Positions 1 to 64,000 of a DNA stretch of 64,000 nt are shown in pieces. This DNA comes from an uncultured Alphaproteobacteria bacterium (GTDB lineage: Bacteria > Pseudomonadota > Alphaproteobacteria > RF32 > CAG-239): NCBI GenBank assembly GCA_944391615.1, contig CALXUE010000006.1, positions 17,665 through 81,664 on the forward strand. Reading direction: 5' to 3'. The translations under genes were made by a program, and so were the position numbers. Under the pieces are notes generated by a model, which worked only from the letters and a program-made list of their open reading frames with translations, did no database searches and was not told the DNA's origin. How positions within the stretch are numbered: position 1 is the first letter of the stretch; each line of letters opens with the position of its first letter.

Positions 1-673
1 AGTCGGCATTACAGGAATAGTTTTGACCCGTATAGACGGTTCTGCAAGAGCCGGAGCCGCACTTTCCATGCGGATGATATCCAAAGCACCGATAAAGTTT
101 TTGGGTACGGGCGAAAAAATTGATGAGATTGAAGAATTTCACCCCGACAGATTAGCCGGACGTATTTTGGGTCAAGGCGATGTTGTTTCGCTGGTTGAAA
201 AAACGATGGAAAAAATCGACCATGCCGAAGCTGAGAAGATGACCAACAAAATGCTCAAAGGTAAGTTTGACTTGGAAGATATGTTGTCCCAATTCCGCCA
301 AATGCAAAAATTAGGCAGCTTGGGTTCAATTATCGGGATGATTCCAGGGCTTTCCAAGTTCAAGAGCCAGATAGAGGCGGCGGGCGTCGGTGATAATCTT
401 GTCAAAAAGCAAGAGGCAATAATCTTGTCGATGACCAAACAAGAACGCCGCAATCCGGATTTAATCAAAGCCTCGCGCAAAAAGCGCATAGCGGCCGGAG
501 CTGGTGTAGAAGTTTCAGACGTGAACAAATTGCTCAAATCATATGAGCAAATGTCCACAATGATGAAAAAAATGGGCAAACTTGGCGGAATGAAAGCCAT
601 GGCGGCCCAAATGATGAGAAAAAATCCAATGGGAGGACTTCCCTTTGGAGGACAAAACAGATTTCCGTTTTAA
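1..673 (+). CDS. ffh: Signal recognition particle protein Ffh, C-terminal part (5' end lies outside the window)
   Basis: The ORF is open from the window edge. The translation contains the G-domain end (DVVSLVEKT) and the Met-rich M-domain ([16 protein letters not shown]); the conserved ffh-rpsP-rimM-trmD-rplS synteny follows. Confidence 0.85.
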
Positions 674-725
674 GCCATAAAACGAAAATCACAAACCATA
701 ATTTAACTTTAGAAAGGAAAATAAA

Positions 726-1118
726 ATGGCAGTTCGTATCAGACTTTCACGTGGCGGTTCAAAAAAACGTCCGTTCTATCGTATTGTAGCGGCAGACCAA
801 AGAGCTCCTCGTGATGGTAGATTCATTGAAAAATTAGGCACATACAATCCGTTGTTGCCCAAAGACCATGAACAAAGATTGGTCGTTGATGCAGAAAAAG
901 TCAAATCATGGATTTCAAAAGGTGCTCAACCGACCGAAAGATTGCAAAAATTGTTTGCAAACATGGGCTTGTGCGCTGCACCGGTAATTCGCAATCAGCC
1001 TAAAAAATCAGCTCCGAAAGCCAAGGCTGTTGAGAGAATGAAAGCTAAAGAAGAAGCTGCAAAAGCAGCAGCTGAAGCTACCGCTGCTGCAAGTGAAGAA
1101 AATTCTTCAGCAGAATAA
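726..1118 (+). CDS. rpsP: 30S ribosomal protein S16 with an Ala/Lys-rich C-terminal extension
   Basis: The N-terminus [24 protein letters not shown] is the canonical S16 signature. An RBS-like aaagg lies upstream and the synteny fits. Confidence 0.9.
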
Positions 1119-1145
1119 TAAAAACAAGAGATATGAGTTATTTTT

Positions 1146-1718
1146 GTGGATAAAACTGAACGGAAAACTTTAATGACAAAAGAAAAGCGTTTTTGTTTGG
1201 GCAAAATAGTCGGTGTACACGGCATCAAAGGCGAGGTCAAAGTAGCAAGCTTTACCGAGCCGGATACCAATATCGACAAATACGGTATAGTTGAAGATCA
1301 AACGGGAACCAAGCATTTTGAAATTAAAGTGACCGGACATTCAAAAGAGCTTTTGCGTATCAAGATAAAAGGCATTGACGACCGCACATCGGCGGAGGCT
1401 TTGAAGGGAACGGAATTTTACGTTTCAAGAGAGGTGATGCCCAAGCTGTCTGAAGATAGTTTTTATCTCGAAGATTTAGTCGGAATGAAAGTTATTTTGG
1501 CTGAAAACAAGGCAGAAGTTGGCAAGGTATGCGGTGTTTATAACTTTGGCGCGGGCGATATTTTGGAAATCAAAATAAGCGAGGGCGGCCAAAGAGAGAT
1601 GATACCTTTTACCAAGGCCTATGTACCGGAAGTTAATGTTGACGAAGGTTATATTATTGTAGAGTCAGTTCTGATGAACTATATTGACGACGACGAAAGT
1701 TTAAGTGATGAAGGTTAA
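1146..1718 (+). CDS. rimM: Ribosome maturation factor RimM (start may instead be the ATG at 1173)
   Basis: GKIVGVHGIKGEVKV is the RimM N-terminal motif. The ORF-track start is a GTG; the first ATG is at 1173. The position between rpsP and trmD fits. Confidence 0.8.
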   Translation: MDKTERKTLMTKEKRFCLGKIVGVHGIKGEVKVASFTEPDTNIDKYGIVEDQTGTKHFEIKVTGHSKELLRIKIKGIDDRTSAEALKGTEFYVSREVMPKLSEDSFYLEDLVGMKVILAENKAEVGKVCGVYNFGAGDILEIKISEGGQREMIPFTKAYVPEVNVDEGYIIVESVLMNYIDDDESLSDEG

Positions 1719-2400
1719 GGTATTCACCATATTTCCGGATATTTTCCCTGGATTTTTAGGATATTCATTAACCGGCAAAGCCTTAAAAGAAGGGTTGTGG
1801 TCAATAGAAACAGTAAACATAAGGGACTATGCGTTTGACAAGCATGGCTCGGTTGATGACACACCCTGCGGAGGCGGAGCAGGTATGATAATGAGGCCGG
1901 ATGTATTAGGCGCAGCCTTAGAGGCCAACACCCAAAAAGGCGAGAGGATTATCTGTATGAGCCCGCGCGGAGAGCCATTAACCCAGCGCAAAGTAAGAGA
2001 GCTTAGCCAAGCGGAAAGTTTGAACATAGTCTGCGGCCGATTTGAGGGCATAGATGAGCGAGTATTAGAGGCTTATCATATAGAAGAGATAAGCATCGGC
2101 GACTATATCTTGACCGGAGGAGAACAGGCGGCATTAGTTATGTTAGATGCGGTGATCAGAGTATTGCCTCACGTGTTGGGCAATGAGGAATCATTATCGG
2201 ACGAGAGTTTCGAGAACATATTATTAGAGCATCCGCAATACACAAGACCGGTAGAATGGTGCGGCCGAAAGGTGCCTGAAGTTTTGTTAAGCGGCCATCA
2301 TCAGAAAATAGACGAGTGGCGTCATCAAGAAGCCATAAAAATAACGCAATCAAGACGGCCTGACCTTTATCAAAAATATCTTGATTTGAAAAAGGAATAG
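1705..2400 (+). CDS. trmD: tRNA (guanine37-N1)-methyltransferase TrmD
   Basis: The SPOUT-family TrmD sequence (FTIFPDIFPGFL...GGGAGMIMRPDV) overlaps rimM by 14 nt and sits upstream of rplS. Confidence 0.9.
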   Translation: MMKVKVFTIFPDIFPGFLGYSLTGKALKEGLWSIETVNIRDYAFDKHGSVDDTPCGGGAGMIMRPDVLGAALEANTQKGERIICMSPRGEPLTQRKVRELSQAESLNIVCGRFEGIDERVLEAYHIEEISIGDYILTGGEQAALVMLDAVIRVLPHVLGNEESLSDESFENILLEHPQYTRPVEWCGRKVPEVLLSGHHQKIDEWRHQEAIKITQSRRPDLYQKYLDLKKE

Positions 2401-2440
2401 GTATATAAACAAAACCAAATAAAAACAAGGGAACAAAGAG

Positions 2441-2839
2441 ATGAACATTATAGAAAATTTAGAAAAAGAGCAAATCTCAAAGCTCACCGAAGGCAAAAAC
2501 ATCCCTAACTTTAAGCCGGGTGATACATTGAGAGTCCATGCAAAAGTAAAAGAAGGCGACCGTGAACGTATTCAGGTTTATGAAGGTGTTTGCATCGCCC
2601 GTAAGAATGACGGATTAAATTCTTCCTTCACAGTTAGAAAGATTTCTTTCGGTGAGGGTGTAGAAAGAGTATTTCCGCTGTATTCGCCAAATGTTGCCAA
2701 GATAGAAGTTGCTCGTATAGGTAAAGTACGTCGTGCAAAATTGTACTTCTTGCGCGCATTGCGTGGCCGTTCTGCTCGTATTGCTGATGATTTGTCTGCA
2801 GCAGCAAAAGCCAAAGACGACAACAAGTCAGCAGAATAA
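2441..2839 (+). CDS. rplS: 50S ribosomal protein L19
   Basis: The [11 protein letters not shown]...[26 protein letters not shown] pattern is typical of L19. It is the last gene of the trmD operon. Confidence 0.9.
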
Positions 2840-2863
2840 TAGGGCTTTAACAGTCAACATCAA

Positions 2864-2896
2864 ACACCATCGACCAAAGCCGATGGTGTTTTTTTG
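2864..2896 (+). terminator. Rho-independent terminator of the rpsP-rplS operon
   Basis: A hairpin ACACCATCG-loop-CGATGGTGT is followed by TTTTTTT. Confidence 0.7.
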
Positions 2897-3007
2897 CGCC
2901 TAAAAATATGGTTGTGAAGGAAGTTGTTGCTTTTAATAAAAAAAAGTTACGCTTTTAAAAATAAATGTGTTATATAAAAAGCAAAGATTTTATAGAAAGG
3001 ATTCACA

Positions 3008-4024
3008 ATGACCAAATATGCAATAGTCGGCGCGGAAGAAAGCGTCGGTCACGAGATTTTGAGCTTTATGGAAGAAGACGGTATTAAGGCGAGCAATGTT
3101 TTTGCTGTAGATGTTAATGCCCCGTTAGGAACGCAAGTCTCATACGGAGAAGATGCCGAGCTTGATGTCCATAACCTCGAGACATTTGATTTTTCTCAAG
3201 TAAATGCCGCAGTTTTCGCCACCACGGCGGAAGTTGCCAAACGCTTTATTCCCAAGGCGGTAAAAGCCAGCGTTAAGGTGGTTGATGCCACGGGCGCTAC
3301 ATTTGAGGATTCGGATGTTCCGATGATTATATCTGGCGTGAATGAAGCCGAAATTAAAAAAGCATCAAAAGGCTTGGTATCCATTCCATCGGCAGCGGTT
3401 ACACAAATGCTAATCCCGCTCAAAGCCGTGCATGATAAATACAAAATCAAAAGATTAGTGGTAAATTGCTATGTTTCCACCTCAATTTATGGCAAAGAGG
3501 CGATGGACGAGCTTTTTGACCAAACGCGTAAAATATTTATGAACGAGAGTTTGGTTGATAATCAAAAAGTTTTTAACAAACAAATTGCGTTTAACATCAT
3601 TCCGCAAGCCGGAGAATTTATCGGCGATGAAACTTCTTTTGAATGGGCGATGAATGCCGAAACCAAAAAAGTTTTGGGACCAAACATCAGAGTACACGCC
3701 AATTTTGCAGTTATACCGGCTTTTATCGGAACCGCGCAATATGTTAATGTTGAGTGTGCGGAAGAAATTGACGCTGATGAAGCGCGTAAATTGATGAAGT
3801 CCACCAAAGGGGTAGTCGTATTTGATAAAAAAGTAGACGGTGGATATGTTTCTTTGGTCGACGTGCAAGGTGAAGATGATATTTACGTTAGCCGCGTCAG
3901 ACAAGACGTTTCGGTTGACAATGGCATAAGCTTTTGGTGTGTTGCCGATAACTTGCATGTCGGAATGGCTAAAAATGCCTATGCAGTCATGCATGACTTG
4001 CTAAAATCAGCTGAAGAAAAATAA
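3008..4024 (+). CDS. Aspartate-semialdehyde dehydrogenase family protein, probably non-catalytic (active-site Cys position is Ala)
   Basis: The sequence is collinear with the roughly 340-aa Asd (asd2 type) as recalled: IAFNIIPQ matches IAFNAIPQ and the C-terminal block VSRVRQD...FWCVADNLHVGMAKNAYAV is shared. The NPNCST active-site motif reads IPSAAVT and the Gly-rich NAD(P) loop is degenerate (GAEESVG). Confidence 0.6.
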   Translation: MTKYAIVGAEESVGHEILSFMEEDGIKASNVFAVDVNAPLGTQVSYGEDAELDVHNLETFDFSQVNAAVFATTAEVAKRFIPKAVKASVKVVDATGATFEDSDVPMIISGVNEAEIKKASKGLVSIPSAAVTQMLIPLKAVHDKYKIKRLVVNCYVSTSIYGKEAMDELFDQTRKIFMNESLVDNQKVFNKQIAFNIIPQAGEFIGDETSFEWAMNAETKKVLGPNIRVHANFAVIPAFIGTAQYVNVECAEEIDADEARKLMKSTKGVVVFDKKVDGGYVSLVDVQGEDDIYVSRVRQDVSVDNGISFWCVADNLHVGMAKNAYAVMHDLLKSAEEK

Positions 4025-4057
4025 CCAACGTTCAAACTAGAGTTAAGGGGACGCAAA

Positions 4058-6523
4058 ATGAAAAAAATATTATTAAGCCTAATGGGATTGTTGCTTGTAT
4101 TGAGCCTAAATTTCTCAACACAAACGGCCTGCGCCCAAACAACGGCCGCAGAAGAAATTTTGAATTTTGCGCCCCTTGATTACAAAGAAATCAACAAACA
4201 GCTGAGTGAGATTGAAACAAAGCTGAAAAAGAACAAAACCTCGCCGGACGGGTTGGAAGAATATGTTCATGACCTTTCGCAGATGTCATCACAAATCTTA
4301 AATGACAAAAAAGAAGAAGAAAAAGAACTTCAGTTTGCGGAAAAAAGGCTTGAAGCTTTGGGAGAGGCTCCGCAAGATGGCAAAGAATTACAAGTCATAG
4401 CCGACAAGAGAAAACAGTTTACCAAAGAAGTAAATGAGTACAAAGCCCGAGTGTCAGAGGCAGATATTGCTTTGGCCAAAATAGATGAGCTTGACACGCT
4501 TATTTTGGAAATCCGCAACAATGCCTTGCTATCACATTTGTTAGACAAGCAAGCCCCGCTAATTTATCCGCAAAACTTTTTTAACAGCAACAAAATGTTT
4601 GTTGAATTGCTGATAGATATCATCACGTCGCCGGTTGATTGGTATAAAGAGCTCGGAGCCGAAAAGCAAAAAATCGTTAAGCAAAACGCACTTCCCGTAA
4701 CGGGAATTATCATTTTGGTTGCTCTGGTTGCCTTGTATTTAAGGGTATTTATTTTGCGGCATTTGGGCTATCACTACAACGGCAAAGAACCTGTGATACC
4801 ATATAGTCGCAAAGTATCGGCAGCATTTTTTGTTTCCATGGCATATGGCATCATTCCGGCCGCATTAATAGCGGCAGCTTTGGTTTGGATATATACTTCC
4901 AAATTTTTAACCATAGGATTTTTTGGCGTTGCCCTAAACTCATTTTTATACTTTTTATTTTACATAGTTTTGGGTCGAGCCCTTACGCGCGTAACATTTA
5001 CGCCGTATCATGAAGAATGGCGCCTGTTCAACATCTCAACCGACAAAGCCAAAAGGCTGACATCACGTTTTTACTTTTTCATAACACTGATATGTATCTG
5101 CAGTTATTTGAGTCACGTAGCGCTTAAATCAGAATATGGTATGGACCTGGTTTACTATATCAATGCGATATCTAATGCGGTAAAAGGGTTAAGTATTATT
5201 TTGATTGTAAAAGCGGCCTTCTGGGATGATAGCACATCGCCGGAAACACCGGATTCTTCGGAAGACGATGATGACGCCGCCTTAAAGCCGGAACAAAAAA
5301 TAACCCTACTGACAAGTGTAACATCCATAGCAGTATTTGCCTTGTCATTGTTTGGCTACCAAAAGTTGTCATCTTTTATCTTCAACAATGTCTTAATTTC
5401 CTGCATAATAATAGGCGCAATATTTATTGTTCACAAAGCAGTCATAGAGTTTCTGCACCATATTTTACTGATGCAGTTTTGGGTGAGAAATTTAAAATTA
5501 CGCCGCAAACTGATAGATAAAATTAATTTCTGGTTGACCTTGTGCGTTAATCCGATATTTATTTTGGTCGGCATATTTGCCTTATTGTCATTATGGGGCG
5601 TATCAACAGATTTGTTGTTGCAAAGTTTCAAAAAACTAATGTTTGGCTTTAAGGTAGGTGATGTAGAAATATCAGTTGTAGCCATAATCTTTAGTATTGC
5701 GGTGTTTTTTGGAGCCTTAACCATCGGAAAAATAATCAGAAACCGCATTGTAGAAAATGTACTGAGCCATATGGAAATGGATGAAGGCATAAAACACTCG
5801 TTAGCCTCAGGCATAAGTTTTGTAAATTTTGTAATAGCAGCGATTTTGGCGGTACTGATGATGGGCGGAAGTTTAGGAAATTTAGCCTTAATCGCCAGTG
5901 CACTTTCCGTAGGTATCGGTTTAGGTTTGCAAAATATCGTTAACAACTTTGTATCCGGCATAATTTTGTTGTTTGAACGCCCGATAAAGGTTGGAGATTG
6001 GGTCAAAATAGACGGAGAAGAAGGAAAGGTCAAGCAGATTAACATCCGCGCAACAGAGGTCGAAACATTTAATAAAATCAGCGTAATTGTGCCAAACGCA
6101 ACATTATTGTCAACCTCTTTACGCAACATGACACACGGCAACAACTGGCTGCGCTACCCGATAAAAGTCGGTGTGGCCTATGGCTCGGATGTCGATAAGG
6201 TCAAAGAAATTTTGTTGGAATGTGCCCTCGCGCAAAAAACAGTTTTAAGAGATCCGGCACCATATGTCTTGTTTCAAGACTTTGGTTCAAGTTCATTGGA
6301 CTTTGAGTTAAGAATATATGTGAAAAATATATGGGAAGGTTGGCGTGCTCCGAGTGAAATACGCTATGCGATAAACAAACGCTTTATAGAAGAAGGAATA
6401 GAAATTCCGTTCCCGCAGGTTGTCGTTCACCATGGTAGTGAAGTTTCAGCCGAAACCGAAACACAGTTCTATGCCGCCAAAAAGAAAGCAGCTTCGCCAA
6501 CAGCAAAAGAGAGTAATAAATAA
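4058..6523 (+). CDS. Mechanosensitive channel, MscK/KefA-like (large MscS family)
   Basis: It has a signal peptide, an N-terminal coiled-coil periplasmic region, multiple transmembrane segments and a C-terminal MscS core (GIGLGLQNIVNNFVSGIILLFERPIKVGDWVKIDGEEGKV). Confidence 0.8.
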   Translation: MKKILLSLMGLLLVLSLNFSTQTACAQTTAAEEILNFAPLDYKEINKQLSEIETKLKKNKTSPDGLEEYVHDLSQMSSQILNDKKEEEKELQFAEKRLEALGEAPQDGKELQVIADKRKQFTKEVNEYKARVSEADIALAKIDELDTLILEIRNNALLSHLLDKQAPLIYPQNFFNSNKMFVELLIDIITSPVDWYKELGAEKQKIVKQNALPVTGIIILVALVALYLRVFILRHLGYHYNGKEPVIPYSRKVSAAFFVSMAYGIIPAALIAAALVWIYTSKFLTIGFFGVALNSFLYFLFYIVLGRALTRVTFTPYHEEWRLFNISTDKAKRLTSRFYFFITLICICSYLSHVALKSEYGMDLVYYINAISNAVKGLSIILIVKAAFWDDSTSPETPDSSEDDDDAALKPEQKITLLTSVTSIAVFALSLFGYQKLSSFIFNNVLISCIIIGAIFIVHKAVIEFLHHILLMQFWVRNLKLRRKLIDKINFWLTLCVNPIFILVGIFALLSLWGVSTDLLLQSFKKLMFGFKVGDVEISVVAIIFSIAVFFGALTIGKIIRNRIVENVLSHMEMDEGIKHSLASGISFVNFVIAAILAVLMMGGSLGNLALIASALSVGIGLGLQNIVNNFVSGIILLFERPIKVGDWVKIDGEEGKVKQINIRATEVETFNKISVIVPNATLLSTSLRNMTHGNNWLRYPIKVGVAYGSDVDKVKEILLECALAQKTVLRDPAPYVLFQDFGSSSLDFELRIYVKNIWEGWRAPSEIRYAINKRFIEEGIEIPFPQVVVHHGSEVSAETETQFYAAKKKAASPTAKESNK

Positions 6524-7884
6524 TGTTGATAGAAGACTTAAAAAACAAAGCCATAATGTTGTGGGGCTTTGGTTCAGAAGGACAAGATGTTTTGCGCTTT
6601 CTGAAAAAACGCGGGCTTGATAATAAAGTTTGCATTTATAATGATAAAGAAACCAATGTTCCGGAAGAGTTTAAGTCCTATCCTGCATATAGCGGAGATG
6701 CTTTGGAGAATCTGCTGACAAACACAGATGTGATTATCAAATCCCCTGGGGTGAGCAAATATAAGGACGAGATAATATCAGCCCAAAAGCAGGGGGTAAA
6801 AGTTACCTCATCAACAGATTTGGTATTGTCTGAGATAAGACATAAATACCTCAAGCGCAAAATCATCGCCGTGAGCGGCTCGAAGGGCAAAAGCACCAGC
6901 GTGAGCGCCTTGTACCACATAATGACCAAACAAGGCTATAAAGTTGCTTTAGGAGGCAACATCGGCCGCCCGTTGATTGACTTGATAGATGATGAGTTTG
7001 ACTATTTGATAGCGGAGATTTCCAGTTATCAGGCATCAGACTTGTCGGTTTCTCCACATATTGCCATGTTTACCAATTTGTATTATGTGCATAGTGTCTG
7101 GCATTTGAGCCATGAGAATTATTGCCGAGACAAGCTGCACTTAATTGCCCATCAAGAGCAAGGAGATGTCAGCTTTGTCAATGCGCGCAATCCTGAGTTG
7201 ATGAAGTATGCGGCAGAAATAAAAAGCAAAGACATAAGATATTATGACACGTTGGGCGGCTTCCATGCAGAAGGCAAAAAGCTCTATAACAAAGAGGAAG
7301 AAGTTTTGGATATTAATAATCTCAAACTTTGCGGCGACCATAACTTAGATAATTTAGCCGGTGTATTTTCAATATTGGCCTATATCGGGGCTGATATCAA
7401 GCAGGCAGCCCAAGATATGGAGAGTTTTGAGCCGTTGGCCCACCGCTTGCAAAATGTGGCAACCAAAAATGGCGTGACATTCATCAATGATAGTATTTCA
7501 ACGGCACCGGAAGCAGCCTTAGGTGCAATGAAGAGCTTTGATGATAATATGGTTGTGATTTCAGGCGGAGAGGAAAACACACAAGATTATACGGAATATG
7601 CCCAATATGTAGAGAACAACCCCAAGGTTAAAATGGTGATAACCTTGTACCAGTGCGGCCCTAAAATCGCCGCCAAGATAAGGGAGATTGTGAATAGAAA
7701 AGACTTTTCTTTAGTAGAGGCAGAGAGCTTGGAAGAGGCGGTAAATATGGCTTATTATTGTTTGGCCAGATTGGGAGGGGGCAAAGTTTTGTTTTCGCCG
7801 ACATCACCGTCTTTCGGATTTTATAAAAACTTTATGGAAAGAGGTCAGCATTTTATTGACATTGTAGGTAAACTTGATGTATAA
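6523..7884 (+). CDS. murD: Mur ligase family protein, most similar to UDP-N-acetylmuramoylalanine--D-glutamate ligase MurD
   Basis: The N-terminal Rossmann-like motif (LWGFGSEGQDVLRFLKKRG) and the ATP-binding P-loop (AVSGSKGKSTS) are typical of MurD. The start overlaps the mscK-like stop (TAATG). Confidence 0.6.
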   Translation: MLIEDLKNKAIMLWGFGSEGQDVLRFLKKRGLDNKVCIYNDKETNVPEEFKSYPAYSGDALENLLTNTDVIIKSPGVSKYKDEIISAQKQGVKVTSSTDLVLSEIRHKYLKRKIIAVSGSKGKSTSVSALYHIMTKQGYKVALGGNIGRPLIDLIDDEFDYLIAEISSYQASDLSVSPHIAMFTNLYYVHSVWHLSHENYCRDKLHLIAHQEQGDVSFVNARNPELMKYAAEIKSKDIRYYDTLGGFHAEGKKLYNKEEEVLDINNLKLCGDHNLDNLAGVFSILAYIGADIKQAAQDMESFEPLAHRLQNVATKNGVTFINDSISTAPEAALGAMKSFDDNMVVISGGEENTQDYTEYAQYVENNPKVKMVITLYQCGPKIAAKIREIVNRKDFSLVEAESLEEAVNMAYYCLARLGGGKVLFSPTSPSFGFYKNFMERGQHFIDIVGKLDV

Positions 7885-7909
7885 GAGTCGCATTGACGGA
7901 TAAAACAAA

Positions 7910-7985
<76 letters not shown>

Positions 7986-8051
7986 TTTTTTCGTTGAGAG
8001 AGATAATAAGGGGAGCAAGAGTTTAGCTCCTTTTTTTGTAGAAGAAAAAAG

Positions 8052-8639
8052 ATGACAACAACTGTAAACGAGCAATATAAACTTTTGGGACGCAAGGTAG
8101 AGGATAAAAGGCAAAGTGAAGATTTTTATCCGACGCCGAGCTATGTGACCGAGGCATTGCTGGAATATCATCATTTTAGAGGCAAGATATGGGAACCGGC
8201 CTGTGGAGACGGCCGTATGGCAGAGGTTTTGAAAAAGAGCTATCAAGATGTTGAATGTTCGGATTTAATGGATAGGGGCTATGGCCAGTCAGGGGTAGAT
8301 TTTTTAAAATCAAACAAGCGCGTGGCCAATATAGTGACCAATCCACCATTTCAACTGGCATATGAATTTATAGAACAAGGCCTGAAATTGGCGGATGATT
8401 GCTTGGCTTTGTTACTCCCTATCAGATATTTGACGGGCAAGAAAAGGGCAAAATTATATGCCAAATTTCCGCCAGCCAAAATTATCGTGATACCGAACAA
8501 GGTCGATTTTTTGGGCTTTGGCTCACCGGCCATGGAGTTTGCATGGTTTGTGTGGAAAAGAGGCATCAAACAAACTACAATCGTCTGGGCAGACACCCAT
8601 GATGCAGATGTTAAACGAAAGAGAAAAAAAAAGGCATAA
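8052..8639 (+). CDS. Small phage-type DNA N6-adenine methyltransferase-like protein
   Basis: The 195-aa protein has a motif-I-like EPACGDG and a motif-IV TNPPF (the D/N-PP-F/Y of amino-methyltransferases). It is orphan, with no restriction-endonuclease partner, and lies 66 bp downstream of tRNA-Thr. Confidence 0.5.
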   Translation: MTTTVNEQYKLLGRKVEDKRQSEDFYPTPSYVTEALLEYHHFRGKIWEPACGDGRMAEVLKKSYQDVECSDLMDRGYGQSGVDFLKSNKRVANIVTNPPFQLAYEFIEQGLKLADDCLALLLPIRYLTGKKRAKLYAKFPPAKIIVIPNKVDFLGFGSPAMEFAWFVWKRGIKQTTIVWADTHDADVKRKRKKKA

Positions 8640-8691
8640 AGAAAAAGCCTTAAACAAGATAAAACAAATAAGATTCTTTTATAAAAAATTT

Positions 8692-10008
8692 TTAATGTTT
8701 TTTAGAAGCCAAAGCGTCTTTAGCTTTGTCCAGCAAAGAGTCGTTCTGCGTAATATTTTGATAAAGAGGCGTCGGCGAGGTTGGCTGAGGCGGTGTTGGC
8801 GTTATTTCAATGTATTGAATATCGCGGCAGGCAATATGCTTGAAGGCATAAAGAACAAATAACCCAGCAGCAGAAGAAAAAGATAACAAAAACCAAATAT
8901 TTCCCAAATGCTGCATGGCAAACGAAATCACAATCGGCCCGAGCACCATACCGAAACTTTGCAACATAATGAGCAAACCGCTGGCTCTGACACGTGTGTT
9001 GTCATCCACCAAATCATTCACGTGAGATACGCTGATAGGATACATAATAAAAGTGCATGCACCGAGCGCAAAAGCAGATATGCAAAGAATGACATTATTA
9101 TATCCAAGGAAAAAATGCACCCATGGCGCCACCAAAAACATAGCCCCAGCAGCCCACATCAACACAAAACGCCTATCCATAATATCGGATATTTTTCCAA
9201 CCGGAATTTGGGCGCACATGCCACCCAAAATTCCCCAAAACATAAACAAAGAAGTCTGCGTCAAGGACAACCCCGCAAGCTTGGCATAAAGAGCGCCGAG
9301 GGTATAAAATCCACCGACAAAAATACCGCTGCAAAAACACCCCACAACCCCGACCGGAGAAATTTTATAAAGTTCGCGAAAACTCAAACTCTTAGCTACG
9401 CTAATCTGTGGAGCAGGAAGAGCCGTCAAAGAAATCGGCACCAGCGCCACCGAAAAAATAATGGATACCAGCACAAAAATACCCATTCCATTCGCACTAG
9501 GAATATTGAGCAAAAGTTGCCCCAATCCGGAGCCAAGATAAGTCGTCACCATATATAAGGCCATAATGAGTCCGCGGTTTTGATTGTTGGCACGTGTGTT
9601 AAGCCAACTTTCCAAACACAAAAGAGCCGAGCCGAGGCAATAACCTTCAGCAAAGCGTAAAAATCCCCAAAACCAAGGATTATGAGAAAAAATATGGAGC
9701 AAAACCAAAGCAGAAAAAAGAGAAATATAAGTAGAAAATGCACGGATATGCCCGACTTTGTTAATGATTTTAAAAGAGGTCAAAGAGGCAAAAATATACC
9801 CGACATAATACATAGCCAAAATAATTCCGACCACGGAAGTTGAAATTCCAAATTTATTCATAAGCAAGGAGAGTTCAGAAGTCAGCAAAGCAAAGGCCAC
9901 ACAAGTCAAGAGCGTCCCGCAAAAAAATGCCGACAACGGAGATATAATTGTCTCAAAGGGTTTTATAAAAGTCATAAATTTGTTCATCATAAAAAGAATA
10001 TAAAACAC
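8692..10008 (-). CDS. MFS transporter
   Basis: The protein has 12 predicted transmembrane segments. The ORF-track start is a GTG; ATG ATG at 9985-9990 is a likelier start. Confidence 0.7.
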   Translation of the reverse strand: MFYILFMMNKFMTFIKPFETIISPLSAFFCGTLLTCVAFALLTSELSLLMNKFGISTSVVGIILAMYYVGYIFASLTSFKIINKVGHIRAFSTYISLFSALVLLHIFSHNPWFWGFLRFAEGYCLGSALLCLESWLNTRANNQNRGLIMALYMVTTYLGSGLGQLLLNIPSANGMGIFVLVSIIFSVALVPISLTALPAPQISVAKSLSFRELYKISPVGVVGCFCSGIFVGGFYTLGALYAKLAGLSLTQTSLFMFWGILGGMCAQIPVGKISDIMDRRFVLMWAAGAMFLVAPWVHFFLGYNNVILCISAFALGACTFIMYPISVSHVNDLVDDNTRVRASGLLIMLQSFGMVLGPIVISFAMQHLGNIWFLLSFSSAAGLFVLYAFKHIACRDIQYIEITPTPPQPTSPTPLYQNITQNDSLLDKAKDALASKKH

Positions 10009-10030
10009 AAAGTCTTAAAAAACACATAAA

Positions 10031-10062
10031 AAAAGGTTGTTTAACAAGAAACAACCTTAATT
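10031..10062 (-). terminator. Hairpin terminator downstream of the minus-strand gene 10067-10492
   Basis: On the minus strand, AAGGTTGTTTcttgttAAACAACCTT is followed by a T-run. Confidence 0.5.
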
Positions 10063-10066
10063 TTTT

Positions 10067-10492
10067 TCATTTCAGCAACCACCGAATAGCCAAATAAGTA
10101 AAAAAGGAACAAATTACAAATACCCGCCAAAACCAATAAATAGCAATTTTTTCTTTTTTAGCAAAGCGATTAGCGCGATACATTTGTAATCCGGCTTCAA
10201 TTTCTTTTTGTTTTTCTCGAGCCCTTTCGGAAAGAATTTGAATTTTCCACAGAGCAGGAAGTCCCACCAAAGCCAAATAAACACTGAAGCCGATGTAACT
10301 CCAGTTAGGATAAAGAGAAACGGCTGCGAAAATAAAACAACCGGCACCGAAAGCCGGTAAAAAGCTGTTAAAAGCATAAGAATTTCGTTGCGACTTTAAA
10401 TCAAATTGCTTAATGGAGTAAAAAATCCAAAAAGAAAACCAACCGCAAACAATGGCTGTTAACACCAGAATAATAAAAATGAGATATTCCAT
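10067..10492 (-). CDS. Hypothetical small membrane protein
   Basis: The probable start is Met37 of the tracked ORF (MEYLIFIIL). Four hydrophobic segments are present; no recognisable family. Confidence 0.45.
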   Translation of the reverse strand: MEYLIFIILVLTAIVCGWFSFWIFYSIKQFDLKSQRNSYAFNSFLPAFGAGCFIFAAVSLYPNWSYIGFSVYLALVGLPALWKIQILSERAREKQKEIEAGLQMYRANRFAKKEKIAIYWFWRVFVICSFFTYLAIRWLLK

Positions 10493-10659
10493 AAGATAAT
10501 AAATTAATAATTTAACATTAAACAAAAGATATTTTATTTTTGACAAAATATCAAGCAATAATTCAAGTAGGCATGGCATAAACCTAAAAAAAACTTGCAA
10601 AAATTAACAGAGGTAATATATTCGCAGAAGAATAAACTAAATAAGATAAGGAGATAACA

Positions 10660-11709
10660 ATGCCTTTAGTAACAATGCGTCAAATACTTGACCATGCAGC
10701 AGAAAACAACTATGGTGTTCCTGCATTTAACATTAACGATATGGAACAAATTATCGCAGTTTTGCAGGCCGCAAAAAAAGTCAACGCTCCGGTGATTTTG
10801 CAAACATCAACCGGTGCCAGAAAATTTGCCGGCGACCCGATGATCCGCCACATGGTTCAAGCCGGAATAGAAATGTTTCCTGAGTTGCCGATTTGTATTC
10901 ACCAAGACCATGGTTCATCGGTAGATATCTGCCAGTCGGCAATAGTGAATGGCTATTCTTCAGTAATGATGGATGGCTCATTGGAAGCAGACGGCAAAAC
11001 TCCGTCATCATTTGAATATAACGTAAAAGTAACCAAAGAAGTCGTCGCCAGAGCCCACGCAGTTGGCGCCTCGGTTGAAGGTGAGTTAGGCGTAATTGGC
11101 TCTTTGGAAACCGGTAAGGGCGACAAAGAAGACGGTCACGGAGCTGAAGGCGTTATTGACAGAAAACGCTTGGTAACGGATCCGGATGAAGCCGCTAAGT
11201 TTGTTGCAGAAACCCACTTGGATGCATTGGCGGTTGCTGTTGGAACATCACATGGTGCATATAAGTTTACCCGTAAACCGGACGGAGAGATTTTGGCAAT
11301 AGACGTGATTGAAAAGATTCACAAAAAATTGCCGAACACACATATGGTTATGCATGGTTCATCATCCGTTCCGCAAGAGTTGCAAGATTTGATTAATGCA
11401 TATGGCGGCGCAATTCCGCAGACTTATGGTGTTCCGGTAGAAGAAATTGTCAGAGGCATCAAATCAGGTGTCCGCAAAGTTAACGTTGATACCGATTGCC
11501 GTATGGCCATCACAGGCGCAATTCGCAAAATTTTCAAAGAAAATCCAAAGGAATTTGACCCGCGCAAATACCTCAAACCAGCCATTGAAGAAATGCAAAA
11601 AGTTTGCGAATCTCGCTATATTGCATTTGGCGCAGCTGGTCATGCCGACCAAATCAAGGCCATTCCGATGTCTGAAATGGCAAAACGCTACGCAGCCGGA
11701 GAAATTTAA
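10660..11709 (+). CDS. fba: Fructose-bisphosphate aldolase, class II
   Basis: The sequence has class II Fba/CbbA signatures (ILDHAAENNYGVPAFN, metal-binding His residues, and so on). Confidence 0.85.
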   Translation: MPLVTMRQILDHAAENNYGVPAFNINDMEQIIAVLQAAKKVNAPVILQTSTGARKFAGDPMIRHMVQAGIEMFPELPICIHQDHGSSVDICQSAIVNGYSSVMMDGSLEADGKTPSSFEYNVKVTKEVVARAHAVGASVEGELGVIGSLETGKGDKEDGHGAEGVIDRKRLVTDPDEAAKFVAETHLDALAVAVGTSHGAYKFTRKPDGEILAIDVIEKIHKKLPNTHMVMHGSSSVPQELQDLINAYGGAIPQTYGVPVEEIVRGIKSGVRKVNVDTDCRMAITGAIRKIFKENPKEFDPRKYLKPAIEEMQKVCESRYIAFGAAGHADQIKAIPMSEMAKRYAAGEI

Positions 11710-11732
11710 TAACTTGAAGTTATTAAAAAGAA

Positions 11733-11762
11733 AAAGCCTCAGTTTAAGGACTGAGGCTTATT
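11733..11762 (+). terminator. Rho-independent terminator after fba
   Basis: AGCCTCAGT-ttaagg-ACTGAGGCT is followed by TATTTATT. Confidence 0.6.
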
Positions 11763-11789
11763 TATTATCACAAAAGAGAAAGAAAGGGG

Positions 11790-11930
11790 AGTAAAGAGGC
11801 CGGTATTAGGGGGACCGGCCTCACGAGTAAGGCTGTCGGTGAGTTTAAAACCGGAGCAGCCTTTCTCTGAAAGCGGTAGACCATTTTTTATTTGGAGCTT
11901 CGACTAAGGTCTATGAATCCGCTTTTTTGA
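11790..11930 (+). ncRNA. Candidate structured small RNA (unclassified)
   Basis: There is no ORF here. Consecutive strong hairpins (GGCCGGT..ACCGGCC; AGGCTG..CAGCCT; GCGGTAGACC..GGTCTA..CCGC) end in a T-run (GCTTTTTTG) that resembles an intrinsic terminator. It matches none of the RNA families I can recall. Confidence 0.25.
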
Positions 11931-12095
11931 GAATAGGATTAAAATAGCTCTCTCATAGTTCGACATAAACTTATAACAATTTCGATATTTTGTCAATATA
12001 AAATTTAAATAAAAAGAGAGCTAATAAACTGAAAAAAAGAATAAAAGCTCTCTAAGTTATTGAATCTTCAAACGAAATATTTTTAAAATTTTGGT

Positions 12096-12602
12096 CTATT
12101 TTTCTTTGGACTCGCAGCAGCCATGCTCCATATCCCGAATATAATCAAATAATTCTTGCTCATGCTCGATTTCGTCTTCCAAAATCTCGCGTGCCAGATG
12201 AAAAGTAACAAAATCCTTGCCCTCTGTCATTTCACAAATTTTTTGATATCTTGCCACAGCACAACGTTCCGCTGTCAAATTTTGCTCCAAGAGCTTGCAA
12301 ACGCAAGGATTTTTAGGTTCGTCATATTTGCATTCGGCAGTTTTTTCCCACAAATTAGGGTTAATAAGAGGAACGCCGCCAAGTTGTCCGATTCGTTTAG
12401 CCAACTTTTCAGCATGTTCAAGTTCTTCTTTTGCATGCTCCATAAACTCATCCGCCACGGCATGACGTAAAACCCCGACAGCTAAGTGAGACCCAATCCA
12501 ATATTGATAATAAGCCAACCATTCTTCGGCAAAGGCCACATTAAGCATATCAATGAGTTTAGAATTATCGGAATTAGTAATTTTAATTGCCATTTGAGCC
12601 AT
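12096..12602 (-). CDS. bfr: Bacterioferritin/ferritin-like di-iron protein
   Basis: The start is at MAQMAIK with a strong SD (AAGGAGAG). ExxH ferritin-like di-iron ligands are present (EELEHAEK, EDEIEHEQE). Confidence 0.65.
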   Translation of the reverse strand: MAQMAIKITNSDNSKLIDMLNVAFAEEWLAYYQYWIGSHLAVGVLRHAVADEFMEHAKEELEHAEKLAKRIGQLGGVPLINPNLWEKTAECKYDEPKNPCVCKLLEQNLTAERCAVARYQKICEMTEGKDFVTFHLAREILEDEIEHEQELFDYIRDMEHGCCESKEK

Positions 12603-12736
12603 TTTTTCTCTCCTTAAAATAAATATCATCAAGAGAGATAATCACCATTTAATAAAAAACAACCAATAGCCATAATTTTAATATTAATTTAAGCCCAAAG
12701 GAATAATATAAAACCAAAAATAACAAGGAGGAACAA

Positions 12737-13375
12737 ATGGTCAAAATAGCCCCGAGCATATTATCAGCAGATTTTGCCAACTTAGAGGCAGAGCTAAAAG
12801 CCTTGGAAGAATCCGGAGCCGATATGGTGCATCTGGATGTAATGGATGGACATTTTGTGCCGAATTTGACCTTTGGCGCGCCGGTGATTAAAAAATTACG
12901 TCCCCACACATCATTGCCCTTTGATGTACACTTGATGGTAACAAATCCTGAAGCGATGCTAGAGGCAATGGCCGATGCAGGGGCCGATATCATCACCGTA
13001 CACGCTGAAACAGCACCACACCTTGACCGATTGCTGGATGAAATCAGAGAGCTGGGCTGCAAGGCCGGCGTTTCACTAAACCCATCCACGCCGGAAGAAG
13101 TCTTAAATTATGTACTGGAAAAAATAGACCAGATATTAATTATGAGTGTCAACCCAGGTTTTGGCGGTCAAAGTTTTATCGAAAGTCAGTTGGAAAAAAT
13201 ACAACGTGTTAAAGAGCTGATTGCCGGCAGAGATATTGAAATAGAGGTCGATGGCGGCATAAATCCGTCAACCGCGAAAAGCTGTATCGAGGCCGGAGCT
13301 GATATTTTGGTTGCCGGTACATCCGTTTTTAGAGGCGAGGGTGATTATCAAGAGAATATGGACGCCTTAAGATAA
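12737..13375 (+). CDS. rpe: Ribulose-phosphate 3-epimerase
   Basis: MVKIAPSILSADFANL...HLDVMDGHFVPNLTFG is the canonical Rpe sequence. Confidence 0.9.
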   Translation: MVKIAPSILSADFANLEAELKALEESGADMVHLDVMDGHFVPNLTFGAPVIKKLRPHTSLPFDVHLMVTNPEAMLEAMADAGADIITVHAETAPHLDRLLDEIRELGCKAGVSLNPSTPEEVLNYVLEKIDQILIMSVNPGFGGQSFIESQLEKIQRVKELIAGRDIEIEVDGGINPSTAKSCIEAGADILVAGTSVFRGEGDYQENMDALR

Positions 13376-13428
13376 ATTTAACGGACGATGTCATAAAATT
13401 AGCACAATGAAGTATCCGGAGAATAAAA

Positions 13429-14145
13429 ATGTCTAAACTCATAATGCTGGTAGAAGATGAAGAAGCCCTGGCTTTGTTGCTGAAATATAATCTTGAAAAA
13501 GAAGGTTTTTCCGTTCAACATGTCAACAGAGGCGGTATCGCCATAAGCGAGATAGAAAAAAATCAACCATCGGTAATCATATTGGATTGGATGCTGCCGG
13601 AGATGTCTGGTGTAGAAATATGCAAGTTAATACGCTCCAAACCGGATATAAAAAATATTCCGGTCATAATGCTAACCGCCAAAGGAGAAGAGGAAGACAA
13701 AATCAAAGGTTTGACGGCCGGCGCAGATGATTATGTCACCAAACCGTTTTCCGTTCCCGAATTAATTGCAAGAGTAAAAGCACAGTTAAGAAGAGCCCCT
13801 GAGCCCTCAACGGCCAAGGCACTTGACTTTGAAGACATCCATATGGATTTGGTGGAGAAAAAAGTCTTTCGTAATGGCGTGTTCATTCATTTAGGCCCAA
13901 CAGAGTTTCGTTTGCTCAAAATGTTAATGGAAACCCCCAACAAAGTTCACTCAAGGGAGAGTCTCCTAAAAAATGTATGGGGAGATAATATTTATGTTGA
14001 ATCACGCACGGTAGATGTTCATATTCGCCGTTTAAGAAAATCACTTAATGAACATGGTCCTGATTATATCCGTACGGTCAGAGCCACAGGTTATTCACTT
14101 GATAAAAGTGCCGCAGCCGAAAATGCCGCCACGGGAGAAATATAA
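13429..14145 (+). CDS. Two-component response regulator, OmpR/PhoB family (PhoB-like)
   Basis: It has a receiver domain with the phospho-acceptor Asp (ILDWMLPEMSG) and a winged-helix C-terminus (RTVRATGYSL). Confidence 0.8.
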   Translation: MSKLIMLVEDEEALALLLKYNLEKEGFSVQHVNRGGIAISEIEKNQPSVIILDWMLPEMSGVEICKLIRSKPDIKNIPVIMLTAKGEEEDKIKGLTAGADDYVTKPFSVPELIARVKAQLRRAPEPSTAKALDFEDIHMDLVEKKVFRNGVFIHLGPTEFRLLKMLMETPNKVHSRESLLKNVWGDNIYVESRTVDVHIRRLRKSLNEHGPDYIRTVRATGYSLDKSAAAENAATGEI

Positions 14146-14185
14146 TAAAAAAAAGAGCAGCCCAACAAAGCTGCTCTTAAAAAGA

Positions 14186-14884
14186 TTAACAAATAATACT
14201 GTTAGAAAAGTTCAAACCAATCGGCTCAATAAAAAGGCCGATTTCAGCCGAATTTTTTAATTGCCAAAAATTTTGTTTGAATTTGAAAACCTCATTAACC
14301 TGAATATCTTCACACTCAAAAGAAAAATCTATCCCATTATTAATGAAGGGGAGTTCAAACAGCTTAGATTCACAAAAAAATGCCGGCACAATGCAATAAC
14401 TATCCGTATCCCAGTTAACAATACGCCAGGCATAAGTCAAAAAACACCTAAATATACCTTGCACATAAATCTGCGTAAAGGCAAAAATATTGTTTTCTGA
14501 CCATCCCAAAGATTGCACATAAGATTCCAGCAAAGCTTGAGAGTTGATAATCAGCACATTAAAGATTTTTTCTCCGTCAAAAAAATACATATGATTTTGA
14601 TAAGAAAAAGCCGTCCCTTTGTGGATCAAAGAAATTTGAAAGACTTCGCCAATCTGAGAAGTATAAGCAGCATCCTGAGCAAACACCGGCAAAAAGTTCA
14701 TCGTCTCGTTAGGCAATAATTCAGCCCACAAAGCGAACACGCCGATATCAGAAGAAGCCAGAATTAAAGCCACTCGCTTTGGCGTTTTGTCTCCGAGAGA
14801 GGAAAAATAAAGTTGAGCAATATTTTTTGAGGCCCGAAACAAACATTGATCATAAGCAGGTCTGATAAATTCAAAGTTTTTCAT
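14186..14884 (-). CDS. Hypothetical protein, tandem paralog of 14897-15559, distal gene of the motAB operon
   Basis: It shares a CLFxxxKxxxxYF N-terminal block and a similar length with the upstream gene. No known domain recognised. Confidence 0.5.
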   Translation of the reverse strand: MKNFEFIRPAYDQCLFRASKNIAQLYFSSLGDKTPKRVALILASSDIGVFALWAELLPNETMNFLPVFAQDAAYTSQIGEVFQISLIHKGTAFSYQNHMYFFDGEKIFNVLIINSQALLESYVQSLGWSENNIFAFTQIYVQGIFRCFLTYAWRIVNWDTDSYCIVPAFFCESKLFELPFINNGIDFSFECEDIQVNEVFKFKQNFWQLKNSAEIGLFIEPIGLNFSNSIIC

Positions 14885-14896
14885 AGTTAAACAGAT

Positions 14897-15559
14897 TTAG
14901 GATTTAACAACAGACAAAGGCGAGAGAACCAGCTCAACCCAACCTTTATCATTCACTTTAGCCATCCAAATTTCGTCATTATGACGATAGATCTCTCCGC
15001 AAGAAAATTCTTGATACCCAAACTCCAATGGGCCGCAAATTCCGCCTTTAGAGTGCCTGAGTTTAAGATATTCATCATCAAACACCGGCAAATAAAACTC
15101 TTGCTTAAGGTTTTCCTCATCAAAAACCCATTCCAGAGCCAGAACTTTATTCAAATACAAAACTTTGACCAAACGCAAATCAACCGGCATCAAACCGGAA
15201 GATAGGGCATAAGCGGTCACAATTTCTTGTGTTCCCAAAATTTTGCATTTCCAAATAGCCTCATTTTCAAACTTAAAGAGATGCGCCCCAAACATAAAAT
15301 ATTGACTGCTTTTAAGTTCCTGTTGCGGATAAATTCTTTTATCTTGAAACATCAATGCGTTCATTTTGAATGCCGGATAAAAGAAAGTCCCGCCTTCTGT
15401 CAGAATTTTCCAAGCTAAAGCAGGGGTAACTTTTTCGATTTTAACCAAAAAAAGCTGCACAATAACCTGAGAAAACTGAAGCCGAAAATAATTTTCAACT
15501 GTACTTTTCCGTCCTTGAAATAAACAAATTTCAGAGGCAGAAACAAAGAAAGTATCCAT
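14897..15559 (-). CDS. Hypothetical protein, tandem paralog of 14186-14884
   Basis: The probable start is Met31 of the tracked ORF (MDTFFVSASEICLFQGRK). It lies between motB and its paralog on the same strand. Confidence 0.5.
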   Translation of the reverse strand: MDTFFVSASEICLFQGRKSTVENYFRLQFSQVIVQLFLVKIEKVTPALAWKILTEGGTFFYPAFKMNALMFQDKRIYPQQELKSSQYFMFGAHLFKFENEAIWKCKILGTQEIVTAYALSSGLMPVDLRLVKVLYLNKVLALEWVFDEENLKQEFYLPVFDDEYLKLRHSKGGICGPLEFGYQEFSCGEIYRHNDEIWMAKVNDKGWVELVLSPLSVVKS

Positions 15560-15695
15560 AAATATATAAATTAATAGTAAAACAATAAAATAATTAATTT
15601 TAAGATATAATAAAATAAACCGCGCAAAAGAGTCAATAATGATAAACAAAAAAACAGCGGTTTAAAAGGCCGCTGTTTGGTAAAAATAATACAAT

Positions 15696-16352
15696 TTAAT
15701 AAATTCTGGGCTCAATATGAATAACCACGCGTTGGTTTTTCAGTTGATTTTGAGGGATAGGTTCATTAAAAGGATCAAGATTAGGTAGCTTAGGCACATT
15801 ATCGGCAAATCCAACAATTTTAATTCGAGAATGAGCAATACCTCTGTCTTGCAAAAAGTTAGCCACAGAAGCCGCTCTGGCGGCAGACAATTCCCAGTTG
15901 GAAGCGTATTTGCTATTTGAAAAAGTTTTGTTGCTGGTGTGCCCTTCAATACTAAAATTAAATTTCAAATATCTGTCAGATTGGAGTGTTGCGGCAACTT
16001 TTTTCAAAATAGGAATAGCTTGAGGCTTAATTTCGGCAGAGCCTGTATCAAAAAAGGTATCGCCGCCGAATTCCAAAACAACCCCCTGCGTATCACTACC
16101 TAAAGAAACTTTGTCAGAAGCATCCAAAGACTGAATGTCATCAGCCAATTCCACCATCATCATTTCAATCGGGCGCTGCACATCAGCTTTACCGACACCT
16201 TCCTGCATGCCAGCTTGGATTTGTTCATACTTAGCTTGGTCAACACTGGATGCGGCCACCATCATGACAAAGAAGCACAGAAGCAATGTCACCATGTCAC
16301 CATAAGTGTCCTGCCAAGAGCTGTCGATTTGAACTTCTTTTTTTTCTTTCAT
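15696..16352 (-). CDS. motB: Flagellar motor stator protein MotB (OmpA-like C-terminal domain)
   Basis: It has an N-terminal transmembrane segment with the conserved Asp (DTYGDMVTLLLCFF) and a C-terminal OmpA-like peptidoglycan-binding domain. It lies immediately downstream of motA. Confidence 0.8.
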   Translation of the reverse strand: MKEKKEVQIDSSWQDTYGDMVTLLLCFFVMMVAASSVDQAKYEQIQAGMQEGVGKADVQRPIEMMMVELADDIQSLDASDKVSLGSDTQGVVLEFGGDTFFDTGSAEIKPQAIPILKKVAATLQSDRYLKFNFSIEGHTSNKTFSNSKYASNWELSAARAASVANFLQDRGIAHSRIKIVGFADNVPKLPNLDPFNEPIPQNQLKNQRVVIHIEPRIY

Positions 16353-16366
16353 GAAAAGGCTCCCAA

Positions 16367-17188
16367 TTAGTTGGCTGAAGCGGAAGTGTCTTTGTTCATA
16401 TCGCGGTCAATCAAGAATTGGTCTTTAACATCCACAAAGGAATTAAGTTTGTCTTGAATATAGCGCGGGCTTTTTCTTTCAGCAAGCAAGACCAAACCAT
16501 CCATCTGAATATTATTAATAAGTTCGGTTCTGTCATAGCGGGCATTCATTTTGGTCGCCATAGGAATACAGAACAAGCGTGCCAGAATAACGCCATAGAA
16601 AGTAGTAATCAAAGCCACGGCCATACTCGGACCGATAGAAGCCGGATCGCCGCTCATGTTGCTAAGCATAATCACCAAACCGATAAGCGTACCGAGCATA
16701 CCATAAGCCGGAGCATCACCCCCCATTTTCATCAAGGCAGCCGTAGCAATACGATTACGATTCGATTGTTCTTCCAACATATGTTCCAAAATTTGGCGAA
16801 TTTCAGTTCCGGTGTAGCCGGTCACCACCAAATCAGCCCCATAAGCAAGAAAAGGATTTTCCTGGCGCAAGGTTTCAGTAACTTCATTTTCCAGACCTTG
16901 TAAGCCGTTTTTCTGTACGGTATAACCCCATTTGACGATTCGCCCAACTTCATCTTTAAGAGAAGCATTCATATCGCGATATTTTTTGAAAGGCTTAAGA
17001 ATAGTTTTTAGGGCATCAATAGCGACCTTTGTTTCATAGGATATAAAACAAGTCACGACCGTTCCGCCCACGACGATGATAACACTCGGAACATCAAAAA
17101 AAGCCATAGGTCTGTCGGTCGCGGTAACAATAGAGCCCAACACCGTACAAATACCCAAAATAAAAGCAACAATAGTACCTAACGACAT
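16367..17188 (-). CDS. motA: Flagellar motor stator protein MotA
   Basis: It belongs to the MotA/TolQ/ExbB proton-channel family (GTLIGLVIML...PSMAVALITTFYGV) and is paired with motB. Confidence 0.8.
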   Translation of the reverse strand: MSLGTIVAFILGICTVLGSIVTATDRPMAFFDVPSVIIVVGGTVVTCFISYETKVAIDALKTILKPFKKYRDMNASLKDEVGRIVKWGYTVQKNGLQGLENEVTETLRQENPFLAYGADLVVTGYTGTEIRQILEHMLEEQSNRNRIATAALMKMGGDAPAYGMLGTLIGLVIMLSNMSGDPASIGPSMAVALITTFYGVILARLFCIPMATKMNARYDRTELINNIQMDGLVLLAERKSPRYIQDKLNSFVDVKDQFLIDRDMNKDTSASAN

Positions 17189-17269
17189 TAGTAAAAATCC
17201 TCAAATAACACGTTAGATACTATTGTAAGCAAAAAAAGTTAAACAAAGGTTATTTTATAAAAGCGATAA

Positions 17270-17833
17270 TTATTTTTTTAGGTTAGCTTTAACATAAGCC
17301 AGGGCGGCATGCTCTTCGCAATAAGTCTGTCCGATTTTAACCTTTTTTCCGCAGAAATGAAAATTTTCGTCTTTGGGGTCGCCGATGGGCCAACGACAAG
17401 TATGGTTGTCCAAATCGACCAAACGTGTAAACCCTTCTTTCGAACCTTCGTGTTTGTAGCTGAAATTGAAGTTGAAATTTTCTTTGAAATCTTTTTTTTC
17501 CGATTCCAAAGGTTTTTTTTCCGGAGAGACTTTCTCCGGTTGAGCTAACTTTTTTTCTGTGCTCTCCGCTTGATTGGCAACCTGTTTGTCAATAGTTTTG
17601 GCCTCAGCTTTAGATTCGGGCTTAGATGTAGGTTTAGGAGCGGCGGGTTTAGCCGGAGTTGCGCCTTTCTTTTTGATAGGAGAGGGGCGACCAGATAGTC
17701 CCAAACGATGAACCTTCCCGACAATAGAGTTTTTTGAAACACCGAGTCTTCTGCCGATTTCGCCGGTCGTCAGACCATCTTTCCACATTTGTTTCAAGTC
17801 TTCAACCATCTTATCTGTCCAAGCCATATTCAA
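17270..17833 (-). CDS. gcrA: Cell-cycle regulator GcrA
   Basis: The N-terminus MAWTDKMVEDLKQMWKDGLTTGEIGRRLGVSKNSIVGKVHRLGL and the C-terminal CRWPIGDP...FCG match the alphaproteobacterial GcrA hallmarks. Confidence 0.85.
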   Translation of the reverse strand: MNMAWTDKMVEDLKQMWKDGLTTGEIGRRLGVSKNSIVGKVHRLGLSGRPSPIKKKGATPAKPAAPKPTSKPESKAEAKTIDKQVANQAESTEKKLAQPEKVSPEKKPLESEKKDFKENFNFNFSYKHEGSKEGFTRLVDLDNHTCRWPIGDPKDENFHFCGKKVKIGQTYCEEHAALAYVKANLKK

Positions 17834-17986
17834 ACTCCTTACAAAACTAACAAACCAAGAATGCCCTATTGTAAGAGAATATTTCTTTCGAGTCCAGCCC
17901 CATTATGCATAGAAAAGCGTTTTTTTATATTTTTTTAAGAAAAATAAGCCTATATTTTATGCAAGATAATATAAAAGGAGAAGAAA

Positions 17987-19441
17987 ATGAAAACTTTCGG
18001 TTGTTGCTGTAGTGTTATAAGCGCATTGATGCTGACGACAAACTTATGCGCGGCAGAAACAAAAATAGATTTGTCTGCAAGGAACAATTTGCATTTGAGC
18101 ATCTATAACTCAGGCTTTGCCTTTGTGAGCGACAGCCGTACGGCTAATCTTGATAAGGGGCTTCATCAAATAGCCTTTGAAGGAGTCTCTTCGGAACTAA
18201 TGCCGGAAACCGCGATGATACAAGGTGAAGGATTAAGCGTTTTAGAACAAAATTATAATTATAATTTGATAACCCCGCAAAACATACTCGAAAATTCGGT
18301 CGGGAAAAAAGTCAAAACCGCCTTGTACAATGAAAAAACCGGAGAAGTCCAATATGATGAGGCGGTAATATTGGAAGCCAGCCACGGCAACCCGGTCTTA
18401 GAGTTTGATTATGGAATAGAAACATCTTTTCCGGGACGCATAATTTATAGTGAGATTCCGGCAGGCTTGCGCCAAGAACCCACATTGGTGATAGATGCGA
18501 AGGTGCAAAAATCCGGCCACCAAAATGTAGAGTTGGATTATATCTCTAACGGCTTAAATTGGAAAACAGATTATGTTGCAGAAGTTAAATCCGATAAAAG
18601 ACTCAAATTAAAAAGCTTGGTCAGCTTGAGCAACGAGAGTGGCATAGACTACAAAGATGCAACCGTACAGCTGATTTCGGGTAATGTCCAGAGAACCGCT
18701 CCGCAAGCACCAAGGGTTTATATGGCGCGTGCCGTTAAAGCCATGGCTAACGACGCAGTTATGATGGAAAGTGCAGCTAGCGGTATCAGTCAGGAGTCTT
18801 TTGCCGATTATTATCTTTATACCTTACCACAAAAAACAAGCTTGTTGAACAAACAAACCAAACAAGTTAGCTTAATGGATAAAGATAATGTTGAGTACAC
18901 AAAAGAATATCAACTTGAATCTCCACTATATTTAAGCTATGCCTCACGAGGATTAAATCAATATGAAAGACAACACCCCAGCATAACTTATAAATTAGAA
19001 AACAAAAAAGAGCTTGGTTTGGGTGAGGCCCTGCCAAATGGAACAGTACGCTTTTTTGAAGAAGACTCAAAAGGTAATATGCAGTTTATAGGAGAAGCTT
19101 TCTTACCGATGCTTCCGATTAATGAAAAAGCAGAACTCACAATCGGCACCGCTTTTGATATAACCATAAGCGGAAAAGTCACAGATTCAAAAGTCCTGTC
19201 TAAAGATAAACAAATAATCAAGGTTACACAAACCTTTAATAATGCAAAAGATGAAGAAGTTGAAGTTTTGTATCGCCAAAATTTTGCCGGTAATACAGGT
19301 TGGACAATTTCATCAGAAAATATTAAAGGTAAGAAAAAAAATAACACCACACAAGAATGGCTGATAACAATACCCGCTCAACAAAGTATGGAGCTGAGCT
19401 ATGAGGCCACACTAAATAATCTCAATCCACAAAATAATTGA
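17987..19441 (+). CDS. Secreted DUF4139-like protein
   Basis: It has a signal peptide. Its size and motifs (LHLSIYNSGFAFV...ELDYISNGLNWKTDY) are reminiscent of the DUF4139/MuiA-like family. Confidence 0.45.
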   Translation: MKTFGCCCSVISALMLTTNLCAAETKIDLSARNNLHLSIYNSGFAFVSDSRTANLDKGLHQIAFEGVSSELMPETAMIQGEGLSVLEQNYNYNLITPQNILENSVGKKVKTALYNEKTGEVQYDEAVILEASHGNPVLEFDYGIETSFPGRIIYSEIPAGLRQEPTLVIDAKVQKSGHQNVELDYISNGLNWKTDYVAEVKSDKRLKLKSLVSLSNESGIDYKDATVQLISGNVQRTAPQAPRVYMARAVKAMANDAVMMESAASGISQESFADYYLYTLPQKTSLLNKQTKQVSLMDKDNVEYTKEYQLESPLYLSYASRGLNQYERQHPSITYKLENKKELGLGEALPNGTVRFFEEDSKGNMQFIGEAFLPMLPINEKAELTIGTAFDITISGKVTDSKVLSKDKQIIKVTQTFNNAKDEEVEVLYRQNFAGNTGWTISSENIKGKKKNNTTQEWLITIPAQQSMELSYEATLNNLNPQNN

Positions 19442-19451
19442 GGACCTTGAG

Positions 19452-20768
19452 ATGAGAAAGCTTAATTTGAGATTATTGTTAGGAACAATTGGATGTTTGT
19501 TAACCTCCACTTCGGTTCAGGCTGCAGTTGTGCCAACGAGTTGGACCGCTTTAAGCCCAATTAAGCTTTCCCCACAAGAAACAATCCCGCAAAAACAAGA
19601 TAATTCCGCACTTTTTGCCGTGGACATGAATGAAAAATTTCCCTCAAGGGAGGAGCTGAGAAAGCTGTTTGTCAAAAACACTTTGTATGATTATGGCTAT
19701 GATTATAGCTGGAACATAGGCACCACATTTCGCTCTGACTTTGCAGAAAAAATCACCAATTACGGCCGCAGCGATAAACGCCTCAAGCGAGAGGGTGAAG
19801 ATATGCTTTATGCCGCGATTATGCAGTTGCCGAAAGAATATTATCCTTACATCGGGCCATACCTGCACCAAGTACCGAATATGTCAGACAAAATCCTTCA
19901 ACTTCCGGGCATAAAAGAAACCAAAAACACATTTCCCGAACGCATATCTGAAGAACTGAAAGACATCCCAAACATAGAATTTTTGTCGCCATACCTATAT
20001 ATCTTATTGATACCGGAGATTTGGCCGAGCTACAAAGACCCGACCGAGTATCCGATAGAAAAAATCACCTACCCGAAACAAACTTATGATGCCGGCCAAA
20101 TGCAAAGACTGAAAAAAATAGTTCCCCCGGAAAACTATTATCCGAGCCGGCATCCCAATCAAGAAAATCTGGAAGACAAGCTTCGGATGCTAGATGCTAC
20201 TCAAACCTCACCGATAACTTCAGCCGATGTCAAAGCCTTTGCCCGAACATTAGGCGAAGTCAAAGATTTTGCCAAAACCATTGAGCAAAAGGCAGAATTA
20301 ACGGAGGCCAGATGGTTGATAAACCAATATGAAGCATCACAAAATCAAGCTCTCCCGATAAATACCTTAAAAGATATGGTTAATCCCTGCCAAAGGTTGG
20401 TGCAGCGCCTCAAATTAATTGGTAGGCATTTCGAGTTTGCAAAAATCGTTGCAAAGGAAGGCTTTTCACTTGAGGAATGGGCCTATACTTGTGACAAAAC
20501 CATAAAAGCCTACCGCGTCAGTAAAATGACCGCCTCCACACTGCAAGCGGTTATGGATTTACAAGATAATGTCTATAAGTCAGAACTGCAAAAGCTGCCG
20601 GATATCTTTAAGGGAACACAGGTTATTACGATGCTGGCAATACCGGAGATGTATAAAGCGCCTTATAAGGATGTGCAGGCCGTCAAAAAAAATCGTCGGG
20701 AGCTGGAGAAGTTGTTTAAAGAGCTGGATTATACGCTTGTTGATGCGCCGATAGAAATAATGCCCTAA
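19452..20768 (+). CDS. Hypothetical secreted protein
   Basis: It has a signal peptide (LLTSTSVQA) and no recognised domain. It is adjacent to 17987-19441 and possibly co-transcribed with it. Confidence 0.45.
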   Translation: MRKLNLRLLLGTIGCLLTSTSVQAAVVPTSWTALSPIKLSPQETIPQKQDNSALFAVDMNEKFPSREELRKLFVKNTLYDYGYDYSWNIGTTFRSDFAEKITNYGRSDKRLKREGEDMLYAAIMQLPKEYYPYIGPYLHQVPNMSDKILQLPGIKETKNTFPERISEELKDIPNIEFLSPYLYILLIPEIWPSYKDPTEYPIEKITYPKQTYDAGQMQRLKKIVPPENYYPSRHPNQENLEDKLRMLDATQTSPITSADVKAFARTLGEVKDFAKTIEQKAELTEARWLINQYEASQNQALPINTLKDMVNPCQRLVQRLKLIGRHFEFAKIVAKEGFSLEEWAYTCDKTIKAYRVSKMTASTLQAVMDLQDNVYKSELQKLPDIFKGTQVITMLAIPEMYKAPYKDVQAVKKNRRELEKLFKELDYTLVDAPIEIMP

Positions 20769-20810
20769 ATGAACAAGTTTAATATCCGGAACATACAAAA
20801 AGAATAAAAA

Positions 20811-21503
20811 CTATTCCGTCAGCAACATATACCCTTTGCCGCGCACAGTCTGTAAAAAACGAGGATTTTTAGAATCTTTTTCTATCTTTTTGCGTAGTCT
20901 GGTAATTTGTACATCAATAGAGCGAGGACTTTGCCCCGCGCCCAACATTTCCGCCAACTTTTCGCGAGAAAAAATCTGTCCTGATTTTTGGGCCAAAATT
21001 GAAAGCAGCGTTTGCTCCACAGGCGTAATATGAATAATATGACCGTCTTTAGAGTAAAGCTCTTTAGACTTCATATCATAAAGACACAAACCGAGCTCAA
21101 GTTGGGATGAAACATTTTTAACTTGAGAGACAGGCACGCGCTTAAGAATATTTTTAATCCTCAAAATAAGCTCTTTAGGCTCAAAAGGTTTGGGTAGATA
21201 ATCATCGGCGCCGACCTCAAGACCGGTAATACGATCGTCAGGAGTACCCATAGCGGTGAGTAAAATAACGGGAATATCACTGTCCATTCTAAGTTTTGTT
21301 AAGAATTCAAGACCGGATTCGTTTGGCATCATAATATCTAAAACCAAGATATCAAATTCAAACTGCTTGAGTCGGGAACGGGCTTCATCGGCATTTTTAG
21401 CTGAAGACACCAAAAAATCGCTCTCGCGCAAAAATCTCTGCAATAAAGAGCGAAGTCTGGTGTCGTCATCAATCACAAGAATATGAGGAACTTCTTTTTC
21501 CAT
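20811..21503 (-). CDS. Two-component response regulator, OmpR family (ChvI-like)
   Basis: The start is at MEKEVPHILVIDDD. It has a receiver domain and a winged-helix C-terminus (VRGKGYML). Confidence 0.75.
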   Translation of the reverse strand: MEKEVPHILVIDDDTRLRSLLQRFLRESDFLVSSAKNADEARSRLKQFEFDILVLDIMMPNESGLEFLTKLRMDSDIPVILLTAMGTPDDRITGLEVGADDYLPKPFEPKELILRIKNILKRVPVSQVKNVSSQLELGLCLYDMKSKELYSKDGHIIHITPVEQTLLSILAQKSGQIFSREKLAEMLGAGQSPRSIDVQITRLRKKIEKDSKNPRFLQTVRGKGYMLLTE

Positions 21504-21526
21504 ACCGCCGCACCGCCTCAATAAAC

Positions 21527-22222
21527 TTAAGATTTTTTAGCAGCTTTAGCTTTTTTAGATGCTTTTTTCAAATTATGTTTGTGTGCCTGATTTTTCACGG
21601 CAGACTTTACCTGAGAAGCCGCATTAATCACCTTTTGAGTAGCCGCCTTAACTTCTTTTTTTATCATTTTAGAAGCAGCTTCACCTCTAACATACTCCAT
21701 ACCTTTTTCAAAATATTGATAACCGGTAATAAATGTGAGAACACCGGCAATCCAGAGCAAAATTTCACCTGTAATAGCAAAGAAAGAACTTACCCCGCCA
21801 AGCAAGATAAGGGAAAGAGCCGTCATTTGGAAGCCGGTTTTCCACTTAGCCAGACGAGTAACCGGCAATCCAACCTTGACCTCAGCCAAAAATTCTCTTA
21901 ATCCGGAAACCAACACTTCGCGGCACATAATGATAACCACGGGAATATAGCTGATTTCATCAACCAAACGATTAGCCACAATGATGAGCAAAGCGGACAC
22001 CACCAAAAGCTTATCGGCAATCGGATCAAACAATCTTCCGAAAGAAGATGTTTCGTTTCTGCTTCTGGCCAAATACCCATCGAGATAATCCGTAATAGAG
22101 GCAATAATAAACAAAATTGCCGCCAACACCGACCAAGTCAGGGAGTGGATATAGATGGATAAAAAGATAACCGGAATAACAACAATACGAGAAATAGTGA
22201 GTAAATTAGGAAGATTATACAC
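21527..22222 (-). CDS. pgsA: CDP-diacylglycerol--glycerol-3-phosphate 3-phosphatidyltransferase with a Lys/Ala-rich C-terminal tail
   Basis: The CDP-alcohol phosphatidyltransferase motif is present (DYLDGYLAR...G...DPIADKLL). Confidence 0.75.
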   Translation of the reverse strand: MYNLPNLLTISRIVVIPVIFLSIYIHSLTWSVLAAILFIIASITDYLDGYLARSRNETSSFGRLFDPIADKLLVVSALLIIVANRLVDEISYIPVVIIMCREVLVSGLREFLAEVKVGLPVTRLAKWKTGFQMTALSLILLGGVSSFFAITGEILLWIAGVLTFITGYQYFEKGMEYVRGEAASKMIKKEVKAATQKVINAASQVKSAVKNQAHKHNLKKASKKAKAAKKS

Positions 22223-22286
22223 GGTATTCAGTCCTTAAAAATAAAGTTAACAATACAAAAACTAAAGTTAATATAATTCAAAAAAA

Positions 22287-24095
22287 TCAACTATGAAAGT
22301 AATTAAAAATTTTTTCCGCTGTTTTTTTGCTGATACCGGCAACTTTTTCAATATCTTTGAGCGATGCTTGAGAGAGTTCTTCCACCGAGCCAAAAAAGTT
22401 AAGCAGGTCATGCTTGCGTTTAGCCCCGATTCCCTCAATTTCATCAAGACGCGATTTAGTGATTGATTTTTCTCTTTTTTTGCGGTGAGTTCCGATGGCA
22501 AACCTATGCGCCTCATCACGAATATTCTGCATATAAAATGCGATGGGAGATTGGAAAGGCAAAGAGAAACTTTCTTTTCCGACTTGATGATAAAATTCTT
22601 TGCCTGCATTTCTGTCAGGCCCTTTGGAGATGGCAATAATGGCAATACCGGATAAGTCATAATTTTTCAAAGCTTCGTGCACGGCGTGCAATTGTCCCAA
22701 ACCACCGTCAAGCAAAATAACATCAGGCTTGTTTTCGGGCGTCATTTTTTCGAAACGTCTGGTTAAAACTTCTTTCATCATGGCAAAATCATCATTGGTG
22801 ATGTCAGGATTTTTTATGTTGAAAGTACGATATTGTTTTTTATCAAATCCATCAGGGGTGGCCACAATCATAGCACCGATGGCATAGCTGCCCTGAATAT
22901 GGGAGTTATCATAAACCTCAATACGTTGAGGAACCCGTGGCAGGTCAAAAACCTTTTTCATTTCGCACAAATTGGCATTAACCGAAGCTTCAAGAGCAAT
23001 TTTGCGGTCAATAGCGGCGGCGGCATTTTCAAGCGCGCGGTCAATAAGCTTGCGTTTATTGCCTTTTTGATAGGTGTTGATATGCGTTTTAAGAGCTTCT
23101 TCTAAAAAAGTTTTGTTTTGAATTTCATGCGAAATAACAATTTCTTTGGGCGGAATGTGGCTGTTATAGAAAGAGCTGAGAAAAGCTTCCAAGATTTCGG
23201 CATCATCGGCACCTTCAGTTTGCTTGGGAAAATAAGGTACATTTCCGCAGTTTTGCCCCGCCCGAATAAAAAAGACCTGAATGCAAACCAAATTTGACTT
23301 TCTGACAAGTCCGATAACATCACAAGATTTAATATCGGCATACTCAACACTATAACCGCTTTGCACATTAGTCAAAGCGCGGATTCTGTCTCGATAAAGA
23401 ATAGCTTTTTCAAACTCCATATTATCGCTGGCTTTTTGCATAAGTTCGGCAAGCTGTTCCTGAATTTTGGCGTTTTTACCTTCCAAAAAGTCAATAGCCT
23501 CGCGTACTAACAAGTGATAATCCTCTTTAGAAATTCTTCCGACACAAGGTGCCGAACACCGCTTGATTTGATATAACAAACAAGGTCTTTCTCGGTTATT
23601 GAAAACACTGTCCCTGCAAGACCGCAAAAGAAAAGCTTTCTGCACGGTATCCAACACGGAGTTAACGGCACCAATACTTGCAAAAGGGCCAAAATATTTA
23701 CACTTGTCGTGCCTTGCTCCGCGATATTTACGCAAAGCCGGAAAATCCGATTCGACATCAATCATCAAGTGCGGAAAAGTTTTATCATCTTTGAGAAGAA
23801 TATTATATTTGGGTTCTAGGTTTTTGATAAGCTCGTTTTCAACAAGCAAGGCTTTGGCTTCGTTTTCAACAATAATAAACTCCATGCGTTTGATTTCGGA
23901 GACCATGCGTTGCAAACGGTTTGGAAGCTTGTTGATATGAGAATAAGCCACAATGCGTTTTTTTATGTTCTTGGCTTTGCCGACATAAAGTACTTCATCC
24001 TTATCGCCGAGCATACGATAAACCCCCGGTTTTTCAGGGGCGATGGCGATATGCTTTTTTAATATTTCCAAACCGAGCCGAATGTCAGACACCAT
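22287..24095 (-). CDS. uvrC: Excinuclease ABC subunit C
   Basis: It has the GIY-YIG N-terminus (GVYRMLGDKDEVLYVGKAKNIKKR), a UvrBC domain and a C-terminal HhH. Confidence 0.9.
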   Translation of the reverse strand: MVSDIRLGLEILKKHIAIAPEKPGVYRMLGDKDEVLYVGKAKNIKKRIVAYSHINKLPNRLQRMVSEIKRMEFIIVENEAKALLVENELIKNLEPKYNILLKDDKTFPHLMIDVESDFPALRKYRGARHDKCKYFGPFASIGAVNSVLDTVQKAFLLRSCRDSVFNNRERPCLLYQIKRCSAPCVGRISKEDYHLLVREAIDFLEGKNAKIQEQLAELMQKASDNMEFEKAILYRDRIRALTNVQSGYSVEYADIKSCDVIGLVRKSNLVCIQVFFIRAGQNCGNVPYFPKQTEGADDAEILEAFLSSFYNSHIPPKEIVISHEIQNKTFLEEALKTHINTYQKGNKRKLIDRALENAAAAIDRKIALEASVNANLCEMKKVFDLPRVPQRIEVYDNSHIQGSYAIGAMIVATPDGFDKKQYRTFNIKNPDITNDDFAMMKEVLTRRFEKMTPENKPDVILLDGGLGQLHAVHEALKNYDLSGIAIIAISKGPDRNAGKEFYHQVGKESFSLPFQSPIAFYMQNIRDEAHRFAIGTHRKKREKSITKSRLDEIEGIGAKRKHDLLNFFGSVEELSQASLKDIEKVAGISKKTAEKIFNYFHS

Positions 24096-24115
24096 AAAAC
24101 TCCAAATATCACAAA

Positions 24116-25684
24116 TTATTTTTGATTATGATATATTTTTTGCAAGAGTAAACCAAATTTTTGAGTTTGTGAATTTTGTTTTGGTGGATTAATGAGATTA
24201 TCAACGGCTTGAGAGATTTGTTTAATCCATTTTTTATCATTATCACCAAAGAAATCGACATATTGTGTTAAAAAGTTGCTAGCCTCAGGATTAGATTTAA
24301 GCTGTTTTTCAAAATTCCACGCCTGCTCTTCAGCATTTGAAACAAAGGTGTCATAAGCAGCATAAAGTTTCTGCCATTGAGGATATTTTTCGCCTAACAT
24401 CTGAGAGATAAGATTTTTTGTTTGTTCAATTTTTTCAGAGTTATGATGAAGGCGCCATTCTGCATATTGATAAAAAAGCTTGCGCATAGTATCAGAAATA
24501 GAGTCGGAAAACTCTTTAGAATGATTATCCCCCATATAATAGGCAATCATTTCACTGCGTCTGGAAACAGGCTTATATATTTTGGAAACAAATTCAGAGT
24601 AGTGGTGCCGATTAACATATTGCATCATATCGCAAAACTTCATAACATCCAAATCCGAAAAATAAACATAATCTTTTTTTTGTGAAGAGAAAATATCCAC
24701 GCAATGAGAAAGTTCGTGCGTAATATGACGTATATTGTCTTTGCTTTTATAAAAAGCTGTATTTGCGCCAACAACGGGAATTTGGCTTTTTTTAACAATG
24801 GCAAAAGCGGGAGATTTTCCTTCTTTAAGATTGGATGCAATCAAGGATGAAGCTGAGTCCAAAACCAAAAACACCCCGTTGTTTATATTAAAGAAGAGAT
24901 GAAGATTTTTGTTTTCGTCTTTTGCCTGCAAGGCATAGGAATCAATATTTCTGAGCATATCACCGGCCCAAAAATAGTTATCGGCATAAGTAGCCTGGTC
25001 ATAAACCATTTTGTTTAAGGATAGAGATTTAGCGGTTTGGGTTGCCTCAATCCAAAAATTTTCATCAAAAGAGTTTTGCATCAACACAATATTTTGAAAA
25101 CAAGGTGCTTTTTTGAGCCAAGCAGAGGCGTTTTTATCAGCCAGATTTATTTTACGAAAGAGCTCATCATCAAGCATCACCCAATTTTGCTCGGAGTGTA
25201 AATCTTGCCATTCAAATGATTTTAAGCATTTTTGGAATCTTTTTTTGAAAAAGGTATAAATCTGCCATCTGTCAATTTGTGCGGGGGTACGTTTTTTTAT
25301 GTGATGAGCAGGCCAAGAATCCCGTCCCAAAAACTCAGCTTCTTTAACAAGAACATCTTGCGGAGCATCGGCACGAAAGAACTTATACCCGACAGGAGTA
25401 CCGATTCTATCCGTCCCATTCAAAAAGTCTTTTTCAAGGGAATGTATGGAATCATCTGCGCCATTGAAAAAATAGGTTCGCCAAAATTTTTTTACAAATT
25501 TCAAATCAGCGCTATAAGCAAGCAAAGCCAAAACGCTGTCTCTTCTTTCGGGATAAGGCGGTATGTAGTTGGAAAACTCAACCATAGAACGAGTATCCGG
25601 AAAATAGCGTTTCAAAGTATCTATCCGGTGGAATTTGACAATTTCATAAGCAATTTTGTTATCTAAAATTTTATTATATTGCAT
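24116..25684 (-). CDS. Hypothetical protein carrying an HExxH motif (possible zinc metallopeptidase-like)
   Basis: It has a single HELSH motif (ITHELSHCVD) and no signal peptide. The probable start is at MQYNKILDN. Confidence 0.35.
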   Translation of the reverse strand: MQYNKILDNKIAYEIVKFHRIDTLKRYFPDTRSMVEFSNYIPPYPERRDSVLALLAYSADLKFVKKFWRTYFFNGADDSIHSLEKDFLNGTDRIGTPVGYKFFRADAPQDVLVKEAEFLGRDSWPAHHIKKRTPAQIDRWQIYTFFKKRFQKCLKSFEWQDLHSEQNWVMLDDELFRKINLADKNASAWLKKAPCFQNIVLMQNSFDENFWIEATQTAKSLSLNKMVYDQATYADNYFWAGDMLRNIDSYALQAKDENKNLHLFFNINNGVFLVLDSASSLIASNLKEGKSPAFAIVKKSQIPVVGANTAFYKSKDNIRHITHELSHCVDIFSSQKKDYVYFSDLDVMKFCDMMQYVNRHHYSEFVSKIYKPVSRRSEMIAYYMGDNHSKEFSDSISDTMRKLFYQYAEWRLHHNSEKIEQTKNLISQMLGEKYPQWQKLYAAYDTFVSNAEEQAWNFEKQLKSNPEASNFLTQYVDFFGDNDKKWIKQISQAVDNLINPPKQNSQTQKFGLLLQKIYHNQK

Positions 25685-25826
25685 AAAATCAATCCCTAAA
25701 ACACAGGTAAGATAACATATAAAGACAAAAAAGTCCACAATTTTGTCATAATTTTTTTAGTGATTCATTAATTTTTTTATGCTATAATCAAATATAGATT
25801 AAAACGAAAGAGAGGGAGAATCACCA

Positions 25827-25999
25827 TGTCGGAATTAGGCGCGGTAAGCTCATATGCTCTTGCGGTGCAGGAAATGCAAATGTCCCTGATAAAGGAGCAG
25901 ATAGAGGCACAACAACAAATGGTAGAAGTATTGCTTGATCCGGATAGAAGCGTTCCGGTGTCAAAAACCGTTGGTCAAAACGTAGATATGTCGTTATAA
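25827..25999 (+). CDS. Small YjfB-like (putative motility) protein, about 57 aa; not in the ORF track
   Basis: It starts at an ATG with SD GAGGGAG at -8, is preceded by an extended -10 TGCTATAAT (25777-25785), and is followed by the terminator at 26025-26048. MSELGAVSSYALAVQEMQMSLIKEQIEAQQQMVEVLL resembles the short YjfB motility-protein family. Confidence 0.4.
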
Positions 26000-26024
26000 A
26001 TGAAGACAAACAATTCAAAAAAAA

Positions 26025-26048
26025 CAGCCAATTAAGGCTGTTTTTTTT
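26025..26048 (+). terminator. Rho-independent terminator
   Basis: CAGCC-aattaa-GGCTG is followed by TTTTTTTT. Confidence 0.6.
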
Positions 26049-26060
26049 AGTACAGAAAAA

Positions 26061-26378
26061 TTAAATAATGATAAAGTTAATAAACAACCCGCCGCAAATA
26101 CTCGAAAAATAAAAGGCCACAACGGAGGTGAATGTGTGTTTCAACATTTGTTTATAATCAAGGGACACACCATCATCCAAAAAACGTTGATTCAACGTAA
26201 AATTATAGAGTAGGGCAACTAAAATCACCAACAAGGCAAAAGCCCAATTTTTATAAAGAGCCAAAATTTGCTCCAAATCGAGCCAAATACCTTCAATAAG
26301 GCCAAACAAAATTCCCAACATCACCATCGGATGAAAGATAATACCGCTGGTAAAAAGAGCCATCAAGCCTTTAATCAT
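26061..26378 (-). CDS. Hypothetical small membrane protein
   Basis: It has three hydrophobic segments and no recognised family. Confidence 0.4.
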   Translation of the reverse strand: MIKGLMALFTSGIIFHPMVMLGILFGLIEGIWLDLEQILALYKNWAFALLVILVALLYNFTLNQRFLDDGVSLDYKQMLKHTFTSVVAFYFSSICGGLFINFIII

Positions 26379-26380
26379 GC

Positions 26381-26629
26381 TTAAAACCGCCCTTTAATAC
26401 GTTTTGAGAAAAAATTAGAATCACTTTCTTTAATGGAGCTAGGCCAAATAAAGCGTTGTCTGGAGGGGTTAGCAACAACTTCACCGTTTTTAATAATGGT
26501 AGAAGCAATCATAGAGATGTTGCCATGTTTCACTTTAGACTGAGAATTAAATCTAGACCAGTCAAAATTTTCAAAATCACGTGTATCCATAAACACCTCC
26601 ATAGCGTAACAGGAACATATAGAGTACAT
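26381..26629 (-). CDS. Hypothetical protein
   Basis: The ORF abuts 26061-26378 on the same strand and has no recognised family. Confidence 0.3.
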   Translation of the reverse strand: MYSICSCYAMEVFMDTRDFENFDWSRFNSQSKVKHGNISMIASTIIKNGEVVANPSRQRFIWPSSIKESDSNFFSKRIKGRF

Positions 26630-26741
26630 AATAAGTTGAAAAAGTAAACAAAAATTTAATCGATAAAGAAAAATAACTTGAGAAGAATAAAATTAGCAAA
26701 AAAAGATTGCCTAAACCCTTGTCAATCCTTGAAAATTTCTA

Positions 26742-26770
26742 TTTACAGCTTTTTATTTCTGTGCTATAAT
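26742..26770 (+). promoter_or_regulatory. Sigma70-type promoter of cassette 1 (TTTACA-17 bp-TATAAT) with an upstream CCTTG direct repeat
   Basis: The -35 TTTACA is at 26742-26747 and the -10 TATAAT at 26765-26770. The same 100-bp block is found at 39702-39799 and, inverted, at 35690-35788. CCTTGtcaatCCTTGaaaa lies at 26717-26735. Confidence 0.7.
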
Positions 26771-26806
26771 ACGAGTCGTGGAGATAAGTTGAAAGGTGTT
26801 TCGAAA

Positions 26807-27646
26807 ATGAAAAAACAAACTTTTTTGTTTTCAGCATGCAATGCTTTATTATGGCTTTTTAGTTATAATAATGTATATGCTGATGTTTCAAATTTCAAGA
26901 CAACAGACAAGGATTTTTTGACCAACACACAACACACACAGTTTTTGTCTGATGCCTCCGGCTTATCTCCCGATAAGTTTATCAAAGTTGCACAAGTTTG
27001 CTGGATTATGGACACCGGTGAATGTTTTGGTGTTAACTTTATTTCCGCTGACAGAGATTTGAATAATCCCTCTAACCCTGAAGATTATGTTCCCAAAGGG
27101 CCGGCTGATTGTATTGAAGAAGGTTATACCGTTACCAACTGTCCCAATGGCTATAAGGGCAACAAAGAATGTTTGTATGCCAAAGGGTATTATGCCGAAT
27201 GTATTGAAGACTGCCCCAGTAATTATAAACAATGTGAAGAGCCTTATCATGGTGTGGGGCAAGTTTGCGGCGATGGTTATTATGCCAGTTGTCAATGCGA
27301 CTACTGTGACGGATATTCCTACAAAAAAGAAGATATTCCCGATGGCTATGTGGCAGATGGTGAGCCTTGTAATTCATGCAATGGTCCAAGGTATAAAATC
27401 AAAGTCAACCCTTGTGAGGGTTATCAAGACTGCGGCTCGATGGGCGGCAAGGTCGGGGCAACATCCTGCTTGTCGGGCACGAATATGATGTATAGCGAAT
27501 GCAAACCTTGCCCGAGCTTAGGGGAATATGACACCTGTCCGCCGTGTTCGGTCTGTTCTTATGAAGAATGTTCCAACAAATATTATGTGACGGGTTGTGC
27601 TGCGGGCTGTCAAGATTACTGCGACTACTGCGCTTTTGAACAATAA
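26807..27646 (+). CDS. Cassette 1 gene A: secreted, extremely Cys-rich repeat protein of unknown family
   Basis: The start is at MKKQTF, downstream of the conserved promoter. It has a signal peptide (..NNVYA/DV) and more than 40 Cys in repeated CPxxY / GYYAxC / CxxC spacing. Paralogs lie at 34843-35682, 39803-40681 and 63826 to beyond 64000. Confidence 0.75.
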   Translation: MKKQTFLFSACNALLWLFSYNNVYADVSNFKTTDKDFLTNTQHTQFLSDASGLSPDKFIKVAQVCWIMDTGECFGVNFISADRDLNNPSNPEDYVPKGPADCIEEGYTVTNCPNGYKGNKECLYAKGYYAECIEDCPSNYKQCEEPYHGVGQVCGDGYYASCQCDYCDGYSYKKEDIPDGYVADGEPCNSCNGPRYKIKVNPCEGYQDCGSMGGKVGATSCLSGTNMMYSECKPCPSLGEYDTCPPCSVCSYEECSNKYYVTGCAAGCQDYCDYCAFEQ

Positions 27647-27691
27647 TCAGGGAAAGAGAGAGAAAGTTTAATTATTATTTAGGAGGAGAAA

Positions 27692-28489
27692 ATGAGAAAG
27701 TTTTTATTATATTCATCGGCTTTGGCGTTAGGTTTGAGCGGGGTGGCTGAGGCGGCCTGCATCCAAACACCAACGTGTTCATCTTTGGGCTACACCTCAA
27801 CTTCATCTTGCACCGGCGGAACCAAATGCCCCTTTGGCAATTACTGGAACTGCACCGCAGCTGACTTAAATAATAAGATTACGGAACTTGAAACCCAAAT
27901 CACTGAACTCAAAAAAGAAATGGTAATGTCTAACTGCCAAGTTGGTGATGTTTTGTATTCGGATATGACGATTAATCCTGATTATGTTAGTGGCAAAACA
28001 CCAATCGGCGTGGTATTTGATTGTCGAAAAAAATTAGCGATAGGGTTGGAGCAATCTGACGAAGAGTGGTCAATTACCGATGATTTTGATGTTCCTGGGG
28101 TTGAAAATATTACAGATACAACGAAGGTTTTGCAAGATATGGATGGAAAAAAGAATACGAGTACAATATTAGCCTATTGTAAAACAAAAGGGAAGCGTTG
28201 TCCGGCGTTTGAGTATGTGAATAGTTATAAAACAGAAGGAACTCAAGCAGGGGATTGGTACTTACCATCTATGGGAGAATTATATGCGATATATGGTAAT
28301 ATGGGTGTATTGAATGTTACGTTAATAAAAATAGTGGCAACAAGGCTTGTTGCAAGTTACTATTGGTCTTCTTCCGAGTATTCAAGCACCGACGCGTGGA
28401 ATTTGAGGTTCAGTAGCGGTAACGTGAACTACAACGATAAGTACCACAGTGCCGATTTCGGTTACGTTCGCCCAGTCCTAGCTTTTTAG
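27692..28489 (+). CDS. Cassette 1 gene B: secreted protein with a Cys-motif N-module, a coiled coil and a DUF1566/Fib_succ_major-like C-terminal domain
   Basis: It has an RBS GGAGGAG and a signal peptide (GVAEA/AC). The N-module is AACIQTPTCSSLGYTSTSSCTGGTKCPFGNYWNC, followed by a KITELETQITELKK heptad. The C-terminus PIGVVFD...AGDWYLPSMGELYAIYGN...YYWSSSEYSSTDAWNLRFSSGNV...YVRPVLAF resembles the Lcl C-terminal/DUF1566 pattern. Confidence 0.75.
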   Translation: MRKFLLYSSALALGLSGVAEAACIQTPTCSSLGYTSTSSCTGGTKCPFGNYWNCTAADLNNKITELETQITELKKEMVMSNCQVGDVLYSDMTINPDYVSGKTPIGVVFDCRKKLAIGLEQSDEEWSITDDFDVPGVENITDTTKVLQDMDGKKNTSTILAYCKTKGKRCPAFEYVNSYKTEGTQAGDWYLPSMGELYAIYGNMGVLNVTLIKIVATRLVASYYWSSSEYSSTDAWNLRFSSGNVNYNDKYHSADFGYVRPVLAF

Positions 28490-28518
28490 GTTCTTAATCA
28501 AAAACTCAAAAGCCCGTT

Positions 28519-28545
28519 CATTATGAGCGGGCTTTGGCTTAAGGT
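28519..28545. terminator. Bidirectional hairpin terminator between cassette 1 gene B and ispA
   Basis: AAAGCCCGTTCAT-t-ATGAGCGGGCTTT. The same stem core also follows cassettes 2 and 3. Confidence 0.6.
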
Positions 28546-28552
28546 GTCATCC

Positions 28553-29446
28553 TTAGTTTTTACGTTCGATGATATATGAGGCCAGTAGGCGCAGGTTTTC
28601 AGCTTTTGCTCCAAATGAGCTTAAAGCTTCTTGCGCTTTTTCAACCAGTTCTTTTTCAATTTGTTTGGCTTTATCTAGTCCGTAAAGACTAACAAAAGTC
28701 ATTTTGCCTTGAGCGGCATCTTTGTTCAAAGTCTTTCCCACCAGTTTTGGGTCCCCCTCGACGTCCAAAATATCATCAGCAATTTGAAAAGCGACTCCGA
28801 TTCCTCTAGAATATTCCAACAACTTTTGTCTTTCAGCATCAGATGCTTGTCCCAAAATTGCACCAGCCTCACAAGCAAAGCTAATCAAGCGGCCTGTTTT
28901 CATCTCTTCAATACGTTTTATAATTGTTTCGGAAGTTTGCTTAGGGTTATCTTCAGCATAAATATCAAGCATTTGTCCGGCAACCATTCCACCAAGAGCC
29001 CCAGCCCCTGACGACAATTTGGCAATCAGCTCACAGCGAATATCAGCAGAAGCCGTGCGGGCATCAGACAAAATTTCAAAAGCATAGGTCAACAAACCAT
29101 CGCCTGCCAAAATAGCCGTTGCCTCATCAAAAGCTTTATGGCAGGTCGGCTTGCCGCGGCGCAAATCATCATTATCCATAGCAGGCAAATCATCATGAAT
29201 AAGCGAATAGCTGTGCAAACATTCCAGAGCAACCGCCGTGCGCAAAGTTTTTTCAAAATCGAGGCCGAACAAGCTCCCCGTTTCATTCACCAAAAACGGA
29301 CGCATACGTTTGCCGCCGTTCATAACCGAATATTTCATCGCCTCGACCACCCGATTTTCGGGCAAATTACTAAGCGGAAAAAATTCGCTCAAACGCGCAT
29401 TAAAAGCCTGAGCATACGCAGAAAGTGTTTCTTTGATAGTCATCAT
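28553..29446 (-). CDS. ispA: Farnesyl diphosphate synthase (polyprenyl synthetase)
   Basis: The first DDxxD motif (LIHDDLPAMDNDDLRRGKPT) and the second motif (FQIADDILD) are present. Confidence 0.85.
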   Translation of the reverse strand: MMTIKETLSAYAQAFNARLSEFFPLSNLPENRVVEAMKYSVMNGGKRMRPFLVNETGSLFGLDFEKTLRTAVALECLHSYSLIHDDLPAMDNDDLRRGKPTCHKAFDEATAILAGDGLLTYAFEILSDARTASADIRCELIAKLSSGAGALGGMVAGQMLDIYAEDNPKQTSETIIKRIEEMKTGRLISFACEAGAILGQASDAERQKLLEYSRGIGVAFQIADDILDVEGDPKLVGKTLNKDAAQGKMTFVSLYGLDKAKQIEKELVEKAQEALSSFGAKAENLRLLASYIIERKN

Positions 29447-29454
29447 TGATTTAA

Positions 29455-29724
29455 TTATTCCTCAATCTTGTCCAAAGGCGTTGTGCTAAGTTCGCCGTTT
29501 TTGCCGATTTCCAACTTTTCGATTTTCAACTCGGCCGCCTTGAGTTTTTGCTCACAAAACTTTTTCAAAGCCACGGCTTTTTCATAAGCACTAACGGCAT
29601 CATCCAATTTAATGCGGCCGCTTTCCAACTCTCTGACAATGCTTTCAAGCTTGATGAGTGCGTCTTCAAAAGACAAGTTTTCCAAATCCAGATTTTCCAT
29701 TTTAATCTCCTCTATTTTTTTCAC
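29455..29724 (-). CDS. xseB: Exodeoxyribonuclease VII small subunit
   Basis: This is a short coiled-coil protein (LSFEDALIKLESIVRELESG) that follows ispA, as in the conserved xseB-ispA arrangement. Confidence 0.75.
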   Translation of the reverse strand: MKKIEEIKMENLDLENLSFEDALIKLESIVRELESGRIKLDDAVSAYEKAVALKKFCEQKLKAAELKIEKLEIGKNGELSTTPLDKIEE

Positions 29725-29870
29725 TATACATTATTATATTTCTTTCGCAACAATTATATAAAACTTATGTTTATTAACCGAATTGTTATATAAATATTAG
29801 TTGTATGGCATCTCCCTTTATTAGAAAAATGTGTTAAATTTTAGAGACAGTGTTTAAGAGGAGGTGTGTG

Positions 29871-30155
29871 ATGCGTCGGGAAATTATCTTGAATATAGCC
29901 AAAATTCTAAAAGCTTTAGGCAATGACAAACGCCTAAGTATTGTGATGTATTTAGCCAATAAAGAACTAAAAGTCAATGATTTGGAACAACTCGTCGGTT
30001 TAAGCCAATCAGCCTTAAGTCAGCATTTGGCTGTATTGCGTGCCGAAAAAATTGTCAAGACCAGACGCGAAGCACAATCCATTTTTTATTCTCTCGCAGA
30101 TAAAAATGTTTTGGAATTACTGAATACGTTATGCAAACTTTATGCACAAGACTAA
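29871..30155 (+). CDS. ArsR/SmtB-family transcriptional regulator
   Basis: The start is at MRREI with SD AAGAGGAGG. It has the winged-HTH ALGNDKRLSIVMYL...VNDLEQLVGLSQSALSQHLAVL. Confidence 0.75.
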   Translation: MRREIILNIAKILKALGNDKRLSIVMYLANKELKVNDLEQLVGLSQSALSQHLAVLRAEKIVKTRREAQSIFYSLADKNVLELLNTLCKLYAQD

Positions 30156-30158
30156 GAT

Positions 30159-31319
30159 TTATGATTTATCTTCAATAAACTCAATTTTTTGCTCATCCGT
30201 ATTATATTTGATAAGCAATTTACCTTCTCGCAAAGTGAGCGCACGCTGACCAAAAACCTCTCTGCGCCAACCTTTAAGCATATTCAACCCCAAGTCTTTA
30301 TGCGCCGAAAAAAGTTTTAGCTCATCATCTGAAGCAATAATATGCGGCACACACTTTTCATCTTGAGCAATCAAATTAAGCAAAAGTTTCAACAATTCAT
30401 ACAAATTAGCATTACAAACAATTCTTTTTTCCGGCGGCAGTTTGGCATAATCGCTATGAGGCATTTGCTCCACTTTTTGAATAACATCAAGAATTTCAGC
30501 GCCTAACTTGCCTTTTGCCACATCAGCGCGCATATTGCGAATTTGCAAGAGCTCTTCTACGGAATGAGGCATTTCAGCAGCCACATTGAGCAAACATTCA
30601 TCTTTGATGATATTTTGTTTAGGAACATTTTTAAGCTGCGCGCGCCGTTCTCGCCAAGCAGCCAGTTCTCGCAAAACGGTAAGATATTTGCGGTTATGCG
30701 AATGTTGCCGCAATTTCAGCCAAGCTTTCATCGGGTCATTTTCATAAGTTTCGATTTTCAATAGCGGCTGCATTTCTTCATCCAGCCAATGTTCGCGGTG
30801 TGTCTGCGCAATTTGGTCCCGCATAAATTCATAAATATGTACAAGATGCGTCACATCAGAAATCGCATAAGAAAGTTGCTTTTCACTTAGGGGACGCACA
30901 CACCAGTTGGTCAAGCGGGAGCTTTTATCAAGCTCAATCCCCAAAATGGCATTAACCAAACTTTCATAGCTTGAAAAAGAACCAAACCCGCAAATTTGGG
31001 CGGCAATCTGCGTATCAAACAACGGATGCGGAATAAACCCTGCTTTTTGATACAAAATTTCAATATCCTGCCTGCAAGAATGAAAAACTTTCACAATTTT
31101 AGGGTTATCCAAAACCGCAAAAAACCTTGCTAAATCAATATCTTTAGATAAGGGATCAATAATAGCCTCAAAGTCTTTTGCTCCAACTTGAATCAAGCCC
31201 AATTGAGCATAATACGTTTTTTCCCGATGAAATTCCAAGTCCACGGTAATAAAGTCTTGCTGTTCCAGATTCTGGCAAAATTCATCAAGCTGTTGATTTG
31301 TGGTTATGAGGTTTATCAT
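30159..31319 (-). CDS. rnd: Ribonuclease D
   Basis: It has a DEDDy 3'-5' exonuclease N-domain (ITVDLEFHRE...YAISDVTHL) and a C-terminal HRDC-like region. Confidence 0.8.
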   Translation of the reverse strand: MINLITTNQQLDEFCQNLEQQDFITVDLEFHREKTYYAQLGLIQVGAKDFEAIIDPLSKDIDLARFFAVLDNPKIVKVFHSCRQDIEILYQKAGFIPHPLFDTQIAAQICGFGSFSSYESLVNAILGIELDKSSRLTNWCVRPLSEKQLSYAISDVTHLVHIYEFMRDQIAQTHREHWLDEEMQPLLKIETYENDPMKAWLKLRQHSHNRKYLTVLRELAAWRERRAQLKNVPKQNIIKDECLLNVAAEMPHSVEELLQIRNMRADVAKGKLGAEILDVIQKVEQMPHSDYAKLPPEKRIVCNANLYELLKLLLNLIAQDEKCVPHIIASDDELKLFSAHKDLGLNMLKGWRREVFGQRALTLREGKLLIKYNTDEQKIEFIEDKS

Positions 31320-31478
31320 CGCATATTTTCCTTTTCTTTGACACTCAAGTTATAGCCCATTCTGAAACAAGTTGCAACTTTTTTTAAGGCCGGAAAAAAC
31401 GCTTGCATTTTGACAAAATTTTGTATAGAGTATTGAGCGAGATAATTATCATTATGTTTAACAAAAAAATTTATATTT

Positions 31479-31997
31479 ATGTTTACAATTTTTCTGGCTC
31501 CGAAACACGGAGAAAATTCTTCTCAAAAAAAATTTGAAGAATTTGTGTCGCATTCACTGGTTGAAGCCGGTATCGCGCCTGAGCTATTGTCGCCGGCAGT
31601 TGCGGTTATCCCTGACAATGGGAATGTTTTAAAAACCAACGGAATTGTCGTTGCTTTTAATGAAAAAGAACCTTGTTTGAAGGCTGCTTTTGTCCTAAAG
31701 CCATATTTGCGGCTTGAAGCTTATACTGTTCCGCTGAATGAGGCTTTGCCGCTGAACTGCTTTCGGGCAATTGTCCATATGCGGTCATACACAGATGCTG
31801 CCGACATTTGTCATATGTTAATTCAATCTGCGGACTTTGAGCCGGTAACCATCGTATTCTTTGAATACATGTATGGTACCTTAGCCTTTGGCGCCATACG
31901 TCAGCTTGAAGCTGAAGACATTGATACTTGGAAGTCAAAGGTCAAAAAAATTTGCGCCAAGATGGATTTAACATCCGTTATATTTGAAGTGCGCTAA
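31479..31997 (+). CDS. Hypothetical protein
   Basis: The ORF lies between rnd and aspS and has no recognised family. Confidence 0.35.
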   Translation: MFTIFLAPKHGENSSQKKFEEFVSHSLVEAGIAPELLSPAVAVIPDNGNVLKTNGIVVAFNEKEPCLKAAFVLKPYLRLEAYTVPLNEALPLNCFRAIVHMRSYTDAADICHMLIQSADFEPVTIVFFEYMYGTLAFGAIRQLEAEDIDTWKSKVKKICAKMDLTSVIFEVR

Positions 31998-32139
31998 CTT
32001 CTTAAAAAAATTTTTTTCAAGCCGTGAGGATGTTTCCTTGCGGCTTTTTTGTGTTTACCGCCTGATAAAGATGCTTGCTTTTATAAAAAAATAGCGTTAA
32101 AACATAAAAACTATTGTTTAATATTTTTTAGAGGGAAAA

Positions 32140-33909
32140 ATGAACAGATACCGCACACATACCTGCGGCGAGCTCAGAGCTTCAGATAAAGGAAAAGAAG
32201 TCAAGCTTGCCGGCTGGATTCATCGTAAACGCAATTTGGGTAACTTATGCTTTGTGGATTTACGAGATCATTATGGTATCACTCAATGCGTTTTTGACAG
32301 CCACTCCGACCTATTTGAAAAAATTGAGGCCCTGCGTGTTGAATCCGTTATCGGCATCACCGGTGAGGTTGTCATCAGAGAAAGCGTAAATAAAAATATT
32401 CCGACAGGCGATGTTGAAATCAAAGTTAAAGCATTGGAAGTTTATTCCGAAGCCGACATTTTGCCGGTACAGGTTGCTTCAGATGGGGGCGAACCTGAAG
32501 AAATGCGCTTAAAATATCGTTTTTTGGACTTACGCAAAGACCGCATTCACAAAAACATTTTGTTGCGTTCAGCCGTAATCCAACGCTCGCGCGAATTGAT
32601 GAGGGAACAAGGTTTTACCGAATATCAAACGCCGATTTTAACCTCTTCATCACCCGAAGGTGCCAGAGATTTTTTAGTTCCGTCTCGCTTGAACCCAGGA
32701 AAGTTTTATGCTTTGCCGCAAGCTCCGCAACAGTTCAAACAGTTGCTGATGGTATCCGGTTTTGATAAATATTTCCAAATTGCCCCGTGCTTTAGAGATG
32801 AAGACCCGCGAGCAGACCGCTCTCCGGGTGAATTCTACCAGATGGATATGGAAATGAGCTTTGCCGAACAAGAAGATGTGTTTAAGGTGATTGAACACAC
32901 ATTGGGCACAATCTTTAATGAATTTGCCAACGGCAAAACCGTTGACCAAGCACCCTATGTGCATATTCCGTTCCGTGAGGCCATGCTCAAATATGGTTCG
33001 GACAAGCCGGACTTAAGAAACCCTCTGTTTTGGAAAGAGAGTTCTTCTTTGTTTGGCGAAAGTGGCTTTGGTGTTTATGACTTTATGGTTAAAGAGGGAA
33101 AAACCGTTAAAGGAATGAGAGTTGCCGGTTTGGCCTCAAAACCACGCTCTTTCTTTGACAAGCTTGATGCTTTTGCCAAAGGAGAAGGTATGGGCGGAAT
33201 TGCTTATATCGCTTGGGCAGAAGGCGGCATCAAAGGTATTTCCCGTATGTTGACAGAAGAAAAAGTTGCTGAAATCAAAAAATATTTTGATGCTCAAGAC
33301 GGAGACGCGGTTATCTTTGTTATCGGACAAGGCATGCACTTTGACAAGTTCAGCGGCAAACTGCGTACCCACGTGGCTGAAGAGTTGAGCTTGATTGATG
33401 AAAATACATTCAAAATGTGCTGGATTGTTGATTTTCCGTTCTATGAAGAAAATGAAGAAACCGGCGCGGTTGAATTTTCGCACAACCCATTTTCAATGCC
33501 TCAAGGCGGCATGGATGCTTTGTTAAACAAAAATCCATTGGATATTTTGGCTTATCAATATGACTTTGTGTGCAATGGTGTTGAGCTATTGTCCGGAGCT
33601 GTTCGTAACCACGAACCGGACATTATGTATAAGGCTTTTGAAATTGCCGGTTATGACAACAGCGTGGTTGATGCCAAGTTTGGCGGAATGATTAGCGCGT
33701 TTAAGTTTGGCGCACCTCCGCACGCTGGCTCGGCTTATGGTGTGGACAGATTGGTTATGTTGCTTTTGGACGAGCCAATCATCCGTGATGTGATTTTATT
33801 CCCACTCAACGGCAAGGCTCAAGACCTGATGATGCAGGCTCCGAACTTTGTCACTCAAGAACAACTTGATGAATTGCACATTAAAGTTGTTCCGGTTGAG
33901 AAGAAATAA
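32140..33909 (+). CDS. aspS: Aspartate--tRNA ligase
   Basis: It has an N-terminal OB fold (RTHTCGELR), class II motifs (FRDEDPRADR, GGMISAFKFGAPPHAGSAYGVDRLVMLL) and the 589-aa length typical of bacterial AspRS. Confidence 0.9.
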   Translation: MNRYRTHTCGELRASDKGKEVKLAGWIHRKRNLGNLCFVDLRDHYGITQCVFDSHSDLFEKIEALRVESVIGITGEVVIRESVNKNIPTGDVEIKVKALEVYSEADILPVQVASDGGEPEEMRLKYRFLDLRKDRIHKNILLRSAVIQRSRELMREQGFTEYQTPILTSSSPEGARDFLVPSRLNPGKFYALPQAPQQFKQLLMVSGFDKYFQIAPCFRDEDPRADRSPGEFYQMDMEMSFAEQEDVFKVIEHTLGTIFNEFANGKTVDQAPYVHIPFREAMLKYGSDKPDLRNPLFWKESSSLFGESGFGVYDFMVKEGKTVKGMRVAGLASKPRSFFDKLDAFAKGEGMGGIAYIAWAEGGIKGISRMLTEEKVAEIKKYFDAQDGDAVIFVIGQGMHFDKFSGKLRTHVAEELSLIDENTFKMCWIVDFPFYEENEETGAVEFSHNPFSMPQGGMDALLNKNPLDILAYQYDFVCNGVELLSGAVRNHEPDIMYKAFEIAGYDNSVVDAKFGGMISAFKFGAPPHAGSAYGVDRLVMLLLDEPIIRDVILFPLNGKAQDLMMQAPNFVTQEQLDELHIKVVPVEKK

Positions 33910-33927
33910 CGCCAGCATTTATAAATA

Positions 33928-33953
33928 ACAAGTCAAAGCCCGCTCACTCAAGA
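33928..33953. terminator. Bidirectional hairpin terminator between aspS and cassette 2 gene B
   Basis: AAAGCCCGCTCAC-tcaag-AACGGGCTTT has the same stem core as 28519-28545. Confidence 0.6.
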
Positions 33954-33981
33954 ACGGGCTTTGTGGTTTTTGATTAAGAGC

Positions 33982-34797
33982 CTAAAAAGCTAGGACTGGA
34001 CGAACGTACTCGCTAAGGTAGTTCTTATAGTAGTAGTCCACGTATCCGTCACTGAACCTCAAATTCCACGCGAAGTCGCTTGAATACTCGGAAGAAGACC
34101 AATAGTAATTTGCACCAAGCCTTGTTGCCGCTATTTTCCCTAACGCAACATTTAACACACTCATATTACCATATATCGCATATAATTCTCCCATAGATGG
34201 TAAGTACCAATCTCCTGCTTTTGTTCCTTCTGTCTTATAGCTATTCACATACTCAAACGCCAGACAATGCTTCCCTTTTGTTTTACAATAAGCCAATACC
34301 GTACTTGTATTCTTTTTCCCATCCAAGTCTGCTATCGCTAATGTACGGTCTGTTATATTATCAACCCCTGGAACATCAAAATAATCTGGATATGACCAAT
34401 GTTGTTGAGATTGCTCCAACCCTATAGCCAATTTTCCACTATGGTCAAACACCACGCCGATTGGCGTTTTTGACACAACATAATTTGAATTGCACGTCAT
34501 ATCCGAATACAATATATCTCCGACCAAACAGTTGGCGGTTGAAACTTCTTTTTTGAGTTCAGTGATTTGGGTTTCAAGTTCCGTAATCTTATTCGTTTGT
34601 TCTGTAATCTTATCATTTAAATCGCTTGCGGTGCAGTTCCAGTAATTTCCGAAGGGGCATTTTGTTCCACCGGTGCAAGATGAGGTTGAGGTATAACCCA
34701 AGCTTGAACAACTCGGGGTCTGAATACAAGCCGCAAGTACAGTGTCGCTAAAACCAAACACTGCCAAAGCCGATGAATATAATAAAAACTTTCTCAT
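33982..34797 (-). CDS. Cassette 2 gene B (paralog of 27692-28489, about 80% aa identity)
   Basis: It has the same N-module (AACIQTPSCSSLGYTSTSSCTGGTKCPFGNYWNC), coiled coil and DUF1566-like C-terminus ending YVRPVLAF. RBS GGAGGAG. Confidence 0.75.
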   Translation of the reverse strand: MRKFLLYSSALAVFGFSDTVLAACIQTPSCSSLGYTSTSSCTGGTKCPFGNYWNCTASDLNDKITEQTNKITELETQITELKKEVSTANCLVGDILYSDMTCNSNYVVSKTPIGVVFDHSGKLAIGLEQSQQHWSYPDYFDVPGVDNITDRTLAIADLDGKKNTSTVLAYCKTKGKHCLAFEYVNSYKTEGTKAGDWYLPSMGELYAIYGNMSVLNVALGKIAATRLGANYYWSSSEYSSDFAWNLRFSDGYVDYYYKNYLSEYVRPVLAF

Positions 34798-34842
34798 TTT
34801 CTCCTCCTAAATAATAATTAAACTTTCTCTCTCTTTCCCCGA

Positions 34843-35682
34843 TTACTGTTCAAAAGCGCAGTAGTCGCAATAATCGGCACAACCTGTGGCGCAACCCGTC
34901 ACATAATATTTGTTGGAACATTCTTCATAAGAACAGACCGAACACGGCGGGCAGGTGTCATATTCCCCTAAACTCGGGCAAGGCTTGCATGCGCTATACA
35001 TCATATTCGTGCCCGATAAGCACGAGGTTGCTCCGACCTTGCCGCCCATCGAGCCGCAATCTTGATACCCCTCACAAGGGTTAGGCTTAATTTTATACAC
35101 CTCGCCGTTGCAGGATACGCAAGGCGCCCCGTCCGCCACATAGCCATCGGGAATATCTTCTTTTTTGTAGGAATAGCCGTCGCAGTAGTCGCATTGACAA
35201 CTGGCGTAATAACCATCGCCGCATTCTTGCCCCACACCATGATAAGGCTCTTCACATTGCTTATAATTACTGGGACAGTCTTCAATACATTCGGCATAAT
35301 ACCCTTTGGCATACAAACATTCTTTGTTGCCCTTATAGCCATTGGGACAGGTAGTAATGGTATAACCTTCTTCAATACAATCAGTCGGCCCTTTGGGAAC
35401 ATAATCTTCAGGGTTAGATGGATTATTCAAATCTCTGTCAGCGGAAATAAAGTTAACGCCGAAACATTCACCGGTGTCCATAATCCAGCAAACTTGCGCA
35501 ACTTTGATAAACTTATCGGGAGATAAGCCGGAGGCATCAGACAAAAACTGTGTGTGTTGTGTGTTGGTCAAAAAATCCTTGTCTGTTGTCTTGAAATTTG
35601 AAACATCAGCATATACATTATTATAACTAAAAAGCCATAATAAAGCATTGCATGCTGAAAACAAAAAAGTTCTATTTTTCAT
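34843..35682 (-). CDS. Cassette 2 gene A (paralog of 26807-27646, about 95% aa identity)
   Basis: It is collinear with 26807-27646 and nearly identical, including the signal peptide and Cys spacing. It lies downstream of the inverted copy of the promoter block. Confidence 0.75.
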   Translation of the reverse strand: MKNRTFLFSACNALLWLFSYNNVYADVSNFKTTDKDFLTNTQHTQFLSDASGLSPDKFIKVAQVCWIMDTGECFGVNFISADRDLNNPSNPEDYVPKGPTDCIEEGYTITTCPNGYKGNKECLYAKGYYAECIEDCPSNYKQCEEPYHGVGQECGDGYYASCQCDYCDGYSYKKEDIPDGYVADGAPCVSCNGEVYKIKPNPCEGYQDCGSMGGKVGATSCLSGTNMMYSACKPCPSLGEYDTCPPCSVCSYEECSNKYYVTGCATGCADYCDYCAFEQ

Positions 35683-35718
35683 TTTCGAAACACCTTTCAA
35701 CTTATCTCCACGACTCGC

Positions 35719-35747
35719 ATTATAGCACAGAAATAAAAAGCTGTAAA
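35719..35747 (-). promoter_or_regulatory. Sigma70-type promoter of cassette 2 (inverted copy)
   Basis: The reverse complement gives TTTACA (35742-35747), a 17-bp spacer and TATAAT (35719-35724). The CCTTG direct repeat lies at about 35755-35775 on the minus strand. Confidence 0.7.
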
Positions 35748-35846
35748 TAGAAATTTTCAAGGATTGACAAGGGTTTAGGCAATCTTTTTTTGCAAAAAAA
35801 ACGCCCGAGTTTTATCCTCGAGCGTTATAAAAATTATAAATTATGT

Positions 35847-36692
35847 TTACTTTTGGGGAGCTCCCAGCATCACAACCGGATCTTTAATTTCTTCTCCATC
35901 CAAAGAGTATTTTGAAACTTGCGCTTTATCCAACACCTGTTTGAAAAGCTCACCAACAGCATTTTGGTAAAGCATTTTTTGCAATCCGGGCTTAACTTTA
36001 TCATAAGGTTGTGGTTCGGCATCACGAATATCTTCAAGCAAAATCACATGGTAGCCAAATTGAGTTTTGACCGGTGTTTGAGAAAACTTGCCTTTTTTCA
36101 TGGCAAATACTGCGTTTGAAAATTCAGGCACCATTTGGTTTTTAGTAAAATAGCCCAAGTCGGCAACAGGGTCTTTAGAATACTTTTTAGCCAAATCATC
36201 AAACTTTTCGCCTTTTTTCAGTTTGGCAATAATGCTTTTTGCTTCGCTTTCTGTGTCAACCAAAATATGTTTGGCATGAGCTTCTTTTTGGTCTTTGAAA
36301 GTTTTTTTGTAATCTTTATAAAGCTTTTTGGTTTCGGATTCGGTAACTTTTTTCTTGGCAAATTTATCAATATACATATTGCGAGCCAAATCCTCTTTCA
36401 TGGCTTTTACGGCACGGGCATATTCCGGTGTTTCGGTCACCCCGTTAGCAACGGCAGCCTGATACAACAGTTTGCCGTTAACATAGATGTCTAATGCTTT
36501 TTCGTAATATTTCGGAAATGAAACTTGTTCTTTAATTGGGGCATTATCTTCATAACCCTGTTTCATTTCTTTAACGGTAATTTTTTCTCCGTTAACGATA
36601 GCAGCAACGCCGTCTTTACCTTCGGCCTGAGCAAAACTCGGGCTCAAAGCCAAAATAGATAAGGCAGCCAAGGCCAATATTTTGTTTTGCAT
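35847..36692 (-). CDS. Periplasmic peptidyl-prolyl cis-trans isomerase, parvulin (PpiC) type, SurA/PpiD-like
   Basis: It has a signal peptide (ALSPSFAQA), a chaperone-like N-domain and a parvulin domain (HILV...GDLG). Confidence 0.65.
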   Translation of the reverse strand: MQNKILALAALSILALSPSFAQAEGKDGVAAIVNGEKITVKEMKQGYEDNAPIKEQVSFPKYYEKALDIYVNGKLLYQAAVANGVTETPEYARAVKAMKEDLARNMYIDKFAKKKVTESETKKLYKDYKKTFKDQKEAHAKHILVDTESEAKSIIAKLKKGEKFDDLAKKYSKDPVADLGYFTKNQMVPEFSNAVFAMKKGKFSQTPVKTQFGYHVILLEDIRDAEPQPYDKVKPGLQKMLYQNAVGELFKQVLDKAQVSKYSLDGEEIKDPVVMLGAPQK

Positions 36693-36875
36693 AGAATCTT
36701 CTCCTTTGTGTGTTTTTTTTTGCATTCTTTATTTCATATAACTTATGCGGTTTAATTTTCCAAGAGCTTTTTTAACAGGGGTTTATAACTTTGGAGGTAA
36801 GTATTGACTTTATCTTTTAGAAACACTAAATGTAGTATAATTGCATAAACATATATATATTAAGGTAAAAAAATA

Positions 36876-39626
36876 ATGCTAGGTAAAATTGCAAAAACCA
36901 TTTTCGGAAGTGCGAACGACAGATTTATAAAAAAACAATACAAGATAGTTCAAAAAATTAATGCTCTTGAGAGCACGATTTCAGCTTTAAGTGACGAGGC
37001 CTTAAAAGCCAAAACAGATGAATTCAGAGCCAGAATTAAAGATGGTGAAACGCTAGATGACTTGTTGCCGGAGGCATTTGCCGTTGTGCGTGAGGCCGCT
37101 AAGAGAACTTTGGGTCAAAGGCATTATGATGTGCAGCTTATAGGCGGTATTGTTCTGCATAAGGGTATGATTGCCGAAATGAAAACCGGTGAAGGTAAAA
37201 CATTGGTCGAAACTTTGCCAGCTTATTTGAATGCTCTTGAAGGCAAGGGTGTGCATATCGTAACGGTTAATGATTATTTGGCCAAACGTGATGCTGAGTG
37301 GATGGGACAGGTCTTCCGTTTCTTGGGACTGAGCGTGGATTATATTATTCATGAAAAAAATGATATACAGCGTAAAGAGGCTTATAATTGCGATATTACT
37401 TATGCCACGAATAATGAATTAGGTTTTGATTATCTGCGCGATAATATGAAATTTTCTTTGGCGGAAATGGTTCAACGCCCATTTAATTACGCCATTGTCG
37501 ATGAAGTTGACTCTATTTTGATTGATGAAGCCAGAACGCCGTTGATTATTTCCGGCGCGGCAGAAGATTCTTCTGAAAAATACATTTCGGTTAACAAAAT
37601 CATCCCGTCACTGGTTCCGGCTGACTATGAAAAAGATGAAAAAGCCAGAACTGTCGTTTTGACTGAGGCTGGTATGACTCATGTCGAAAATCTGCTTAAA
37701 GAAGTCGGGTTAATTAAGGATGGCTCATTGTATGATTTGGCTAATGTGACACTGGTTCATCATGTTAATCAGGCTCTGCGCGCCCATAAACTCTTTACAC
37801 GCGATGTGGACTACATTGTCAAAGACGGCAAAGTTATGATTATTGATGAATTTACGGGGCGTATTATGGAAGGCCGCCGTTATTCAGATGGTTTGCATCA
37901 AGCTCTGGAAGCAAAAGAAGGGGTTGATATTCAGTCAGAGAACCAAACCTTGGCTTCAATCACATTCCAAAATTATTTCAGACTCTATCCAAAGCTTTCG
38001 GGTATGACCGGTACGGCTATGACCGAAGAAGCTGAGTTTGCAGATATTTACAATTTAAATTGTGTTGAAATTCCGACAAACCGTCCGGTGTTAAGAAAAG
38101 ATGAGCATGATGAAGTGTATCGTACGGCTAAAGAAAAATATAATGCTATCATTAATACAATTATTGAATGTCATAAAAAAGGCCAGCCGATTTTGGTGGG
38201 TACAACCTCAATTGAAAAATCTGAACTTTTGGCAGATATGCTTAAAGCTAAAAGTGATATTAAGTTTGAGGTTTTGAACGCCCGCCACCACGAGCGTGAA
38301 GCTTACATTGTGGCGCAAGCCGGTGTGCCTGGGGCTGTGACGATTGCAACCAATATGGCCGGTCGTGGTACGGATATTCAGCTCGGTGGTAATTTGGATA
38401 TGCGTTTGAAATCTATTTTGAAAGGTGATGAAACGCCTGAGGAAGTTGCCGAGATTAAGGAAAAACTTCGTAAAGAAATAGAAGAAGGAAAGCAAAAAGC
38501 AATTGCTGCCGGTGGGCTTTATGTCTTGGGTACGGAGCGTCATGAAAGCCGTCGTATCGACAACCAATTGCGTGGTCGTTCCGGTCGTCAAGGAGATCCG
38601 GGAACATCGAAGTTCTTCTTGTCTATGGAAGATGATTTGATGCGCATTTTCGGCTCAGAACGAATGAGTGCTATGTTGCAACGTTTGGGCTTGCCGGAAG
38701 GTGAGGCTTTGGTCCATCCTTGGATTAGTCGTGCAATTGAAAAGGCTCAGCAAAAGGTTGAGGAGCGTAACTTTGATATTCGTAAAAATGTCTTGAAATA
38801 TGACAATGTTATGAATGATCAACGCAAGGTTATTTATGAACAACGCAAAGAATTAATGTCTACCGATGATGTTTCTGAAACGGTTCAGGATATGCGGGAT
38901 GAATATATTGCGGATGTAATCAGTTCTTATGCTCCGCATGGTAGTGCGCCTTCTGAGTGGAATGTTGATGCTTTGCACAATGATTTGCTGCGTATTACCG
39001 GATTCGATATTCCGGTGGCAGATTGGGCTCAGGAAAAGGAAATGGATGCTGATACACTGAGCGAAAAAGTTGTGAATTTTGTTGACGAAAATATTAAAGC
39101 CAAAAATGCCAATGTTCCGGAAGCTTTGGTTCATATGGTTGAAAAAAGTATTTTGCTTCAGGTTTTGGATCAGTTATGGAAAGACCACATTGCAGCGTTA
39201 GACCAGATGAGATATACAATCGTTCTGCGTGCTTATGGTCAGAAAGATCCGTTAAATGAGTATAAAAAAGAGGCATTTAATATGTTTTCTCAAATGCTTG
39301 ATGCTTTGAGGGAACGCTTGACATTTTTGATTTGCAGAGCACAGATTCAGTTAGGTGATGAAAGTACTTTGCAGCAGCAAGAAACAAAACGCAGCAATAT
39401 GCAAGAAATTCATGAAACGCCGCGTTCATTATTAGGGCAGGGCAACGCACAGCCTTCACCAAATGCAGATACCGAAGCTAAGACAGATGAAAAACGTATG
39501 CCGTTTGCCTATAATAAAAAAGATTTTGATCCCAAAGATCCCTCAACATGGGGAAAGGTTTCCAGAAACGATCCTTGTCCATGTGGGTCGGGGTTAAAAT
39601 ACAAACATTGCCATGGCAAGGTGTAA
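36876..39626 (+). CDS. secA: Preprotein translocase ATPase SecA
   Basis: It has DEAD-motor motifs ([28 protein letters not shown]) and the C-terminal zinc-binding [14 protein letters not shown]. Confidence 0.95.
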
Positions 39627-39647
39627 AGTAAATAAGAACCGATGAAA

Positions 39648-39690
39648 GAAAAAATCTCTCAAGAATAAAAACTTGAGGGATTTTTTTTTG
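39648..39690 (+). terminator. Rho-independent terminator after secA
   Basis: The hairpin TCTCAAG..CTTGAGGGA is followed by TTTTTTTTT. Confidence 0.5.
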
Positions 39691-39745
39691 CAAAAAAAGA
39701 TTGCCTAAACCCTTGTCAAACCTTGAAAATTTTTATTTACAGACT

Positions 39746-39774
39746 TTTTTCCTTGTGCTATAATACGAGTCGTG
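39746..39774 (+). promoter_or_regulatory. Sigma70-type promoter of cassette 3
   Basis: TTTACA (39746-39751), a 17-bp spacer and TATAAT (39769-39774). The upstream block is conserved, including CCTTGtcaaaCCTTGaaaa. Confidence 0.7.
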
Positions 39775-39802
39775 GAGATAAAGTAATTGAAAGGAAATTA
39801 TC

Positions 39803-40681
39803 ATGAGTAAGCGGAAGTTTATCTTGTTGGCTTCGTTGTCTGTATGCGCGTTTGTTGCGGAGACGGCGCAAGCCGATATTTCTTCTTCAATGAATTATAT
39901 ATTCAAAGATGTTACACTTTTCAACACACTTCACACACATTTATCTTTGAATGGAGCTTTATCTCCACAACAAGTTTCAAAAAATCAAAAATCTTTGGTT
40001 AAGGTAGCCCAAGTCTGCTGGATTATGGACACGGGAGATTGCGCCGGTTTGGACTTTGTGAGTTCGGATATTAATGGTTCGGGCAATAAACCACCGAGCG
40101 AATATGACAAGAAAGGCCCTGAAGATTGTATCAAAGAGGGTTACACCATCACCAACTGTCCGGATGGGCAAAAAGGTGACGGAGAATGTATGTATGCCAA
40201 TGGCTACTATGCCAAATGTATTCCCGACTGCCCGTCATCTTATACCACCTGCACGTCGCCTTATAAAGGGGTGGGGCAAGTTTGTGGGGATGGCTTGTAT
40301 GCGGAATGTTGTCAAGACACTTGTCCGGCAGATTACAAATACACCTTAGGTTCAATTCCTGACGGATATGAGGCGGTTGGAGAACCTTGTGTGCAATGCA
40401 ACGGTAATAACACCACGGCAGTCAAAAAATACAGAGTGAAAGAAAAAGACTGTTCCGGATTTTTGGATTGCGGGACTTTAGGCTGTGAAACAGGGGCAAC
40501 GACTTGTCAATCAGGAAGCGTGGTTAAGTGTTCAAAATGCAAACCTTGCCCGAATTTGGGCTCAGAAAGTGAATGTCCACCATGCACAGTCTGCAGCTTT
40601 GAGGAATGTTCAAACTTATACATCGTCAGCGGTTGCAAAACAAATTGTACCGATTATTGCAACTACTGCGCTTCTGAATAA
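39803..40681 (+). CDS. Cassette 3 gene A (divergent Cys-rich paralog)
   Basis: It has a signal peptide (AETAQA/D), the conserved KVAQVCWIMDTGDC block and the same Cys-repeat architecture, ending CNYCASE. Confidence 0.7.
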   Translation: MSKRKFILLASLSVCAFVAETAQADISSSMNYIFKDVTLFNTLHTHLSLNGALSPQQVSKNQKSLVKVAQVCWIMDTGDCAGLDFVSSDINGSGNKPPSEYDKKGPEDCIKEGYTITNCPDGQKGDGECMYANGYYAKCIPDCPSSYTTCTSPYKGVGQVCGDGLYAECCQDTCPADYKYTLGSIPDGYEAVGEPCVQCNGNNTTAVKKYRVKEKDCSGFLDCGTLGCETGATTCQSGSVVKCSKCKPCPNLGSESECPPCTVCSFEECSNLYIVSGCKTNCTDYCNYCASE

Positions 40682-40722
40682 GGGCAAGAGAGAAAAGTTT
40701 AATTATTATAACGGAGGAGAAA

Positions 40723-42003
40723 ATGAAAAAATTTTTATTATATTCAACCGCATTCGTAGTTTTGAGCGGGACGGCAAATGCAGCCTGTATCCAAACCCCG
40801 AGTTGTGCCAGTTTGGGATATGACAGTAACTCAGCCTGTGAAAATGGTCTAAAATGTCCGTGGGGCAATGCTTGGTATTGCAAAGTCGGAGAATTGGAGG
40901 AAGCAGTCAACAATGCCGAAAAAGCAAAAACTTGTATCCCCGGAGCCGTTTTTAACTCCGATCGTAGTTGTACCGAAAAACAAGAACTTGGCAAAATTCC
41001 GATTGGTGTTGTTGTCTATGCTGACGGCAAAGGCCACGGCCAAGCCATGGCTTTAGAAAAAATAGATATTGTAGCATTAAACAATTATTTAAAAACTGTT
41101 AAATACACAACTTTTTCTAAGTATCCAAATAAATATGCAGTAGAGTATCGTTACACTTATGCTAGACACTCAAGTGGAGATGAAGAATATGTAAAATGGC
41201 CTCAAGAAAAATGTATATCAACAGATGATATATATGTTAAAGGATTGAAAGAGTTTTCTAATTTAGAAGAAGCATCGCTTGAATTTGATAGTAAAAACAT
41301 TACAGCTCAAATACAACAATCACTAAACACAAATAATGCTAAGATTCAACAATATTTTAATACGGCGTCTGCATTAAATTCTATTGTGAATGAATCTAAA
41401 ATTATGGAGTGTAGTCGTTCTAATGTAGTAGGCTATCCATGTTATCTTTACGAGGTTAGTAATAAATCGGAATACTATTGGTATTCAGGTGATGCATCCA
41501 CATCTTTGCTTAAAACCATACAAAAAATAAAAGCTTATAAAACAACAGGAACCTCAGCTGGAGATTGGAATATGCCTGCCCCTGGAATATTTAATTCTAT
41601 AAAAGTAAATTTTGAAAAGATTAAAGAAACTTATGCCTTACTTAATAAAAATTTTAACTATAATCAAATGGTTACAATGGGAATGTATATCAAAAATGCA
41701 GGAGAAAAGACAAATAAAAAATGTACGTTTATGGATGCTAAATTTACGAGTAATGATGGTGATATAGATAAAAATTATCAAAGTTATCAATATGATTCAA
41801 GTTATTCAAGTCCATCAGACACGTACTCTCAGTATTACTATTATTATCTAATACCAACAACAGATTTCAATACTAAATTACCATCTGTTTCAGCGGAAAT
41901 AACATCATATCCAAAATACATAGCATTTTCAAATTCTGCAACGTATGGTACAGCAACCACATCATCAGGAGGAAAGCAAATCTATCCTGTAATTGACTTT
42001 TAG
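40723..42003 (+). CDS. Cassette 3 gene B (divergent, extended paralog with an N/Y/S-rich low-complexity C-terminal region)
   Basis: The N-module AACIQTPSCASLGYDSNSACENGLKCPWGNAWYC and the block PIGVVVY...GTSAGDWNMPAPGIFNSI align to the other B genes. The C-terminus is replaced by a Tyr/Asn/Ser-rich sequence. Confidence 0.65.
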   Translation: MKKFLLYSTAFVVLSGTANAACIQTPSCASLGYDSNSACENGLKCPWGNAWYCKVGELEEAVNNAEKAKTCIPGAVFNSDRSCTEKQELGKIPIGVVVYADGKGHGQAMALEKIDIVALNNYLKTVKYTTFSKYPNKYAVEYRYTYARHSSGDEEYVKWPQEKCISTDDIYVKGLKEFSNLEEASLEFDSKNITAQIQQSLNTNNAKIQQYFNTASALNSIVNESKIMECSRSNVVGYPCYLYEVSNKSEYYWYSGDASTSLLKTIQKIKAYKTTGTSAGDWNMPAPGIFNSIKVNFEKIKETYALLNKNFNYNQMVTMGMYIKNAGEKTNKKCTFMDAKFTSNDGDIDKNYQSYQYDSSYSSPSDTYSQYYYYYLIPTTDFNTKLPSVSAEITSYPKYIAFSNSATYGTATTSSGGKQIYPVIDF

Positions 42004-42014
42004 AAAAAACACAA

Positions 42015-42040
42015 AAGCCCGTTTCTAAAAAGAACGGGCT
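42015..42040. terminator. Hairpin terminator after cassette 3 gene B (convergent with the T4CP gene)
   Basis: AAAGCCCGTTTCT-aaaa-AGAACGGGCTTT. Confidence 0.6.
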
Positions 42041-42064
42041 TTATCTTATGACCAAAGGATAACT

Positions 42065-44272
42065 TTATTCTTCATCCTCATCGGCATCGTCGCCGTTATC
42101 TTCTTCAGGATTATAGTCAATACCGAGTTTGGCTAACATATCTTCATTAATATCTTCACGTTGCGCCACAATCCAATCCGGCACGCAAGGCGCAGGCGGT
42201 AAAGCGGCCAAAGCTTTCATTTTCTTATCCAAATACCAACGTGGAGAATCAGCCATAATCGGCCTGTCAATGGAACCTTGCATCAACACCACTTGCTTAA
42301 GCATAGGCAAGCTTAAAAGTTGCGTAGTCGAAATAACTGACGTTCCCTGCAATTGGTAAGACACATTTTTAGAAAATGGATTCGTACCTTTACCCAATCC
42401 CTCTGTTTTTGAAAAAGATGTTGTCTGCACCGTCTTGTTACCAATCATTTTAGAGAAACGTTGCGCAGTCACCTCGTTGTTTTGAGAAAGAATAACTTTA
42501 CAAGCCGTGGTAGAAATCACGGTTTCCAAATCATCCTTACCATACTTTCCGGAAATTTGCCCCAAGTCTTGCCCGATAAGCAAATACGACACTTTTTGAC
42601 CACGACCGACGGCCGGTCCGTCAATAATAGCGCGAAGCTTAGGCATTTGCGGAAACTCATCCAGCACAAACAAAGCAGGGAACGGCCCCATCACGCCATC
42701 AGACTTGTTGTGGAATTTTGGCGGATTCGCAATCAAATAAGATGACATCAATTCAATAAACGTTCCCGAAATAATGTTCAATGCGCGCGCATCAACCTGG
42801 TTAACGGACAAATAAACCGAAATCGGCTTCCACTCACCAGTCACAGGGTCTTTCATTCCGCGCAAATCCTTAAATTGCAAATCAGAAAAACTCGTGCGCG
42901 AAACCACAGCCGCGTTTTTGAAAATACCAATACCGGCCAAACCGGTAGACAACACGGAACCACGCTCTTTATCCGGCATGGCGCTGAGCTGGCTGAGTTC
43001 AACAATACACCGTTGTGAGTAACCAAACTTTCTGGCTTCGGTAATGGCTTCTTCCAACATATTGCGCATCGGGTCAGCCATAGCGGCCATCTGGTCGCCC
43101 TCATCCAAGCGGCGCTTAATTTCTTCCGATTGTTTGATTTGAGCTTCGGTAATCCATTCCAAAATCATGGCCAAGCAGGCTTCATGCCCAATCCATTTCT
43201 CCGGCAACAAAGCCCATGAGCCAATGGGCAAATAGTTATCAATGGTGAGTCTGCCGGCTCTCAGATCTTGAATAGCTCTGGCCGCCATTGGATCACGCAT
43301 CTCAAGATAATAGCTTTCCAACACACGCTTATCTTCATCATCCATTTTACCTTCATAAATACGCCCGATAAAATAGTCATTAGCGCGTGCTTTTTCACAT
43401 TTAAAAGACACAAAGTGAATAAATCCTGTCAAAGCGGCACGACCTGTTGTTGACCAGTGCGGGTCTGCTCCCCCCTTAGGCTCTTCCACCAAAATATTGC
43501 ACATAGAGTCAATATACATATCTCGGTCAGGTCCCGGAGCAGGCAATGCATTAGGCGAAAGCGGGTTCCAACTCGGATAATAAATACCTTCAGCCGGATT
43601 GTCTTCCGCACCCCAGTTAATCACAAATACAGGGCCGTCTTTGGCACGAGCTCCGGTTGTGGAATAGCACAACTCAGGCTTTGGGTCGTTTACGATAATA
43701 CTCAGGCCGTGTGAGTTAAAAATAGTCGGAATCACCACGCCGGCAGTTTTACCGGTACCCGGAGGCGCACAGCAAAGAGTTGCCAGAGTTTCTTTAAGCA
43801 TAAGCATTTTGCCGTTAAACTTTCCGACCACTTGACAAAAGCCGTCAAAACCAAGCAACGGCATTTTTTTAATATCTTTTTCAGTGGCCAATCTTGCCGC
43901 ACCATGAATATTAGATTGAAAACGATAAGGATTTGTCAAAAAACCAATCGTCAATCCCACCGGAAAGCTTATAAACGGCAACACCGGCACCCACAAACTG
44001 ACCGAAAAAGGTCCGTTATAATGAGTCAGTTGTTGAAACCAACTCCAATAACGAGAAGTCAAATAAGAAGGGTCGTTAAAAACAGCCTGCAAAAAGCGAT
44101 AAGCAACATCCATGCTTGTTTTGGAAATTCCGGCCCCGATAAGATAACCGATAGGCAGCGAAAAAACAGCCAAAAAAATCGTCAACACCAAAGTGACAAT
44201 AGCGGAAATAACCATCCACTGCACCGCATTGTCATATTCTTCCCATTCTTCACCGCGTTCTTCAGACATCAA
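42065..44272 (-). CDS. Type IV secretion coupling protein (VirD4/TraG/DotL family ATPase)
   Basis: It has N-terminal transmembrane helices and the T4CP signature HGAARLATEKDI (GSARWA-like). Walker A is CCAPPGTGKTAGVVIPT and Walker B/DEF is LFVLDEFPQMPKL...IGQDLGQI. The C-terminal tail is acidic (DNGDDADEDEE). Confidence 0.8.
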   Translation of the reverse strand: MMSEERGEEWEEYDNAVQWMVISAIVTLVLTIFLAVFSLPIGYLIGAGISKTSMDVAYRFLQAVFNDPSYLTSRYWSWFQQLTHYNGPFSVSLWVPVLPFISFPVGLTIGFLTNPYRFQSNIHGAARLATEKDIKKMPLLGFDGFCQVVGKFNGKMLMLKETLATLCCAPPGTGKTAGVVIPTIFNSHGLSIIVNDPKPELCYSTTGARAKDGPVFVINWGAEDNPAEGIYYPSWNPLSPNALPAPGPDRDMYIDSMCNILVEEPKGGADPHWSTTGRAALTGFIHFVSFKCEKARANDYFIGRIYEGKMDDEDKRVLESYYLEMRDPMAARAIQDLRAGRLTIDNYLPIGSWALLPEKWIGHEACLAMILEWITEAQIKQSEEIKRRLDEGDQMAAMADPMRNMLEEAITEARKFGYSQRCIVELSQLSAMPDKERGSVLSTGLAGIGIFKNAAVVSRTSFSDLQFKDLRGMKDPVTGEWKPISVYLSVNQVDARALNIISGTFIELMSSYLIANPPKFHNKSDGVMGPFPALFVLDEFPQMPKLRAIIDGPAVGRGQKVSYLLIGQDLGQISGKYGKDDLETVISTTACKVILSQNNEVTAQRFSKMIGNKTVQTTSFSKTEGLGKGTNPFSKNVSYQLQGTSVISTTQLLSLPMLKQVVLMQGSIDRPIMADSPRWYLDKKMKALAALPPAPCVPDWIVAQREDINEDMLAKLGIDYNPEEDNGDDADEDEE

Positions 44273-44290
44273 TCAATCCTTTAAGCACTT

Positions 44291-45655
44291 TTAAGCAAGG
44301 TTACGTACAATTTTTTTAATTTTTTCAAAGTCCTCTCTGCCGATAGGTTCCACAGCATCCGGCAAAGTTTTAGCAAAGAGTTTAATTTCTTTAGGCGTGC
44401 CTCTATCAATACGTGTCACATTCACCTTCAAATCGTTCCACACATCAAACATATCTTCAGCATTAATGATATTACCGATAGAAACCACCACAAAGGCCCC
44501 AACATTAAACCTCATACCTTGTTCATCAAGGGTTTCTGAAAGAACCCTGCGAGCAATATCAACTTTTCGCACCGGAGAAATTCTGTGGCTGCTTTCCGAA
44601 AACCACAAAGGCTCTTCATCATTAAATCTTTCTTCATCAGCCAACCAGTCACCTGGCTCTTTGTCAATCAAGCACAAAACAAGTTGATTTTTAGCCACAC
44701 AAACAAAGTCAATCAAATTTCCCTTAAACATAACGCCGTTAATCGTTTCAAAACCGTGTTGTCTAATAATATCAAACACAGAACTTCCACTGCCTTTCAT
44801 AGCGGCTGACTGAGTACTTTTGGATGTTGCCGGCAAATTCTGATTATCACGGTTTTTATTGTTGCGAGGTCTGTTTTCTCTAGACTCTCGAGGAGAAATA
44901 TCGCGATTATTATCTTTTTTCTGGGGTAAATTTTTCTTAAAATTATTATCAGTCTTTCTCTCAACCGGAGCTTGAGGTTTTGTTTCTTCTTCAGACTTTG
45001 AAAAATCAAAGTCATCAATATTAAAGTCAAAATCATCATCTTTGCTGTCCATGTCAAACAAAGAATGACTAAATTGCTTTGTTTCCTGAGGCTTGTTTTC
45101 AACAACGGGAATACTTTTTTGTGCGGGTATAATGCTGGGCGTAACACTAGGTGTAACTGTTGCGGAAGAAGCAAGAGTTGAGCGATTCTTGGTTGCAATC
45201 AAGCTGGTCGCATTTTCAGGCTCGGGGCGTTCGTCAAGGGGTAAGCGCAAACTTCTGGGACGCACTTCTTTATAAGATTTTTTCTTTTTAATATTTTTCA
45301 TACCGGCAGAAGTCGTAATGATTTTAACCGGCCTAAAGAAAAATTGCTTAAATATCTTCCACGGATAGGAAGCCGCTTTTACAAACAATTTTTCCCATTT
45401 AACCATGCTAAGTGCAGCCCAACCGCACAACCATAAAGGAATAAAGGTTAAGATAATCAACACAAAGGCCCATTCTTTAGGTGTATTAATAACCCAACCG
45501 GAAAGCCACAAATTCCAAGCATGACTCCAGTGTGAGGATTGAAACATGTCAAAATGCCAGTTTCTGAGCATAATAACACGAACCCCTTCAATGAAGAATA
45601 AACTCCAGAAGAGGCCGACGCATAAAATTCGTGTTAAAATGACCAACGGTTTCAA
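44291..45655 (-). CDS. Hypothetical membrane protein upstream of the T4CP gene (Trp-rich N-terminal membrane module paralogous to 45716-46201)
   Basis: The N-terminal hydrophobic helices carry the IPLWLCGW motif, followed by a basic low-complexity linker and a C-terminal globular domain. It lies 18 bp upstream of the T4CP gene. Confidence 0.45.
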   Translation of the reverse strand: MKPLVILTRILCVGLFWSLFFIEGVRVIMLRNWHFDMFQSSHWSHAWNLWLSGWVINTPKEWAFVLIILTFIPLWLCGWAALSMVKWEKLFVKAASYPWKIFKQFFFRPVKIITTSAGMKNIKKKKSYKEVRPRSLRLPLDERPEPENATSLIATKNRSTLASSATVTPSVTPSIIPAQKSIPVVENKPQETKQFSHSLFDMDSKDDDFDFNIDDFDFSKSEEETKPQAPVERKTDNNFKKNLPQKKDNNRDISPRESRENRPRNNKNRDNQNLPATSKSTQSAAMKGSGSSVFDIIRQHGFETINGVMFKGNLIDFVCVAKNQLVLCLIDKEPGDWLADEERFNDEEPLWFSESSHRISPVRKVDIARRVLSETLDEQGMRFNVGAFVVVSIGNIINAEDMFDVWNDLKVNVTRIDRGTPKEIKLFAKTLPDAVEPIGREDFEKIKKIVRNLA

Positions 45656-45715
45656 AGCATCAAACCCTTAATTAAAATATGACATGTAAGATAGCACAAC
45701 AAAGTTAATAATAGA

Positions 45716-46201
45716 TTATTTTTTTGCATCAGAAATTTTCTGATTAACGGCATCGCGAATTTGTGCCGTAAGTTTGGAATTATCCAAATCTTTTTCAATT
45801 TTTTTCAGTTCATCTTTAATTTCATCTTCTGCAGATTCTGTTTTAACTGAAGTTCCCAAATTTTTCAAGACAATTCTCGCAGTATTTTGTTCATATTCGG
45901 CAATTTTTTGGGCCGAATACCAATCAAAAGGTTTGGCCAAAAGTGCCATAATTTTAATTTTGAGAGCTTTTCTCCATCCCCAAATCCAAATTGGCAAAAT
46001 TGCAATAAGGATAAGAACAAAAACATAATCGGCAAACGAGCGAATAACGCCGCCTTCATTCCAAAAGGTGCTCAAGAGTTGCCAGTCTTGAAGCCGAAAC
46101 AAGCTAAAATTCCAAATTCCTTGTAAAATAAAATCAAACACGGAAAATAACAAAACCGACCACACAACGCCGACAAAACAAAATTTAATAAATTTTTTCA
46201 T
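45716..46201 (-). CDS. Hypothetical small membrane protein (paralogous N-module; LPIWIWGW)
   Basis: The start is at MKKFIKF. It has the same W...W..G.VI...FVLI..I.P.W..GW pattern as 44291-45655 and a charged coiled-coil C-terminus. Confidence 0.45.
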   Translation of the reverse strand: MKKFIKFCFVGVVWSVLLFSVFDFILQGIWNFSLFRLQDWQLLSTFWNEGGVIRSFADYVFVLILIAILPIWIWGWRKALKIKIMALLAKPFDWYSAQKIAEYEQNTARIVLKNLGTSVKTESAEDEIKDELKKIEKDLDNSKLTAQIRDAVNQKISDAKK

Positions 46202-46226
46202 GAGCGCTCCCAACAGCAACAAAAAA

Positions 46227-47672
46227 TTATCTGCCGCCTTCATTCAGTCTGTTAAAGTTGTTTTGGGCAACAACCGACTGACGATGAGTCTGATGCTTTT
46301 GTACATAATCGTTAGATAAGCGTGATTTTAATTTGTTAAGTTTGACTCGTCTAACGTTATTTTGCGCACGCGCATTGTCATTTGCAAGTTGCTCCTGCAT
46401 ATAAACATCAAAGGCCTTTGTATTGGCTTTTTCTTGCTGAAGATCATTAAGCAAAGCCTCGTGCATGGATTGTTTGGATCTTGCGCTCATATCGGTTCCG
46501 TCGCGAATTTGCAACAGATTTTGAACATATTTGTTTTCTTTATATTGGCCTTTTGACTTGCGTCCCAGCCATTTCTTTTTGCTATAGCCGACAAAGTTTC
46601 CTTTAACAACATTTTTGCGCATAACATCCAAACCTTTGTCAACATTATCTTTGAGCATAGCACTGGTATTGTAGGCGCTTTTGCCGCTTTTAACCGCATT
46701 TTCAATACTGCGCGCAAACAGAAGATAACCCTCATTTTTAAACTTAGCCATGGCTTTGTCCATGTCTTTAATCTCAGTATCATCAGGATTGCGCATTTTT
46801 GCATCCATAAACATAAGCTGAGCATAGTTATTGGCAAACTGCGCTGCGGCCACACGATAAGAATTATAGGCTTCTTGGCATTTTGCAATATTGTTTGTAT
46901 CTAAAAATTGATTAAGCTTTTTGGGGTCAGCGTTTTGAAGACGAGCTTTTTGTTGAGGCGTTAATCCCTCATAATTTCCTTCACGAATTTTTTGTGCTTG
47001 CTCAATAAGACTTTTATCGTTGTCATACAGAGCTTCTTTAGCGTTAATATCTTCAACAGCCTTCTTTTCGGCATCGTTCATTTTTTTATAAGTGTCATAA
47101 GACTGCAAAGCTTTTTCTGCTGGTTTTTGAGCATCTTGCAAATGTTGCTTGTATTTTTTATCATAATATCCGGACTTAGTCTTTTTGCAACACCATTTCC
47201 AAATTCCGTTTAAGCCGGCGATAAGCCAGTCATTGTACATATAGTCAATAATGTCGCCGGCCTTGAAGATATTATCTTCTTTATCATCATAGTCTGCTCC
47301 GCCGATTTCATCTGGCTTACGTGTGATTGAACCTGTCTTCTTCTCTTCGGGAGTATTTTGTTCTTCGGGAACTTTGACCTGCTCGTTAACGGTTGTTTCT
47401 TTATTTTTTTCGTTAACGGTTGTTTCCTTAACAGCCTCGTTAACGGTTGTTTCCTTAACAGCCTCATTAACGGTTGTCTCTTTAACTTCTTCATTGACTT
47501 CAAGGGTTTCGTCATCGTTTTCATTTACATTGACAGTATCTTGATTTTGAGTTTCTTGAGGATTAGCGTCATTAACTTCCAGTGTGTCCTGATTCGCGTT
47601 ATCTTGCGTCTCATTTTCGCTTACTTCAAAGGTATCATTATCTTTTTTCTCGTCGACCATATGTTTCACCAT
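46227..47672 (-). CDS. Hypothetical protein with an acidic N-terminal repeat region ((V/A)KETTVNE x4) and a Lys-rich helical C-terminus
   Basis: The ORF holds 27-bp tandem DNA repeats at about 47385-47480, an N-terminus rich in E/N/T/D and a K/Q/N-rich C-terminus. No recognised family. Confidence 0.45.
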   Translation of the reverse strand: MVKHMVDEKKDNDTFEVSENETQDNANQDTLEVNDANPQETQNQDTVNVNENDDETLEVNEEVKETTVNEAVKETTVNEAVKETTVNEKNKETTVNEQVKVPEEQNTPEEKKTGSITRKPDEIGGADYDDKEDNIFKAGDIIDYMYNDWLIAGLNGIWKWCCKKTKSGYYDKKYKQHLQDAQKPAEKALQSYDTYKKMNDAEKKAVEDINAKEALYDNDKSLIEQAQKIREGNYEGLTPQQKARLQNADPKKLNQFLDTNNIAKCQEAYNSYRVAAAQFANNYAQLMFMDAKMRNPDDTEIKDMDKAMAKFKNEGYLLFARSIENAVKSGKSAYNTSAMLKDNVDKGLDVMRKNVVKGNFVGYSKKKWLGRKSKGQYKENKYVQNLLQIRDGTDMSARSKQSMHEALLNDLQQEKANTKAFDVYMQEQLANDNARAQNNVRRVKLNKLKSRLSNDYVQKHQTHRQSVVAQNNFNRLNEGGR

Positions 47673-47745
47673 ACATTCATTTGTTTAATCTAACTTGATA
47701 GTAACACAAAAAACAAATTTTGTCCATTATTTTTGTTGAATACAA

Positions 47746-48657
47746 TTAAGCTTTTAGCTTTTTCAAAAAAGCCCCGATAATACGGTTCATCCGAATACCG
47801 TCTTGAGGTTTAACCTTAATAAGCCCAAAGAAACGCGGCTTTATTTTATCCACTTGAATAGGGGCAAAAACAGCCGGATTGTTTGTCAAAACCTTATAAG
47901 CCCCGTCAGCATCCTTGCGAGCGGTTTTAAAATAGTTTTTCACCAGCCTGTCAGCATCAATCGGAAATTTCTTTTTATTGATAGCCTCGATATATTTGTT
48001 CATCAAATTAATACGGCGCTGATGCTGCAAATATATTTCGCGTTCCAAGCGCTTTTTTTCCCGCTTAAGCTTTCGTTCCTTATAAGCAATTTCGCGGCCT
48101 TCCATTTCAATCAACGATTCAACGTAGGAGATAATGGCAAATTGCAAAGTATCATCTTGAAGTTTTTCTGCAAAATCCAGAAGCTGCTCATCAGTAGATT
48201 GCAAAGAAATTTGCCCCACAATATCAGGATAAGCCTTAATCAAAATGTCCCAACCTTTTTCAAAATCTTCGGCAATAATTTTGCCTCTGCTGGGTTTATA
48301 ATGAGGCGTCAAATCCATCGGCTGTAATCTAAACTTACGAAAAGACAAATTCTTGTCCTTTGCAATCATGTTAAGAGCATCTTCAAAATTTCGATAAGCT
48401 TTGAACAGAGCTTTTTCAGACTTGTCAAGAGCATCTAATTCAGGGTCCTCTTCCTCAATGTCGCTGTTGTCTTGCGTAAAATTTGCGACCTGTATGTTTT
48501 CTTGAGGCACCTCGACATCGTGAACAACATCGGTCTTTTTTTGAGAAGAGAGCGTATCATCAATATCAACATCTTCCAGTTGGTTATTGATAAAGTCATT
48601 CAAGAGCTTTTCAAACTCACTGTCATCATTTTCAGCCATGAAGCAATTATCTCCCAA
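47746..48657 (-). CDS. Hypothetical acidic protein
   Basis: The N-terminus is very acidic (ENDDSEFEKLLNDF..DVDIDD) and no domain is recognised. It lies in the same minus-strand gene string. Confidence 0.4.
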   Translation of the reverse strand: MGDNCFMAENDDSEFEKLLNDFINNQLEDVDIDDTLSSQKKTDVVHDVEVPQENIQVANFTQDNSDIEEEDPELDALDKSEKALFKAYRNFEDALNMIAKDKNLSFRKFRLQPMDLTPHYKPSRGKIIAEDFEKGWDILIKAYPDIVGQISLQSTDEQLLDFAEKLQDDTLQFAIISYVESLIEMEGREIAYKERKLKREKKRLEREIYLQHQRRINLMNKYIEAINKKKFPIDADRLVKNYFKTARKDADGAYKVLTNNPAVFAPIQVDKIKPRFFGLIKVKPQDGIRMNRIIGAFLKKLKA

Positions 48658-48660
48658 AAA

Positions 48661-48954
48661 TTATTCAAGAACGATGCGCAAAACTTTTTGCTGAGTTTTG
48701 GGGTCAAAAACCACGATTCTATCAGCTCTGCCCCCGTCCTTCACCAGAAAATAAATATACCCGTTATGTTCTAACATAGAGTTAATAGAACTTCCGAAAG
48801 GCTCTTTAAGATGAACAGTCTGCATGTTTTGAGGAGAATTGGCAGAATTATTTTTGAGTTTCTGATAAATGATGGTAGCGGCACTCAAAATACCAAAAAC
48901 CAACAAAAAAGAAAGAAAAGCCACCAAAATTTTCAAAAGCTTAAGTTTATCCAT
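48661..48954 (-). CDS. Hypothetical small signal-anchored protein
   Basis: The probable start is at MDKLKLLKILVAF (Met39 of the tracked ORF), which avoids overlap with the rluD start. It has a single N-terminal transmembrane segment and is the first gene of the minus-strand string. Confidence 0.35.
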   Translation of the reverse strand: MDKLKLLKILVAFLSFLLVFGILSAATIIYQKLKNNSANSPQNMQTVHLKEPFGSSINSMLEHNGYIYFLVKDGGRADRIVVFDPKTQQKVLRIVLE

Positions 48955-49022
48955 AATGATTTTCCTTGCAAAAATTAAAGCATAGAGTATTTTTATCATA
49001 AATGCAAAAATAGGATTTGTAA

Positions 49023-50012
49023 ATGGATAAAGAGGAACAATCATACACAAGCCCCCCGGTAGAAGCAAAGGACAAAGGCCTTCGGCTTGATAAATATCTG
49101 GCCAAAAGTTTTTCAGACTTTTCGCGTGCGCAGATTCAACGGCTGATATCGGAAGGAAACGTCTGCTTGGATGATACGGTTATGATAGACAATTCCTTTA
49201 AGGTTAGGGAAGGAGACAGCTATCAAATAACGATTCCCGAGGCCAAAGAGGCCGCCCCCCAGCCCCAAAACATTGCATTGGATATTCGCTATGAGGATGA
49301 TGACTTATTGGTTGTGAATAAACCGGCAGGTATGACAGTTCACCCCGCTCCCGGAGCTTATGATAAAACCTTAGTAAATGCATTGCTCTATCATTGCAAA
49401 GATAATCTGTCAGGCATCGGAGGTGTGAAGCGTCCAGGCATTGTGCATCGTATAGATAAAGAAACCAGCGGCCTGTTGGTTGTTGCCAAAACAGATATGG
49501 CGCACAGAGGCTTGAGCGAACAATTTGCGGTACACAGCATCGAAAGAACATATTATGCGTTTACCTATGGCCAACTTCAACCATTAAGCGGCACGATAGA
49601 GGGCAACATCGGCCGCAGTCCTTATGACCGCAAAAAAATGGCAATTGTGCCAACCGGCGGCAAAGAAGCCGTCACACATTATAAAACTATAGCCTGCTAT
49701 AAAATGTGGGCATCTGAAGTTCAGTGTAATTTAGAAACAGGCCGCACCCATCAAATCAGAGTGCACCTGTCATCCAAAGGCTGTAATCTGATAGGAGATA
49801 AGGTATACACCAAAAATCACAAAACATCTCTGGCCATACCGCAAGGATTAAAGTTCTATCTTAATGACTTTCCCAGACAGGCTTTGCATGCCGCAACATT
49901 AGGGTTCATACATCCCCGCACGGGACAATACCTTTCATTTACGGCCGAACTTCCGGAAGATATGAAAAATCTGAAAAACGAATTGCTCCGCTGGACAAGT
50001 ACAAATTATTAG
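49023..50012 (+). CDS. rluD: 23S rRNA pseudouridine synthase, RluA family (RluD-like, with an S4 domain)
   Basis: The S4 domain (LRLDKYLAKSFS..SRAQIQRLI) and the catalytic HRIDKETSGLLVVAKT (RluA-family Asp motif) are present. Confidence 0.8.
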   Translation: MDKEEQSYTSPPVEAKDKGLRLDKYLAKSFSDFSRAQIQRLISEGNVCLDDTVMIDNSFKVREGDSYQITIPEAKEAAPQPQNIALDIRYEDDDLLVVNKPAGMTVHPAPGAYDKTLVNALLYHCKDNLSGIGGVKRPGIVHRIDKETSGLLVVAKTDMAHRGLSEQFAVHSIERTYYAFTYGQLQPLSGTIEGNIGRSPYDRKKMAIVPTGGKEAVTHYKTIACYKMWASEVQCNLETGRTHQIRVHLSSKGCNLIGDKVYTKNHKTSLAIPQGLKFYLNDFPRQALHAATLGFIHPRTGQYLSFTAELPEDMKNLKNELLRWTSTNY

Positions 50013-50094
50013 TGTATTAAAACTAAAGAATAGATTGCAGATAGAAAAGACGCAATATAAAGTTATAGAGGTTCATTTAGGGAGAGTTTAGAAA

Positions 50095-50964
50095 ATGACG
50101 GAAACTCTTATTGGACTTGAATTCTCGCCGGAAGTCAATTTGACCCGGTACTTGCAAAGCATTCGCAAATTTCCGATTCTGGATAATGACGAAGAATACC
50201 AATTGGCAAAAGCCTACAAAAAAAGTCACGATCCCCGTATCGCCTATAAGCTGATAACCCCACATTTGCGCTTGGTTGTCAAGGTCGTTTCAAAATACAA
50301 AGGATACGGCTTACCTCTGAGCGAAATGATATCAGAAGGCAACATCGGATTAATGTATGCGGTTGAAAAATTTGATCCCGATAAAGGTTTTAGGTTTTCG
50401 ACTTATGCATTGTGGTGGATAAAAGCCGCCATACAAAAATATATCTTAAATTCGTGGTCATTAGTCAAAATCGGCACAACAGCGGCCCAAAAAAAACTTT
50501 TTTTTAATTTAAGAAAAGTCAAGAACCGCTTGCGTCTGATGGAAGACAAAGAGATGAGCGAGAGTATTTTACACGACATAGCTCAATCGTTGGATGTTAG
50601 TGTTCAGGAAGTCACGGATATGAACAATCGCATGTCATCACACGATGGCTCATTAAATACGATTGTAGATAGTTCATCGGACAAAGGCACGGAATGGATG
50701 GACTTTATCGCTGACAAAAAGCCCAATCAAGAAGAACAATTCAGTTACTCCGAAACATACCAGTATCGCAAACGCTTGTTCACCAAGGCATTGGCATGCT
50801 TAAATGAAAGAGAAAAAGACATTTTGTTCAAAAGACGCTTAAGCGAAAAAGCCTTAACCTTGGATGATTTGAGCCAAGCTTATAAGATATCCAAAGAGCG
50901 TGTTCGCCAAATTGAACTGAACTCGATTCGCAAACTTCAAAAAGCAATATGCGAAATGTCATAA
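50095..50964 (+). CDS. rpoH: RNA polymerase sigma-32 factor RpoH
   Basis: The sigma70 regions 2-4 are present, with the RpoH box (QKKLFFNLRK) and SEMISEGNIGLMYAVEKFDP. Confidence 0.85.
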   Translation: MTETLIGLEFSPEVNLTRYLQSIRKFPILDNDEEYQLAKAYKKSHDPRIAYKLITPHLRLVVKVVSKYKGYGLPLSEMISEGNIGLMYAVEKFDPDKGFRFSTYALWWIKAAIQKYILNSWSLVKIGTTAAQKKLFFNLRKVKNRLRLMEDKEMSESILHDIAQSLDVSVQEVTDMNNRMSSHDGSLNTIVDSSSDKGTEWMDFIADKKPNQEEQFSYSETYQYRKRLFTKALACLNEREKDILFKRRLSEKALTLDDLSQAYKISKERVRQIELNSIRKLQKAICEMS

Positions 50965-50977
50965 AACAGCGTAAATA

Positions 50978-51415
50978 CTAGATAATGTGTAAGGTTTTGA
51001 GAATAAACCAAATCAAAATAACCTGAAAGAAAAGCATCAGCCAAAACATAGCGCGAAAGCTTTTCTTTTTTGTTTTGTGATGAAATATTTTTTGCGCCAG
51101 AAAAGCCCCACACCATCCACCAAGCAACTCCAGCATATGCAAGTCAATTTCCGGCACACGCCACTCGCCGGCAATAGCAGCTTTTTTATCTCTCCAATAA
51201 GCAATTATGGTAACAAAATTAATAGATATAAGATGAAACACTAAAAATAACAAAATCGTTTTGTAAGCAAAAATCGGCGCTCTGAAAAAATGATGTTCAA
51301 CATAATAAGCCGCTAAAATAACAAGAGCGGCATGCAAAACATAAAATCTGTTCTTTTGCAACGGACGGAACAAAGCCATCATAGCAATCAAAATAGCAGA
51401 AAATGTAACAACCAT
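50978..51415 (-). CDS. DUF1294-like membrane protein
   Basis: It has three transmembrane helices and a C-terminal WRVPE..LH.LELLGGWCGAFLAQKIFHHKT pattern. Confidence 0.45.
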   Translation of the reverse strand: MVVTFSAILIAMMALFRPLQKNRFYVLHAALVILAAYYVEHHFFRAPIFAYKTILLFLVFHLISINFVTIIAYWRDKKAAIAGEWRVPEIDLHMLELLGGWCGAFLAQKIFHHKTKKKSFRAMFWLMLFFQVILIWFILKTLHII

Positions 51416-51497
51416 TTTTTATATCCTCTAACAAACTTTTGCCAAACATAACATAATTATAAAAAAAATCAATGAGTGAATAACTTGTAAAAAGCAG

Positions 51498-52745
51498 ATG
51501 AGAAAAAAAAGAAAACCGATTATAATGCAAATTATGAAAAATAGAAGTTATGACATACTGTTTGCAGCCTTATCCATCTTATTGCTTAGTGTCCAAACCG
51601 CGACAGCAGAAGATGGAAGCACCATCATACAAGGCTCATCCTGCGAGCAGATAAAACAAGACGAAAGCAAGTCAACGGCCCGTGCACGCGCAACGGATAA
51701 AGCATCATTCAAAGCCATCAGTGATATGGCATCCTTGTCTCGCTATAAAAACGAGATGGATTCTCATGATTTTAATGTCTTGGTTTATCAAATTGTAGAT
51801 AATTATATTGAGGATTTATCAACCAAAACCACCGAGCAAACAACCGATAAAATTTGCGTTGCGGTGTCAGGGTATGTCAGCCAAAATAATGTTCAACAGG
51901 CGGTGGATGAGTTTTTTTCGGCACAGTCGCAACCGGCACAAGCGAATAATATCTCAGCAGAAGAAACCTCTGCAATGTCTGAAGCAATTACCAAAGAGCT
52001 AGCGCAGGCACAACAAAATTTGCAGCAAAAACAGCAAGAAGAATTAAAACAAAAAGAGGTTGTTTTTGCCGGAGATACCTCAGATGCAGCATTAAATACA
52101 GAGAGTTCTTTGCAGAATGATGAGCAACCTCTAGCGACCAATCTTCCCCATGATATGGCGCAAAATATGACCGAGGCTTTAACCGCGCCAACCTATCAGG
52201 ATGCCACAGCCGCACCAAAAGCGCAACAAGCTGAAGATGCTCAGACCCCGTCCAAGGATAGTGTTCTGGTTTATGTTGACCCCTTGAGCTTTTATGATAA
52301 TAGTACGTCGGAAGCCTATGCCGATATCATAAAAGACTACCTTAAGCAAGATTCGCGTATATTAATAACCGAGAATAAAAATCTGGCAGAATATATCTTA
52401 ACCCCAAAAGTTTTGCGCGCCAAAGTAGAGGCGGTGAATCATGAAACCAATCGTCTGCAAATGGTCGTTTCACTCGATATGTATGATGTTTCTGCCGAGA
52501 AAAATTTGACCGAACACCGCAACAGATTTATAGTCTATAAAACTTCGGCAGATGAGCAACAAGTAGCTTATGAGTTGATGCAAAATTTATTTGATGATAC
52601 AAGCCGTCAAATGTTGAATATAATCAACAATAATCAACAAAAACGCGCCACTGAAAATTGGGGCAAAGATGTTCTGCCTTCCATCATAACACCGGCAAAA
52701 GAATATTCTCCAAAGGCTTATGTTGAGCCTTTGCCGACACGTTAA
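51498..52745 (+). CDS. Hypothetical secreted Gln/Ala-rich protein
   Basis: It has a signal peptide (LSVQTATA/ED), a low-complexity Q/A-rich middle and no recognised domain. Confidence 0.4.
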   Translation: MRKKRKPIIMQIMKNRSYDILFAALSILLLSVQTATAEDGSTIIQGSSCEQIKQDESKSTARARATDKASFKAISDMASLSRYKNEMDSHDFNVLVYQIVDNYIEDLSTKTTEQTTDKICVAVSGYVSQNNVQQAVDEFFSAQSQPAQANNISAEETSAMSEAITKELAQAQQNLQQKQQEELKQKEVVFAGDTSDAALNTESSLQNDEQPLATNLPHDMAQNMTEALTAPTYQDATAAPKAQQAEDAQTPSKDSVLVYVDPLSFYDNSTSEAYADIIKDYLKQDSRILITENKNLAEYILTPKVLRAKVEAVNHETNRLQMVVSLDMYDVSAEKNLTEHRNRFIVYKTSADEQQVAYELMQNLFDDTSRQMLNIINNNQQKRATENWGKDVLPSIITPAKEYSPKAYVEPLPTR

Positions 52746-53487
52746 TATAGAGATTATCATAATTAATCAAATCGTTTTTCACACAATACTCATCAAAGTC
52801 GGCATTAATTGCGTCCTGCAAAGTTGAGGCGTTAGCGTTTACAAATAAAAGGATGTTTACCACACAATAGCTTTTGCGCATATCTAAAGATACTTCAAAA
52901 TCAAGCAGGTTATGTGCGCATTTGGCAAAGATTATTTGTTGAAAAGCGGCAAAGGCTTTCCAGTACTTTTGCGCGTCATAAAAAGCAACAAAATTCTGCA
53001 CTGCCTCAAACACATCTTGACTGGCGTGCGCCGCCACAAGTAAAAGCAAATCTCGCCTTCCGTGCGCAAAAGCAAAATTAATCAAAGGCGCAAAAAATTT
53101 TTCATTCAAGGAGGAGATATCATCGAGCACAGGATTAAAAATTTCTTGAGCCATATCTTTTAAGTTAAGAACAGATAAAATATGTCCGTAAAGCAACCGA
53201 AAAGGCAGGCTGAGCTCACCACCGTTTTCCCAAATTTTATAAGCAAAAGCAAGGGCTCTTTCAACTTTACCCAATAATAGCTGAACTTCAGCCATTAAAA
53301 TAAGATATTCCGCTTTATTGTCAAATTGCTGCAAACAAACATATAAGTCAGATTCAACCTTTTGAGCGGAAGACAAATCATCCCACTTAAGCGACAAAAT
53401 GCGATTTAACATCACCTGAGCATCTAAGGGAGAAAGTGGAGTTTGATAAACAATATTATGATTTGTGTTTTCAAAATCATCAACCAT
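52684..53487 (-). CDS. Hypothetical protein
   Basis: The probable start is at MVDDFEN, which gives a short overlap with the dtd stop. No domain is recognised. Confidence 0.35.
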   Translation of the reverse strand: MVDDFENTNHNIVYQTPLSPLDAQVMLNRILSLKWDDLSSAQKVESDLYVCLQQFDNKAEYLILMAEVQLLLGKVERALAFAYKIWENGGELSLPFRLLYGHILSVLNLKDMAQEIFNPVLDDISSLNEKFFAPLINFAFAHGRRDLLLLVAAHASQDVFEAVQNFVAFYDAQKYWKAFAAFQQIIFAKCAHNLLDFEVSLDMRKSYCVVNILLFVNANASTLQDAINADFDEYCVKNDLINYDNLYINVSAKAQHKPLENILLPVL

Positions 53488-53935
53488 TTTGCCCACTCTT
53501 TCTTTCCAAAATAAAAGTGCACGGCCCGTCATTAATAAGCTTAACTTTCATATCAGTTTGAAAAACACCGGTCTGAACGGGAATGTTAAAAGACTTAAGT
53601 TTATCAATCATGTAAAGATAAAGGGCGTCAGCCTCCTCAGGTTTGGCAGCAGTTTCAAACCCCGGCCGATTCCCGCGAGAAGTATCACCGGCTAAAGTAA
53701 ATTGAGAAACAATCAAAAGCTCAGCTTTAACATCTAAAATAGACAGGTTCATTTTGCCGTTTTCATCTTCAAAGATTCGTAAATTGGCAATTTTTTTAGC
53801 CAAAAAGTCAGCTTCAGCTTGAGTATCACCTTTTTCAACCCCGAGGAATACCAAAAAACCTTTCCCGATTTGAGAATAAACACTTTCGTTAATCGTAACT
53901 GCCGCTTCCAACACTCTTTGTACCAAAGCCTTCAT
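53480..53935 (-). CDS. dtd: D-aminoacyl-tRNA deacylase
   Basis: MKALVQRV...SVYSQIGKGFLVFLGVEKGDT...SQFTLAGDTSRGNRPGF is the canonical Dtd sequence with the SQFTL motif. Confidence 0.85.
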   Translation of the reverse strand: MKALVQRVLEAAVTINESVYSQIGKGFLVFLGVEKGDTQAEADFLAKKIANLRIFEDENGKMNLSILDVKAELLIVSQFTLAGDTSRGNRPGFETAAKPEEADALYLYMIDKLKSFNIPVQTGVFQTDMKVKLINDGPCTFILERKSGQNG

Positions 53936-54043
53936 GGTTGTATCCCTCCCTCGAACATAGGATAATCAGTAAAAACAAATTTTTCAATAAAATATCATAC
54001 TTAAAAAATAATTAATCAAATATATATATAAACTACAATACAA

Positions 54044-55060
54044 TTGAAGAAAAATAAAGGAACGCCGATGACAACCAAAAAAAGCAAGGTAACGGAATCA
54101 TTTTTGGTCGACATTCATGAAGACCAAACCTCAACCATAACCAAAAGCAGCAAACCGATAGCCTATAATAAGACAGACAAATATTTTTGGAGGCATATGG
54201 ATTATAAAAATCCGGAAGCACAAAAAATTTTGATGAAACATTATGATATCTCAGAGGATGTTGCTGCCGCCTTGTGTGACATCAGTACCCGTCCGCGTTG
54301 TTTCCACCACAAAAATGGCATAGTGATGATATTGCGAGGTATTAATTATGACCAAAGCGCAGATCCTGAAGATATGGTCTCTTTAAGAGTATGGGTCGAA
54401 AAAAATAAAATCATAACTTTATCGCATAATGCGCTAAAAGCCGTAGATGATATGTTGGAACAAATAACCGAAAAAGAGCCGCCCGTCAGTCCGATGCAAC
54501 TGTTTTTAAGATTGGCACAAAATATGTCTGACGGCATCAATAATGAAATCATAAATATAATGGATGAAACCGCGGATATGGAGGAAAAAGTATTAGACAC
54601 GGATTCGTTGAGTGATTTTGGCTTAAGAAATAAAATAAGCGATATGCGCAGAAACATAATCACCATCCGCCGCTATACCGCTCCGCAAAGAGAAATATTT
54701 TTGAGTCTCCAAAATGATAAATGGGAAACCTTAACCGATGAAGACCGAGAAGATATAAGAGAAATTTATAACGACATAACCAAAGCTGTAGAAGATTTGG
54801 ACTATTGCCGAGAGCAAATGAGTATTTATAATGAAGAACTTGAAGGCAAAGTCAGTATCAGTATGACCCGCATAATGTATCTTATCTCTTTGGTGACGGT
54901 TATATTTACCCCCTTAACATTACTGACCGGCTTGCTAGGTATAAATGTTCAGGGCATACCCTATGCCGACAGTCCTTATGCCTTTGCCATAGTTTGCGCT
55001 ATTTTAACGATTATGTGCGCCGTTTTGGTTGTTATGATGAAACGCTTAAAATGGCTGTAG
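54044..55060 (+). CDS. CorA/ZntB-family divalent cation transporter (GIN variant of the GMN motif)
   Basis: It has a cytoplasmic N-domain and two C-terminal transmembrane helices with the loop LLGINVQGIPY. The start may be at 54068. Confidence 0.6.
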   Translation: MKKNKGTPMTTKKSKVTESFLVDIHEDQTSTITKSSKPIAYNKTDKYFWRHMDYKNPEAQKILMKHYDISEDVAAALCDISTRPRCFHHKNGIVMILRGINYDQSADPEDMVSLRVWVEKNKIITLSHNALKAVDDMLEQITEKEPPVSPMQLFLRLAQNMSDGINNEIINIMDETADMEEKVLDTDSLSDFGLRNKISDMRRNIITIRRYTAPQREIFLSLQNDKWETLTDEDREDIREIYNDITKAVEDLDYCREQMSIYNEELEGKVSISMTRIMYLISLVTVIFTPLTLLTGLLGINVQGIPYADSPYAFAIVCAILTIMCAVLVVMMKRLKWL

Positions 55061-55066
55061 AAAATA

Positions 55067-56293
55067 TTAATAAAATAAATAAGCCATAAAAATAGCCACG
55101 ATGATTCCCGCCAAATCAGCTAAAAGAGCACAAGGCAAAGCCGCCCCGGTTTGAGAAATTTTCACGGCCCCGAAATAAAGAGCCAAAACATAAAATGTTG
55201 TTTCGGTAGAGCCTTGAACAATACAAGAAACAAAGGCCGGAAAAGAATCAGCCCCAAAGTTTTGCATTGTCTCAATCATCATGGCGCGGGCCCCGCTGCC
55301 AGACAGAGGCTTCATTAAAGCAGTCGGCAAAGCGGCAACAAAATCCGTGTCACATCCCACAAAGGCAAAACATTTTTCCAACCCCAAAATCAAAAAATCC
55401 AAAGCACCGGATGCCCTTAAAACGGCAATAGCCGTCAACATGGCCACCAAATAAGGAATAATTTTAACGGCGACCGAAAAACCTTCTTTTGCCCCAAGAA
55501 TAAAAGTATCATAAACATTAAGCTTTTTTCTGAGACCGAGGATAATAAATCCCACAATAATGGCAATCAAAACAAAATTGCTAAAAGCCGAAGAAATAAT
55601 CAGTCTCTTATCTACCGGCAAACCATAAAATCCTAAAGCCAAGGCAAGAATAAGTCCGATAAATATTAATAAATAGCTTAATACCACTTTATTAAAAATA
55701 TTAAGCTTTTGAGAAAAAGCAACGGCCAAAAAACCAACCAAAGTCGAAGCAAAAGTCGCAATCAAAATCGGCACAAACACCGCGCTGGGGTTAAGAGACC
55801 CAAGCTCCATGCGATACATCAAAATCGTAATCGGAATAAGCGTCACTGCCGAAGCATTCAAAACAATAAACATAATCTGGGCTGAAGACGCGCTGTCTTT
55901 ATGCGGATTAATATCTTGGAGCTGTTCCATAGCTTTAAGCCCCATAGGCGTTGCAGCGTTATCCAACCCCAGCATATTAGCCGCCATATTCATGATTATG
56001 GACCCAAAAGCGGGAGAATTTTGCGGCACATCCGGAAAAATTTTAGCAAACAAGGGACGCAAGAGTTTGGCGAGCCCATCAGTAGCACCGGATAATTCAG
56101 CAATTTTTAAAATCCCCAGCCAAAAACACAACAAACCAGTCAAATTAATAGAAATAGAAAAACCCAGTTTAGCCGCATCAAACAAACTTTTGCCCAATTC
56201 ATTCCAAATCAAAAAATCGGCAAAACAAACCGATTTAATTCCGGCACAAACAAAAGCAACAATAAAAAATCCGGCCCAAATCCAATTTAACAT
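55067..56293 (-). CDS. Nucleoside-recognition (Gate) domain membrane protein, SpmA/SpmB-like
   Basis: It has a polytopic membrane topology with duplicated gate-like halves. It is co-directional with, and abuts, the upstream membrane-protein genes. Confidence 0.5.
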   Translation of the reverse strand: MLNWIWAGFFIVAFVCAGIKSVCFADFLIWNELGKSLFDAAKLGFSISINLTGLLCFWLGILKIAELSGATDGLAKLLRPLFAKIFPDVPQNSPAFGSIIMNMAANMLGLDNAATPMGLKAMEQLQDINPHKDSASSAQIMFIVLNASAVTLIPITILMYRMELGSLNPSAVFVPILIATFASTLVGFLAVAFSQKLNIFNKVVLSYLLIFIGLILALALGFYGLPVDKRLIISSAFSNFVLIAIIVGFIILGLRKKLNVYDTFILGAKEGFSVAVKIIPYLVAMLTAIAVLRASGALDFLILGLEKCFAFVGCDTDFVAALPTALMKPLSGSGARAMMIETMQNFGADSFPAFVSCIVQGSTETTFYVLALYFGAVKISQTGAALPCALLADLAGIIVAIFMAYLFY

Positions 56294-57444
56294 TAATAGC
56301 TCATAATTTGTTGAAAAGAAGCATTTGGTTTAAGCAAAATCGTCTCAGCCATTTCATCAAAAAGCGCGCAAGCCTCAGCAGTAGAAATAAGCTTAGACAT
56401 ATCATTATTCCATCTCACATTTTGCGGTTCAGTATTTTGGTTAACGGCAACAAGCTCAATAATAGCCTGCCGGCGAATATTTTCAATATCCACGGCAATA
56501 CTGTCCTCAAGCTTACGCCCTAAGCGAGATTTTGCTTGGTTATAAAAAGTTTGTGTTGTCTCACCATATTGGCTCAAATCTTTTTCAATTTTAGCAAGAT
56601 GCGTAGCAAACTTAGAGCGAAACACTTCAGGATAAATCACGAGATTATACCCTTGTTTGTGGCAATAATCTTGATACCCGTACAAATGTCTGGCGGCAGT
56701 ACCGGCAGCAAGAGAGAGTTTTTGATTCTGAGAAACGGTCGGAATTTCAGAAACGTTATTGCCTTCAGCCGGATGAGAAAAACCATATTTTACAAGCCCT
56801 CCCAATAAAACCAACAAGAGCAAAAGACAAGCCACAACCATATCTTTGTGCAGGCTATAAGCTTTTTTTCTGAGTTGGAAAGACTTTTCGAGATTAACGC
56901 GCACCATTTCAGCGTTAAAAGCCAAGAACCAAATGATTGATGCGACAATTAAACCGCATAAAAAGAGCAAAGCGCTCCATCCGTCATAAAACACATCAAC
57001 AAGAGTCAATAAGGCGAATATAGCGCAAGCCACAACATAAGCTGCCCGATATCCGCGAAAAACAAACCACATTAAAACAAGCGTAAGAGCAACCACCCAT
57101 GCAGCGGATAAAGAAGATTTCCAAACAAAACCAATGCCCAAAACAGCAATTGCCACAAGGCTTAAGAGACGAAATTTATAAAACAAATTAGAATCAAGCA
57201 CCTTTTTCCGATACACGGCGGAAGAGTTCAAAAAGCGAGCAATTTTTTTCACAAACCAATTGGCACAAAAGGAGCAATAAAAAGCCAAAAACCTTTTATA
57301 AAAAGAGTTTATGAACTGAGCAAAGGGCTTTGATTTAAGGGTCAAAAAATCCACAAAAGAATCAATTTTTCGCCACATGGAATATACCTTCAAAAAACAA
57401 CAAAAGCTAAAGATAGTAATATCAAAAAGGTAAAACCAAGTCAA
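56293..57444 (-). CDS. Hypothetical polytopic membrane protein
   Basis: It has multiple hydrophobic helices and no recognised domain. It is the third gene of the minus-strand string 60034 to 55067. Confidence 0.4.
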   Translation of the reverse strand: MTWFYLFDITIFSFCCFLKVYSMWRKIDSFVDFLTLKSKPFAQFINSFYKRFLAFYCSFCANWFVKKIARFLNSSAVYRKKVLDSNLFYKFRLLSLVAIAVLGIGFVWKSSLSAAWVVALTLVLMWFVFRGYRAAYVVACAIFALLTLVDVFYDGWSALLFLCGLIVASIIWFLAFNAEMVRVNLEKSFQLRKKAYSLHKDMVVACLLLLLVLLGGLVKYGFSHPAEGNNVSEIPTVSQNQKLSLAAGTAARHLYGYQDYCHKQGYNLVIYPEVFRSKFATHLAKIEKDLSQYGETTQTFYNQAKSRLGRKLEDSIAVDIENIRRQAIIELVAVNQNTEPQNVRWNNDMSKLISTAEACALFDEMAETILLKPNASFQQIMSY

Positions 57445-57467
57445 TTGAGATAAAAAGTTAATGACAG

Positions 57468-57977
57468 TTATTTGCTCGTGTTATCACTTAGCTCGAGAGA
57501 GGAGCCAGCGATATCATCGCCCCATTCTTCACGTAATTTGTTAAGTTTGGCATCAATTCTTTCGATACGTTTCTGAGCCGAAATTTTATAAAAATAAGCA
57601 TAGAGATTAGGGAGTTCGGAATACACCAAAACGCCAATAGCGGCACATCCGAGCATAACAATCAGCATAAAGATGTTATCGGCAATATTGTTAGTTAAGC
57701 CAAGAGAAAATTTAGAAAGTAAGCCGAAGAGATAAAAGAACACCCCCGAAATATTAAAACAGCCGATAATCAGTTGCTTATCATAATTTTGCCGATCGGT
57801 ATACATAATAGTAATGGTAGGCAGCAAGCCGAAGATGAGCAACAACACAATCGGAAAAGAAATAAAAATCAAGAAGATAAGCAAAGCAAAAAGCAAAAAT
57901 TTCTGCAAAAAGGATAAGTTTTTGTAAGCTTTAGCAAATTGAGGACCTTTATTAATTTTAGAATTTTTCTGATTCAT
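57468..57977 (-). CDS. Hypothetical membrane protein
   Basis: The start is at MNQKNSK and overlaps the upstream stop (ATGA-type coupling). It has four hydrophobic segments. Confidence 0.4.
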   Translation of the reverse strand: MNQKNSKINKGPQFAKAYKNLSFLQKFLLFALLIFLIFISFPIVLLLIFGLLPTITIMYTDRQNYDKQLIIGCFNISGVFFYLFGLLSKFSLGLTNNIADNIFMLIVMLGCAAIGVLVYSELPNLYAYFYKISAQKRIERIDAKLNKLREEWGDDIAGSSLELSDNTSK

Positions 57978-60034
57978 TATTGTAACACCCATTTAATAAG
58001 GTTATAAGCAAAAGAGACAATCATGGCCAACACCGCAAAAATAGTAGCTAATTTAAGAGCGGCAGCTTTAGCAGATTCTTCAAGTTTAGCAGAGTTTCCG
58101 GAAATTTTGCTTTTTTCCAAATTAAGCAAATTAAATTCATTTAAGACGGAGGCAAAACCATTGCGATCTTTTTCCAAAGTCTGTTCATTTTCTAATAGAT
58201 TGTAAATTTCATAAATTTTACCGGCCGGATAAGTTTTAAGCAACTCTTTTTCCAAATATCGCTGATATTTTTTGTTATGATAAATTTGGATCATCGGTTT
58301 TGCAAAATTAGCCAACCAGTGAGCAAGATTAACGAGCTTAGTCGGTCCGAACTTAGTCTGCATCATAGCATAGAGTTGCAAGATAGAGCTAGCTTTAACT
58401 TCATTACGATTGGAGTTTAAGCCCGAAATAAATTCATCAATTTTTTTGCCCATTTTGCAACGCAAAAAGGCAACAATCATGCGGTCATAAGGCTGAGCCA
58501 TAATATTAGTTTGGTCAAATGCGGCATCCAAAGCTTTTAAGACCTGAGGAGCACTAGAAACAAATTCTTTTTCGAACAAAGGACTAATGCAAGGAATATC
58601 TGCATCCAAGTCATAAATAATGCGTTCGATTCCATAGCCGATTTCTTGGCGCATAATATACACCCTAAATTCCGTAAAGTTCGAAGGCGTTCGCAAATAC
58701 TCCTGATCTTGATACCAAAGCTTAATCAAGTCGGAAGAAAAAATTTCAATAAATTCTTTAATAGATTTTTTAGCCTTAACGGCGCTAAACACGGCTTTAG
58801 CAACACCATCGGGAAAGAAAGTTATATTTTTGTATCGAATAGGAAACAGCTTATCAATCAAGATAGAAATTCTGGCGATGGTGAGGTCCTTGTTTCCGGC
58901 AGAAGCTTGTTCTTGTTTAACGATAGATTCGATTTGCGCGGTTAGTTTTTCGTTTTCGAGACCGTTTTTAGCCCAATCGGCAATTTTCCCCTGCATAATA
59001 AGGCTATAAGCTTCATCGGGGTAGAGTTGCATGGTATAAACCACATCATGAGGCATATACACTTTTTCACCGTTAATATTAAGGGCGCGTTTGGGGCGTT
59101 CTAGGGAAGCAGGCGAGTTAAGGTTGACCTGTTTTCCATCAAAAACGTTTGCCACTTGAGTATGCCCCCAACGAAAAGAAGGCACATCTTGCAGCAAGCC
59201 TCTAAAGACGGTAGAAAACTCGGTAGGAATTTTTTCAAGAGCATTAAAAAAAGAAAAACTTCCTTTTTTAATTTTTTGGCGCAAGATTTCAGGTCCCGAC
59301 AAATTAATAGCCAAATCATGACCGAGGAAGAGACACAAGGCCGTAACGGCGGCAGAATACACGTCATTTTTATCATTTCCGTTACCTCTGGCATCTTTGT
59401 CGGCATAAATACTTTCAATAGTTTCAAAAACAGGGGGCTGATGAAACGCCGGAAAAGAGGCAGCACAGTCTCCGAGGATAATTTCACTTTTGTTTTCATC
59501 ACTAAAATAGAGATTATCGGTACGGATGGCACGATGTGTGATATGCATACTTTTCATCACATCAATAAGTTCCAAGATATTGAGCAAAGTTTGCTTAAAT
59601 TTATCATAATTATTTTTGAAGTTGATGGTACACACGCCGTTTTCAAAAACCTTACCGCCCAAAGGCATAGCATAAATCAAAGCCATTTTGTGCGTTTTAT
59701 CTTGAGGAAAGAAGATAGTGCCAAAATCGAGCAGTTTCATAAGAGCAGGATGTTCAATAGACTTCAGATAAGGCAAAACAGAAAGTCTGGGACAAGTATC
59801 ATTAGAGCAAATCAGAGCAAAAAGTTTGCGAGCGGAATCAATTCTGTCAGAGACACCAAAAGCGATAGCATTATTATTATTGAGGTGAGGCAAAGGTTTA
59901 GAAAAATCAATTTCATATCTTTCTTTAAACAACACTTTAGTGTCGGATTTTTTTTCCGTATCCGTAGCGGCGGCCTTACTTTCAACTTCTGTTGCAGTGT
60001 CGGGCACATTCAAATCAATATTTTCGTCCGTCAT
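57977..60034 (-). CDS. Protein-kinase-fold protein with degenerate catalytic motifs (probable pseudokinase or atypical kinase) plus a long C-terminal helical region
   Basis: KERYEI (kinase N-lobe-like), HITHRAIRTDNLYF (in the HRDLKPxN position, with the Asp replaced by Ala), ILGDCA (in the DFG position) and DVYSAAVTALCLFLG (subdomain IX-like) are present. Confidence 0.5.
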   Translation of the reverse strand: MTDENIDLNVPDTATEVESKAAATDTEKKSDTKVLFKERYEIDFSKPLPHLNNNNAIAFGVSDRIDSARKLFALICSNDTCPRLSVLPYLKSIEHPALMKLLDFGTIFFPQDKTHKMALIYAMPLGGKVFENGVCTINFKNNYDKFKQTLLNILELIDVMKSMHITHRAIRTDNLYFSDENKSEIILGDCAASFPAFHQPPVFETIESIYADKDARGNGNDKNDVYSAAVTALCLFLGHDLAINLSGPEILRQKIKKGSFSFFNALEKIPTEFSTVFRGLLQDVPSFRWGHTQVANVFDGKQVNLNSPASLERPKRALNINGEKVYMPHDVVYTMQLYPDEAYSLIMQGKIADWAKNGLENEKLTAQIESIVKQEQASAGNKDLTIARISILIDKLFPIRYKNITFFPDGVAKAVFSAVKAKKSIKEFIEIFSSDLIKLWYQDQEYLRTPSNFTEFRVYIMRQEIGYGIERIIYDLDADIPCISPLFEKEFVSSAPQVLKALDAAFDQTNIMAQPYDRMIVAFLRCKMGKKIDEFISGLNSNRNEVKASSILQLYAMMQTKFGPTKLVNLAHWLANFAKPMIQIYHNKKYQRYLEKELLKTYPAGKIYEIYNLLENEQTLEKDRNGFASVLNEFNLLNLEKSKISGNSAKLEESAKAAALKLATIFAVLAMIVSFAYNLIKWVLQ

Positions 60035-60157
60035 AAATCAAAAACCTGTTTCAAACAAATACTTATAGGATAAGATAACCAAAAAAGATTAACAAACCGC
60101 AAAAATTTAATTAATAACTTTTTAAAAAAGAACGGATAAATTATAAAAAGAACAAAA

Positions 60158-61360
60158 ATGACAGAGGCAGAGAAGATGACAAAATCAAAACATGCCATAC
60201 CCACATCACTAGAAGATCTGGAAGAAATATCCCAGCACCCCACACCGATTAAGGCAGATTTATCGGTTTTGGAGCACGCGCAAAATTATCACATATCGCT
60301 GGATGGGCTGGAGAGTATTTCAACCCCAAGCGCAGACTTGAGTGTGCAGCAGCCAAAATCAAAGCCTGCCGTATCACCCAAGGCCGTAAAAGCAGATATG
60401 CCCGATCAACAAGAGCAGACAAGCCCCATGGCCGCTTCATCCAATTCCAAAGAGGCGTTAACCCCCAATATCACGGGGCACCTAAATTTGGAGCGCGTTG
60501 ATTTACCGTTAAGAGAAGTGATTCGCAAAATATTTTGGCGCTCGTCGCGCCCGATTGTTGTTATCAGCGATGACAAAATCGTTTATGTCAATCCGTCATT
60601 TTTAGAGTTAGTGGGCAAAGAAACGGAATATGACGTACTGGAAAAAAATTTTTTTGAGTTTGTCTCGCCCGAATATTGGGACAAGCTTTCAACCGGCATA
60701 GGCGATGTTTTAACCAAGAATCAAGCCATACAAATAGGCATAAAGGGCAAACTCGGCAAAGTAATCCGCCTCAATTTTGAAGGTATATATATAACGGATG
60801 AGCACACATTCAGCTTTATATTAATAGGAATGTTGGCCGAAAAGAAGAGCTATGCGGCCGGATTATATAATGAAAAGACAGGGCTTCCGAGCTATGAGTT
60901 GCTGCAAGACCGCATCAAGATGTCTATTGATGCCCGCAGCATAGACAGGTTAAGTTTGGGTCAAAACATCAGTGCACTTGCCTGCATACACATAGAGGCG
61001 GCAGATTTTATGGATGATTTCAAATCCATGTCCATTTTGAAGCGCATATTTGAGCGTCTTCTAAGCAGTCTCAACAAGCATTATACCTTAGCGCACGGGG
61101 AAGATGACAAGGAGTTTTGGATATATATACCAACCATAAGCACTATGGAAAAATTATCAACCGAAATGCAGTATATTAAAGACTTGTTTGAAACGCCGGT
61201 TGAAGAAAATTACAGTCCCACCCGATTCAAAAGCTACATGGGGGTGAGTACTTATCCCGAGCCGGCAACATCAGCCAAAAAGCTGGTGGAAGAAGCCAAG
61301 CTGGCTAATCAAAAAGCCCTTCAAAACGATGACGGAAAGATTGTATATTTCGGAGCTTAA
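60158..61360 (+). CDS. PAS-domain-containing protein with a degenerate GGDEF-like C-terminus (signalling protein)
   Basis: It has a PAS-like block (IVVISDDKIVYVNPSFLELVGKETEYDVLEKNFFEFVSP). The C-terminus has no intact GGDEF or EAL motif. Confidence 0.4.
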   Translation: MTEAEKMTKSKHAIPTSLEDLEEISQHPTPIKADLSVLEHAQNYHISLDGLESISTPSADLSVQQPKSKPAVSPKAVKADMPDQQEQTSPMAASSNSKEALTPNITGHLNLERVDLPLREVIRKIFWRSSRPIVVISDDKIVYVNPSFLELVGKETEYDVLEKNFFEFVSPEYWDKLSTGIGDVLTKNQAIQIGIKGKLGKVIRLNFEGIYITDEHTFSFILIGMLAEKKSYAAGLYNEKTGLPSYELLQDRIKMSIDARSIDRLSLGQNISALACIHIEAADFMDDFKSMSILKRIFERLLSSLNKHYTLAHGEDDKEFWIYIPTISTMEKLSTEMQYIKDLFETPVEENYSPTRFKSYMGVSTYPEPATSAKKLVEEAKLANQKALQNDDGKIVYFGA

Positions 61361-61365
61361 TCTTT

Positions 61366-62109
61366 TTATAAATCAAGGGGCTCACCCAAGCGCAAAACAC
61401 GGTGAGACAAAGGGGTGTATTGCCCGTCATCATTATGGATAACAATGCTGGGATGGATGACAAGGGGCGCTTTAGAGTCTTTTTGCGCAGAGATAAGAAC
61501 ACGCTTTGCTTGAGTTTGTTCAGGCTTTGAAAACAGTGGAATAACATGAATGTTTCCCGTTTTTTTATGGAGAGCAAACAAAATGTCATCCAAAGCTTCA
61601 GCACGATTAATCAAATAGAGTTTTCCTTGAGGGGCAAGCATTTTAATACAAAATCCAATCCACTCAAAAAGAGAGAGAGTAGAAAAGTTATGTGCGGTTG
61701 CTTTGCTCTTGTTAGGTGATGGCATATCTAAAAGAGCATAGGGAGGGTTGGATATCACATGGTTAAAACTGCAAAATTGTAAACCATCGGGCAGGGGAGC
61801 GGCAATGTCAGTGTTTATAAATTTCACAAAGTCAAAGCCGTTTTCTTTTGCGCTGATGTTAGAGAGCTCGGCCAGTTCGGGCTGAATTTCCAAACCGGTA
61901 ATAGAAATATTTTTGTTTTTGAATCTTTCAGCTAAGCAGAGTGAAATAGCCCCTGTACCGGAGCCGACATCCAAAATTTTTTCATGAGGTTTAACACCAG
62001 ATAAAAGAGCCGAAAGGAAGACCGCATCGGTAGATGCGCGGTATCCATCAAGGGGTTGAAAAATTTTAACTTTCTTGTCGAGCAAATAATCCTGACTGTA
62101 ATTTTGCAT
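61366..62109 (-). CDS. Class I SAM-dependent methyltransferase with an NPPY motif (TrmN6/YfiC-like or HemK-like)
   Basis: Motif I is ILDVGSGTGAISL and motif IV is VISNPPY. The 247-aa length fits. Confidence 0.6.
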   Translation of the reverse strand: MQNYSQDYLLDKKVKIFQPLDGYRASTDAVFLSALLSGVKPHEKILDVGSGTGAISLCLAERFKNKNISITGLEIQPELAELSNISAKENGFDFVKFINTDIAAPLPDGLQFCSFNHVISNPPYALLDMPSPNKSKATAHNFSTLSLFEWIGFCIKMLAPQGKLYLINRAEALDDILFALHKKTGNIHVIPLFSKPEQTQAKRVLISAQKDSKAPLVIHPSIVIHNDDGQYTPLSHRVLRLGEPLDL

Positions 62110-62195
62110 AACACCTCAAAAATCGGTTGACTAATAAAAGCACGGAAGTTAAAATAGCCTAAAATAAAAAATAAATCAAATCAAAAGAGGAACAA

Positions 62196-62861
62196 ATGAT
62201 AATCAAAAACATATTCTGGGATGTAGACGGCGTGTTGGCTAACTTAAATTACGCGTACTATAATTTTTTGACCAAGCATCCCAAATATGCACCGCTTTAT
62301 AAGGATATGAAATGGTCTGACTTACCCAAAGTTCTTCCTGTGGCAGAAAAATACGGAGCCTTGGAGTTAAAGACACATCCGAGCTTGGGCATAGAGATGG
62401 ACAAGGACTTTTGCGGCAGTTATGAGTTTTTTTCCAACCGCCCGCTATACCCGAATGTGATTGAAACATTGAAAGAATTGCATAACTTGGGGTACAAACA
62501 GTTTACCATGTCGGCAACTTTTGATGTTGAAACCAAGAAAAAATTATTAAACCATTTGTTGAAAGACGTGAGTGATTTTTTGACCATAGAATGCGTTCAG
62601 CATGGCAAATTTATGCACGATTCGGCCAAAGAAGATATGTTGAAAGCCTGCTTTGAAAAATATGGCCTAAAGGCGGAAGAAACCGTTTTGGTTGATGACA
62701 GAATATACAACCAGTATGCCGCGATAAACGTTGGGGTGCATCCGGTCAGAATGCGGAGCGAGTTCACCACCGACCTGCCGGCAGAATTGAACTGGATTCC
62801 CGAGGTGAGGGATGTTGTTGAATTTAAAAACTGGCTACTCGCCAACACCACAAGAGAATAA
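62196..62861 (+). CDS. HAD-superfamily hydrolase (5'(3')-deoxyribonucleotidase-like)
   Basis: The N-terminal DxDGV motif (WDVDGVLAN) is typical of the HAD phosphatase family. Confidence 0.5.
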   Translation: MIIKNIFWDVDGVLANLNYAYYNFLTKHPKYAPLYKDMKWSDLPKVLPVAEKYGALELKTHPSLGIEMDKDFCGSYEFFSNRPLYPNVIETLKELHNLGYKQFTMSATFDVETKKKLLNHLLKDVSDFLTIECVQHGKFMHDSAKEDMLKACFEKYGLKAEETVLVDDRIYNQYAAINVGVHPVRMRSEFTTDLPAELNWIPEVRDVVEFKNWLLANTTRE

Positions 62862-62867
62862 AAAATA

Positions 62868-62897
62868 AAGGCTGTTGCTTCCCCAACAGCCTTTTCT
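62868..62897. terminator. Bidirectional hairpin terminator
   Basis: AAGGCTGTTG-cttcccc-AACAGCCTT is flanked by T/A runs. Confidence 0.5.
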
Positions 62898-62900
62898 TCT

Positions 62901-63791
62901 TTAGAAAGCAATCACTGGACGAGCTATGTAAACATAATGATAATAACCAGTAAATCCATCATAAATACTATCTCCGGTATTCGTGTGATTTATTGATGTT
63001 TTATTTTCTTCACCCCTCCCATATAAATAAGCCTTTTGTTTATCTATCGCTGTTGAAGTCCAATAATAGACATTATAAACATGTTGCTGATGGTTTCCAT
63101 GGCTATTTGAATAGTCATAAAGAGGTTTTTTATTTATTTTCTTAATAGTATCATTGATGGTACTTTTGTGAGTGCTAATATAGTTAAACTCCACAAAAGA
63201 TGGCAAATGCCAATCTCCGGCACTTGTACCGGCGGTTTTATATTCATAGGCATATTCCACTGCCGGACAGCTTTTACCGTTTGCTTTACAATATTCATAA
63301 ATAACTCGGGTGTTTTTTTTCCCCCATCCATCATATGCATAATCATTCGGATGCAAATCGAGCCCTGGGATATCAAAAGCAGTCGTTGACCACGCAACAT
63401 TTTCTTTTTCCTCCAAAGCCACAGCCAAATAGTTTGTCACATCAAACACCACGCCGATTGGCTCTTTGGTGTAAACCACGTCTGTGTTACAGCTAAAATC
63501 ATCATACAAAATATCACCAACTTTGCAGTTTACCTTGTTTTCATTATTGGAGCCTTGCTGAATTTTTTTGATTGTGGTTTCAAGTTCGGTAATTTTGTTA
63601 TTAAACTCTGTTTTAATATCATTAATGCTGCAGTTCCAAGCGTTGCCAAACGGACACTTTGTTCCCCCCGAACAAGACGAACTCGAGGTGTAGCCCAAGC
63701 TTGAGCAGCTTGGCGTTTGAATACACGCCGCCTCAGCCACGCCACTTAACCCCACCACCAAAGCTGAACTCATTAATAAAATCTTTCTCAT
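62901..63791 (-). CDS. Cassette 4 gene B (paralog with the Cys N-module and a DUF1566-like C-terminus)
   Basis: The start is at MRKILLM with RBS GGAGGAG; the longer tracked ORF is an out-of-frame read of the A-gene 3' end. The N-module is AACIQTPSCSSLGYTSSSSCSGGTKCPFGNAWNC, the coiled coil is KITELETTIKK, and the C-terminus is AGDWHLPSFVEF...YYWTSTA...YIARPVIAF. Confidence 0.7.
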   Translation of the reverse strand: MRKILLMSSALVVGLSGVAEAACIQTPSCSSLGYTSSSSCSGGTKCPFGNAWNCSINDIKTEFNNKITELETTIKKIQQGSNNENKVNCKVGDILYDDFSCNTDVVYTKEPIGVVFDVTNYLAVALEEKENVAWSTTAFDIPGLDLHPNDYAYDGWGKKNTRVIYEYCKANGKSCPAVEYAYEYKTAGTSAGDWHLPSFVEFNYISTHKSTINDTIKKINKKPLYDYSNSHGNHQQHVYNVYYWTSTAIDKQKAYLYGRGEENKTSINHTNTGDSIYDGFTGYYHYVYIARPVIAF

Positions 63792-63825
63792 TTTCTCCTC
63801 CATTATAATAATTAAACTTTCCTCT

Positions 63826-64000
63826 CTCTTGCCCTTATTCAAAAGCGCAGTAGTTGCAATAATCGGTACAACCCGTTTTACAGCCCGAAACGACATATAA
63901 GTTTGAACATTCCTCAAACGTGCAGACCGTACACGGCGGACATTCACTTTCTGTACCCAAATTCGGGCAAGGCTTGCAACGTGAGCATTTTGTCACACTC
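63826..64000 (-). CDS. Cassette 4 gene A, 3' portion (continues beyond the window end)
   Basis: The reverse-strand translation ends ...CTDYCNYCAFE-stop, matching the C-termini of the other A genes. The ORF is open to the window edge. Confidence 0.6.

Follow-up and report, generated by a model that had tools for sequence, protein, structure and literature searches.

A predicted pseudoenzyme derived from aspartate-semialdehyde dehydrogenase is encoded beside an MscK-like mechanosensitive channel gene in uncultured gut Alphaproteobacteria

We analysed a 64-kb stretch of DNA from an uncultured alphaproteobacterium, referred to here as the window, in which a homologue of aspartate-semialdehyde dehydrogenase (Asd), called pseudo-Asd below, is encoded among the features listed in Table 1. 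The genes rpsP, rimM, trmD and rplS (726..2839) lie directly 5' of the pseudo-Asd gene, where the original prediction had placed them. The hairpin that follows rplS was missed by the consensus scan; its predicted RNA fold has an energy of -15.7 kcal/mol (z -4.8), and none of 200 shuffled sequences was equally stable, which suggests that the pseudo-Asd gene begins its own transcription unit. The consensus scan found no promoter on the + strand in the 168-nt spacer between rplS and the pseudo-Asd gene, and a ribosome-binding site, AAAGGA, lies 5' of the ATG. The channel gene starts 33 nt after the pseudo-Asd stop codon, and the consensus scan of the window predicted no terminator between the two. 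As read from its sequence, the channel has a signal peptide, a periplasmic coiled-coil, multiple transmembrane helices, an MscS core and a cytoplasmic vestibule. Its stop codon is overlapped by 1 nt by the start codon of murD, the third gene of the apparent operon. Because a hairpin follows rplS and no terminator is predicted before the channel gene, the genes for pseudo-Asd, the channel and MurD look like a single transcription unit.

Table 1. Features at the upstream end of the window, with positions given as those of the window.
Feature	Position	Strand	Basis or details
ffh (partial), rpsP, rimM, trmD, rplS	23..2839	+	ORFs and translations; Pfam labels on identical contig L001
Terminator-like hairpin and U-run after rplS	2862..2895	+	11-bp stem, 8-nt loop
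Putative Asd-derived pseudoenzyme	3008..4024	+	338 aa, ATG start
MscK-like mechanosensitive channel, 821 aa	4058..6523	+	Pfam PF00924, PF21082
murD	6523..7884	+	TIGR01087, 296.7 bits against a cut-off of 212 (above)
tRNA-Thr(CGT), downstream end of the three-gene unit	7910..7985	+	ARAGORN

Both Pfam domains of Asd were detected above cut-off in the pseudo-Asd protein, namely Semialdhyde_dh (PF01118, residues 5-119, E 1.9e-14) and Semialdhyde_dhC (PF02774, residues 138-316, E 4.2e-30), so that the two-domain architecture of an N-terminal Rossmann domain and a catalytic/dimerisation domain is present. The protein scored above the cut-off of the PRK14874 model (267.7 vs 223) and below that of TIGR01296 (241 vs 324). 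Its best match among solved structures was Asd2 of V. cholerae (2QZ9; E 1.2e-48, residues 4-329). For the AF2 model, which was based on 43 family members, pLDDT was 87.9 and pTM 0.85, and a Foldseek comparison with 2QZ9 gave a TM score of 0.90. The end-to-end alignment with Asd that had been noticed originally was thus confirmed by domains, full-length structural matches and the model, in which pseudo-Asd is predicted to keep the full Asd fold.

Residue losses were read from gap-poor, full-length alignments to three solved Asd structures, and these alignments agree with the original reading of a replaced catalytic cysteine, a degenerate NADP loop and an altered histidine region. The loop, GATGAVG in the 2QZ9 alignment, is GAEESVG in pseudo-Asd, with E11 at 3038-3040. 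The active-site motif NPNCST has become IPSAAVT, with A129 (codon 3392-3394) at the position of the catalytic cysteine, and FYGHAE has become FIGTAQ, with T242 (codon 3731-3733) at the position of the catalytic histidine, the general base. The cofactor segments ASxRS and FSAG of Asd are VDVNA and FATT. Four further losses came to light that the original prediction had not listed: the phosphate/substrate arginine is F99, the glutamine of YQSxSGAG is V156, the substrate-site lysine is A214 and the second substrate arginine is V235. The sole substrate-site residue retained is E212, a glutamate that was invariant in all homologues examined, whether catalytically intact (live) or dead. In all, 11 functional columns were scored across 150 cluster representatives and about 130 loci. 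With these replacements, formation of the thioester intermediate and canonical binding of NADP are predicted to be impossible, and for this reason we do not expect pseudo-Asd to be an Asd. The distinction matters for annotation. Public records call the protein 'aspartate-semialdehyde dehydrogenase', and since it passes PRK14874, metabolic reconstructions would wrongly credit these uncultured and widespread gut Alphaproteobacteria with this key step of lysine, diaminopimelate (DAP), threonine and methionine synthesis.

The exact pseudo-Asd protein was present on five independent contigs. The best 120 database homologues (60-99% identity) came from gut and rumen metagenomes and from MAGs named 'Alphaproteobacteria bacterium' or 'Azospirillum sp.'; their ORFs are intact, and all 120 are without both the Cys and the His. 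Given the five identical contigs and the uniformly dead closest homologues, the residue losses cannot be put down to chance or sequencing error, and the dead variant is conserved in related taxa. An alignment of 43 family members, 60-100% identical to the window protein, contained 74 invariant columns. Against a 96%-identical allele (L097), the dN/dS of the pseudo-Asd gene was 0.029, and the same comparison gave 0.040 for rplS, 0.037 for trmD, 0.061 for the channel gene and 0.071 for murD. Purifying selection on pseudo-Asd is therefore strong, and comparable to that on the ribosomal protein gene rplS. In nearly every lineage the identity of pseudo-Asd to the window protein exceeds that of the channel and of MurD (76, 59 and 66%, respectively, in L012; 64, 51 and 58% in L004). 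Taken together, these results support the view that the gene encodes a catalytically dead Asd homologue maintained by selection, that is, a pseudoenzyme. The original description of a conserved but catalytically dead protein fits well with a fold that is retained under such constraint while every catalytic and NADP-loop residue has been replaced and only the substrate glutamate kept.

The same constraint bears on the idea that the gene is a decaying relic, kept for promoter or translation-coupling signals in its DNA that serve the channel gene and murD. Such a role would suit the first gene of an apparent operon, the more so as its stop codon overlaps the channel start in some lineages. However, a purely cis-acting role would not constrain an amino-acid sequence to the dN/dS and the 74 invariant residues across 43 sequences reported above, nor would it be expected of ORFs that are intact in more than 30 lineages and of a protein better conserved than MurD, and we regard this explanation as effectively excluded.

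We compared the dead clade position by position with 66 live alphaproteobacterial Asd sequences. Sixty-two positions were conserved in both groups and constitute the structural core, and a further 85, with conservation of 90% or more among the live enzymes, were altered or relaxed in the dead clade. The S, G and N positions of the canonical cofactor motifs were altered in the dead clade, and 16 residues were conserved exclusively there, several of which (G110, V131, L135, P137 and Y161) surround the former active and cofactor site. This clustering could point to a remodelled cleft with a ligand-binding role or new catalysis, for example a metabolite sensor or a cofactor-independent enzyme, in which case adjacency to the channel gene would reflect co-regulation only. 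GxxGxxG is retained in some lineages, the second Gly being still present in L114 and L134-139, and in these nucleotide binding may still be possible. The former pocket positions, on the other hand, are hydrophobic and vary between lineages, which is the opposite of what a conserved ligand site should show. At the Cys position each of the 120 close homologues has A, P or S; across the dead clade, T, S, C, A, E, N, D or I stands at the His position and V, T, I, M, L or N at the Gln position. As the former catalytic positions differ between lineages, the old pocket has not been conserved as a ligand site. Moreover, no cysteine is invariant in the 43-member alignment, no intact Cys/His dyad was found elsewhere in the sequence, and the only invariant histidine, H230, does not coincide with any known catalytic position. 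A remodelled cleft is, in our judgement, very unlikely to account for the conservation of the gene.

When 1.84 billion cluster representatives were searched exhaustively, the family of the window protein fell into one 50% cluster, the closest relatives outside it being at most 43% identical. The Cys/His dyad was missing in about half of the best 150 representatives. In neighbour-joining trees the channel-linked dead clade was monophyletic (100 of 100 bootstraps) and nested among alphaproteobacterial Asd; as long-branch attraction among dead sequences makes the exact sister group unreliable in such trees, only the monophyly of this clade was used. As far as protein phylogeny can tell, a single origin of the dead channel-linked clade was shown. 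A 2025 review of aldehyde dehydrogenase superfamilies records that all sequences of the USG branch and some of the Asd2 branch are without catalytic residues, and that nothing further is known about them (PMC12041015). Because of this record, a dead Asd homologue is a known kind of object, and dead Asd homologues as such, in the USG-1 branch, are already known. Our literature search on Asd as a pseudoenzyme found only this review, and a search for papers connecting USG-1 with Asd found none.

The specific new finding is the near-obligate pairing of the gene with that of an MscK-like channel. Scanning a single genome for each GTDB species yielded at least 15 dead and at least 65 live asd loci. 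The channel gene lay immediately 3' of the dead gene at 14 of the 15 dead loci listed, and within 10 kb of none of the 65 live loci listed. Divergent members of the clade, at 43% (P0122), 36% (P0165) and 34% (P0140) identity, were also paired with the channel. When JGI metagenomes were scanned reciprocally, with the channel as the query, there were 30 loci with a full-length channel orthologue and an Asd-like gene just 5' of it, all of them dead, a count that is biased by its ascertainment via the channel. After clustering at 90% identity, the pair was present in 32 of 33 evaluable lineages, and the only lineage without an adjacent channel gene is L025; the other members of its 75% cluster do have one. 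The junction between the two genes ranges from -17 to about +220 nt overall. In most lineages it lies between -17 and about +40 nt, and stop and start codons overlap in several. Genes upstream of the pair are variable: rplS precedes the dead gene in 4 of 27 lineages, and prfA, hisS and DUF1796 were found in others. The dead gene and the channel gene therefore share a conserved, operonic-type linkage.

We considered pairing as a general trait of dead Asd and rejected it, since the neighbourhood of two other dead clusters is different: a DapB-like ORF comes next in P0126, and P0130 lies in an unrelated context; as these clusters are not channel-linked, the pairing is specific to one clade. Channel orthologues at 37-41% identity occur without an Asd-like gene, and the channel family thus has no general need of one. 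When linked channel orthologues were compared with unlinked ones, 24 positions proved specific to the linked set. Many of these lie in the cytoplasmic domain, and the signal is inseparable from phylogeny. A literature search pairing mechanosensitive channels with semialdehyde dehydrogenases brought up papers on ectoine clusters; no ect genes were found near the dead gene-channel pair.

The neighbourhood also raises MurD as a candidate partner. The Asd-like protein could scaffold or regulate MurD, or MurL together with MurD, as what is left of a connection between the supply of DAP and the Mur ligases. In the window murD follows the channel gene with overlapping stop and start codons; among evaluable lineages it does so in 12 of 23, and one divergent lineage carries genes for the Asd-like protein, the channel, a MurL epimerase and MurD consecutively. 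The gene murD usually sits in the dcw cluster, and in these genomes it is detached from that place. Nevertheless, murD is missing nearby in about half of the lineages, as against a channel gene in 32 of 33, and the channel gene always stands between the Asd-like gene and murD. We find it unlikely that MurD is the partner.

Chromosomal position provided information on the origin of the gene. Among the loci listed in the GTDB scan, live asd lies downstream of ffh-rpsP-rimM-trmD-rplS in many Rhodospirillales-like genomes, immediately after the cluster in L026, L027, L030, L031 and L034 and 3.5-8 kb from it in about 15 others; the loci with the cluster 5' of a canonical asd include L026-L031, L033 and L034. 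Judged by housekeeping proteins (RplS 75-76%, Ffh 61-62%), L026, L030 and L031 are, among the live loci listed, the closest relatives of the window. Live Asd of the type found in these three is abundant in human gut metagenomes, and live asd was seen directly after rplS in 10 independent gut contigs (L179-L188, including GCA_900768465.1). The dead gene occupies the same post-rplS site in the window and in three further dead lineages (L015, L023 and L099). Since close relatives carry a live asd after rplS, the dead gene is the positional descendant of asd at its ancestral locus, and this suggests that asd was converted in place. The position of the gene at this locus does not bear out the term paralog, used for it in the original prediction.

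In the paralog scenario, an intact second asd, duplicated or horizontally acquired, would reside elsewhere in the genome and supply aspartate semialdehyde, so that the gene after rplS was free to lose its catalytic function. The peptidoglycan of Gram-negative bacteria normally requires meso-diaminopimelate, and total loss of Asd would be costly; pseudoenzymes mostly arise following duplication, and closely related gut lineages are rich in live Asd of the alphaproteobacterial type. Against this, the ancestral asd site is occupied by the dead gene, and phmmer found no second Asd homologue among all ORFs of the window, one homologue each in about 190 retrieved loci, and no second one in the flanks (up to 10 kb) of about 60 related loci, a test of low power as it covers loci only. 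Likewise, about 30 related loci were scanned for motifs of DapA, DapB, DapF, LysC and MurE, again with low power, and gave chance matches only. NCBI accession numbers never placed live and dead proteins within the block of one genome; the nearest live/dead pair (MBQ8630535/MBQ8346438) is about 284,000 numbers apart and belongs to different genomes. RF32, the gut order to which the organism probably belongs (family CAG-239), has been described in one paper as comprising genome-reduced specialists of low metabolic capacity with fewer than 2000 genes, which makes auxotrophy conceivable, and our literature search on RF32 found this context of genome reduction and no data on DAP. On balance, a second asd has a little under an even chance of being present. 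It should be noted that this is a question of origin, and that a second asd would be compatible with a channel-partner role for pseudo-Asd.

We propose that pseudo-Asd partners the channel from the cytoplasm without acting as an enzyme, and that it contributes to regulation, assembly or stability of the channel. This is the best-supported reading, with about an even chance of being right. The starting point would have been an alphaproteobacterial asd at the post-rplS locus. In an ancestor of this clade of uncultured gut and rumen Alphaproteobacteria, catalysis would have been lost and the gene joined to that of an MscK-type channel, after which the two may have been relocated through genomes as a unit, often together with murD. 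The product would be a soluble Asd-fold protein with a disrupted dinucleotide loop and without the thiol nucleophile, the general-base histidine and the substrate arginine, glutamine and lysine residues. Made from a shared transcript, it could serve as an accessory, regulatory or assembly factor for the channel. Its co-transcription with the channel gene is inferred, as are binding to the channel protein and whatever effect it may have on gating. The regulatory or binding role put forward in the original prediction is plausible in this light, and the near-invariant linkage gives it a specific candidate partner, the role itself remaining putative.

Two considerations temper this proposal. Asd is a dimer and channels of the MscS family are heptameric (seven chains per PDB entry), and a simple stoichiometric complex is for this reason not obvious. 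In addition, the pairs all come from a single clade, so that shared ancestry of the gene order, and not selection for coupling, could explain part of the adjacency. A stronger version appears doubtful to us. In it, the MscK-type channel would require pseudo-Asd as a cytoplasmic subunit or regulator, and the clade, having no live Asd in spite of the annotation of its genomes, would have to obtain diaminopimelate, lysine, threonine and methionine from outside. From the standpoint of evolution, an enzyme of an essential pathway seems to have been turned into a pseudoenzyme in place, with live and dead versions at one site in related lineages of the same habitat. For channel biology, the tightly conserved and sometimes translationally coupled pair suggests a dedicated soluble partner for an MscS-family channel.

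Among known proteins, pseudo-Asd is closest to Asd of the asd_B or 'Asd2' type (TIGR01296, 2QZ9 and alphaproteobacterial Asd), with which it has the two-domain fold and length in common, being 32% identical to 2QZ9 and 41-46% identical to alphaproteobacterial Asd. The structural motifs IAFNxxPQ, SRxRxD and WxVxDN are kept, and the post-rplS chromosomal site is shared with Asd2-type genes of close relatives. Unlike these enzymes, pseudo-Asd is without the Cys, the His, two Arg, the Gln, the Lys and the GxxGxxG loop, and its gene is linked to a channel gene whereas live asd is not. Proteins of the USG-1 family (Usg of E. coli and the P. aeruginosa homologue 2HJS) are, like pseudo-Asd, Asd-fold proteins without catalytic residues. 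However, the pseudo-Asd clade nests within alphaproteobacterial Asd and would be of independent origin. The match to 2HJS (E 8e-35, 28% identity) was weaker than that to 2QZ9; 2HJS retains GxxGxxG and the Cys, neither of which is found in pseudo-Asd, and the genomic context is different, with the pseudo-Asd gene preceding a channel gene. Scores with PRK05671 (173 vs a cut-off of 284) and PRK08040 (158 vs 273), which we take to be the models for USG-type proteins, were both below cut-off. Membership in USG-1 was rejected on these scores, the greater closeness to live Asd2 and the nesting among alphaproteobacterial Asd.

The best solved relative of the channel is MscK (KefA) of E. coli (7UW5; E 6.5e-47, residues 538-799), which resembles it in having an MscS core and cytoplasmic vestibule, extra N-terminal transmembrane helices and a periplasmic N-terminal domain. 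The channel of the window is shorter (821 vs 1120 aa), and its match to the NCBIfam MscK model, at 221 bits, is far under the equivalog cut-off of 991. We know of no Asd-like gene associated with mscK in E. coli.

Partners with an oxidoreductase fold are known for other channels and transporters, namely KefF and KefG with KefC and KefB, Kv-beta with Kv channels, and TrkA/KtrA, although to our knowledge none of these systems involves the MscS family. In each, as may be the case here, a Rossmann-type dehydrogenase-fold protein is encoded beside a membrane protein of ion flux and acts on it. These partners mostly still bind a nucleotide or are active enzymes, and their interaction has been demonstrated by experiment, whereas the cofactor site of pseudo-Asd has been dismantled and its interaction is deduced from linkage. 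We know of no soluble partner of any MscS-family channel, and our literature search found none. By analogy, pseudo-Asd and its channel may be comparable to KefF-KefC or to Kv-beta and Kv, and if pseudo-Asd is the obligate subunit or regulator of the stronger version above, no soluble partner of an MscS-family channel would have been described before it.

In the channel-linked clade of catalytically dead Asd homologues, in which nearly all members are paired with the MscK-like mechanosensitive channel, the metagenome loci L114 and L134-L139 still carry Gly at the second GxxGxxG position, and the catalytic residues are all gone. A separate dead-Asd cluster (P0126), found at L095 with a GC content of 54%, retains the GGG loop and has Pro at the Cys position and Glu at the His position. 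This gene overlaps the downstream ORF, whose N-terminus is DapB-like, by 4 nt, and thus some other dead Asd homologues occur in DAP-pathway contexts.

In L134-L139, a long stretch rich in Gly, Ser and Thr is also inserted into a loop of the channel that is predicted to be cytoplasmic. L098 comes from a strain with 96% identity to the window. Its channel ORF encodes 652 aa, about 170 aa fewer than in the window; it keeps the frame, abuts murD directly and was left uncalled as a gene by the source pipeline. This short form could be an allele with a natural deletion, or it could be an artefact of assembly.

Downstream of the apparent operon in the window, tRNA-Thr(CGT) lies 26 nt past murD and is followed by a 195-aa ORF that had no Pfam match and carries NPPF, a motif characteristic of N6-adenine DNA methyltransferases. 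An integrated element may have its edge here.

Further along the window, a two-gene cassette is repeated. Gene 1 (three copies) encodes a secreted protein that is rich in Cys, is about 300 aa long and had no Pfam match; gene 2, downstream of it (four copies), encodes a second secreted protein. When two of the four gene-2 copies were scanned against Pfam, one showed a C-terminal Lcl_C/DUF1566 domain and the other gave no match. The N-termini of the cassette copies are near-identical to one another, and the cassette resembles a family of surface proteins or adhesins that has expanded. Elsewhere, several large low-complexity ORFs, acidic or Lys-rich and of no obvious family, come after the gene for a type IV secretion coupling protein. 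A 685-aa protein with a weak protein-kinase-like match has a TM helix at its C-terminal end, and several unannotated membrane proteins adjoin it.

Coordinates of the features described, in the window unless a locus is named
Feature	Coordinates	Strand	Match
tRNA-Thr(CGT), then 195-aa ORF	7910-8639
Cassette copy	26678-28489	+	Lcl_C/DUF1566 (gene 2, 27692-28489)
Cassette copy	33982-35760	-
Cassette copy	39803-42003	+	none (gene 2, 40723-42003)
Cassette copy	62901-63947	-
VirD4/TraG and large ORFs	42065-48657	-	PF02534, PF12696, PF10412
685-aa protein	57977-60034	-	PF00069, E 7e-4, sub-threshold
L092, dead Asd to ligase	6001-11894
L095, dead Asd and DapB-like ORF	380-1839
L098, short channel ORF	11047-13005

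In L092, a divergent clade member of the P0140 lineage, the gene order is dead Asd, channel, a MurL-like UDP-MurNAc-L-Ala-L-Glu epimerase (its 423 bits against NF041275 fall short of the 700 cut-off) and a ligase of the MurD family; no murL lies near murD in the window. The MurL-like epimerase and the ligase of L092 represent the alternative MurD2/MurL route of D-Glu incorporation.

Follow-up and report, generated by a model that had tools for sequence, protein, structure and literature searches.

Dispersed two-gene cassettes encoding a Cys-rich and a lectin-like secreted protein as candidate remote DGR targets in uncultured gut Alphaproteobacteria

To our knowledge, DGRs are the only prokaryotic system of targeted protein hypermutation, and most of those described act on a single adjacent gene. 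The DGR of Treponema denticola resembles the system considered here in that a single retroelement serves, in trans, several targets that do not adjoin it. Those targets, the TvpA family, belong to the FGE-sulfatase class of C-type lectins and have no described paired Cys-rich partner that we know of, whereas a MAG related to our source genome (BRZ_CI bin98) holds at least 13 distinct variable regions with an exact framework anchor in common. The largest number of targets per retroelement in a 2018 survey of DGRs was seven (PMC5758913).

A second close parallel is the Legionella pneumophila DGR and its target LdtA, a surface lipoprotein of target category ‘d’ (CLec2/DUF1566; Wu et al. 2018, PMC5758913), the category formed by DUF1566 domains. 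Both systems combine an Avd-type accessory gene, a template repeat and an RT in a chromosomal DGR, and in both the target is an exported protein whose DUF1566-type C-type-lectin fold ends in the variable region. Unlike LdtA, the lectin-like protein described here (B) has a 5-Cys module and a helix behind a Sec-type signal; it is encoded by numerous remote, separately promoted genes, with a Cys-rich gene (A) upstream of each, and related DGR loci hold two to four tandem template repeats. Among DGR targets in human microbiomes, DUF1566 is the most frequent domain, and the Bacteroides structure 4EPS has served as the structural model for such targets (PMC4159848).

Three further families share the head domain or a relative of it. 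Legionella Lcl, which is reported to bind sulphated glycosaminoglycans (PMC11162425), has a stalk of collagen-like repeats followed by a C-terminal lectin-like head (Lcl_C domain, PDB 8Q4E); B has a helix in place of the collagen repeats, and its head belongs to the same Pfam family. No link between Lcl and a DGR was found in the literature examined. The Bacteroides type V pilus tip and fimbrial proteins (BACOVA_04982, PDB 4EPS; FimD) end in a DUF1566-like domain similar to the B head and, unlike B, have N-terminal pilin domains. The Fib_succ_major family of Fibrobacter succinogenes (TIGR02145) likewise consists of many paralogs; its members are exported, have conserved cysteines and carry a DUF1566-related domain (PMC5758913), but they come from a different taxon and have no known A partner.

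Cassette layout and the two proteins

The 64-kb window (the whole stretch of DNA analysed) contains four A–B cassettes, the last truncated within its A gene by the window end; all lie where the first-pass annotation had placed them (Table 1). An upstream block of ~95 nt occurs exactly three times in the window, against 0 expected by chance, and supplies cassettes 1, 2 and 3 with the conserved promoter that had been proposed for each unit: TTTACA-17-TATAAT with an extended TG, an 11/12 match to consensus. The same block is kept in ~26 cassettes of another species. The predicted spacer of ~40 bp with GGAGGAG is kept in all four window cassettes. A stable hairpin of 11–12 bp (z −3.5 to −4.7) follows each B stop codon, as expected from the terminator originally suggested there; a simple terminator scan called none of them, owing to their weak T-run. 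Cassettes 1 and 2 form an inverted repeat of 1034 nt at 94% identity.

Table 1. Coordinates of cassette features in the window
Feature	Position	Strand	Description
Cassette 1 upstream block	26693-26787	+	TTTACA 26742, 17-nt spacer, TG-extended TATAAT ending 26770, conserved 5' UTR start
A1	26807-27646	+	Secreted Cys-rich protein, 279 aa, 28 Cys
A–B spacer, cassette 1	27647-27691	+	GGAGGAG ribosome-binding site
B1	27692-28489	+	Signal peptide, 5-Cys N-module, helix (residues 56-80), Lcl_C/C-type-lectin-like head
B1 DGR-type variable region	28364-28489	+	Framework start TGGTCTTCTTCCGAG; IMH-like 3' end TACGTTCGCCCAGTCCTAGCTTTTTAG
Hairpin 20 nt 3' of B1 stop codon	28509-28535	+	Likely terminator; candidate DGR target-recognition hairpin (role inferred from PMC3240598)
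Hairpin 3' of B2 stop codon	33934-33963	-	
B2 DGR-type variable region	33982-34101	-	Used in template comparison
B2	33982-34797	-	Lcl_C protein, 78% identical to B1
A2	34843-35682	-	279 aa, 95% identical to A1
Cassette 2 conserved promoter block	35702-35796	-	
Cassette 3 conserved promoter block	39687-39781	+	TTTACA 39736 to TATAAT 39764
A3	39803-40681	+	292 aa, 30 Cys, 53% identical to A1
B3	40723-42003	+	Long divergent B paralog; N-module kept, no Lcl_C match, without variable region of B1/B2 class
B4	62901-63791	-	Diverged B paralog, sub-threshold Lcl_C; C-terminus only degenerately resembles variable region/IMH
A4	63838-64000	-	Last 53 codons of A3-like gene, cut by window end

The A proteins have a signal peptide of their own and match no Pfam or NCBIfam entry and no known fold. 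Their size and lack of a recognizable domain agree with the first description; their cysteines number 28–30 rather than more than 40, and A1 and A3 are closer than the 40–50% identity first given, that for A1 and A2 being unchanged. A search for known disulfide-rich modules (EGF, furin-like, CCP, granulin and antifreeze) gave no sequence-profile or fold match. The conserved N-terminus of A is modelled at low confidence by AF2. The family is small, and its members come only from uncultured gut Alphaproteobacteria.

For B, the architecture first proposed, in which a signal peptide and a Cys-motif N-module precede a coiled coil and a DUF1566-like C-terminus, was supported, with five cysteines in the N-module, a helix and an Lcl_C/DUF1566 head. 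The head of B1 (36.6 bits) and of B2 (36.5 bits) exceeds the gathering threshold of 34.9 bits for Pfam Lcl_C/DUF1566 (PF07603); B4 falls below it at 20.5 bits, and B3 has no PF07603 match. The suggested likeness to Fib_succ_major did not hold, no B protein having an NCBIfam match to TIGR02145 at E ≤1. AF2 models the head with pLDDT above 90 and the N-module at low confidence. The best structural match of the head is the Bacteroides ovatus fimbrial protein 4EPS (BACOVA_04982; E = 2.4e-8), with further matches to the C-terminal domain of Lcl (8Q4E; E = 1.5e-4) and to snake-venom C-type lectins. Assignment to two complete adhesin families was rejected: the adhesin_Lcl model of NCBIfam (NF046116) scored 20.1 bits against a cut-off of 500 and aligned only over the C-terminal domain, and the type V pilus tip adhesin model FimD_tip_adhes (NF052322) scored 17.7 bits against 170, aligning only over residues 168–250.

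Association of A with B

The pairing of A with B holds in relatives. Among the 26 A copies of bin98, 22 are paired with B and 3 are fused to it, and gene order and spacer are kept in all cassettes of the window. Natural fusions join A to an Lcl_C head (L013, L017, L023, L052), some A-like proteins end in the B N-module (L035, L071, P0056, P0067, P0071), and a Cys module is common to A and B. A also precedes B within canonical DGR loci. The first-pass view of a module of two secreted proteins that is expanding and diversifying is supported, and the module is conserved.

These same observations weigh against functional independence of the two products, in which A and B would be co-transcribed while A served as a separate disulfide-rich secreted factor (a toxin, bacteriocin-like or matrix protein) and not as a scaffold for B. 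That A has its own signal peptide and no detectable homology to the B head is compatible with independence, as is the finding that 24 of 43 A-family proteins in more distant MAGs lack an adjacent B. Given the near-universal pairing or fusion in bin98, the head fusions, the common Cys module and the position of A in DGR loci, we regard independence as unlikely.

Variable regions and candidate templates

The last ~35 codons of B1 and B2 have the hallmarks of a DGR variable region. Across 83 close B homologs, entropy rises to ~3 bits at 18 columns (residues 230–257) that lie between invariant framework residues. In nine B copies of equal length, the framework codons do not differ even at synonymous positions, and the variable codons are NNC or NNT, scrambled at their first and second positions. 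Lys, Glu, Gln, Met and Trp, the residues that adenine changes cannot reach from AAY codons, make up 4.4% of residues at the hypervariable columns, compared with 21.6% at other variable columns. The first-pass figure of ~80% identity between B1 and B2 is close to that measured, but B does not simply diverge faster, as was suggested: its divergence is concentrated in the C-terminal DGR-type variable region.

A template pattern deduced from the variable regions retrieved real DGRs in gut metagenomes, with an RT carrying the motifs IGNLTSQ and YVDD. On one contig of the BRZ gut-metagenome cohort (L121), a template repeat adjoins the DGR RT P0347. Relative to this template, B2 is changed at 17/42 adenine sites and 2/75 other sites with no gaps (Fisher p = 2e-7), and B1 at 15/42 adenine sites and 2/75 other sites, with a 6-nt insertion in B1. 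The template is near-cognate and not perfect, and it lies on a contig from another sample of the cohort, so that origin from the same genome is not provable; a copy of B1 at 100% identity was found in the BRZ cohort. The TACGTTCGYCCAGTCCTAGCTTTT end is common to variable regions and templates, and homology stops there. This IMH-like 3' boundary is followed 20 nt downstream by the hairpin, an arrangement required of targets in phage BPP-1 (PMC3240598), and the Lcl_C matches of B1 and B2, like the AF2 head, place the variable region at the end of a fold of C-type-lectin type. On these comparisons, the C-terminal regions of B1 and B2 differ from the near-cognate template essentially at adenines, as predicted for a DGR variable (target) protein. 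The window contains no RT, Avd or template repeat, and B1 and B2 would therefore be remote targets.

The complete layout, with an A-like gene followed by B (Lcl_C), bAvd, one to four template repeats and RT, is present in relatives (L098, L095 and likewise L120); tandem arrays in related DGR loci comprise two to four repeats. In L098, 16/36 adenines and 0/69 non-adenines differ between template and variable region, and in L095 14/40 and 0/64. A template repeat shares a contig with an A–B pair in L081/L092 and L083, and the same cohort and clade are rich in RT homologs. Comparison of closely related strains at L116 shows flanks that are 98.9% identical, 7/414 mismatches in the center of B and 30/84 in the variable region, which is thus ~20-fold more different than the rest of B. 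The L116 B gene is a clear recombinant mosaic, and its variable region switches framework type (TCA..GCG to TCT..GCT), which could reflect a second template or gene conversion between paralogs.

A fossil origin would also place a DGR in the history of these genes: an ancestral element, now lost or inactive, would have written the B1 and B2 variable regions, and present diversity would come from paralog recombination and ordinary mutation. The lack of DGR parts in the window, the two non-adenine mismatches in each variable region against the best template, the capacity of cassettes to decay shown by B3 and B4 and the mosaic at L116 fit this account. It is hard to reconcile with a framework and IMH-like end that are intact and identical at synonymous sites across species, with the strain difference just described or with the abundance of RT homologs, and we consider it improbable. 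A two-component adhesin family that diversifies with no retroelement, only through gene conversion, duplication and positive selection, is most improbable: many mosaic paralogs and the inverted repeat of cassettes 1 and 2 would suit it, but it cannot explain frozen synonymous sites beside scrambled first and second codon positions, the depletion of Lys, Glu, Gln, Met and Trp or adenine-only differences to templates beside RT and Avd, and on the template and variable-region statistics it is largely refuted.

Proposed mechanism and implications

We conclude that the cassettes probably represent a DGR target operon in several dispersed copies, the DGR being a chromosomal element of uncultured gut Alphaproteobacteria, with A as the partner of the target. 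Each A–B pair would be transcribed as one message from its own near-consensus promoter, and B would be exported by its Sec-type signal peptide. The short helix of B probably oligomerizes, and the last ~35 codons of the head would encode a ligand-binding tip. A DGR elsewhere in the genome, presumably still active in the source organism and comprising Avd, one or more template repeats and RT, would copy template RNA into cDNA with randomization of the template adenines, and the cDNA would then replace the variable regions of B1 and B2. Targeting would require the hairpin together with the conserved 3' boundary before it, and the outcome would be variants rich in Tyr, Asn, Ser, Asp and Gly on a fixed framework. 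Recombination between paralogous cassettes would provide a second route by which B is shuffled, and B3 and B4 are probably older paralogs that no longer carry this variable region.

The role of A is less certain. It may be an invariant partner in which a conserved disordered N-terminal segment precedes a rod of small disulfide-bonded β-hairpin modules, and it would most likely bind and present, or anchor, B. Tentatively, A and B might form a two-subunit receptor at the cell surface, in which an invariant disulfide-rich stalk displays a DGR-rewritten lectin head to its ligand, with a repertoire of separately promoted cassettes (4 here, ~26 in the related MAG) served in trans by one retroelement whose array holds two to four different templates. 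If so, the system would be a bacterial germline-plus-somatic binding repertoire exceeding any multi-target DGR in the 2018 survey.

The first-pass annotation knew of no described system that pairs these two protein types. The B half does fit a known one, the DGR mechanism itself being established; the A partner does not. Unusual features are this conserved Cys-rich partner, the large number of copies with promoters of their own and the arrays of several templates. Identification of B as a DGR target would account for the breaks at these loci in assemblies of these genomes, and for B having at least 1203 clusters at 90% identity against 71 found for A. This lineage appears to scale the DGR up, with dozens of dispersed target operons that each have a promoter, retroelement loci with several tandem templates and an obligate Cys-rich partner of B not described before. 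If A is a presenting scaffold, the pair would represent a new display architecture for DGR-diversified binders and a compact two-part chassis for engineered diversification.

Organization of the cassettes

The four cassettes are probably best explained as dispersed target operons of a diversity-generating retroelement (DGR; bAvd accessory, template repeats and reverse transcriptase, RT) with a new partner protein, a reading that bears out in part the first-pass interpretation of a diversifying, possibly adhesin-like two-gene module. ORF listing and translation confirmed all four units. Gene A, for a Cys-rich secreted protein, precedes gene B, for a secreted lectin-like protein, in every window cassette across a conserved spacer of 41–49 nt containing GGAGGAG, and a stable hairpin of 11–12 bp lies 3' of each B stop codon. 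The conserved promoter described earlier corresponds to a ~95-nt upstream block, GAAAATTTCTATT..TGTG.TATAATACGAGTCGTGGAGA, which has exactly three occurrences where chance would give none. This block holds TTTACA-17-TATAAT with an extended −10 TG (11/12 consensus match). The cysteine content of A had been overestimated, at more than 40; 28–30 were counted.

Coordinates of cassette and template features
Feature	Sequence	Position	Strand
Cassette 1, A1	window	26807–27646	+
Cassette 1, B1	window	27692–28489	+
Cassette 2, A2	window	34843–35682	-
Cassette 2, B2	window	33982–34797	-
Cassette 3, A3	window	39803–40681	+
Cassette 3, B3	window	40723–42003	+
Cassette 4, B4 (plus final 53 codons of A4, cut by window end)	window	62901–63791	-
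Promoter/5' UTR block (~95 nt)	window	26693–26787	
Promoter/5' UTR block (~95 nt)	window	35702–35796	
Promoter/5' UTR block (~95 nt)	window	39687–39781	
Promoter/5' UTR block, bin98	L001–L027	around 5860–5990	
Cassette 1/2 inverted repeat	window	26693–27726 and 34763–35796	
VirD4/TraG-type gene	window	42065–44272	-
VirD4/TraG-type gene and four following ORFs	window	42065–48657	
27-nt tandem repeat	window	47382–47516	
Tandem template units	L084	49–500	
Tandem template units	L113	452–1061	
Tandem template units	L114	717–1320	
Tandem template units	L095	about 3390–4520	
Tandem template units	L120	3846–4990	
Tandem template units	L090, L091, L096		

The promoter block is kept, with at most two mismatches, in about 26 cassettes of bin98, a metagenome-assembled genome (MAG) of a different species from the BRZ gut cohort, despite A proteins only about 48% identical to A1, which suggests common regulation or homogenization. 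The conserved 5' UTR matched no known RNA family in Rfam; across the window the same search returned one tRNA and nothing else. Over 1034 nt, cassettes 1 and 2 are inverted copies of each other (94% identity). They flank a housekeeping block from polyprenyl synthase to AspRS, and the repeat provides a substrate on which inversion or gene conversion can act. This whole-cassette repeat is the only one reported, with none flanking the promoter block, and an invertible promoter was rejected.

The cassette neighbors are housekeeping genes (RNase D, AspRS, PpiC-type rotamase, SecA, polyprenyl synthase and UvrC), and the region is neither a prophage nor a genomic island. The window also encodes a VirD4/TraG-type type IV secretion coupling protein, followed by four ORFs without Pfam hits, one of which contains a 27-nt tandem repeat.

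The B head and its variable region

The earlier description of B as DUF1566/Fib_succ_major-like holds in its first half for B1 and B2 only: these two pass the gathering score for Pfam Lcl_C (PF07603), B4 scores below it and B3 is not hit at all. TIGR02145 matches no B protein. The B model (mean pLDDT 80) is composed of an N-module (residues 22–55), a helix (residues 56–80) and a head (residues 85–265; pLDDT >90). Structural matches to this head are the Bacteroides ovatus fimbrial protein 4EPS (E = 2.4e-8), on which DUF1566 targets of DGRs have previously been modeled (PMC4159848), snake-venom C-type lectins and the C-terminal domain of Legionella Lcl (8Q4E; E = 1.5e-4).

B variability is concentrated in the final ~35 codons. 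Across 83 close homologs, entropy rises to ~3 bits at 18 columns within residues 230–257, which are interspersed with an invariant framework (WSSSE, AW, L, F, G, K and VRPVLAF). In nine equal-length B copies from two species, framework codons are identical even at synonymous sites, and each variable codon ends in C or T (NNC or NNT) after two scrambled positions; 5' of the variable region, third codon positions vary normally. Amino acids inaccessible from AAY codons through changes at adenines account for 4.4% of residues at the hypervariable columns versus 21.6% at other variable columns. This pattern is the signature of DGR mutagenic retrohoming. In the bin98 MAG, the exact anchor TGGTCTTCTTCCGAG is common to 13 or more distinct variable regions, which belong to two or more framework types (TCT..GCT and TCA..GCG; TTG and CAG). 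B3 and B4 lack a variable region of the B1/B2 type, the 3' end of B4 having a degenerate resemblance only, and are diverged paralogs. Two tandem Lcl_C heads are present in the long B variants P0080, P0099 and P0107 (about 455 aa); B3 is a divergent long form whose similarity to them is confined to the first ~100 residues and one short internal segment.

A strain comparison adds support to the DGR reading. Locus L116 is syntenic with cassette 2, with flanks 98.9% identical over 4975 nt; the center of its B gene differs from B1 at 7 of 414 positions and the variable region at 30 of 84. This B gene is a mosaic, B2-like in its 5' part and B1-like at its center, which makes recombination among paralogs a second route to B diversity, one that could account for some variable-region swaps.

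Templates and reverse transcriptases

Pattern searches of the window, whether exact, tolerant of mismatches or restricted to the framework, and tblastn with RT and Avd queries found no template, RT or Avd. A template pattern inferred from the variable regions was scanned against viral and metagenome contigs. A phage origin is unsupported, since the viral contigs gave 0 matches; among the metagenome contigs it picked out 17 loci, from samples of the human gut. One of these, L084, carries two template repeats, both consisting nearly throughout of AAY codons set in the B framework. They lie upstream of an RT of 458 aa that has the IGNLTSQ and YVDD motifs of DGRs, beside ligA and infC. Homologs of the RT are plentiful in MAGs of gut Alphaproteobacteria. 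The L084 contig begins with Nextera adapter sequence (positions 1–41; AGATGTGTATAAGAGACAG) and RT-bearing contigs tend to end at or near a template repeat (L117–L119, L121), suggesting that these repeats break assemblies.

Templates from L084, L113, L114, L108, L098 and L119 are non-cognate for the window, the best tested having at least 12 non-adenine mismatches. The only template that fits lies directly upstream of the RT (P0347) on L121, a contig of sample BRZ_QQ, and is almost exactly the one predicted from the variable regions. Aligned to it with no gaps, B2 has 17 changes at the 42 template adenines and 2 at the other 75 positions (p = 2e-7). B1, of which a 100% identical copy also comes from the BRZ cohort, is changed at 15/42 adenine and 2/75 other sites and has a 6-nt insertion. 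A second, longer template for B1 was not seen among the templates compared, but is plausible because relatives carry two or more.

RT contigs of relatives have a canonical layout in which an A–B pair is the adjacent target. The order in L098/L099 is an A-like Cys-rich protein (283 aa), B (Lcl_C), bAvd, one template repeat and RT; in L095 and L120, A and B are followed by bAvd, 3–4 tandem templates and RT. Variable regions differ from their cognate templates at 16/36 adenine and 0/69 other sites in L098, and at 14/40 and 0/64 in L095. Across related DGR loci, 2–4 tandem template units separate bAvd and RT, each including a conserved ~130-nt upstream element. The adjacent L095 variable region fits just one of its four templates; the remaining ones presumably serve remote cassettes.

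The partner protein A and relation to known systems

The A family comprises 71 clusters at 90% identity in an index of 5.8 billion proteins, and 392 representatives (E ≤ 0.001) among 1.84 billion proteins; B homologs far outnumber it, with at least 1203 clusters. In the genome collection, A was found solely in MAGs of uncultured gut Alphaproteobacteria and Pseudomonadota; tblastn confirmed 124 copies, of which BRZ_CI bin98 has at least 26. A copies share the conserved motif KVAQVCWIMDTGDC. Pairing with B was observed for 22 of 26 copies in bin98 (3 more are fused), 14 of 23 in the MAG bin96 and 5 of 20 in the other MAGs pooled, where many contigs are short and longer multi-domain A-like proteins occur. 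Natural fusions place A straight onto an Lcl_C head (L013, L017, L023), and a 1117-aa protein of L052 joins an A N-terminus to a C-terminal Lcl_C domain (Pfam). The Cys module of the B N-terminus, C..LGY...C....KCP.......C, also ends A-like proteins (L035, L071, P0056, P0067, P0071). Minus the presumed signal peptide, cysteine counts are odd in A1–A3 (27 or 29) and in B1, B2 and B4 (9, with 5 in the N-module), and would be compatible with an intermolecular A–B disulfide.

Among DGR target domains in human microbiome data, DUF1566 is the most frequent (PMC4159848); a 2018 survey places it in a target category of its own, ‘d’ (CLec2), with Legionella LdtA as the example (PMC5758913). The B half is thus of a known kind, a DUF1566/CLec2 target acting remotely. 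The survey recorded a maximum of seven non-adjacent targets (PMC5758913), which bin98 exceeds. Literature on DUF1566, DGRs and multi-template/multi-target systems gave no account of A or of this alphaproteobacterial system; undescribed there are the conserved Cys-rich partner, the number of dispersed, individually promoted cassettes and the tandem arrays of 2–4 different templates. We infer that the DGR is probably active at present in this genome and that A would serve as a constant scaffold or anchor for the variable B head.

Follow-up and report, generated by a model that had tools for sequence, protein, structure and literature searches.

Cassettes 1 and 2, which face each other across a block of housekeeping genes, are not a special structure but two members of a promoter-to-terminator family in uncultured Alphaproteobacteria. 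We consider it probable that they are dispersed multicopy two-gene operons whose A and B modules are swapped via conserved anchors by homologous recombination. The unit would be a self-contained operon (promoter-A-B-terminator) carried in many copies by an uncultured alphaproteobacterium, with the promoter, the A-B junction and the 3' end serving as homology anchors. Given three such conserved segments, general homologous recombination, presumably RecA-dependent, could move whole A or B modules, or shorter patches, from copy to copy and from strain to strain. Four family copies lie within the window (the whole 64-kb stretch of DNA that was analysed); their features and those of the bracketed block are as follows.

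26693..28519, + strand: cassette 1, left arm of the repeat, 1827 nt
26693..26806, + strand: cassette 1 promoter and leader, putative 5' recombination anchor of the family
26807..27646, + strand: gene A1, predicted secreted Cys-rich protein, 279 aa
27650..27726, + strand: A-B junction anchor, spacer with ribosome-binding site and first 35 nt of B
27692..28489, + strand: gene B1, predicted secreted protein, 265 aa, Pfam Lcl_C
28463..28540, + strand: cassette 1 3' anchor, RPVLAF codons and stop, then GC-rich terminator hairpin
28553..33909, mixed strands: housekeeping block (ispA, xseB, arsR-family, rnd, 172-aa hypothetical, aspS)
28553..29446, - strand: ispA, Pfam polyprenyl_synt
29455..29724, - strand: xseB, Pfam Exonuc_VII_S
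29850..30155, + strand: arsR-family gene, Pfam HTH_5 (ArsR)
30159..31319, - strand: rnd, Pfam DNA_pol_A_exo1 and HRDC (RNase D)
31479..31997, + strand: 172-aa hypothetical protein, no Pfam family
32140..33909, + strand: aspS, Pfam tRNA-synt_2 and GAD (AspRS)
33952..35796, - strand: cassette 2, right arm of the repeat, 1845 nt
33934..34008, - strand: cassette 2 terminator and 3' anchor, terminator-like hairpin at 33963-33934
33982..34797, - strand: gene B2, 271 aa, Lcl_C, 78% aa and 81% nt identity to B1
34843..35682, - strand: gene A2, 279 aa, 95% aa and 92.9% nt identity to A1
35683..35796, - strand: cassette 2 promoter and leader, TTTACA-17-TATAAT at 35747-35719
39687..42040, + strand: cassette 3 (A3 39803-40681, B3 40723-42003)
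62901..64000, - strand: cassette 4, B gene and 3' end of the A gene, A running off the window end

Architecture and predicted products of the cassettes

The promoter of cassette 1 (TTTACA-17-TATAAT with a TG extension, 26742-26770) is the top sigma-70-like match within 26.3-36.1 kb (11 of 12 positions), and no sequence of the region matches sigma-70 better than the cassette promoters do. Its promoter region is 91% identical to that of cassette 3 and about 85% identical in other species, and is kept at other loci. The A-B junction, in which the first 35 nt of B encode the signal peptide MRKFLLYSSAL, is 87-90% identical to cassettes 3 and 4 and gave matches of 29-39 nt at 95-100% in another species. 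The 3' anchor of cassette 1 (57 nt at 91% versus cassette 2) is kept across loci and species as well.

A1 had no match in Pfam, NCBIfam or PHROG, and its AlphaFold2 (AF2) model, with residues 95-275 at pLDDT 83-94, had no significant fold match in the PDB. More than 25 cysteines are invariant in the alignment of the A family. Judged from its sequence, A is a novel Cys-rich, predicted secreted protein of a family without description. B1 combines an N-terminal Cys motif, a helical stalk and a C-terminal Lcl-type (adhesin-like) domain, which scored 36.6 bits against Pfam Lcl_C (cut-off 34.9). The AF2 model of B matched 4eps, a Bacteroides fimbrial protein (E 2.9e-5), and 8q4e, the Lcl C-terminal domain (E 7.6e-4). 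This likeness of the C-terminal domain to Lcl and Bacteroides fimbrial proteins suggests that the operon most likely produces a surface or secreted adhesin complex.

A dispersed family with conserved ends and variable interiors

Five species-representative MAGs together carry 56 cassette loci, and two of the five have at least 24 and at least 26 copies per genome, counting loci and the extra copies seen in their flanks. Promoter, A-B junction and 3' end are common to copies and species while the interiors are highly variable, as in cassette 3, whose promoter and junction are those of the family and whose A3 shares 53% aa identity with A1. A gene for a type IV secretion coupling protein adjoins this cassette. 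Promoter, ribosome-binding sites and terminator were present in every copy examined. Family-wide, B is more diverse than A, with 1203 clusters at 90% identity versus 71 found for A.

In related species, cassettes occupy different sites and orientations, and synteny breaks exactly at them. This variation, together with a discrete block flanked by inverted repeats, is what would be expected if the cassettes were the ends of a composite transposon or a recombinase-run invertible element, an explanation that we regard as hardly credible. No transposase, recombinase, integrase, invertase or reverse transcriptase was found among the ORFs of at least 100 aa in the 64 kb, the repeats are complete operons rather than short recombinase sites, and the block consists of core housekeeping DNA whose synteny is kept in another species (L025). 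Among inverted neighbour pairs in related MAGs, similarity lay above the 90th percentile in three of eight and below the median in four of eight. Neighbouring pairs do not consistently exceed distant ones in similarity, which counts against our main explanation.

Extent and identity profile of the inverted repeat

Because they face each other, cassettes 1 and 2 form an inverted repeat. The main arms found by an inverted-repeat search (26693-27726 and 34763-35796) span 1034 nt at 94% complementarity and continue out to 28519 and 33952 in segments of 136 nt (82%), 245 nt (79%), 326 nt (87%) and 57 nt (91%), giving the arm lengths of 1827 and 1845 nt listed above; just beyond either end, identity falls to background level. 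With 5432 nt between the arms, this bears out a preliminary description of the region, which had proposed a repeat of about 1.8 kb bracketing some 5.4 kb of housekeeping DNA and whose gene names for that block agree with the Pfam assignments. The same arrangement occurs in two independent metagenome assemblies (L059 and L069), so it is not peculiar to the assembly of the window.

Identity between the two cassettes, 88.5% over the whole repeat, is unevenly distributed. Promoter and leader are 98.2% identical, as good as the near-identity first described, and the A-B spacer with the first 35 nt of B is 100% identical, versus 80.9% nt (78% aa) for the remainder of B. The value of about 95% given earlier for the A genes holds for the proteins (95% aa) but not for the DNA (92.9% nt). 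About 650 nt of the homology is at about 97%, and the longest exact run is 174 nt (26818-26991).

Mosaicism between cassettes 1 and 2

Plotted along both copies, a check proposed at the outset, the identity profile proved to be mosaic, changing from 100% to 65% between adjacent 60-nt windows. Mismatches in the high-identity tract form clusters: the 174-nt run has a permutation p of 4.5e-4, and the observed mismatch cluster was reached in fewer than 1 in 20,000 shuffles. Along A1/A2, dS varies from 0.02 to 1.06, at an overall dN/dS of 0.12. The breaks in identity and dS coincide with the family-wide conserved anchors at promoter, A-B junction and 3' end. Since the high-identity tract spans the conserved promoter (26693) to the A-B junction (27726), it may be read as one exchangeable unit, the A module. 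The earlier suggestion that A was homogenised separately from B is upheld by the extent of this tract, by its clustered mismatches and by the variation of dS along A.

The nearest relative of A1 shifts over 1 kb between cassette 2, L001, L002 and cassette 2 of L069. A1 and A2 diverge in their 3' tails, and for either tail a 98% match lies at another locus. These sequence patterns strongly support recombination between cassette copies. Gene conversion between cassettes 1 and 2, as first proposed, fits the mosaic and the clustered mismatches, but the donor need not be cassette 2, since for some segments the copies at other loci in L001 and L002 match at least as well.

A simple recent inverted duplication without later recombination, in which B evolved faster under diversifying selection, would account for the greater family-wide diversity of B and for a B1/B2 dN of 0.151, five times that of A1/A2. 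However, dS is also higher in B (0.50 versus 0.28) and varies 50-fold within A, which selection at the protein level cannot explain. Moreover, the differences are clustered and matched in other copies, and another A type occupies locus 1 in a strain with 99% identical flanks, making this explanation very improbable.

Probable exchange within and between strains

All comparison sequences are contigs from short-read metagenomes, in which assemblers can mis-phase such repeats. Compared with L059, a near-clonal strain from another sample, the window showed 74 differences in 19.2 kb, all 74 in 4,662 nt of cassettes and none in 14,536 nt of unique DNA, including the housekeeping block. At 10 of 13 variable sites in cassette 1 the window has the base of its own cassette 2, and in cassette 2 the L059 base equals that of cassette 1 at 5 of 13 sites. 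A GGAT/TTTC difference at 26911-14 and the homologous 35575-78 changed together in both copies between the window and L059.

In the more distant strain L069, flanks are 99%, the block 97.6-100% and the cassettes 62-90% identical to the window, with breakpoints within the promoter and just past the terminator. Likewise, between-strain identity breaks at about 26787 in L069, L071, L072 and L074-76 and resumes directly past the cassette 1 hairpin. The A type of L069 differs from that of the window at locus 1 and is the same at locus 2, the two A genes of L069 being about 50-65% identical to each other; the high-identity repeat is thus lineage-specific. The 3' UTRs of both L069 cassettes are mutually identical, unlike the window's pair. 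These comparisons point to a copying of the A module into cassette 1 within the window's lineage. The source would be an A gene of the same type, in cassette 2 or another copy, and short tracts of the module may later have been patched anew, in part by swaps between cassettes 1 and 2.

The diversity could instead stem mainly from between-strain import, by transformation or conjugation, through recombination in the housekeeping flanks rather than from conversion within the genome, a less probable but serious alternative. The replacement of whole cassettes at loci 1 and 2 in L069, with breakpoints at the cassette ends or just beyond them, speaks for import, as does the type IV coupling protein gene by cassette 3. 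Import also fits the raised SNP density beside cassette 2, where aspS and the 172-aa ORF, at 97.6-97.9% identity to L069, have diverged a little further than the remainder of the block. In contrast, the cassette changes in the near-clonal pair came with no flank SNPs, and many of them match the paralogue in the same genome. Import and within-genome conversion are compatible and can both be true.

Could mosaicism and strain differences be consensus errors from a collapsed multicopy family? Contigs do break inside cassettes, in most samples within A genes, and at cassette 3 the L059 scaffold, in which another B and other downstream genes follow A3, conflicts with L091 from the same sample, which equals the window exactly. 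Such an artefact is nevertheless improbable: L059 reproduces the inverted repeat and the mosaic profile at 99.6% identity, its cassette 1 allele largely recurs in L070 (an independent sample from a different study batch), and parts of the cassettes are 100% identical between the window and L060, L062-64 and L091, contigs of other samples.

Orientation of the bracketed block

The preliminary description had also proposed that the repeat is a substrate for RecA-mediated inversion of the 28.5-33.9 kb segment. A reciprocal crossover in the tract proposed for module exchange would have this effect and would be nearly silent. The 174-nt exact tract makes inversion mechanistically possible, with almost nothing changed by it. 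That the repeat actively inverts, so that cells or strains carry both orientations, is unlikely, even though homology is ample (the exact run and the 650 nt at about 97%), sequence exchange between cassettes 1 and 2 is in evidence, synteny in related species is broken exactly at cassettes, and up to half of the exchanges between Salmonella tufA and tufB are inversions (PMC6735719). A crossover in A would leave genes and terminators intact and exchange two promoters of 98% identity, and hence little counter-selection would be expected.

Against this, the synteny comparison with related strains gave the same linkage, with the uvrC-side flank by ispA and the ppiC-side flank by aspS, in all three spanning assemblies (window, L059 and L069). 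A fourth contig, L070, joins the left flank to the cassette-1-specific patch 27355-27406, consistent with the window's orientation, and no contig of opposite linkage was present among the comparison contigs retrieved. This evidence against inversion is weak, since the observations are few and a minority orientation would not show in short-read consensus assemblies.

Relation to known recombining gene families

In Neisseria pilE/pilS, Borrelia vlsE and Anaplasma msp2, variable regions bounded by conserved sequence undergo templated segmental replacement at a single expression site from promoterless donors. The cassettes share the templated replacement and the conserved borders, but each one examined has its own promoter, ribosome-binding sites and terminator. 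In Neisseria opa, about a dozen complete copies are dispersed, each transcribed on its own, and they form mosaics by inter-locus recombination. A pentamer repeat within the signal-peptide region acts as the expression switch of Opa, whereas no such repeat is present in the cassettes, and the proteins are unrelated.

The babA/babB/babC genes and related Hop genes of Helicobacter pylori are promoter-bearing adhesin paralogues at a few fixed chromosomal loci, with conserved ends and divergent middles; allele-locus occupancy varies between strains, and gene conversion between loci yields chimeras. The distribution of bab paralogues is the stated subject of PMC4552749. The cassettes resemble bab in all these traits (complete promoter-bearing paralogues, conserved ends, divergent middles, locus-varying alleles and chimeras), yet they are operons of two genes, and a third anchor inside each operon could let A and B be exchanged separately. 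They also occur in dozens rather than three copies, no phase-variable simple repeat was seen in them, and their predicted products, a secreted Cys-rich protein and an Lcl-type domain protein, are unrelated to the bab outer-membrane barrels.

Salmonella tufA and tufB are likewise inverted copies, in which homologous recombination drives concerted evolution and can also invert the intervening DNA (PMC6735719, PMC5485169), as up to 50% of the events do (PMC6735719). As with tuf, two inverted copies appear to exchange sequence by homologous recombination; the tuf genes are almost identical under purifying selection and 761 kb apart, whereas the cassettes lie 5.4 kb apart, are 88.5% identical overall and have many other donors. 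As for the product, the Lcl C-terminal domain of Legionella pneumophila is a stalk-borne trimer that binds glycosaminoglycans (PMC11162425). Protein B resembles Lcl and the Bacteroides fimbrial tip proteins in its C-terminal domain, but it has a short helical stalk instead of collagen repeats and an additional N-terminal four-Cys motif, and it is always partnered with the Cys-rich A.

Two secreted-protein operons form an inverted repeat around a housekeeping block

A repeat search of the window placed inverted arms at 26693-27726 and 34763-35796 (1034 nt, 94% identity), which four weaker segments extend as far as 28519 and 33952, and in a sliding-window alignment background identity was reached just beyond 26690 and 28520. 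Together, these analyses located the inverted repeat where the preliminary description had seen it. The block between the arms also has the gene content given there: Pfam identified a polyprenyl synthase (ispA), the exonuclease VII small subunit (xseB), an ArsR-type regulator, RNase D (rnd), a 172-aa ORF without a family and aspartyl-tRNA synthetase (aspS), with coding length about equal on both strands. Each repeat arm is one complete transcription unit, here called cassette 1 (26693-28519, +; genes A1 and B1) and cassette 2 (33952-35796, -; A2 and B2). Nothing in 26.3-36.1 kb matches a sigma-70 promoter better than their own promoters, TTTACA-17-TATAAT with a TG extension. The 45 nt between A and B include a strong ribosome-binding site, and B is followed by a GC-rich hairpin.

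Over the entire inverted repeat the two cassettes are 88.5% identical. Identity amounts to 98.2% in promoter and leader, 92.9% in the A coding sequence (95% for the A proteins), 100% in the A-B spacer together with the first 35 nt of B, and 80.9% in the remainder of B (78% for the B proteins). By itself, such a repeat is ordinary, since oppositely oriented paralogues are able to convert each other and, in principle, to invert the intervening DNA.

The cassettes belong to a dispersed family with three conserved anchors

Beyond the pair, the window holds two further copies at 39687-42040 (+; cassette 3) and from 62901 to the window end (-; cassette 4), making four, which have the promoter and the A-B junction in common with the pair and are divergent in their interiors. 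Promoter, ribosome-binding sites, two complete ORFs and terminator are all kept in every copy examined. In all copies, the nucleotide sequence is conserved in three short segments, even between species in which the A proteins are only ~45% identical:

26693-26787, + (cassette 1): promoter anchor, conserved across copies and species
27663-27726, + (cassette 1): A-B junction anchor, conserved across copies and species
Cassette 3' end: 3' anchor, RPVLAF codons running into the terminator, conserved across copies and species

Between the conserved cassette ends lies a variable interior, with A proteins only 45-55% identical. The high-identity arm of cassettes 1 and 2 stops precisely at the junction anchor shared by the family, indicating that the arm is one exchangeable module consisting of promoter and A. 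About 50 nt upstream of the -35 hexamer, GCAAAAAAAGATTGCCTAAACCCTTGTCAATCCTTGAAAATTT, are likewise conserved in every cassette (26693-26740, 35750-35806 and 39677-39730) and begin directly behind the T-run of the neighbour's terminator; they could represent a shared regulator site or an UP element. An Rfam search gave no match in the conserved leader and a single tRNA elsewhere.

A search of 185,579 species-representative genomes detected A-like genes in five metagenome-assembled genomes (MAGs) only, all labelled uncultured Alphaproteobacteria, and the presence of GcrA in the window fits this class. Two of the five carry 24 and 26 copies each, including second copies found in the flanks, and cassettes make up a sizeable share of the small genomes in this uncultured alphaproteobacterial lineage. 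Within the same species group, we found further copies in other samples, between exbD and a trypsin-like protease gene (L001) and between pfk and a NUDIX gene (L002). The family thus consists of multiple complete paralogues scattered over the chromosome.

A and B are predicted to be an adhesin-like secreted pair

A comprises 279 aa with more than 25 invariant cysteines and matched nothing in Pfam, NCBIfam or PHROGs. Its AlphaFold model, confident at residues 95-275, had no significant PDB neighbour, leaving no detectable relatives of known function in the Pfam, NCBIfam and fold searches. A profile search recovered only 324 relatives among 1.84 billion representative proteins. Some of these are much longer, for example P0072 with 1067 aa and seven matched stretches, suggesting that a Cys-rich module is repeated. 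A-B fusions were sought among the longer A-like proteins, none of which contains Lcl_C, the C-terminal domain of B.

In B, an N-terminal motif of four cysteines is followed by a helix at residues 57-80 and by the C-terminal Lcl_C domain (Pfam PF07603; 36.6 bits for B1 and 36.5 bits for B2 versus a gathering cut-off of 34.9). Its model matched the fold of a Bacteroides ovatus fimbrial protein (4eps, E 2.9e-5) and of the C-terminal domain of Legionella Lcl (8q4e, E 7.6e-4), a trimeric adhesin module that binds glycosaminoglycan (PMC11162425). PHROGs returned one family only, of unknown function, and NCBIfam nothing but sub-threshold Lcl and FimD matches. Signal peptides are present in both A and B and, going by these models, the operon may encode an adhesin-like secreted pair. 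In protein searches, B-type proteins formed at least 1203 clusters at 90% identity, compared with 71 found for A. The B protein of cassette 3, B3 (426 aa; 40723-42003, +), carries the signal peptide and N-terminal Cys motif of B and is similar to B at its C-terminal end. It is far longer than B1 and B2, is rich in Tyr, Asn and Ser, and lies below every Pfam and NCBIfam threshold. Because B3 is so unlike B1 and B2, the B position of a cassette can hold quite different proteins.

Clustered mismatches and mosaic ancestry point to gene conversion across the family

The promoter and A modules of cassettes 1 and 2 differ by 62 mismatches, which are clustered: 21 of them lie inside one 60-nt window and none within 174 nt elsewhere. 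Permutation gave p 4.5e-4 for the 174-nt run, and the observed cluster was reached in 0 of 20,000 shuffles. Between A1 and A2, dS ranged from 0.02 to 1.06 across 45-codon blocks at an overall dN/dS of 0.12, so that the pattern reflects differing ancestries along the gene and not selection on the protein. A simple duplication followed by faster evolution of B was rejected on account of this uneven dS along A. Depending on the position along A1, the nearest relative is cassette 2 of the window, the copy in L001 or in L002, or cassette 2 of L069, a contig of a more distant strain. The divergent 3' tails of the two genes have 98% matches elsewhere in the family, that of A1 in L001 and that of A2 in L002.

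The preliminary description had explained the high A identity by recent gene conversion between the two copies, to be recognised by a non-uniform identity profile. Plotted along the copies, the profile is mosaic, and conversion is supported by the clustered mismatches, the dS mosaic and the strain differences described below, which look templated. Conversion between cassettes 1 and 2 was thus supported, as part of a process that extends across the family. Comparison of neighbouring with distant cassette pairs in related MAGs gave mixed similarities without a significant difference.

Cassettes differ between near-clonal strains

All sequences available for comparison were short-read metagenome contigs, and look-ups with ArsR, g42, B3, B1 and ispA mostly gave short contigs ending inside cassettes. 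L059, a 96.7-kb scaffold of another sample, is collinear with window positions 21479-40676 and differs from the window at 74 positions, every one of them within a cassette. Cassettes 1 and 2 account for 13 each and A3 for 48, compared with 0 differences in 14,536 nt of unique DNA. Likewise, the contig L070 showed 0 differences in 10,632 nt outside cassettes versus 12 in 865 nt inside, and a like contrast was observed for L080-82. Within the compared stretch of this clonal lineage, the cassettes are the only DNA seen to differ. The changes between the window and L059 look templated, judging from the bases themselves. The window agrees with its own cassette 2 at 10 of the 13 sites in cassette 1, L059 has the cassette 1 base at 5 of the 13 in cassette 2, and a four-base change (GGAT/TTTC) distinguishes the window from L059 in both copies together, at 26911-14 and the homologous 35575-78. 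The cassette 1 allele of L059 largely recurs in L070, which stems from a different sample batch, and this speaks against assembly noise.

In cassette 3, L059 (18209-20519) matches the window until about 40390 in A3, then shows 44 differences in 285 nt and continues with a different B gene (455 aa) and rpoZ-relA-acpS-lepB-rnc. L091, a contig from the same sample as L059, is 100% identical to window positions 39958-52003, its cassette part being L091 1-2046. Either two cassette loci have exchanged sequence reciprocally in L059 or the scaffold is chimeric, and the conflict between L059 and L091 implies that assemblies of this lineage are not to be trusted blindly at cassettes.

Compared with the window, the more distant strain L069 is 99% identical in the flanks, 97.6-100% in the block and only 62-90% in the cassettes, with breakpoints inside the promoter and directly behind the terminator. 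Its A gene at locus 1 is of the cassette 3 type and that at locus 2 of the window type, the two being only about 50-65% identical to one another. Because of the different A type at locus 1, the inverted repeat in its high-identity form is peculiar to the lineage of the window, and the simplest history would be the copying of an A module of the window type into locus 1. Both L069 cassettes have one and the same 3' UTR, which is unlike that of the window's pair, a second sign of concerted change within the pair. In these short-read assemblies, we thus observed both mosaic alleles matching other paralogues and strain-dependent occupancy of loci, one locus holding differing A and B types between 99% identical flanks.

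Two genes adjoining cassette 2, aspS (32140-33909) and the 172-aa ORF (31479-31997), are 97.6-97.9% identical to L069, compared with 99-100% for the remaining block, which fits a recombination tract reaching from cassette 2 into its neighbours. Outside the cassettes, a 540-aa ORF by uvrC (24116-25738, -) without a Pfam match was called as 522, 523, 534 and 544 aa in different samples, indicating a length polymorphism between strains.

Inversion of the block is plausible and should be nearly neutral

The preliminary description also regarded the pair as a substrate for RecA-mediated inversion of the 28.5-33.9 kb block. Within the 1034-nt arm, the longest exact run measures 174 nt (26818-26991), and further exact runs measure 75, 77 and 59 nt; this uninterrupted identity well exceeds the RecA-pairing minimum of tens of bases, and by that measure the homology of cassettes 1 and 2 is enough for inversion. 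The recA gene is not within the 64-kb window, the genome being known from fragments only. In the case of the inverted copies tufA and tufB, up to half of the recombination events lead to inversion (PMC6735719). While the homology for this proposal was present, inversion itself was not seen: the window, L059 and L069, three spanning consensus assemblies that offer low power, share one orientation of the block. L070, which joins the left flank to a cassette-1-specific patch, agrees with the window orientation, and a contig with the opposite linkage was absent among those found, most of which end inside cassettes and so carry little power. We consider inversion of the block plausible, if unobserved in these three assemblies.

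After a crossover in A, all genes, including the B genes, and both terminators would still have their present neighbours, and promoters that are 98% identical would have been exchanged. As neighbours would be kept, promoters are so similar and coding is about equal on both strands, inversion should be nearly neutral and should not act as a switch.

The cassette family resembles bab and opa

The inverted pair by itself works like tufA/tufB. The family as a whole behaves most like the bab genes of H. pylori and the opa genes of Neisseria: in all of them, complete promoter-bearing paralogues with conserved ends occupy fixed loci, and mosaic alleles and strain-specific locus occupancy are found in the cassettes too. 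The products may be surface-exposed adhesins or antigens: both carry signal peptides and B matches Lcl_C and fimbrial-protein folds, with no relatives of known function detected for A. Silent-cassette variation as in pilE/pilS or vlsE requires a single expression locus and promoterless donors and was rejected, because every copy examined has a promoter. Searches of the window ORFs of at least 100 aa turned up no transposase, recombinase or reverse transcriptase. An inverton or shufflon was rejected since a recombinase domain is lacking among these ORFs and the repeats are 1.8-kb operons rather than short sites. A composite transposon or IS element was rejected for want of a transposase and because the ends are a promoter and a terminator without matching termini. 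A diversity-generating retroelement was rejected as well, given the lack of a reverse transcriptase in the window and variants beyond adenine positions.

New are the protein family and its two-gene, three-anchor architecture; the mechanism is not. The family behind the inverted repeat is what deserves attention: its two-gene secreted-protein cassette was undescribed, and the cassettes alone differed among otherwise identical strains of different samples. If confirmed, the family would mark the proteins likeliest to mediate interaction with host or environment in these organisms, would provide a natural system for gauging conversion versus crossover between diverged repeats, and would warn that short-read MAGs of the lineage are unreliable at every cassette.

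Gene order changes at the cassettes

In related MAGs, sampled for synteny only up to 10 kb from cassettes, genes stay collinear with the window without a break as far as the cassette and no further (L003, L004, L017, L028, L030, L045, L047, L048 and L057), which fits cassettes acting as rearrangement breakpoints. A more far-reaching reading, which we hold to be rather unlikely, is that about 25 or more co-regulated adhesin operons form a genome-wide selected network, in which anchors are maintained and A and B are shuffled combinatorially faster than point mutations accumulate. Such a network would provide adhesin or antigen variation with all copies expressed in a host-associated organism, and its anchors would be the main breakpoints of chromosome rearrangement.

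The only conserved cassette arrangement, cassette 2-ppiC-secA-cassette 3, was found in one species (L047). In another species (L025 1-12500, BRZ_SN bin90), a cassette pair likewise flanks the ispA-xseB-arsR-rnd-aspS block, and the profile of that pair is like that of the window's (925 nt at 92%, then ~80% in B). Both of its cassettes point outward, and three extra genes separate ispA from one cassette. Because the 3' neighbour of a cassette is preserved by crossovers within cassettes, such crossovers cannot interconvert the arrangements in the window and L025.

The gene directly downstream of cassette 3 encodes a type IV secretion coupling protein (T4SS-DNA_transf, TraG-D_C; 42065-44272, -), and past it follow four ORFs without a Pfam family. 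Two other species likewise have a cassette next to the coupling protein gene (L017 and L026).

Follow-up and report, generated by a model that had tools for sequence, protein, structure and literature searches.

A cysteine-rich protein family paired with variable Lcl_C/DUF1566 genes in uncultured, partly human-gut Alphaproteobacteria, and a possible two-part adhesin

The cysteine-rich gene at 26807-27646 (gene A1) of the window, by which we mean the whole 64-kb stretch of DNA analysed here, opens a two-gene cassette of order A to B. The window contains four such A-B cassettes, three of which are preceded by a common promoter block of ~95 nt. On the evidence of sequence searches, gene A is a member of an undescribed protein family, and its partner B encodes a protein with an Lcl_C/DUF1566 lectin-like domain. 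We consider it rather probable, though by no means assured, that A supplies the constant part, a disulfide-rich stalk or anchor, and B the variable lectin-like head in a repertoire of two-part adhesins. This reading draws on the ORFs, their signal-peptide-like N-termini, the operon layout, copy number, conservation and purifying selection, together with natural gene fusions, cysteine parity and the lack of known domains in A. The relevant features of the window are as follows:

26693..26787, + strand: promoter/5' leader of cassette 1, with a -35 element TTTACA (26742-26747), a -10 element TATAAT (26765-26770) and the box CGAGTCGTGGAGATAA downstream
26807..27646, + strand: gene A1, ORF for a 279 aa precursor with signal peptide, N-terminal region and Cys-rich region
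27110..27643, + strand: Cys-rich region of A1, residues 102-279, 25 Cys
27692..28489, + strand: gene B1, 45 nt 3' of A1, ribosome-binding site AGGAGG
33982..34797, - strand: gene B2, 75% identical to B1, Lcl_C match at E 6.7e-9 and 36.5 bits
34843..35682, - strand: gene A2, paralog 95% identical to A1
35702..35806, - strand: conserved promoter/leader block of cassette 2
39687..39781, + strand: conserved promoter/leader block of cassette 3
39803..40681, + strand: gene A3, 292 aa paralog, 51-53% identical to A1, 29 mature Cys
40723..42003, + strand: gene B3, 426 aa, signal peptide and Cys handle as in B1, expanded divergent head ending ...YPVIDF
62901..63791, - strand: gene B4 of the fourth cassette, 46% identical to B1, weak Lcl_C match at E 6e-4 and 20.5 bits (below cut-off)
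63838..64000, - strand: C-terminal end of gene A4, cut by the window edge

The A1 reading frame is intact, with 279 codons and a TAA stop, and its ATG is preceded by AAAGGTG at 8-9 nt. Every string quoted for it in an earlier, sequence-only reading is present: CIEEGYTVTNCPNGYKGNKEC (residues 102-122), YAKGYYAEC, EDCPSNYKQC, YHGVGQVCGDGYYASCQCDYCDGY, CKPCPSLGEYDTCPPCSVCSYEEC and the C-terminal CDYCAFEQ. A start further upstream, at the TTG at 26678, was discounted, as the extended ORF would then contain the -10 box of the conserved promoter. The N-terminus resembles a Sec signal peptide (MKKQTFLFSACNALLWLFSYNNVYA/D, residues 1-25). Cysteine makes up 27 of the 254 mature residues (10.6%) and 25 of the 178 residues in the Cys-rich part (14%, residues 102-279), so that the enrichment reported earlier stands but its figure of about 15% of mature residues does not, 14% being reached in residues 102-279 only. 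Over the whole protein the Cys content is 10%, against a window median of 1.2% (59 ORFs of >=150 aa), and only the paralogs of A1 come near it; the enrichment is far above chance. Gly (9.8%) and Tyr (9.1%) are also frequent, and five CxxC motifs are present (164/167, 188/191, 232/235, 244/247/250 and 272/275). The gene is under purifying selection (dN/dS 0.115 against A2 and 0.17 against A3), and on these values A1 is a functional gene.

The first 70 residues of the mature protein are conserved, with AlphaFold pLDDT <50, and include a conserved N-terminal region at residues ~40-80 (NTxHT..LSP..KVAQVCWIMDTGEC). The Cys-rich part begins with a "GY-Cys module" (residues 102-132, CxxxGYTxxxC..C..C), and residues ~146-279 correspond to a unit that is tandemly repeated in long relatives; seven tandem stretches of one such relative, P0073, match family profile positions 149-278, and tandem arrays of the 149-278 unit occur only in such long forms. 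The recurring units described earlier do recur between paralogs, the I/M and V/I alternatives in the quoted motifs being differences among the window paralogs at 34843-35682 (-) and 39803-40681 (+), but within A they do not form tandem arrays. When five sub-regions of A were compared with one another by hhalign, profile against profile, no clear internal repeat emerged: the R3/R4 similarity is accounted for by shared residues, and the R1/R2 match (67%, E 5e-5), which involves a four-residue overlap, is ambiguous and may in part be a real similarity. Internal tandem repeats were rejected on this comparison. AlphaFold predicts short beta-hairpins with pLDDT 85-95 across residues 95-275, compatible with a rigid stalk, and a sub-model of residues 146-279 has a mean pLDDT of 80.

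The description of A as unrecognised agrees with all searches performed. Gene A matches no family in Pfam or NCBIfam at E<=1 or in PHROGs at E<=0.01, and its family profile matches no PDB sequence at E<=10. Among the 74 aligned members of the family, Pfam matches at E<=1 were limited to four scattered chance hits with E>0.06, none of them meaningful, and no confident match over the Cys-rich region was found in A or in any of these members. Foldseek searches with two AlphaFold models of A (the full model against PDB and BFVD, the 146-279 sub-model against PDB) returned nothing at E<1 in PDB and, for the full model, nothing at E<0.2 in BFVD. None of the cluster members carries a name, and an exact-sequence search of public assemblies with A1 returned no record. 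A family from a preprint on "cysteine-rich repeats" as an HGT marker, compared by spacing alone, is apparently unrelated, its Cx6-9Cx5-7Cx8-11Cx7-8CC spacing differing from that of A. It is possible that A has a new bacterial fold.

The three complete cassettes of the window share their upstream regions. The promoter of A1 is near-consensus sigma-70 (TTTACA-17-TATAAT with an extended TG, 26742-26770; 11 of 12 consensus positions), and the promoter/leader blocks ahead of A1, A2 and A3 are 90-94% identical. A 31-nt leader box occurs three times in the window against an expectation of 0, and a TATAAT-CGAGTCGTG(G/A)AG box precedes A genes in other MAG species as well. A scan of the whole window against Rfam yielded one tRNA only, and hence no known leader RNA 5' of A. 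Gene A2 lies within a 1034-nt inverted repeat (94% identical) that includes the promoter, and residues 230-278 of A1 align to 63838-63984, in the truncated A4, at 67% identity (tblastn). Since the three complete cassettes carry one strong promoter, nothing points to expression of one copy at a time, as in classical antigenic variation. The pairing of A with an Lcl_C/DUF1566 gene was missed by the sequence-only reading and is the main clue to function.

No terminator-like site separates gene B1 from A1 on the + strand. The B1 product has a signal peptide (residues 1-21) and a near-invariant Cys handle, ACIQTPTCSSLGYTSTSSCTGGTKCPFGNYWNC, at residues 22-54; it also contains a short heptad-like, coiled-coil-like stretch (NKITELETQITELKKE), and residues 171-262 form the Lcl_C/DUF1566 head. 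The head matches Pfam Lcl_C (PF07603) at E 6e-9 and 36.6 bits, above the gathering cut-off of 34.9, whereas the match to NCBIfam adhesin_Lcl (NF046116) is weak (20.1 bits against a cut-off of 500) and confined to the C-terminal domain. Between B2 and B1, an overall dN/dS of 0.30 compares with 0.37 for the head. The window copy of B3 has no Pfam match, yet it is a homolog of B1 by BLAST, and its ortholog in locus L051 has a weak Lcl_C match. Signal peptides of B end in AEA/AC, ANA/AC or AGA/GC, with a non-hydrophobic residue at -3 (E, N or D; G in one copy). The lipobox [LVI][ASTVI][GAS]C, judged by eye, is absent from both A (VYA/D) and B; a lipoprotein reading of B through its N-terminal Cys was dropped for this reason, and the N-termini of A and B are assigned, from their sequences, as AxA signal-peptidase-I sites.

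The family was identified in 50 genome loci, all 50 in alphaproteobacterial or proteobacterial MAGs, and relatives are also present in human-gut metagenomes. The A family runs to hundreds of bacterial-type proteins that have signal peptides and partners in operons, and clustering at 50% identity gives at least 397 clusters. Across loci L001-L050, in several MAG species, a B gene lies 20-45 nt 3' of nearly every A gene. The related MAG bin98 holds at least 28 cassette copies, among which the median identity is 76% for A and 45% for B; its B proteins have at least three kinds of C-terminus and a nearly invariant handle, and the divergence of A and that of B are uncorrelated (r = 0.006). This conservation pattern fits a constant part (A) joined to a variable part (B). 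On sequence comparison, cassette diversity is attributed to gene duplication, divergence and gene conversion.

Several observations connect A and B at the protein level. Natural in-frame fusions of A to an Lcl_C head occur in L013 (490 aa), L018 (497 aa), L032 (511 aa) and L033 (529 aa); those of L013 and L018 have a common junction and diverged heads, which indicates that the fusion was retained after duplication. In the long one-gene relatives P0074, P0075 and P0203, the A module is followed by extra Cys repeats and an Lcl_C-type end, ...(V/L)RP(V/I)... Residues 98-135 of A, encompassing the GY-Cys module, align with the B handle by hhalign (probability 79.5%, E 1.5e-5), and handle-like motifs are found after each A-like unit of P0073 and at the C-terminus of A in P0067 and P0071.

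Cysteine counts follow the same division. Stand-alone A proteins have odd Cys counts (25, 27 or 29) in 58 cases and even counts in 4, whereas long or fused members are odd in 21 cases and even in 66 (Fisher p = 1.6e-18, a value that ignores kinship among these related, non-independent sequences). Even counts are found in all 4 genomic fusions and in all 10 long forms checked. Conversely, the 23 B genes with a recognised handle in the window and bin98 are all odd, with totals of 9-15 Cys that include 5 in the handle; two of the 12 B proteins taken from other MAGs appear even after subtraction of one by-eye signal-peptide Cys. Odd counts in stand-alone proteins and even counts in fused or long ones suggest one orphan Cys each in A and B, and an A-B disulfide. 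The L044/L045 lineage combines a long, even A with B proteins that are mostly, in appearance, odd, so that the B orphan Cys may pair elsewhere (B-B) or be a free thiol.

The two-part adhesin would be assembled as follows. Both A and B would be exported via Sec and then oxidised in the periplasm, where A would fold into a long rod built of small beta-hairpin modules, with disulfides securing each one. Physical association of the two would probably take place through the B handle, as a homolog of the GY-Cys module within A, and may be sealed by one intermolecular disulfide between the single orphan Cys of each protein, the candidates being Cys275 near the C-terminus of A and Cys23, the second mature residue, of B. 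The complex would thus mirror the one-chain relatives, in which an N-terminal region leads to a Cys-rich stalk and then to a lectin head, with A as constant stalk or anchor and B as ligand-binding tip. Amplification of the cassettes, together with B heads that diverge much faster than A, would provide a repertoire of binding specificities, probably for glycans that belong to the gut environment or to other cells. That the pair is located at the surface and acts as an adhesin is a prediction of this scheme: no lipobox, beta-barrel or known sorting signal that would serve as outer-membrane route or anchor was found for A or B, and the two could therefore remain periplasmic. More tentatively, and with rather less confidence than in the adhesin itself, we can picture a split adhesin whose halves are stapled by a disulfide where their relatives have a peptide bond, with a stalk whose new fold would occur in uncultured gut Alphaproteobacteria alone. 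In each small genome, dozens of cassettes, their 5' ends homogenised by gene conversion, might then make up a jointly regulated, combinatorial coat of lectins, the bacterial equivalent of the Cys-rich variant surface coats of protists.

The constant-stalk reading has to be weighed against the possibility that A is co-expressed with B but stands outside the final structure, as a folding scaffold, an export adaptor, an inhibitor or in an unrelated role. Operon linkage by itself shows co-expression only, and a protein far more conserved than its partner, and not co-varying with it, is what would be expected of a general helper. We nonetheless regard such a role as unlikely, since in several lineages the A module lies N-terminal to the Lcl_C head within a single polypeptide, and permanent fusion is not normal for a helper; moreover, each B copy retains its own A where one helper gene would do, and the odd/even Cys parity is left unexplained. 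It is less likely still that the Cys of A, with its five CxxC motifs, bind Zn or Fe in place of forming a dense disulfide network, as has been proposed for Giardia variant surface proteins. The signal peptide implies folding in an oxidising periplasm; optional Cys of A are gained and lost pairwise (214/229, r = 1.0; 247/268, r = 0.92), and these pairs are not CxxC neighbours, a signature of disulfide partners; and the family alignment reveals no conserved His- or Asp-rich coordination pattern in the Cys-rich part.

Two other readings were considered, and both appear very improbable. The sequence-only reading had seen in A a resemblance to EGF, granulin or Cys-knot modules and had raised acquisition from, or mimicry of, eukaryotic host proteins, to which TNFR-like modules may be added. 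A predicted extracellular protein rich in Cys, Gly and Tyr and built of small hairpins invites the comparison, as do the human-gut relatives, but the resemblance comes down to non-significant Foldseek matches (Notch EGF, uromodulin, CCP modules and CD40/TNFR; E 2-9, TM <=0.2) and to a borderline RANK_CRD_2 match in the distant relative P0203, whose individual stretch falls below the threshold and lies in a repeat region outside A. None of the 74 members matches a eukaryotic Cys-rich Pfam family (EGF, granulin, cystine-knot or TNFR type) at E<=1, no sequence or fold match to A was found in PDB, all genome matches fall in the proteobacterial MAGs described above, the G+C content of the A1 region (0.38) equals that of its surroundings, and the operon partner, Lcl_C, is bacterial; neither acquisition nor mimicry is upheld. 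Alternatively, the cassette might be carried by a phage or other mobile element, for instance as a polymorphic toxin or as a pair of tail-fibre proteins that bind a receptor: phage proteins carry DUF1566 domains, B1 matches phrog_4245 at 1e-14, and a T4SS coupling-protein gene adjoins cassette 3. DUF1566 is in addition a known diversification substrate that diversity-generating retroelements often target (PMC4159848, PMC5758913). Against this, A has no tblastn match in collections of 50,697 phage records and 72,556 plasmids and no relative in IMG/VR, and the idea was rejected on these searches. The cassettes lie between the housekeeping genes ispA, aspS and secA, positions that are kept in a related strain lacking the T4SS gene; the only repeats within 24-44 kb are the cassettes themselves; and no integrase, reverse transcriptase, template repeat or immunity-like gene was noticed around them in the ORF lists, part of whose ORFs were scanned against Pfam.

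Dense disulfide bonding is uncommon among the extracellular proteins of bacteria, and the A family has no name, domain assignment or structural relative. The family is linked to a lectin-like adhesin domain and has been amplified, to dozens of copies, in uncultured Alphaproteobacteria with small genomes; this link, the amplification and the human-gut relatives suggest that A-B pairs dominate the cell surface and shape attachment, be it to mucus, host cells or other microbes. If so, A would offer a new stalk or scaffold fold, the pair would exemplify a gene split bridged by a disulfide, and both would provide a handle to study, and perhaps to capture or culture, a poorly known gut lineage.

Parts of this arrangement have counterparts in known systems. 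Expanded DUF1566 paralog families are represented by the DUF1566 surface proteins of Leptospira and the "major paralogous domain" proteins of Fibrobacter. Like these and the C-type-lectin-fold families diversified by retroelements, the genomes with A-B cassettes encode many exported, variable, lectin-like ligand-binding domains; unlike them, each A-B head has a dedicated Cys-rich partner gene and no lipobox, and no retroelement was noticed near the cassettes. Eukaryotic disulfide modules (EGF, CCP/sushi, TNFR CRD and granulin) resemble the predicted structure of A in stacking disulfide-stapled short beta-hairpins into a rod, while differing in Cys spacing and lacking any significant sequence or structure match to it.

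Giardia variant-specific surface proteins are extracellular, contain ~10-12% Cys with many CxxC motifs, and form a large multigene family with variable and conserved parts. The A-B cassettes are similar to these and other CxxC coats of protists in Cys level, CxxC motifs, a predicted extracellular location, multigene organization and the combination of a variable with a conserved part. They differ in that no sequence or Pfam relationship to A was found, in that A is bacterial and has neither a transmembrane helix nor a CRGKA tail, and in that the Cys-rich part is the conserved one in A-B, with all copies sharing one promoter.

The closest comparison is with Lcl of Legionella pneumophila, in which Lcl_C forms a trimeric, C-type-lectin-like head that binds host glycosaminoglycans; the adhesin itself is secreted and located on the cell surface (PMC11162425). 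Unlike Lcl, the A-B pair is split across two genes present in dozens of copies per genome, and neither A nor B contains the collagen GXY repeats, the stalk being a Cys-rich module without known relatives; the C-terminal domain of Lcl, for its part, has no disulfides. B and Lcl nevertheless share the C-terminal Lcl_C/DUF1566 domain (PF07603), and the A-B pair would, like Lcl, combine a signal peptide, an elongated non-globular stalk, here predicted, and a C-terminal C-type-lectin-like head.

Gene A1 (26807-27646, +), which encodes a Cys-rich exported protein, is an intact open reading frame of 279 codons plus TAA, preceded by a near-consensus promoter (TTTACA-17-TATAAT, 26742-26770, 11/12 matches) and by AAAGGTG upstream of its ATG at 26807. 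A longer TTG-initiated frame from 26678 was rejected as A1, because this promoter falls within the extension. At its N-terminus the A1 protein has a typical Sec signal peptide (MKKQTFLFSACNALLWLFSYNNVYA, followed by DVS), and it contains every peptide string quoted in the sequence-only reading. The Cys content of 15% proposed there for the mature protein was overstated: 27 of the 254 mature residues are Cys (10.6%), and the share rises to 14% solely in residues 102-279 (25/178). Across the window's 59 long ORFs the median is 1.2%, and only A1's own paralogs reach 10%; Gly (9.8%) and Tyr (9.1%) are enriched in A1 as well.

Scanning the window for Cys-rich ORFs revealed two full A1 paralogs, A2 and A3, and a second exported protein gene, B, lies ~40-45 nt downstream of each A copy, the two genes forming a cassette:

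26807-27646, +, A1
27692-28489, B1, downstream of A1
34843-35682, -, A2, 95% identical to A1
33982-34797, B2, downstream of A2
39803-40681, +, A3, a 51-53% identical paralog
40723-42003, B3, downstream of A3
63838-63984, -, A4, a fourth copy at the right window edge with only its last ~49 codons present
62901-63791, -, B4, complete, downstream of A4

The fourth cassette (62901-64000, -) runs past the right window edge. B1 is preceded by an AGGAGG site, and the A1-B1 interval contains no terminator-like site. A promoter-bearing block of ~95 nt, 90-94% identical, lies upstream of all three complete cassettes. The -10 box with the leader start, TATAAT-(A)CGAGTCGTG(G/A)AG(A/G)(T/C)AA (26765-26787, 35702-35724 and 39759-39781), also occurs upstream of A genes in loci L001-L035 of other genomes and is kept even in MAG species whose A proteins show only ~45% identity, which points to a regulator or leader element in common. 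Rfam gave no match in this leader; its sole match in the window is a single tRNA gene (7910-7982, +).

B1 and B2 pass the Pfam threshold for Lcl_C/DUF1566, which forms the C-terminal head of B. Directly after an AxA signal-peptidase site, all four B proteins start with ACIQTP(S/T)C(S/A)SLGY.S.S.C..G.KCP.GN.W.C, a near-invariant Cys motif hereafter referred to as the handle, with a short heptad-like stretch (NKITELETQITELKK) downstream of it.

The description of A as unrecognised held against all resources searched. A had no match in Pfam, NCBIfam or PHROGs, Pfam at E<=1 on 74 aligned members returned nothing meaningful, and the family profile matched no PDB chain at E<=10. AlphaFold2 with the 74-sequence alignment gave a confident prediction (pLDDT 85-95) for residues 95-275 of A1, in which short beta-hairpins follow one another, with residues 1-90 below pLDDT 50; a separate model of residues 146-279 had a mean pLDDT of 80. 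Foldseek with both models yielded no known fold (best PDB E 1.8, TM 0.18; best BFVD E 0.2), and EGF, CCP and TNFR entries, which would correspond to the proposed EGF-like resemblance, appeared only inside this noise.

Nor did A1 behave as a tandem-repeat protein, since profile-profile comparison of five sub-regions revealed no clear internal repeat: the R3/R4 similarity reflects shared residues, and R1/R2 (67%, E 5e-5, four-residue overlap) is ambiguous. The family's most conserved stretch, KVAQVCWIMDTG(D/E)C, lies near the mature N-terminus. Residues 98-135 (CIEEGYTVTNCPNGYKGNKECLYAKGYYAEC), here named the GY-Cys module, are related to the B handle (profile-profile probability 79.5%, E 1.5e-5), so that A and B have this module in common. 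Long relatives such as P0073 (1067 aa) have as many as seven copies of a unit that corresponds to A residues ~149-278, each with a GY-Cys module after it; P0074, P0075 and P0203 run from an A module through extra Cys repeats to an Lcl_C-type C-terminal end, and in P0067 and P0071 A has a handle-like module at its C-terminus.

Searching 5.8 billion proteins placed the A family in 72 clusters, almost always from ENA metagenome assemblies, none named or with a Pfam domain; a profile search run exhaustively over 1.84 billion representatives retrieved 397 clusters at E<=1e-3, of which 268 reached E<=1e-10. Scanning one genome per species identified 50 loci, all in MAGs labelled uncultured Alphaproteobacteria, proteobacterium, Pseudomonadota or 'Azospirillum sp. 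UMGS63', and MAG BRZ_CI__bin98 (bin98) alone holds at least 28 A copies. Distant relatives (28-38% identity) occur on many 'human gut metagenome' contigs, at least seven of them from a single sample at >100x coverage.

The window cassettes are flanked by housekeeping genes (uvrC, ispA, xseB, rnd, aspS, a PpiC/SurA-like gene and secA), with unremarkable G+C. Between uvrC and the first cassette lie three ORFs (24116-25738, 26061-26378 and 26381-26629, all -) for which Pfam gave no significant hit; the one of 105 aa resembles a small membrane protein. The region 42065-48657 (-) encodes a VirD4/TraG-type T4SS coupling protein (Pfam 9e-57) followed by four ORFs, of which the three scanned had no Pfam match and one has KETTVNE repeats (46227-47672); it looks like an inserted island, because in the syntenic contig of a related strain (L051) B3 is immediately followed by rpoZ and relA/spoT. 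A 685-aa ORF (57977-60034, -) has a weak, below-threshold protein-kinase-domain match (E 7e-4) and a hydrophobic segment at its C-terminal end.

Purifying selection acts on A (dN/dS 0.115 for A1/A2, 0.17 for A1/A3), and B is less constrained (0.30 overall, 0.37 in the head). Among 20 A copies of bin98 median identity is 76%, against 45% among their B partners, and the two divergences are uncorrelated (r = 0.006). There, B has at least three kinds of C-terminus on an almost invariant handle; genes in L005, L006, L007, L009 and L011 join the handle to non-Lcl_C ends (…MPKMITF, …NVTTFY, …NITTFN) and encode 11-15 Cys, and the handle therefore occurs with three or more head types. Between A1 and A2, the first 95 codons have a dS of 0.085 and the rest of the gene 0.40; because the promoter is nearly identical too, recent gene conversion of the 5' end (26693-27090 versus 35400-35806) is likely.

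B follows nearly every A across the 50 loci, and natural in-frame A::Lcl_C fusions occur in L013, L018, L032 and L033. Those in L013 (5899-7371) and L018 (5875-7368) arose by in-frame deletion at DYC / DY.NC microhomology, so that A runs to a point just short of its final four Cys and continues as the B head, with loss of the signal peptide, handle and coiled coil of B. Both have the same junction (...CSNLYIITADYCDCKIGDILYSD...), and their heads have diverged; the fusion therefore outlived duplication and is presumably functional. Starting the count at the VCW motif gives 25, 27 or 29 Cys for stand-alone A proteins (58 odd versus 4 even), compared with 21 odd and 66 even among long or fused members (Fisher p = 1.6e-18, a test that ignores relatedness); all four genomic fusions and 10 of 10 inspected long forms are even. 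The 23 B proteins from the window and bin98 with a recognised handle have 9, 11, 13 or 15 Cys, and the handle has five where the free-standing GY-Cys module has four. On the simplest reading of this parity, an orphan Cys in A would bond with one in B, which we consider quite possible though not the likelier outcome. The P0073 junction …NYC-xxPITx-C-xxLGY… aligns with the A tail (…DYCDYCAFEQ) and the B start (ACIQTPSCSSLGY…), making Cys275 or Cys272, at the very end of A, and Cys23 of B a candidate bond. Exceptions to the parity are four even A proteins, two of 12 B proteins of other MAGs that are apparently even (signal-peptide Cys subtracted by eye), and the L044/L045 lineage, with even A and most B apparently odd.

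Together, we slightly favour a two-chain exported adhesin, for which we infer location, ligand, export route and A-B bond: A would be the constant, disulfide-rich stalk or anchor, B the variable lectin-like tip, and multiple cassettes would provide a repertoire of binding specificities. That A is instead a helper or chaperone of B is unlikely, given the natural fusions and the ratio of one A per B. Metal binding by the CxxC motifs of A is less likely still, as non-adjacent Cys are gained and lost in pairs (214/229, r = 1.0; 247/268, r = 0.92), which is how disulfide partners would be expected to behave. The acquisition from, or mimicry of, host proteins raised by the sequence-only reading draws no support from sequence, fold, taxonomy or composition, and a eukaryotic origin is very improbable. 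We give just as little credence to the cassettes being phage or mobile-element cargo: phage, plasmid and IMG/VR collections returned no match, and cassette positions among the housekeeping genes are identical in the related strain.

The closest functional analogue of the proposed A-B adhesin is Legionella Lcl, which is T2SS-secreted and held at the cell surface, and whose C-terminal domain contains DUF1566 and, carried on a collagen stalk, binds glycosaminoglycans as a C-type-lectin-like trimer (PMC11162425). The resources searched contained no description of the Cys-rich A family, of its obligatory and possibly covalent pairing with B, or of amplification on this scale in uncultured Alphaproteobacteria, some of them gut-derived. 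The partner domain and the concept of lectin-like adhesins forming an expanded family are already known, and the A-B system is built on an uncharacterised protein family.
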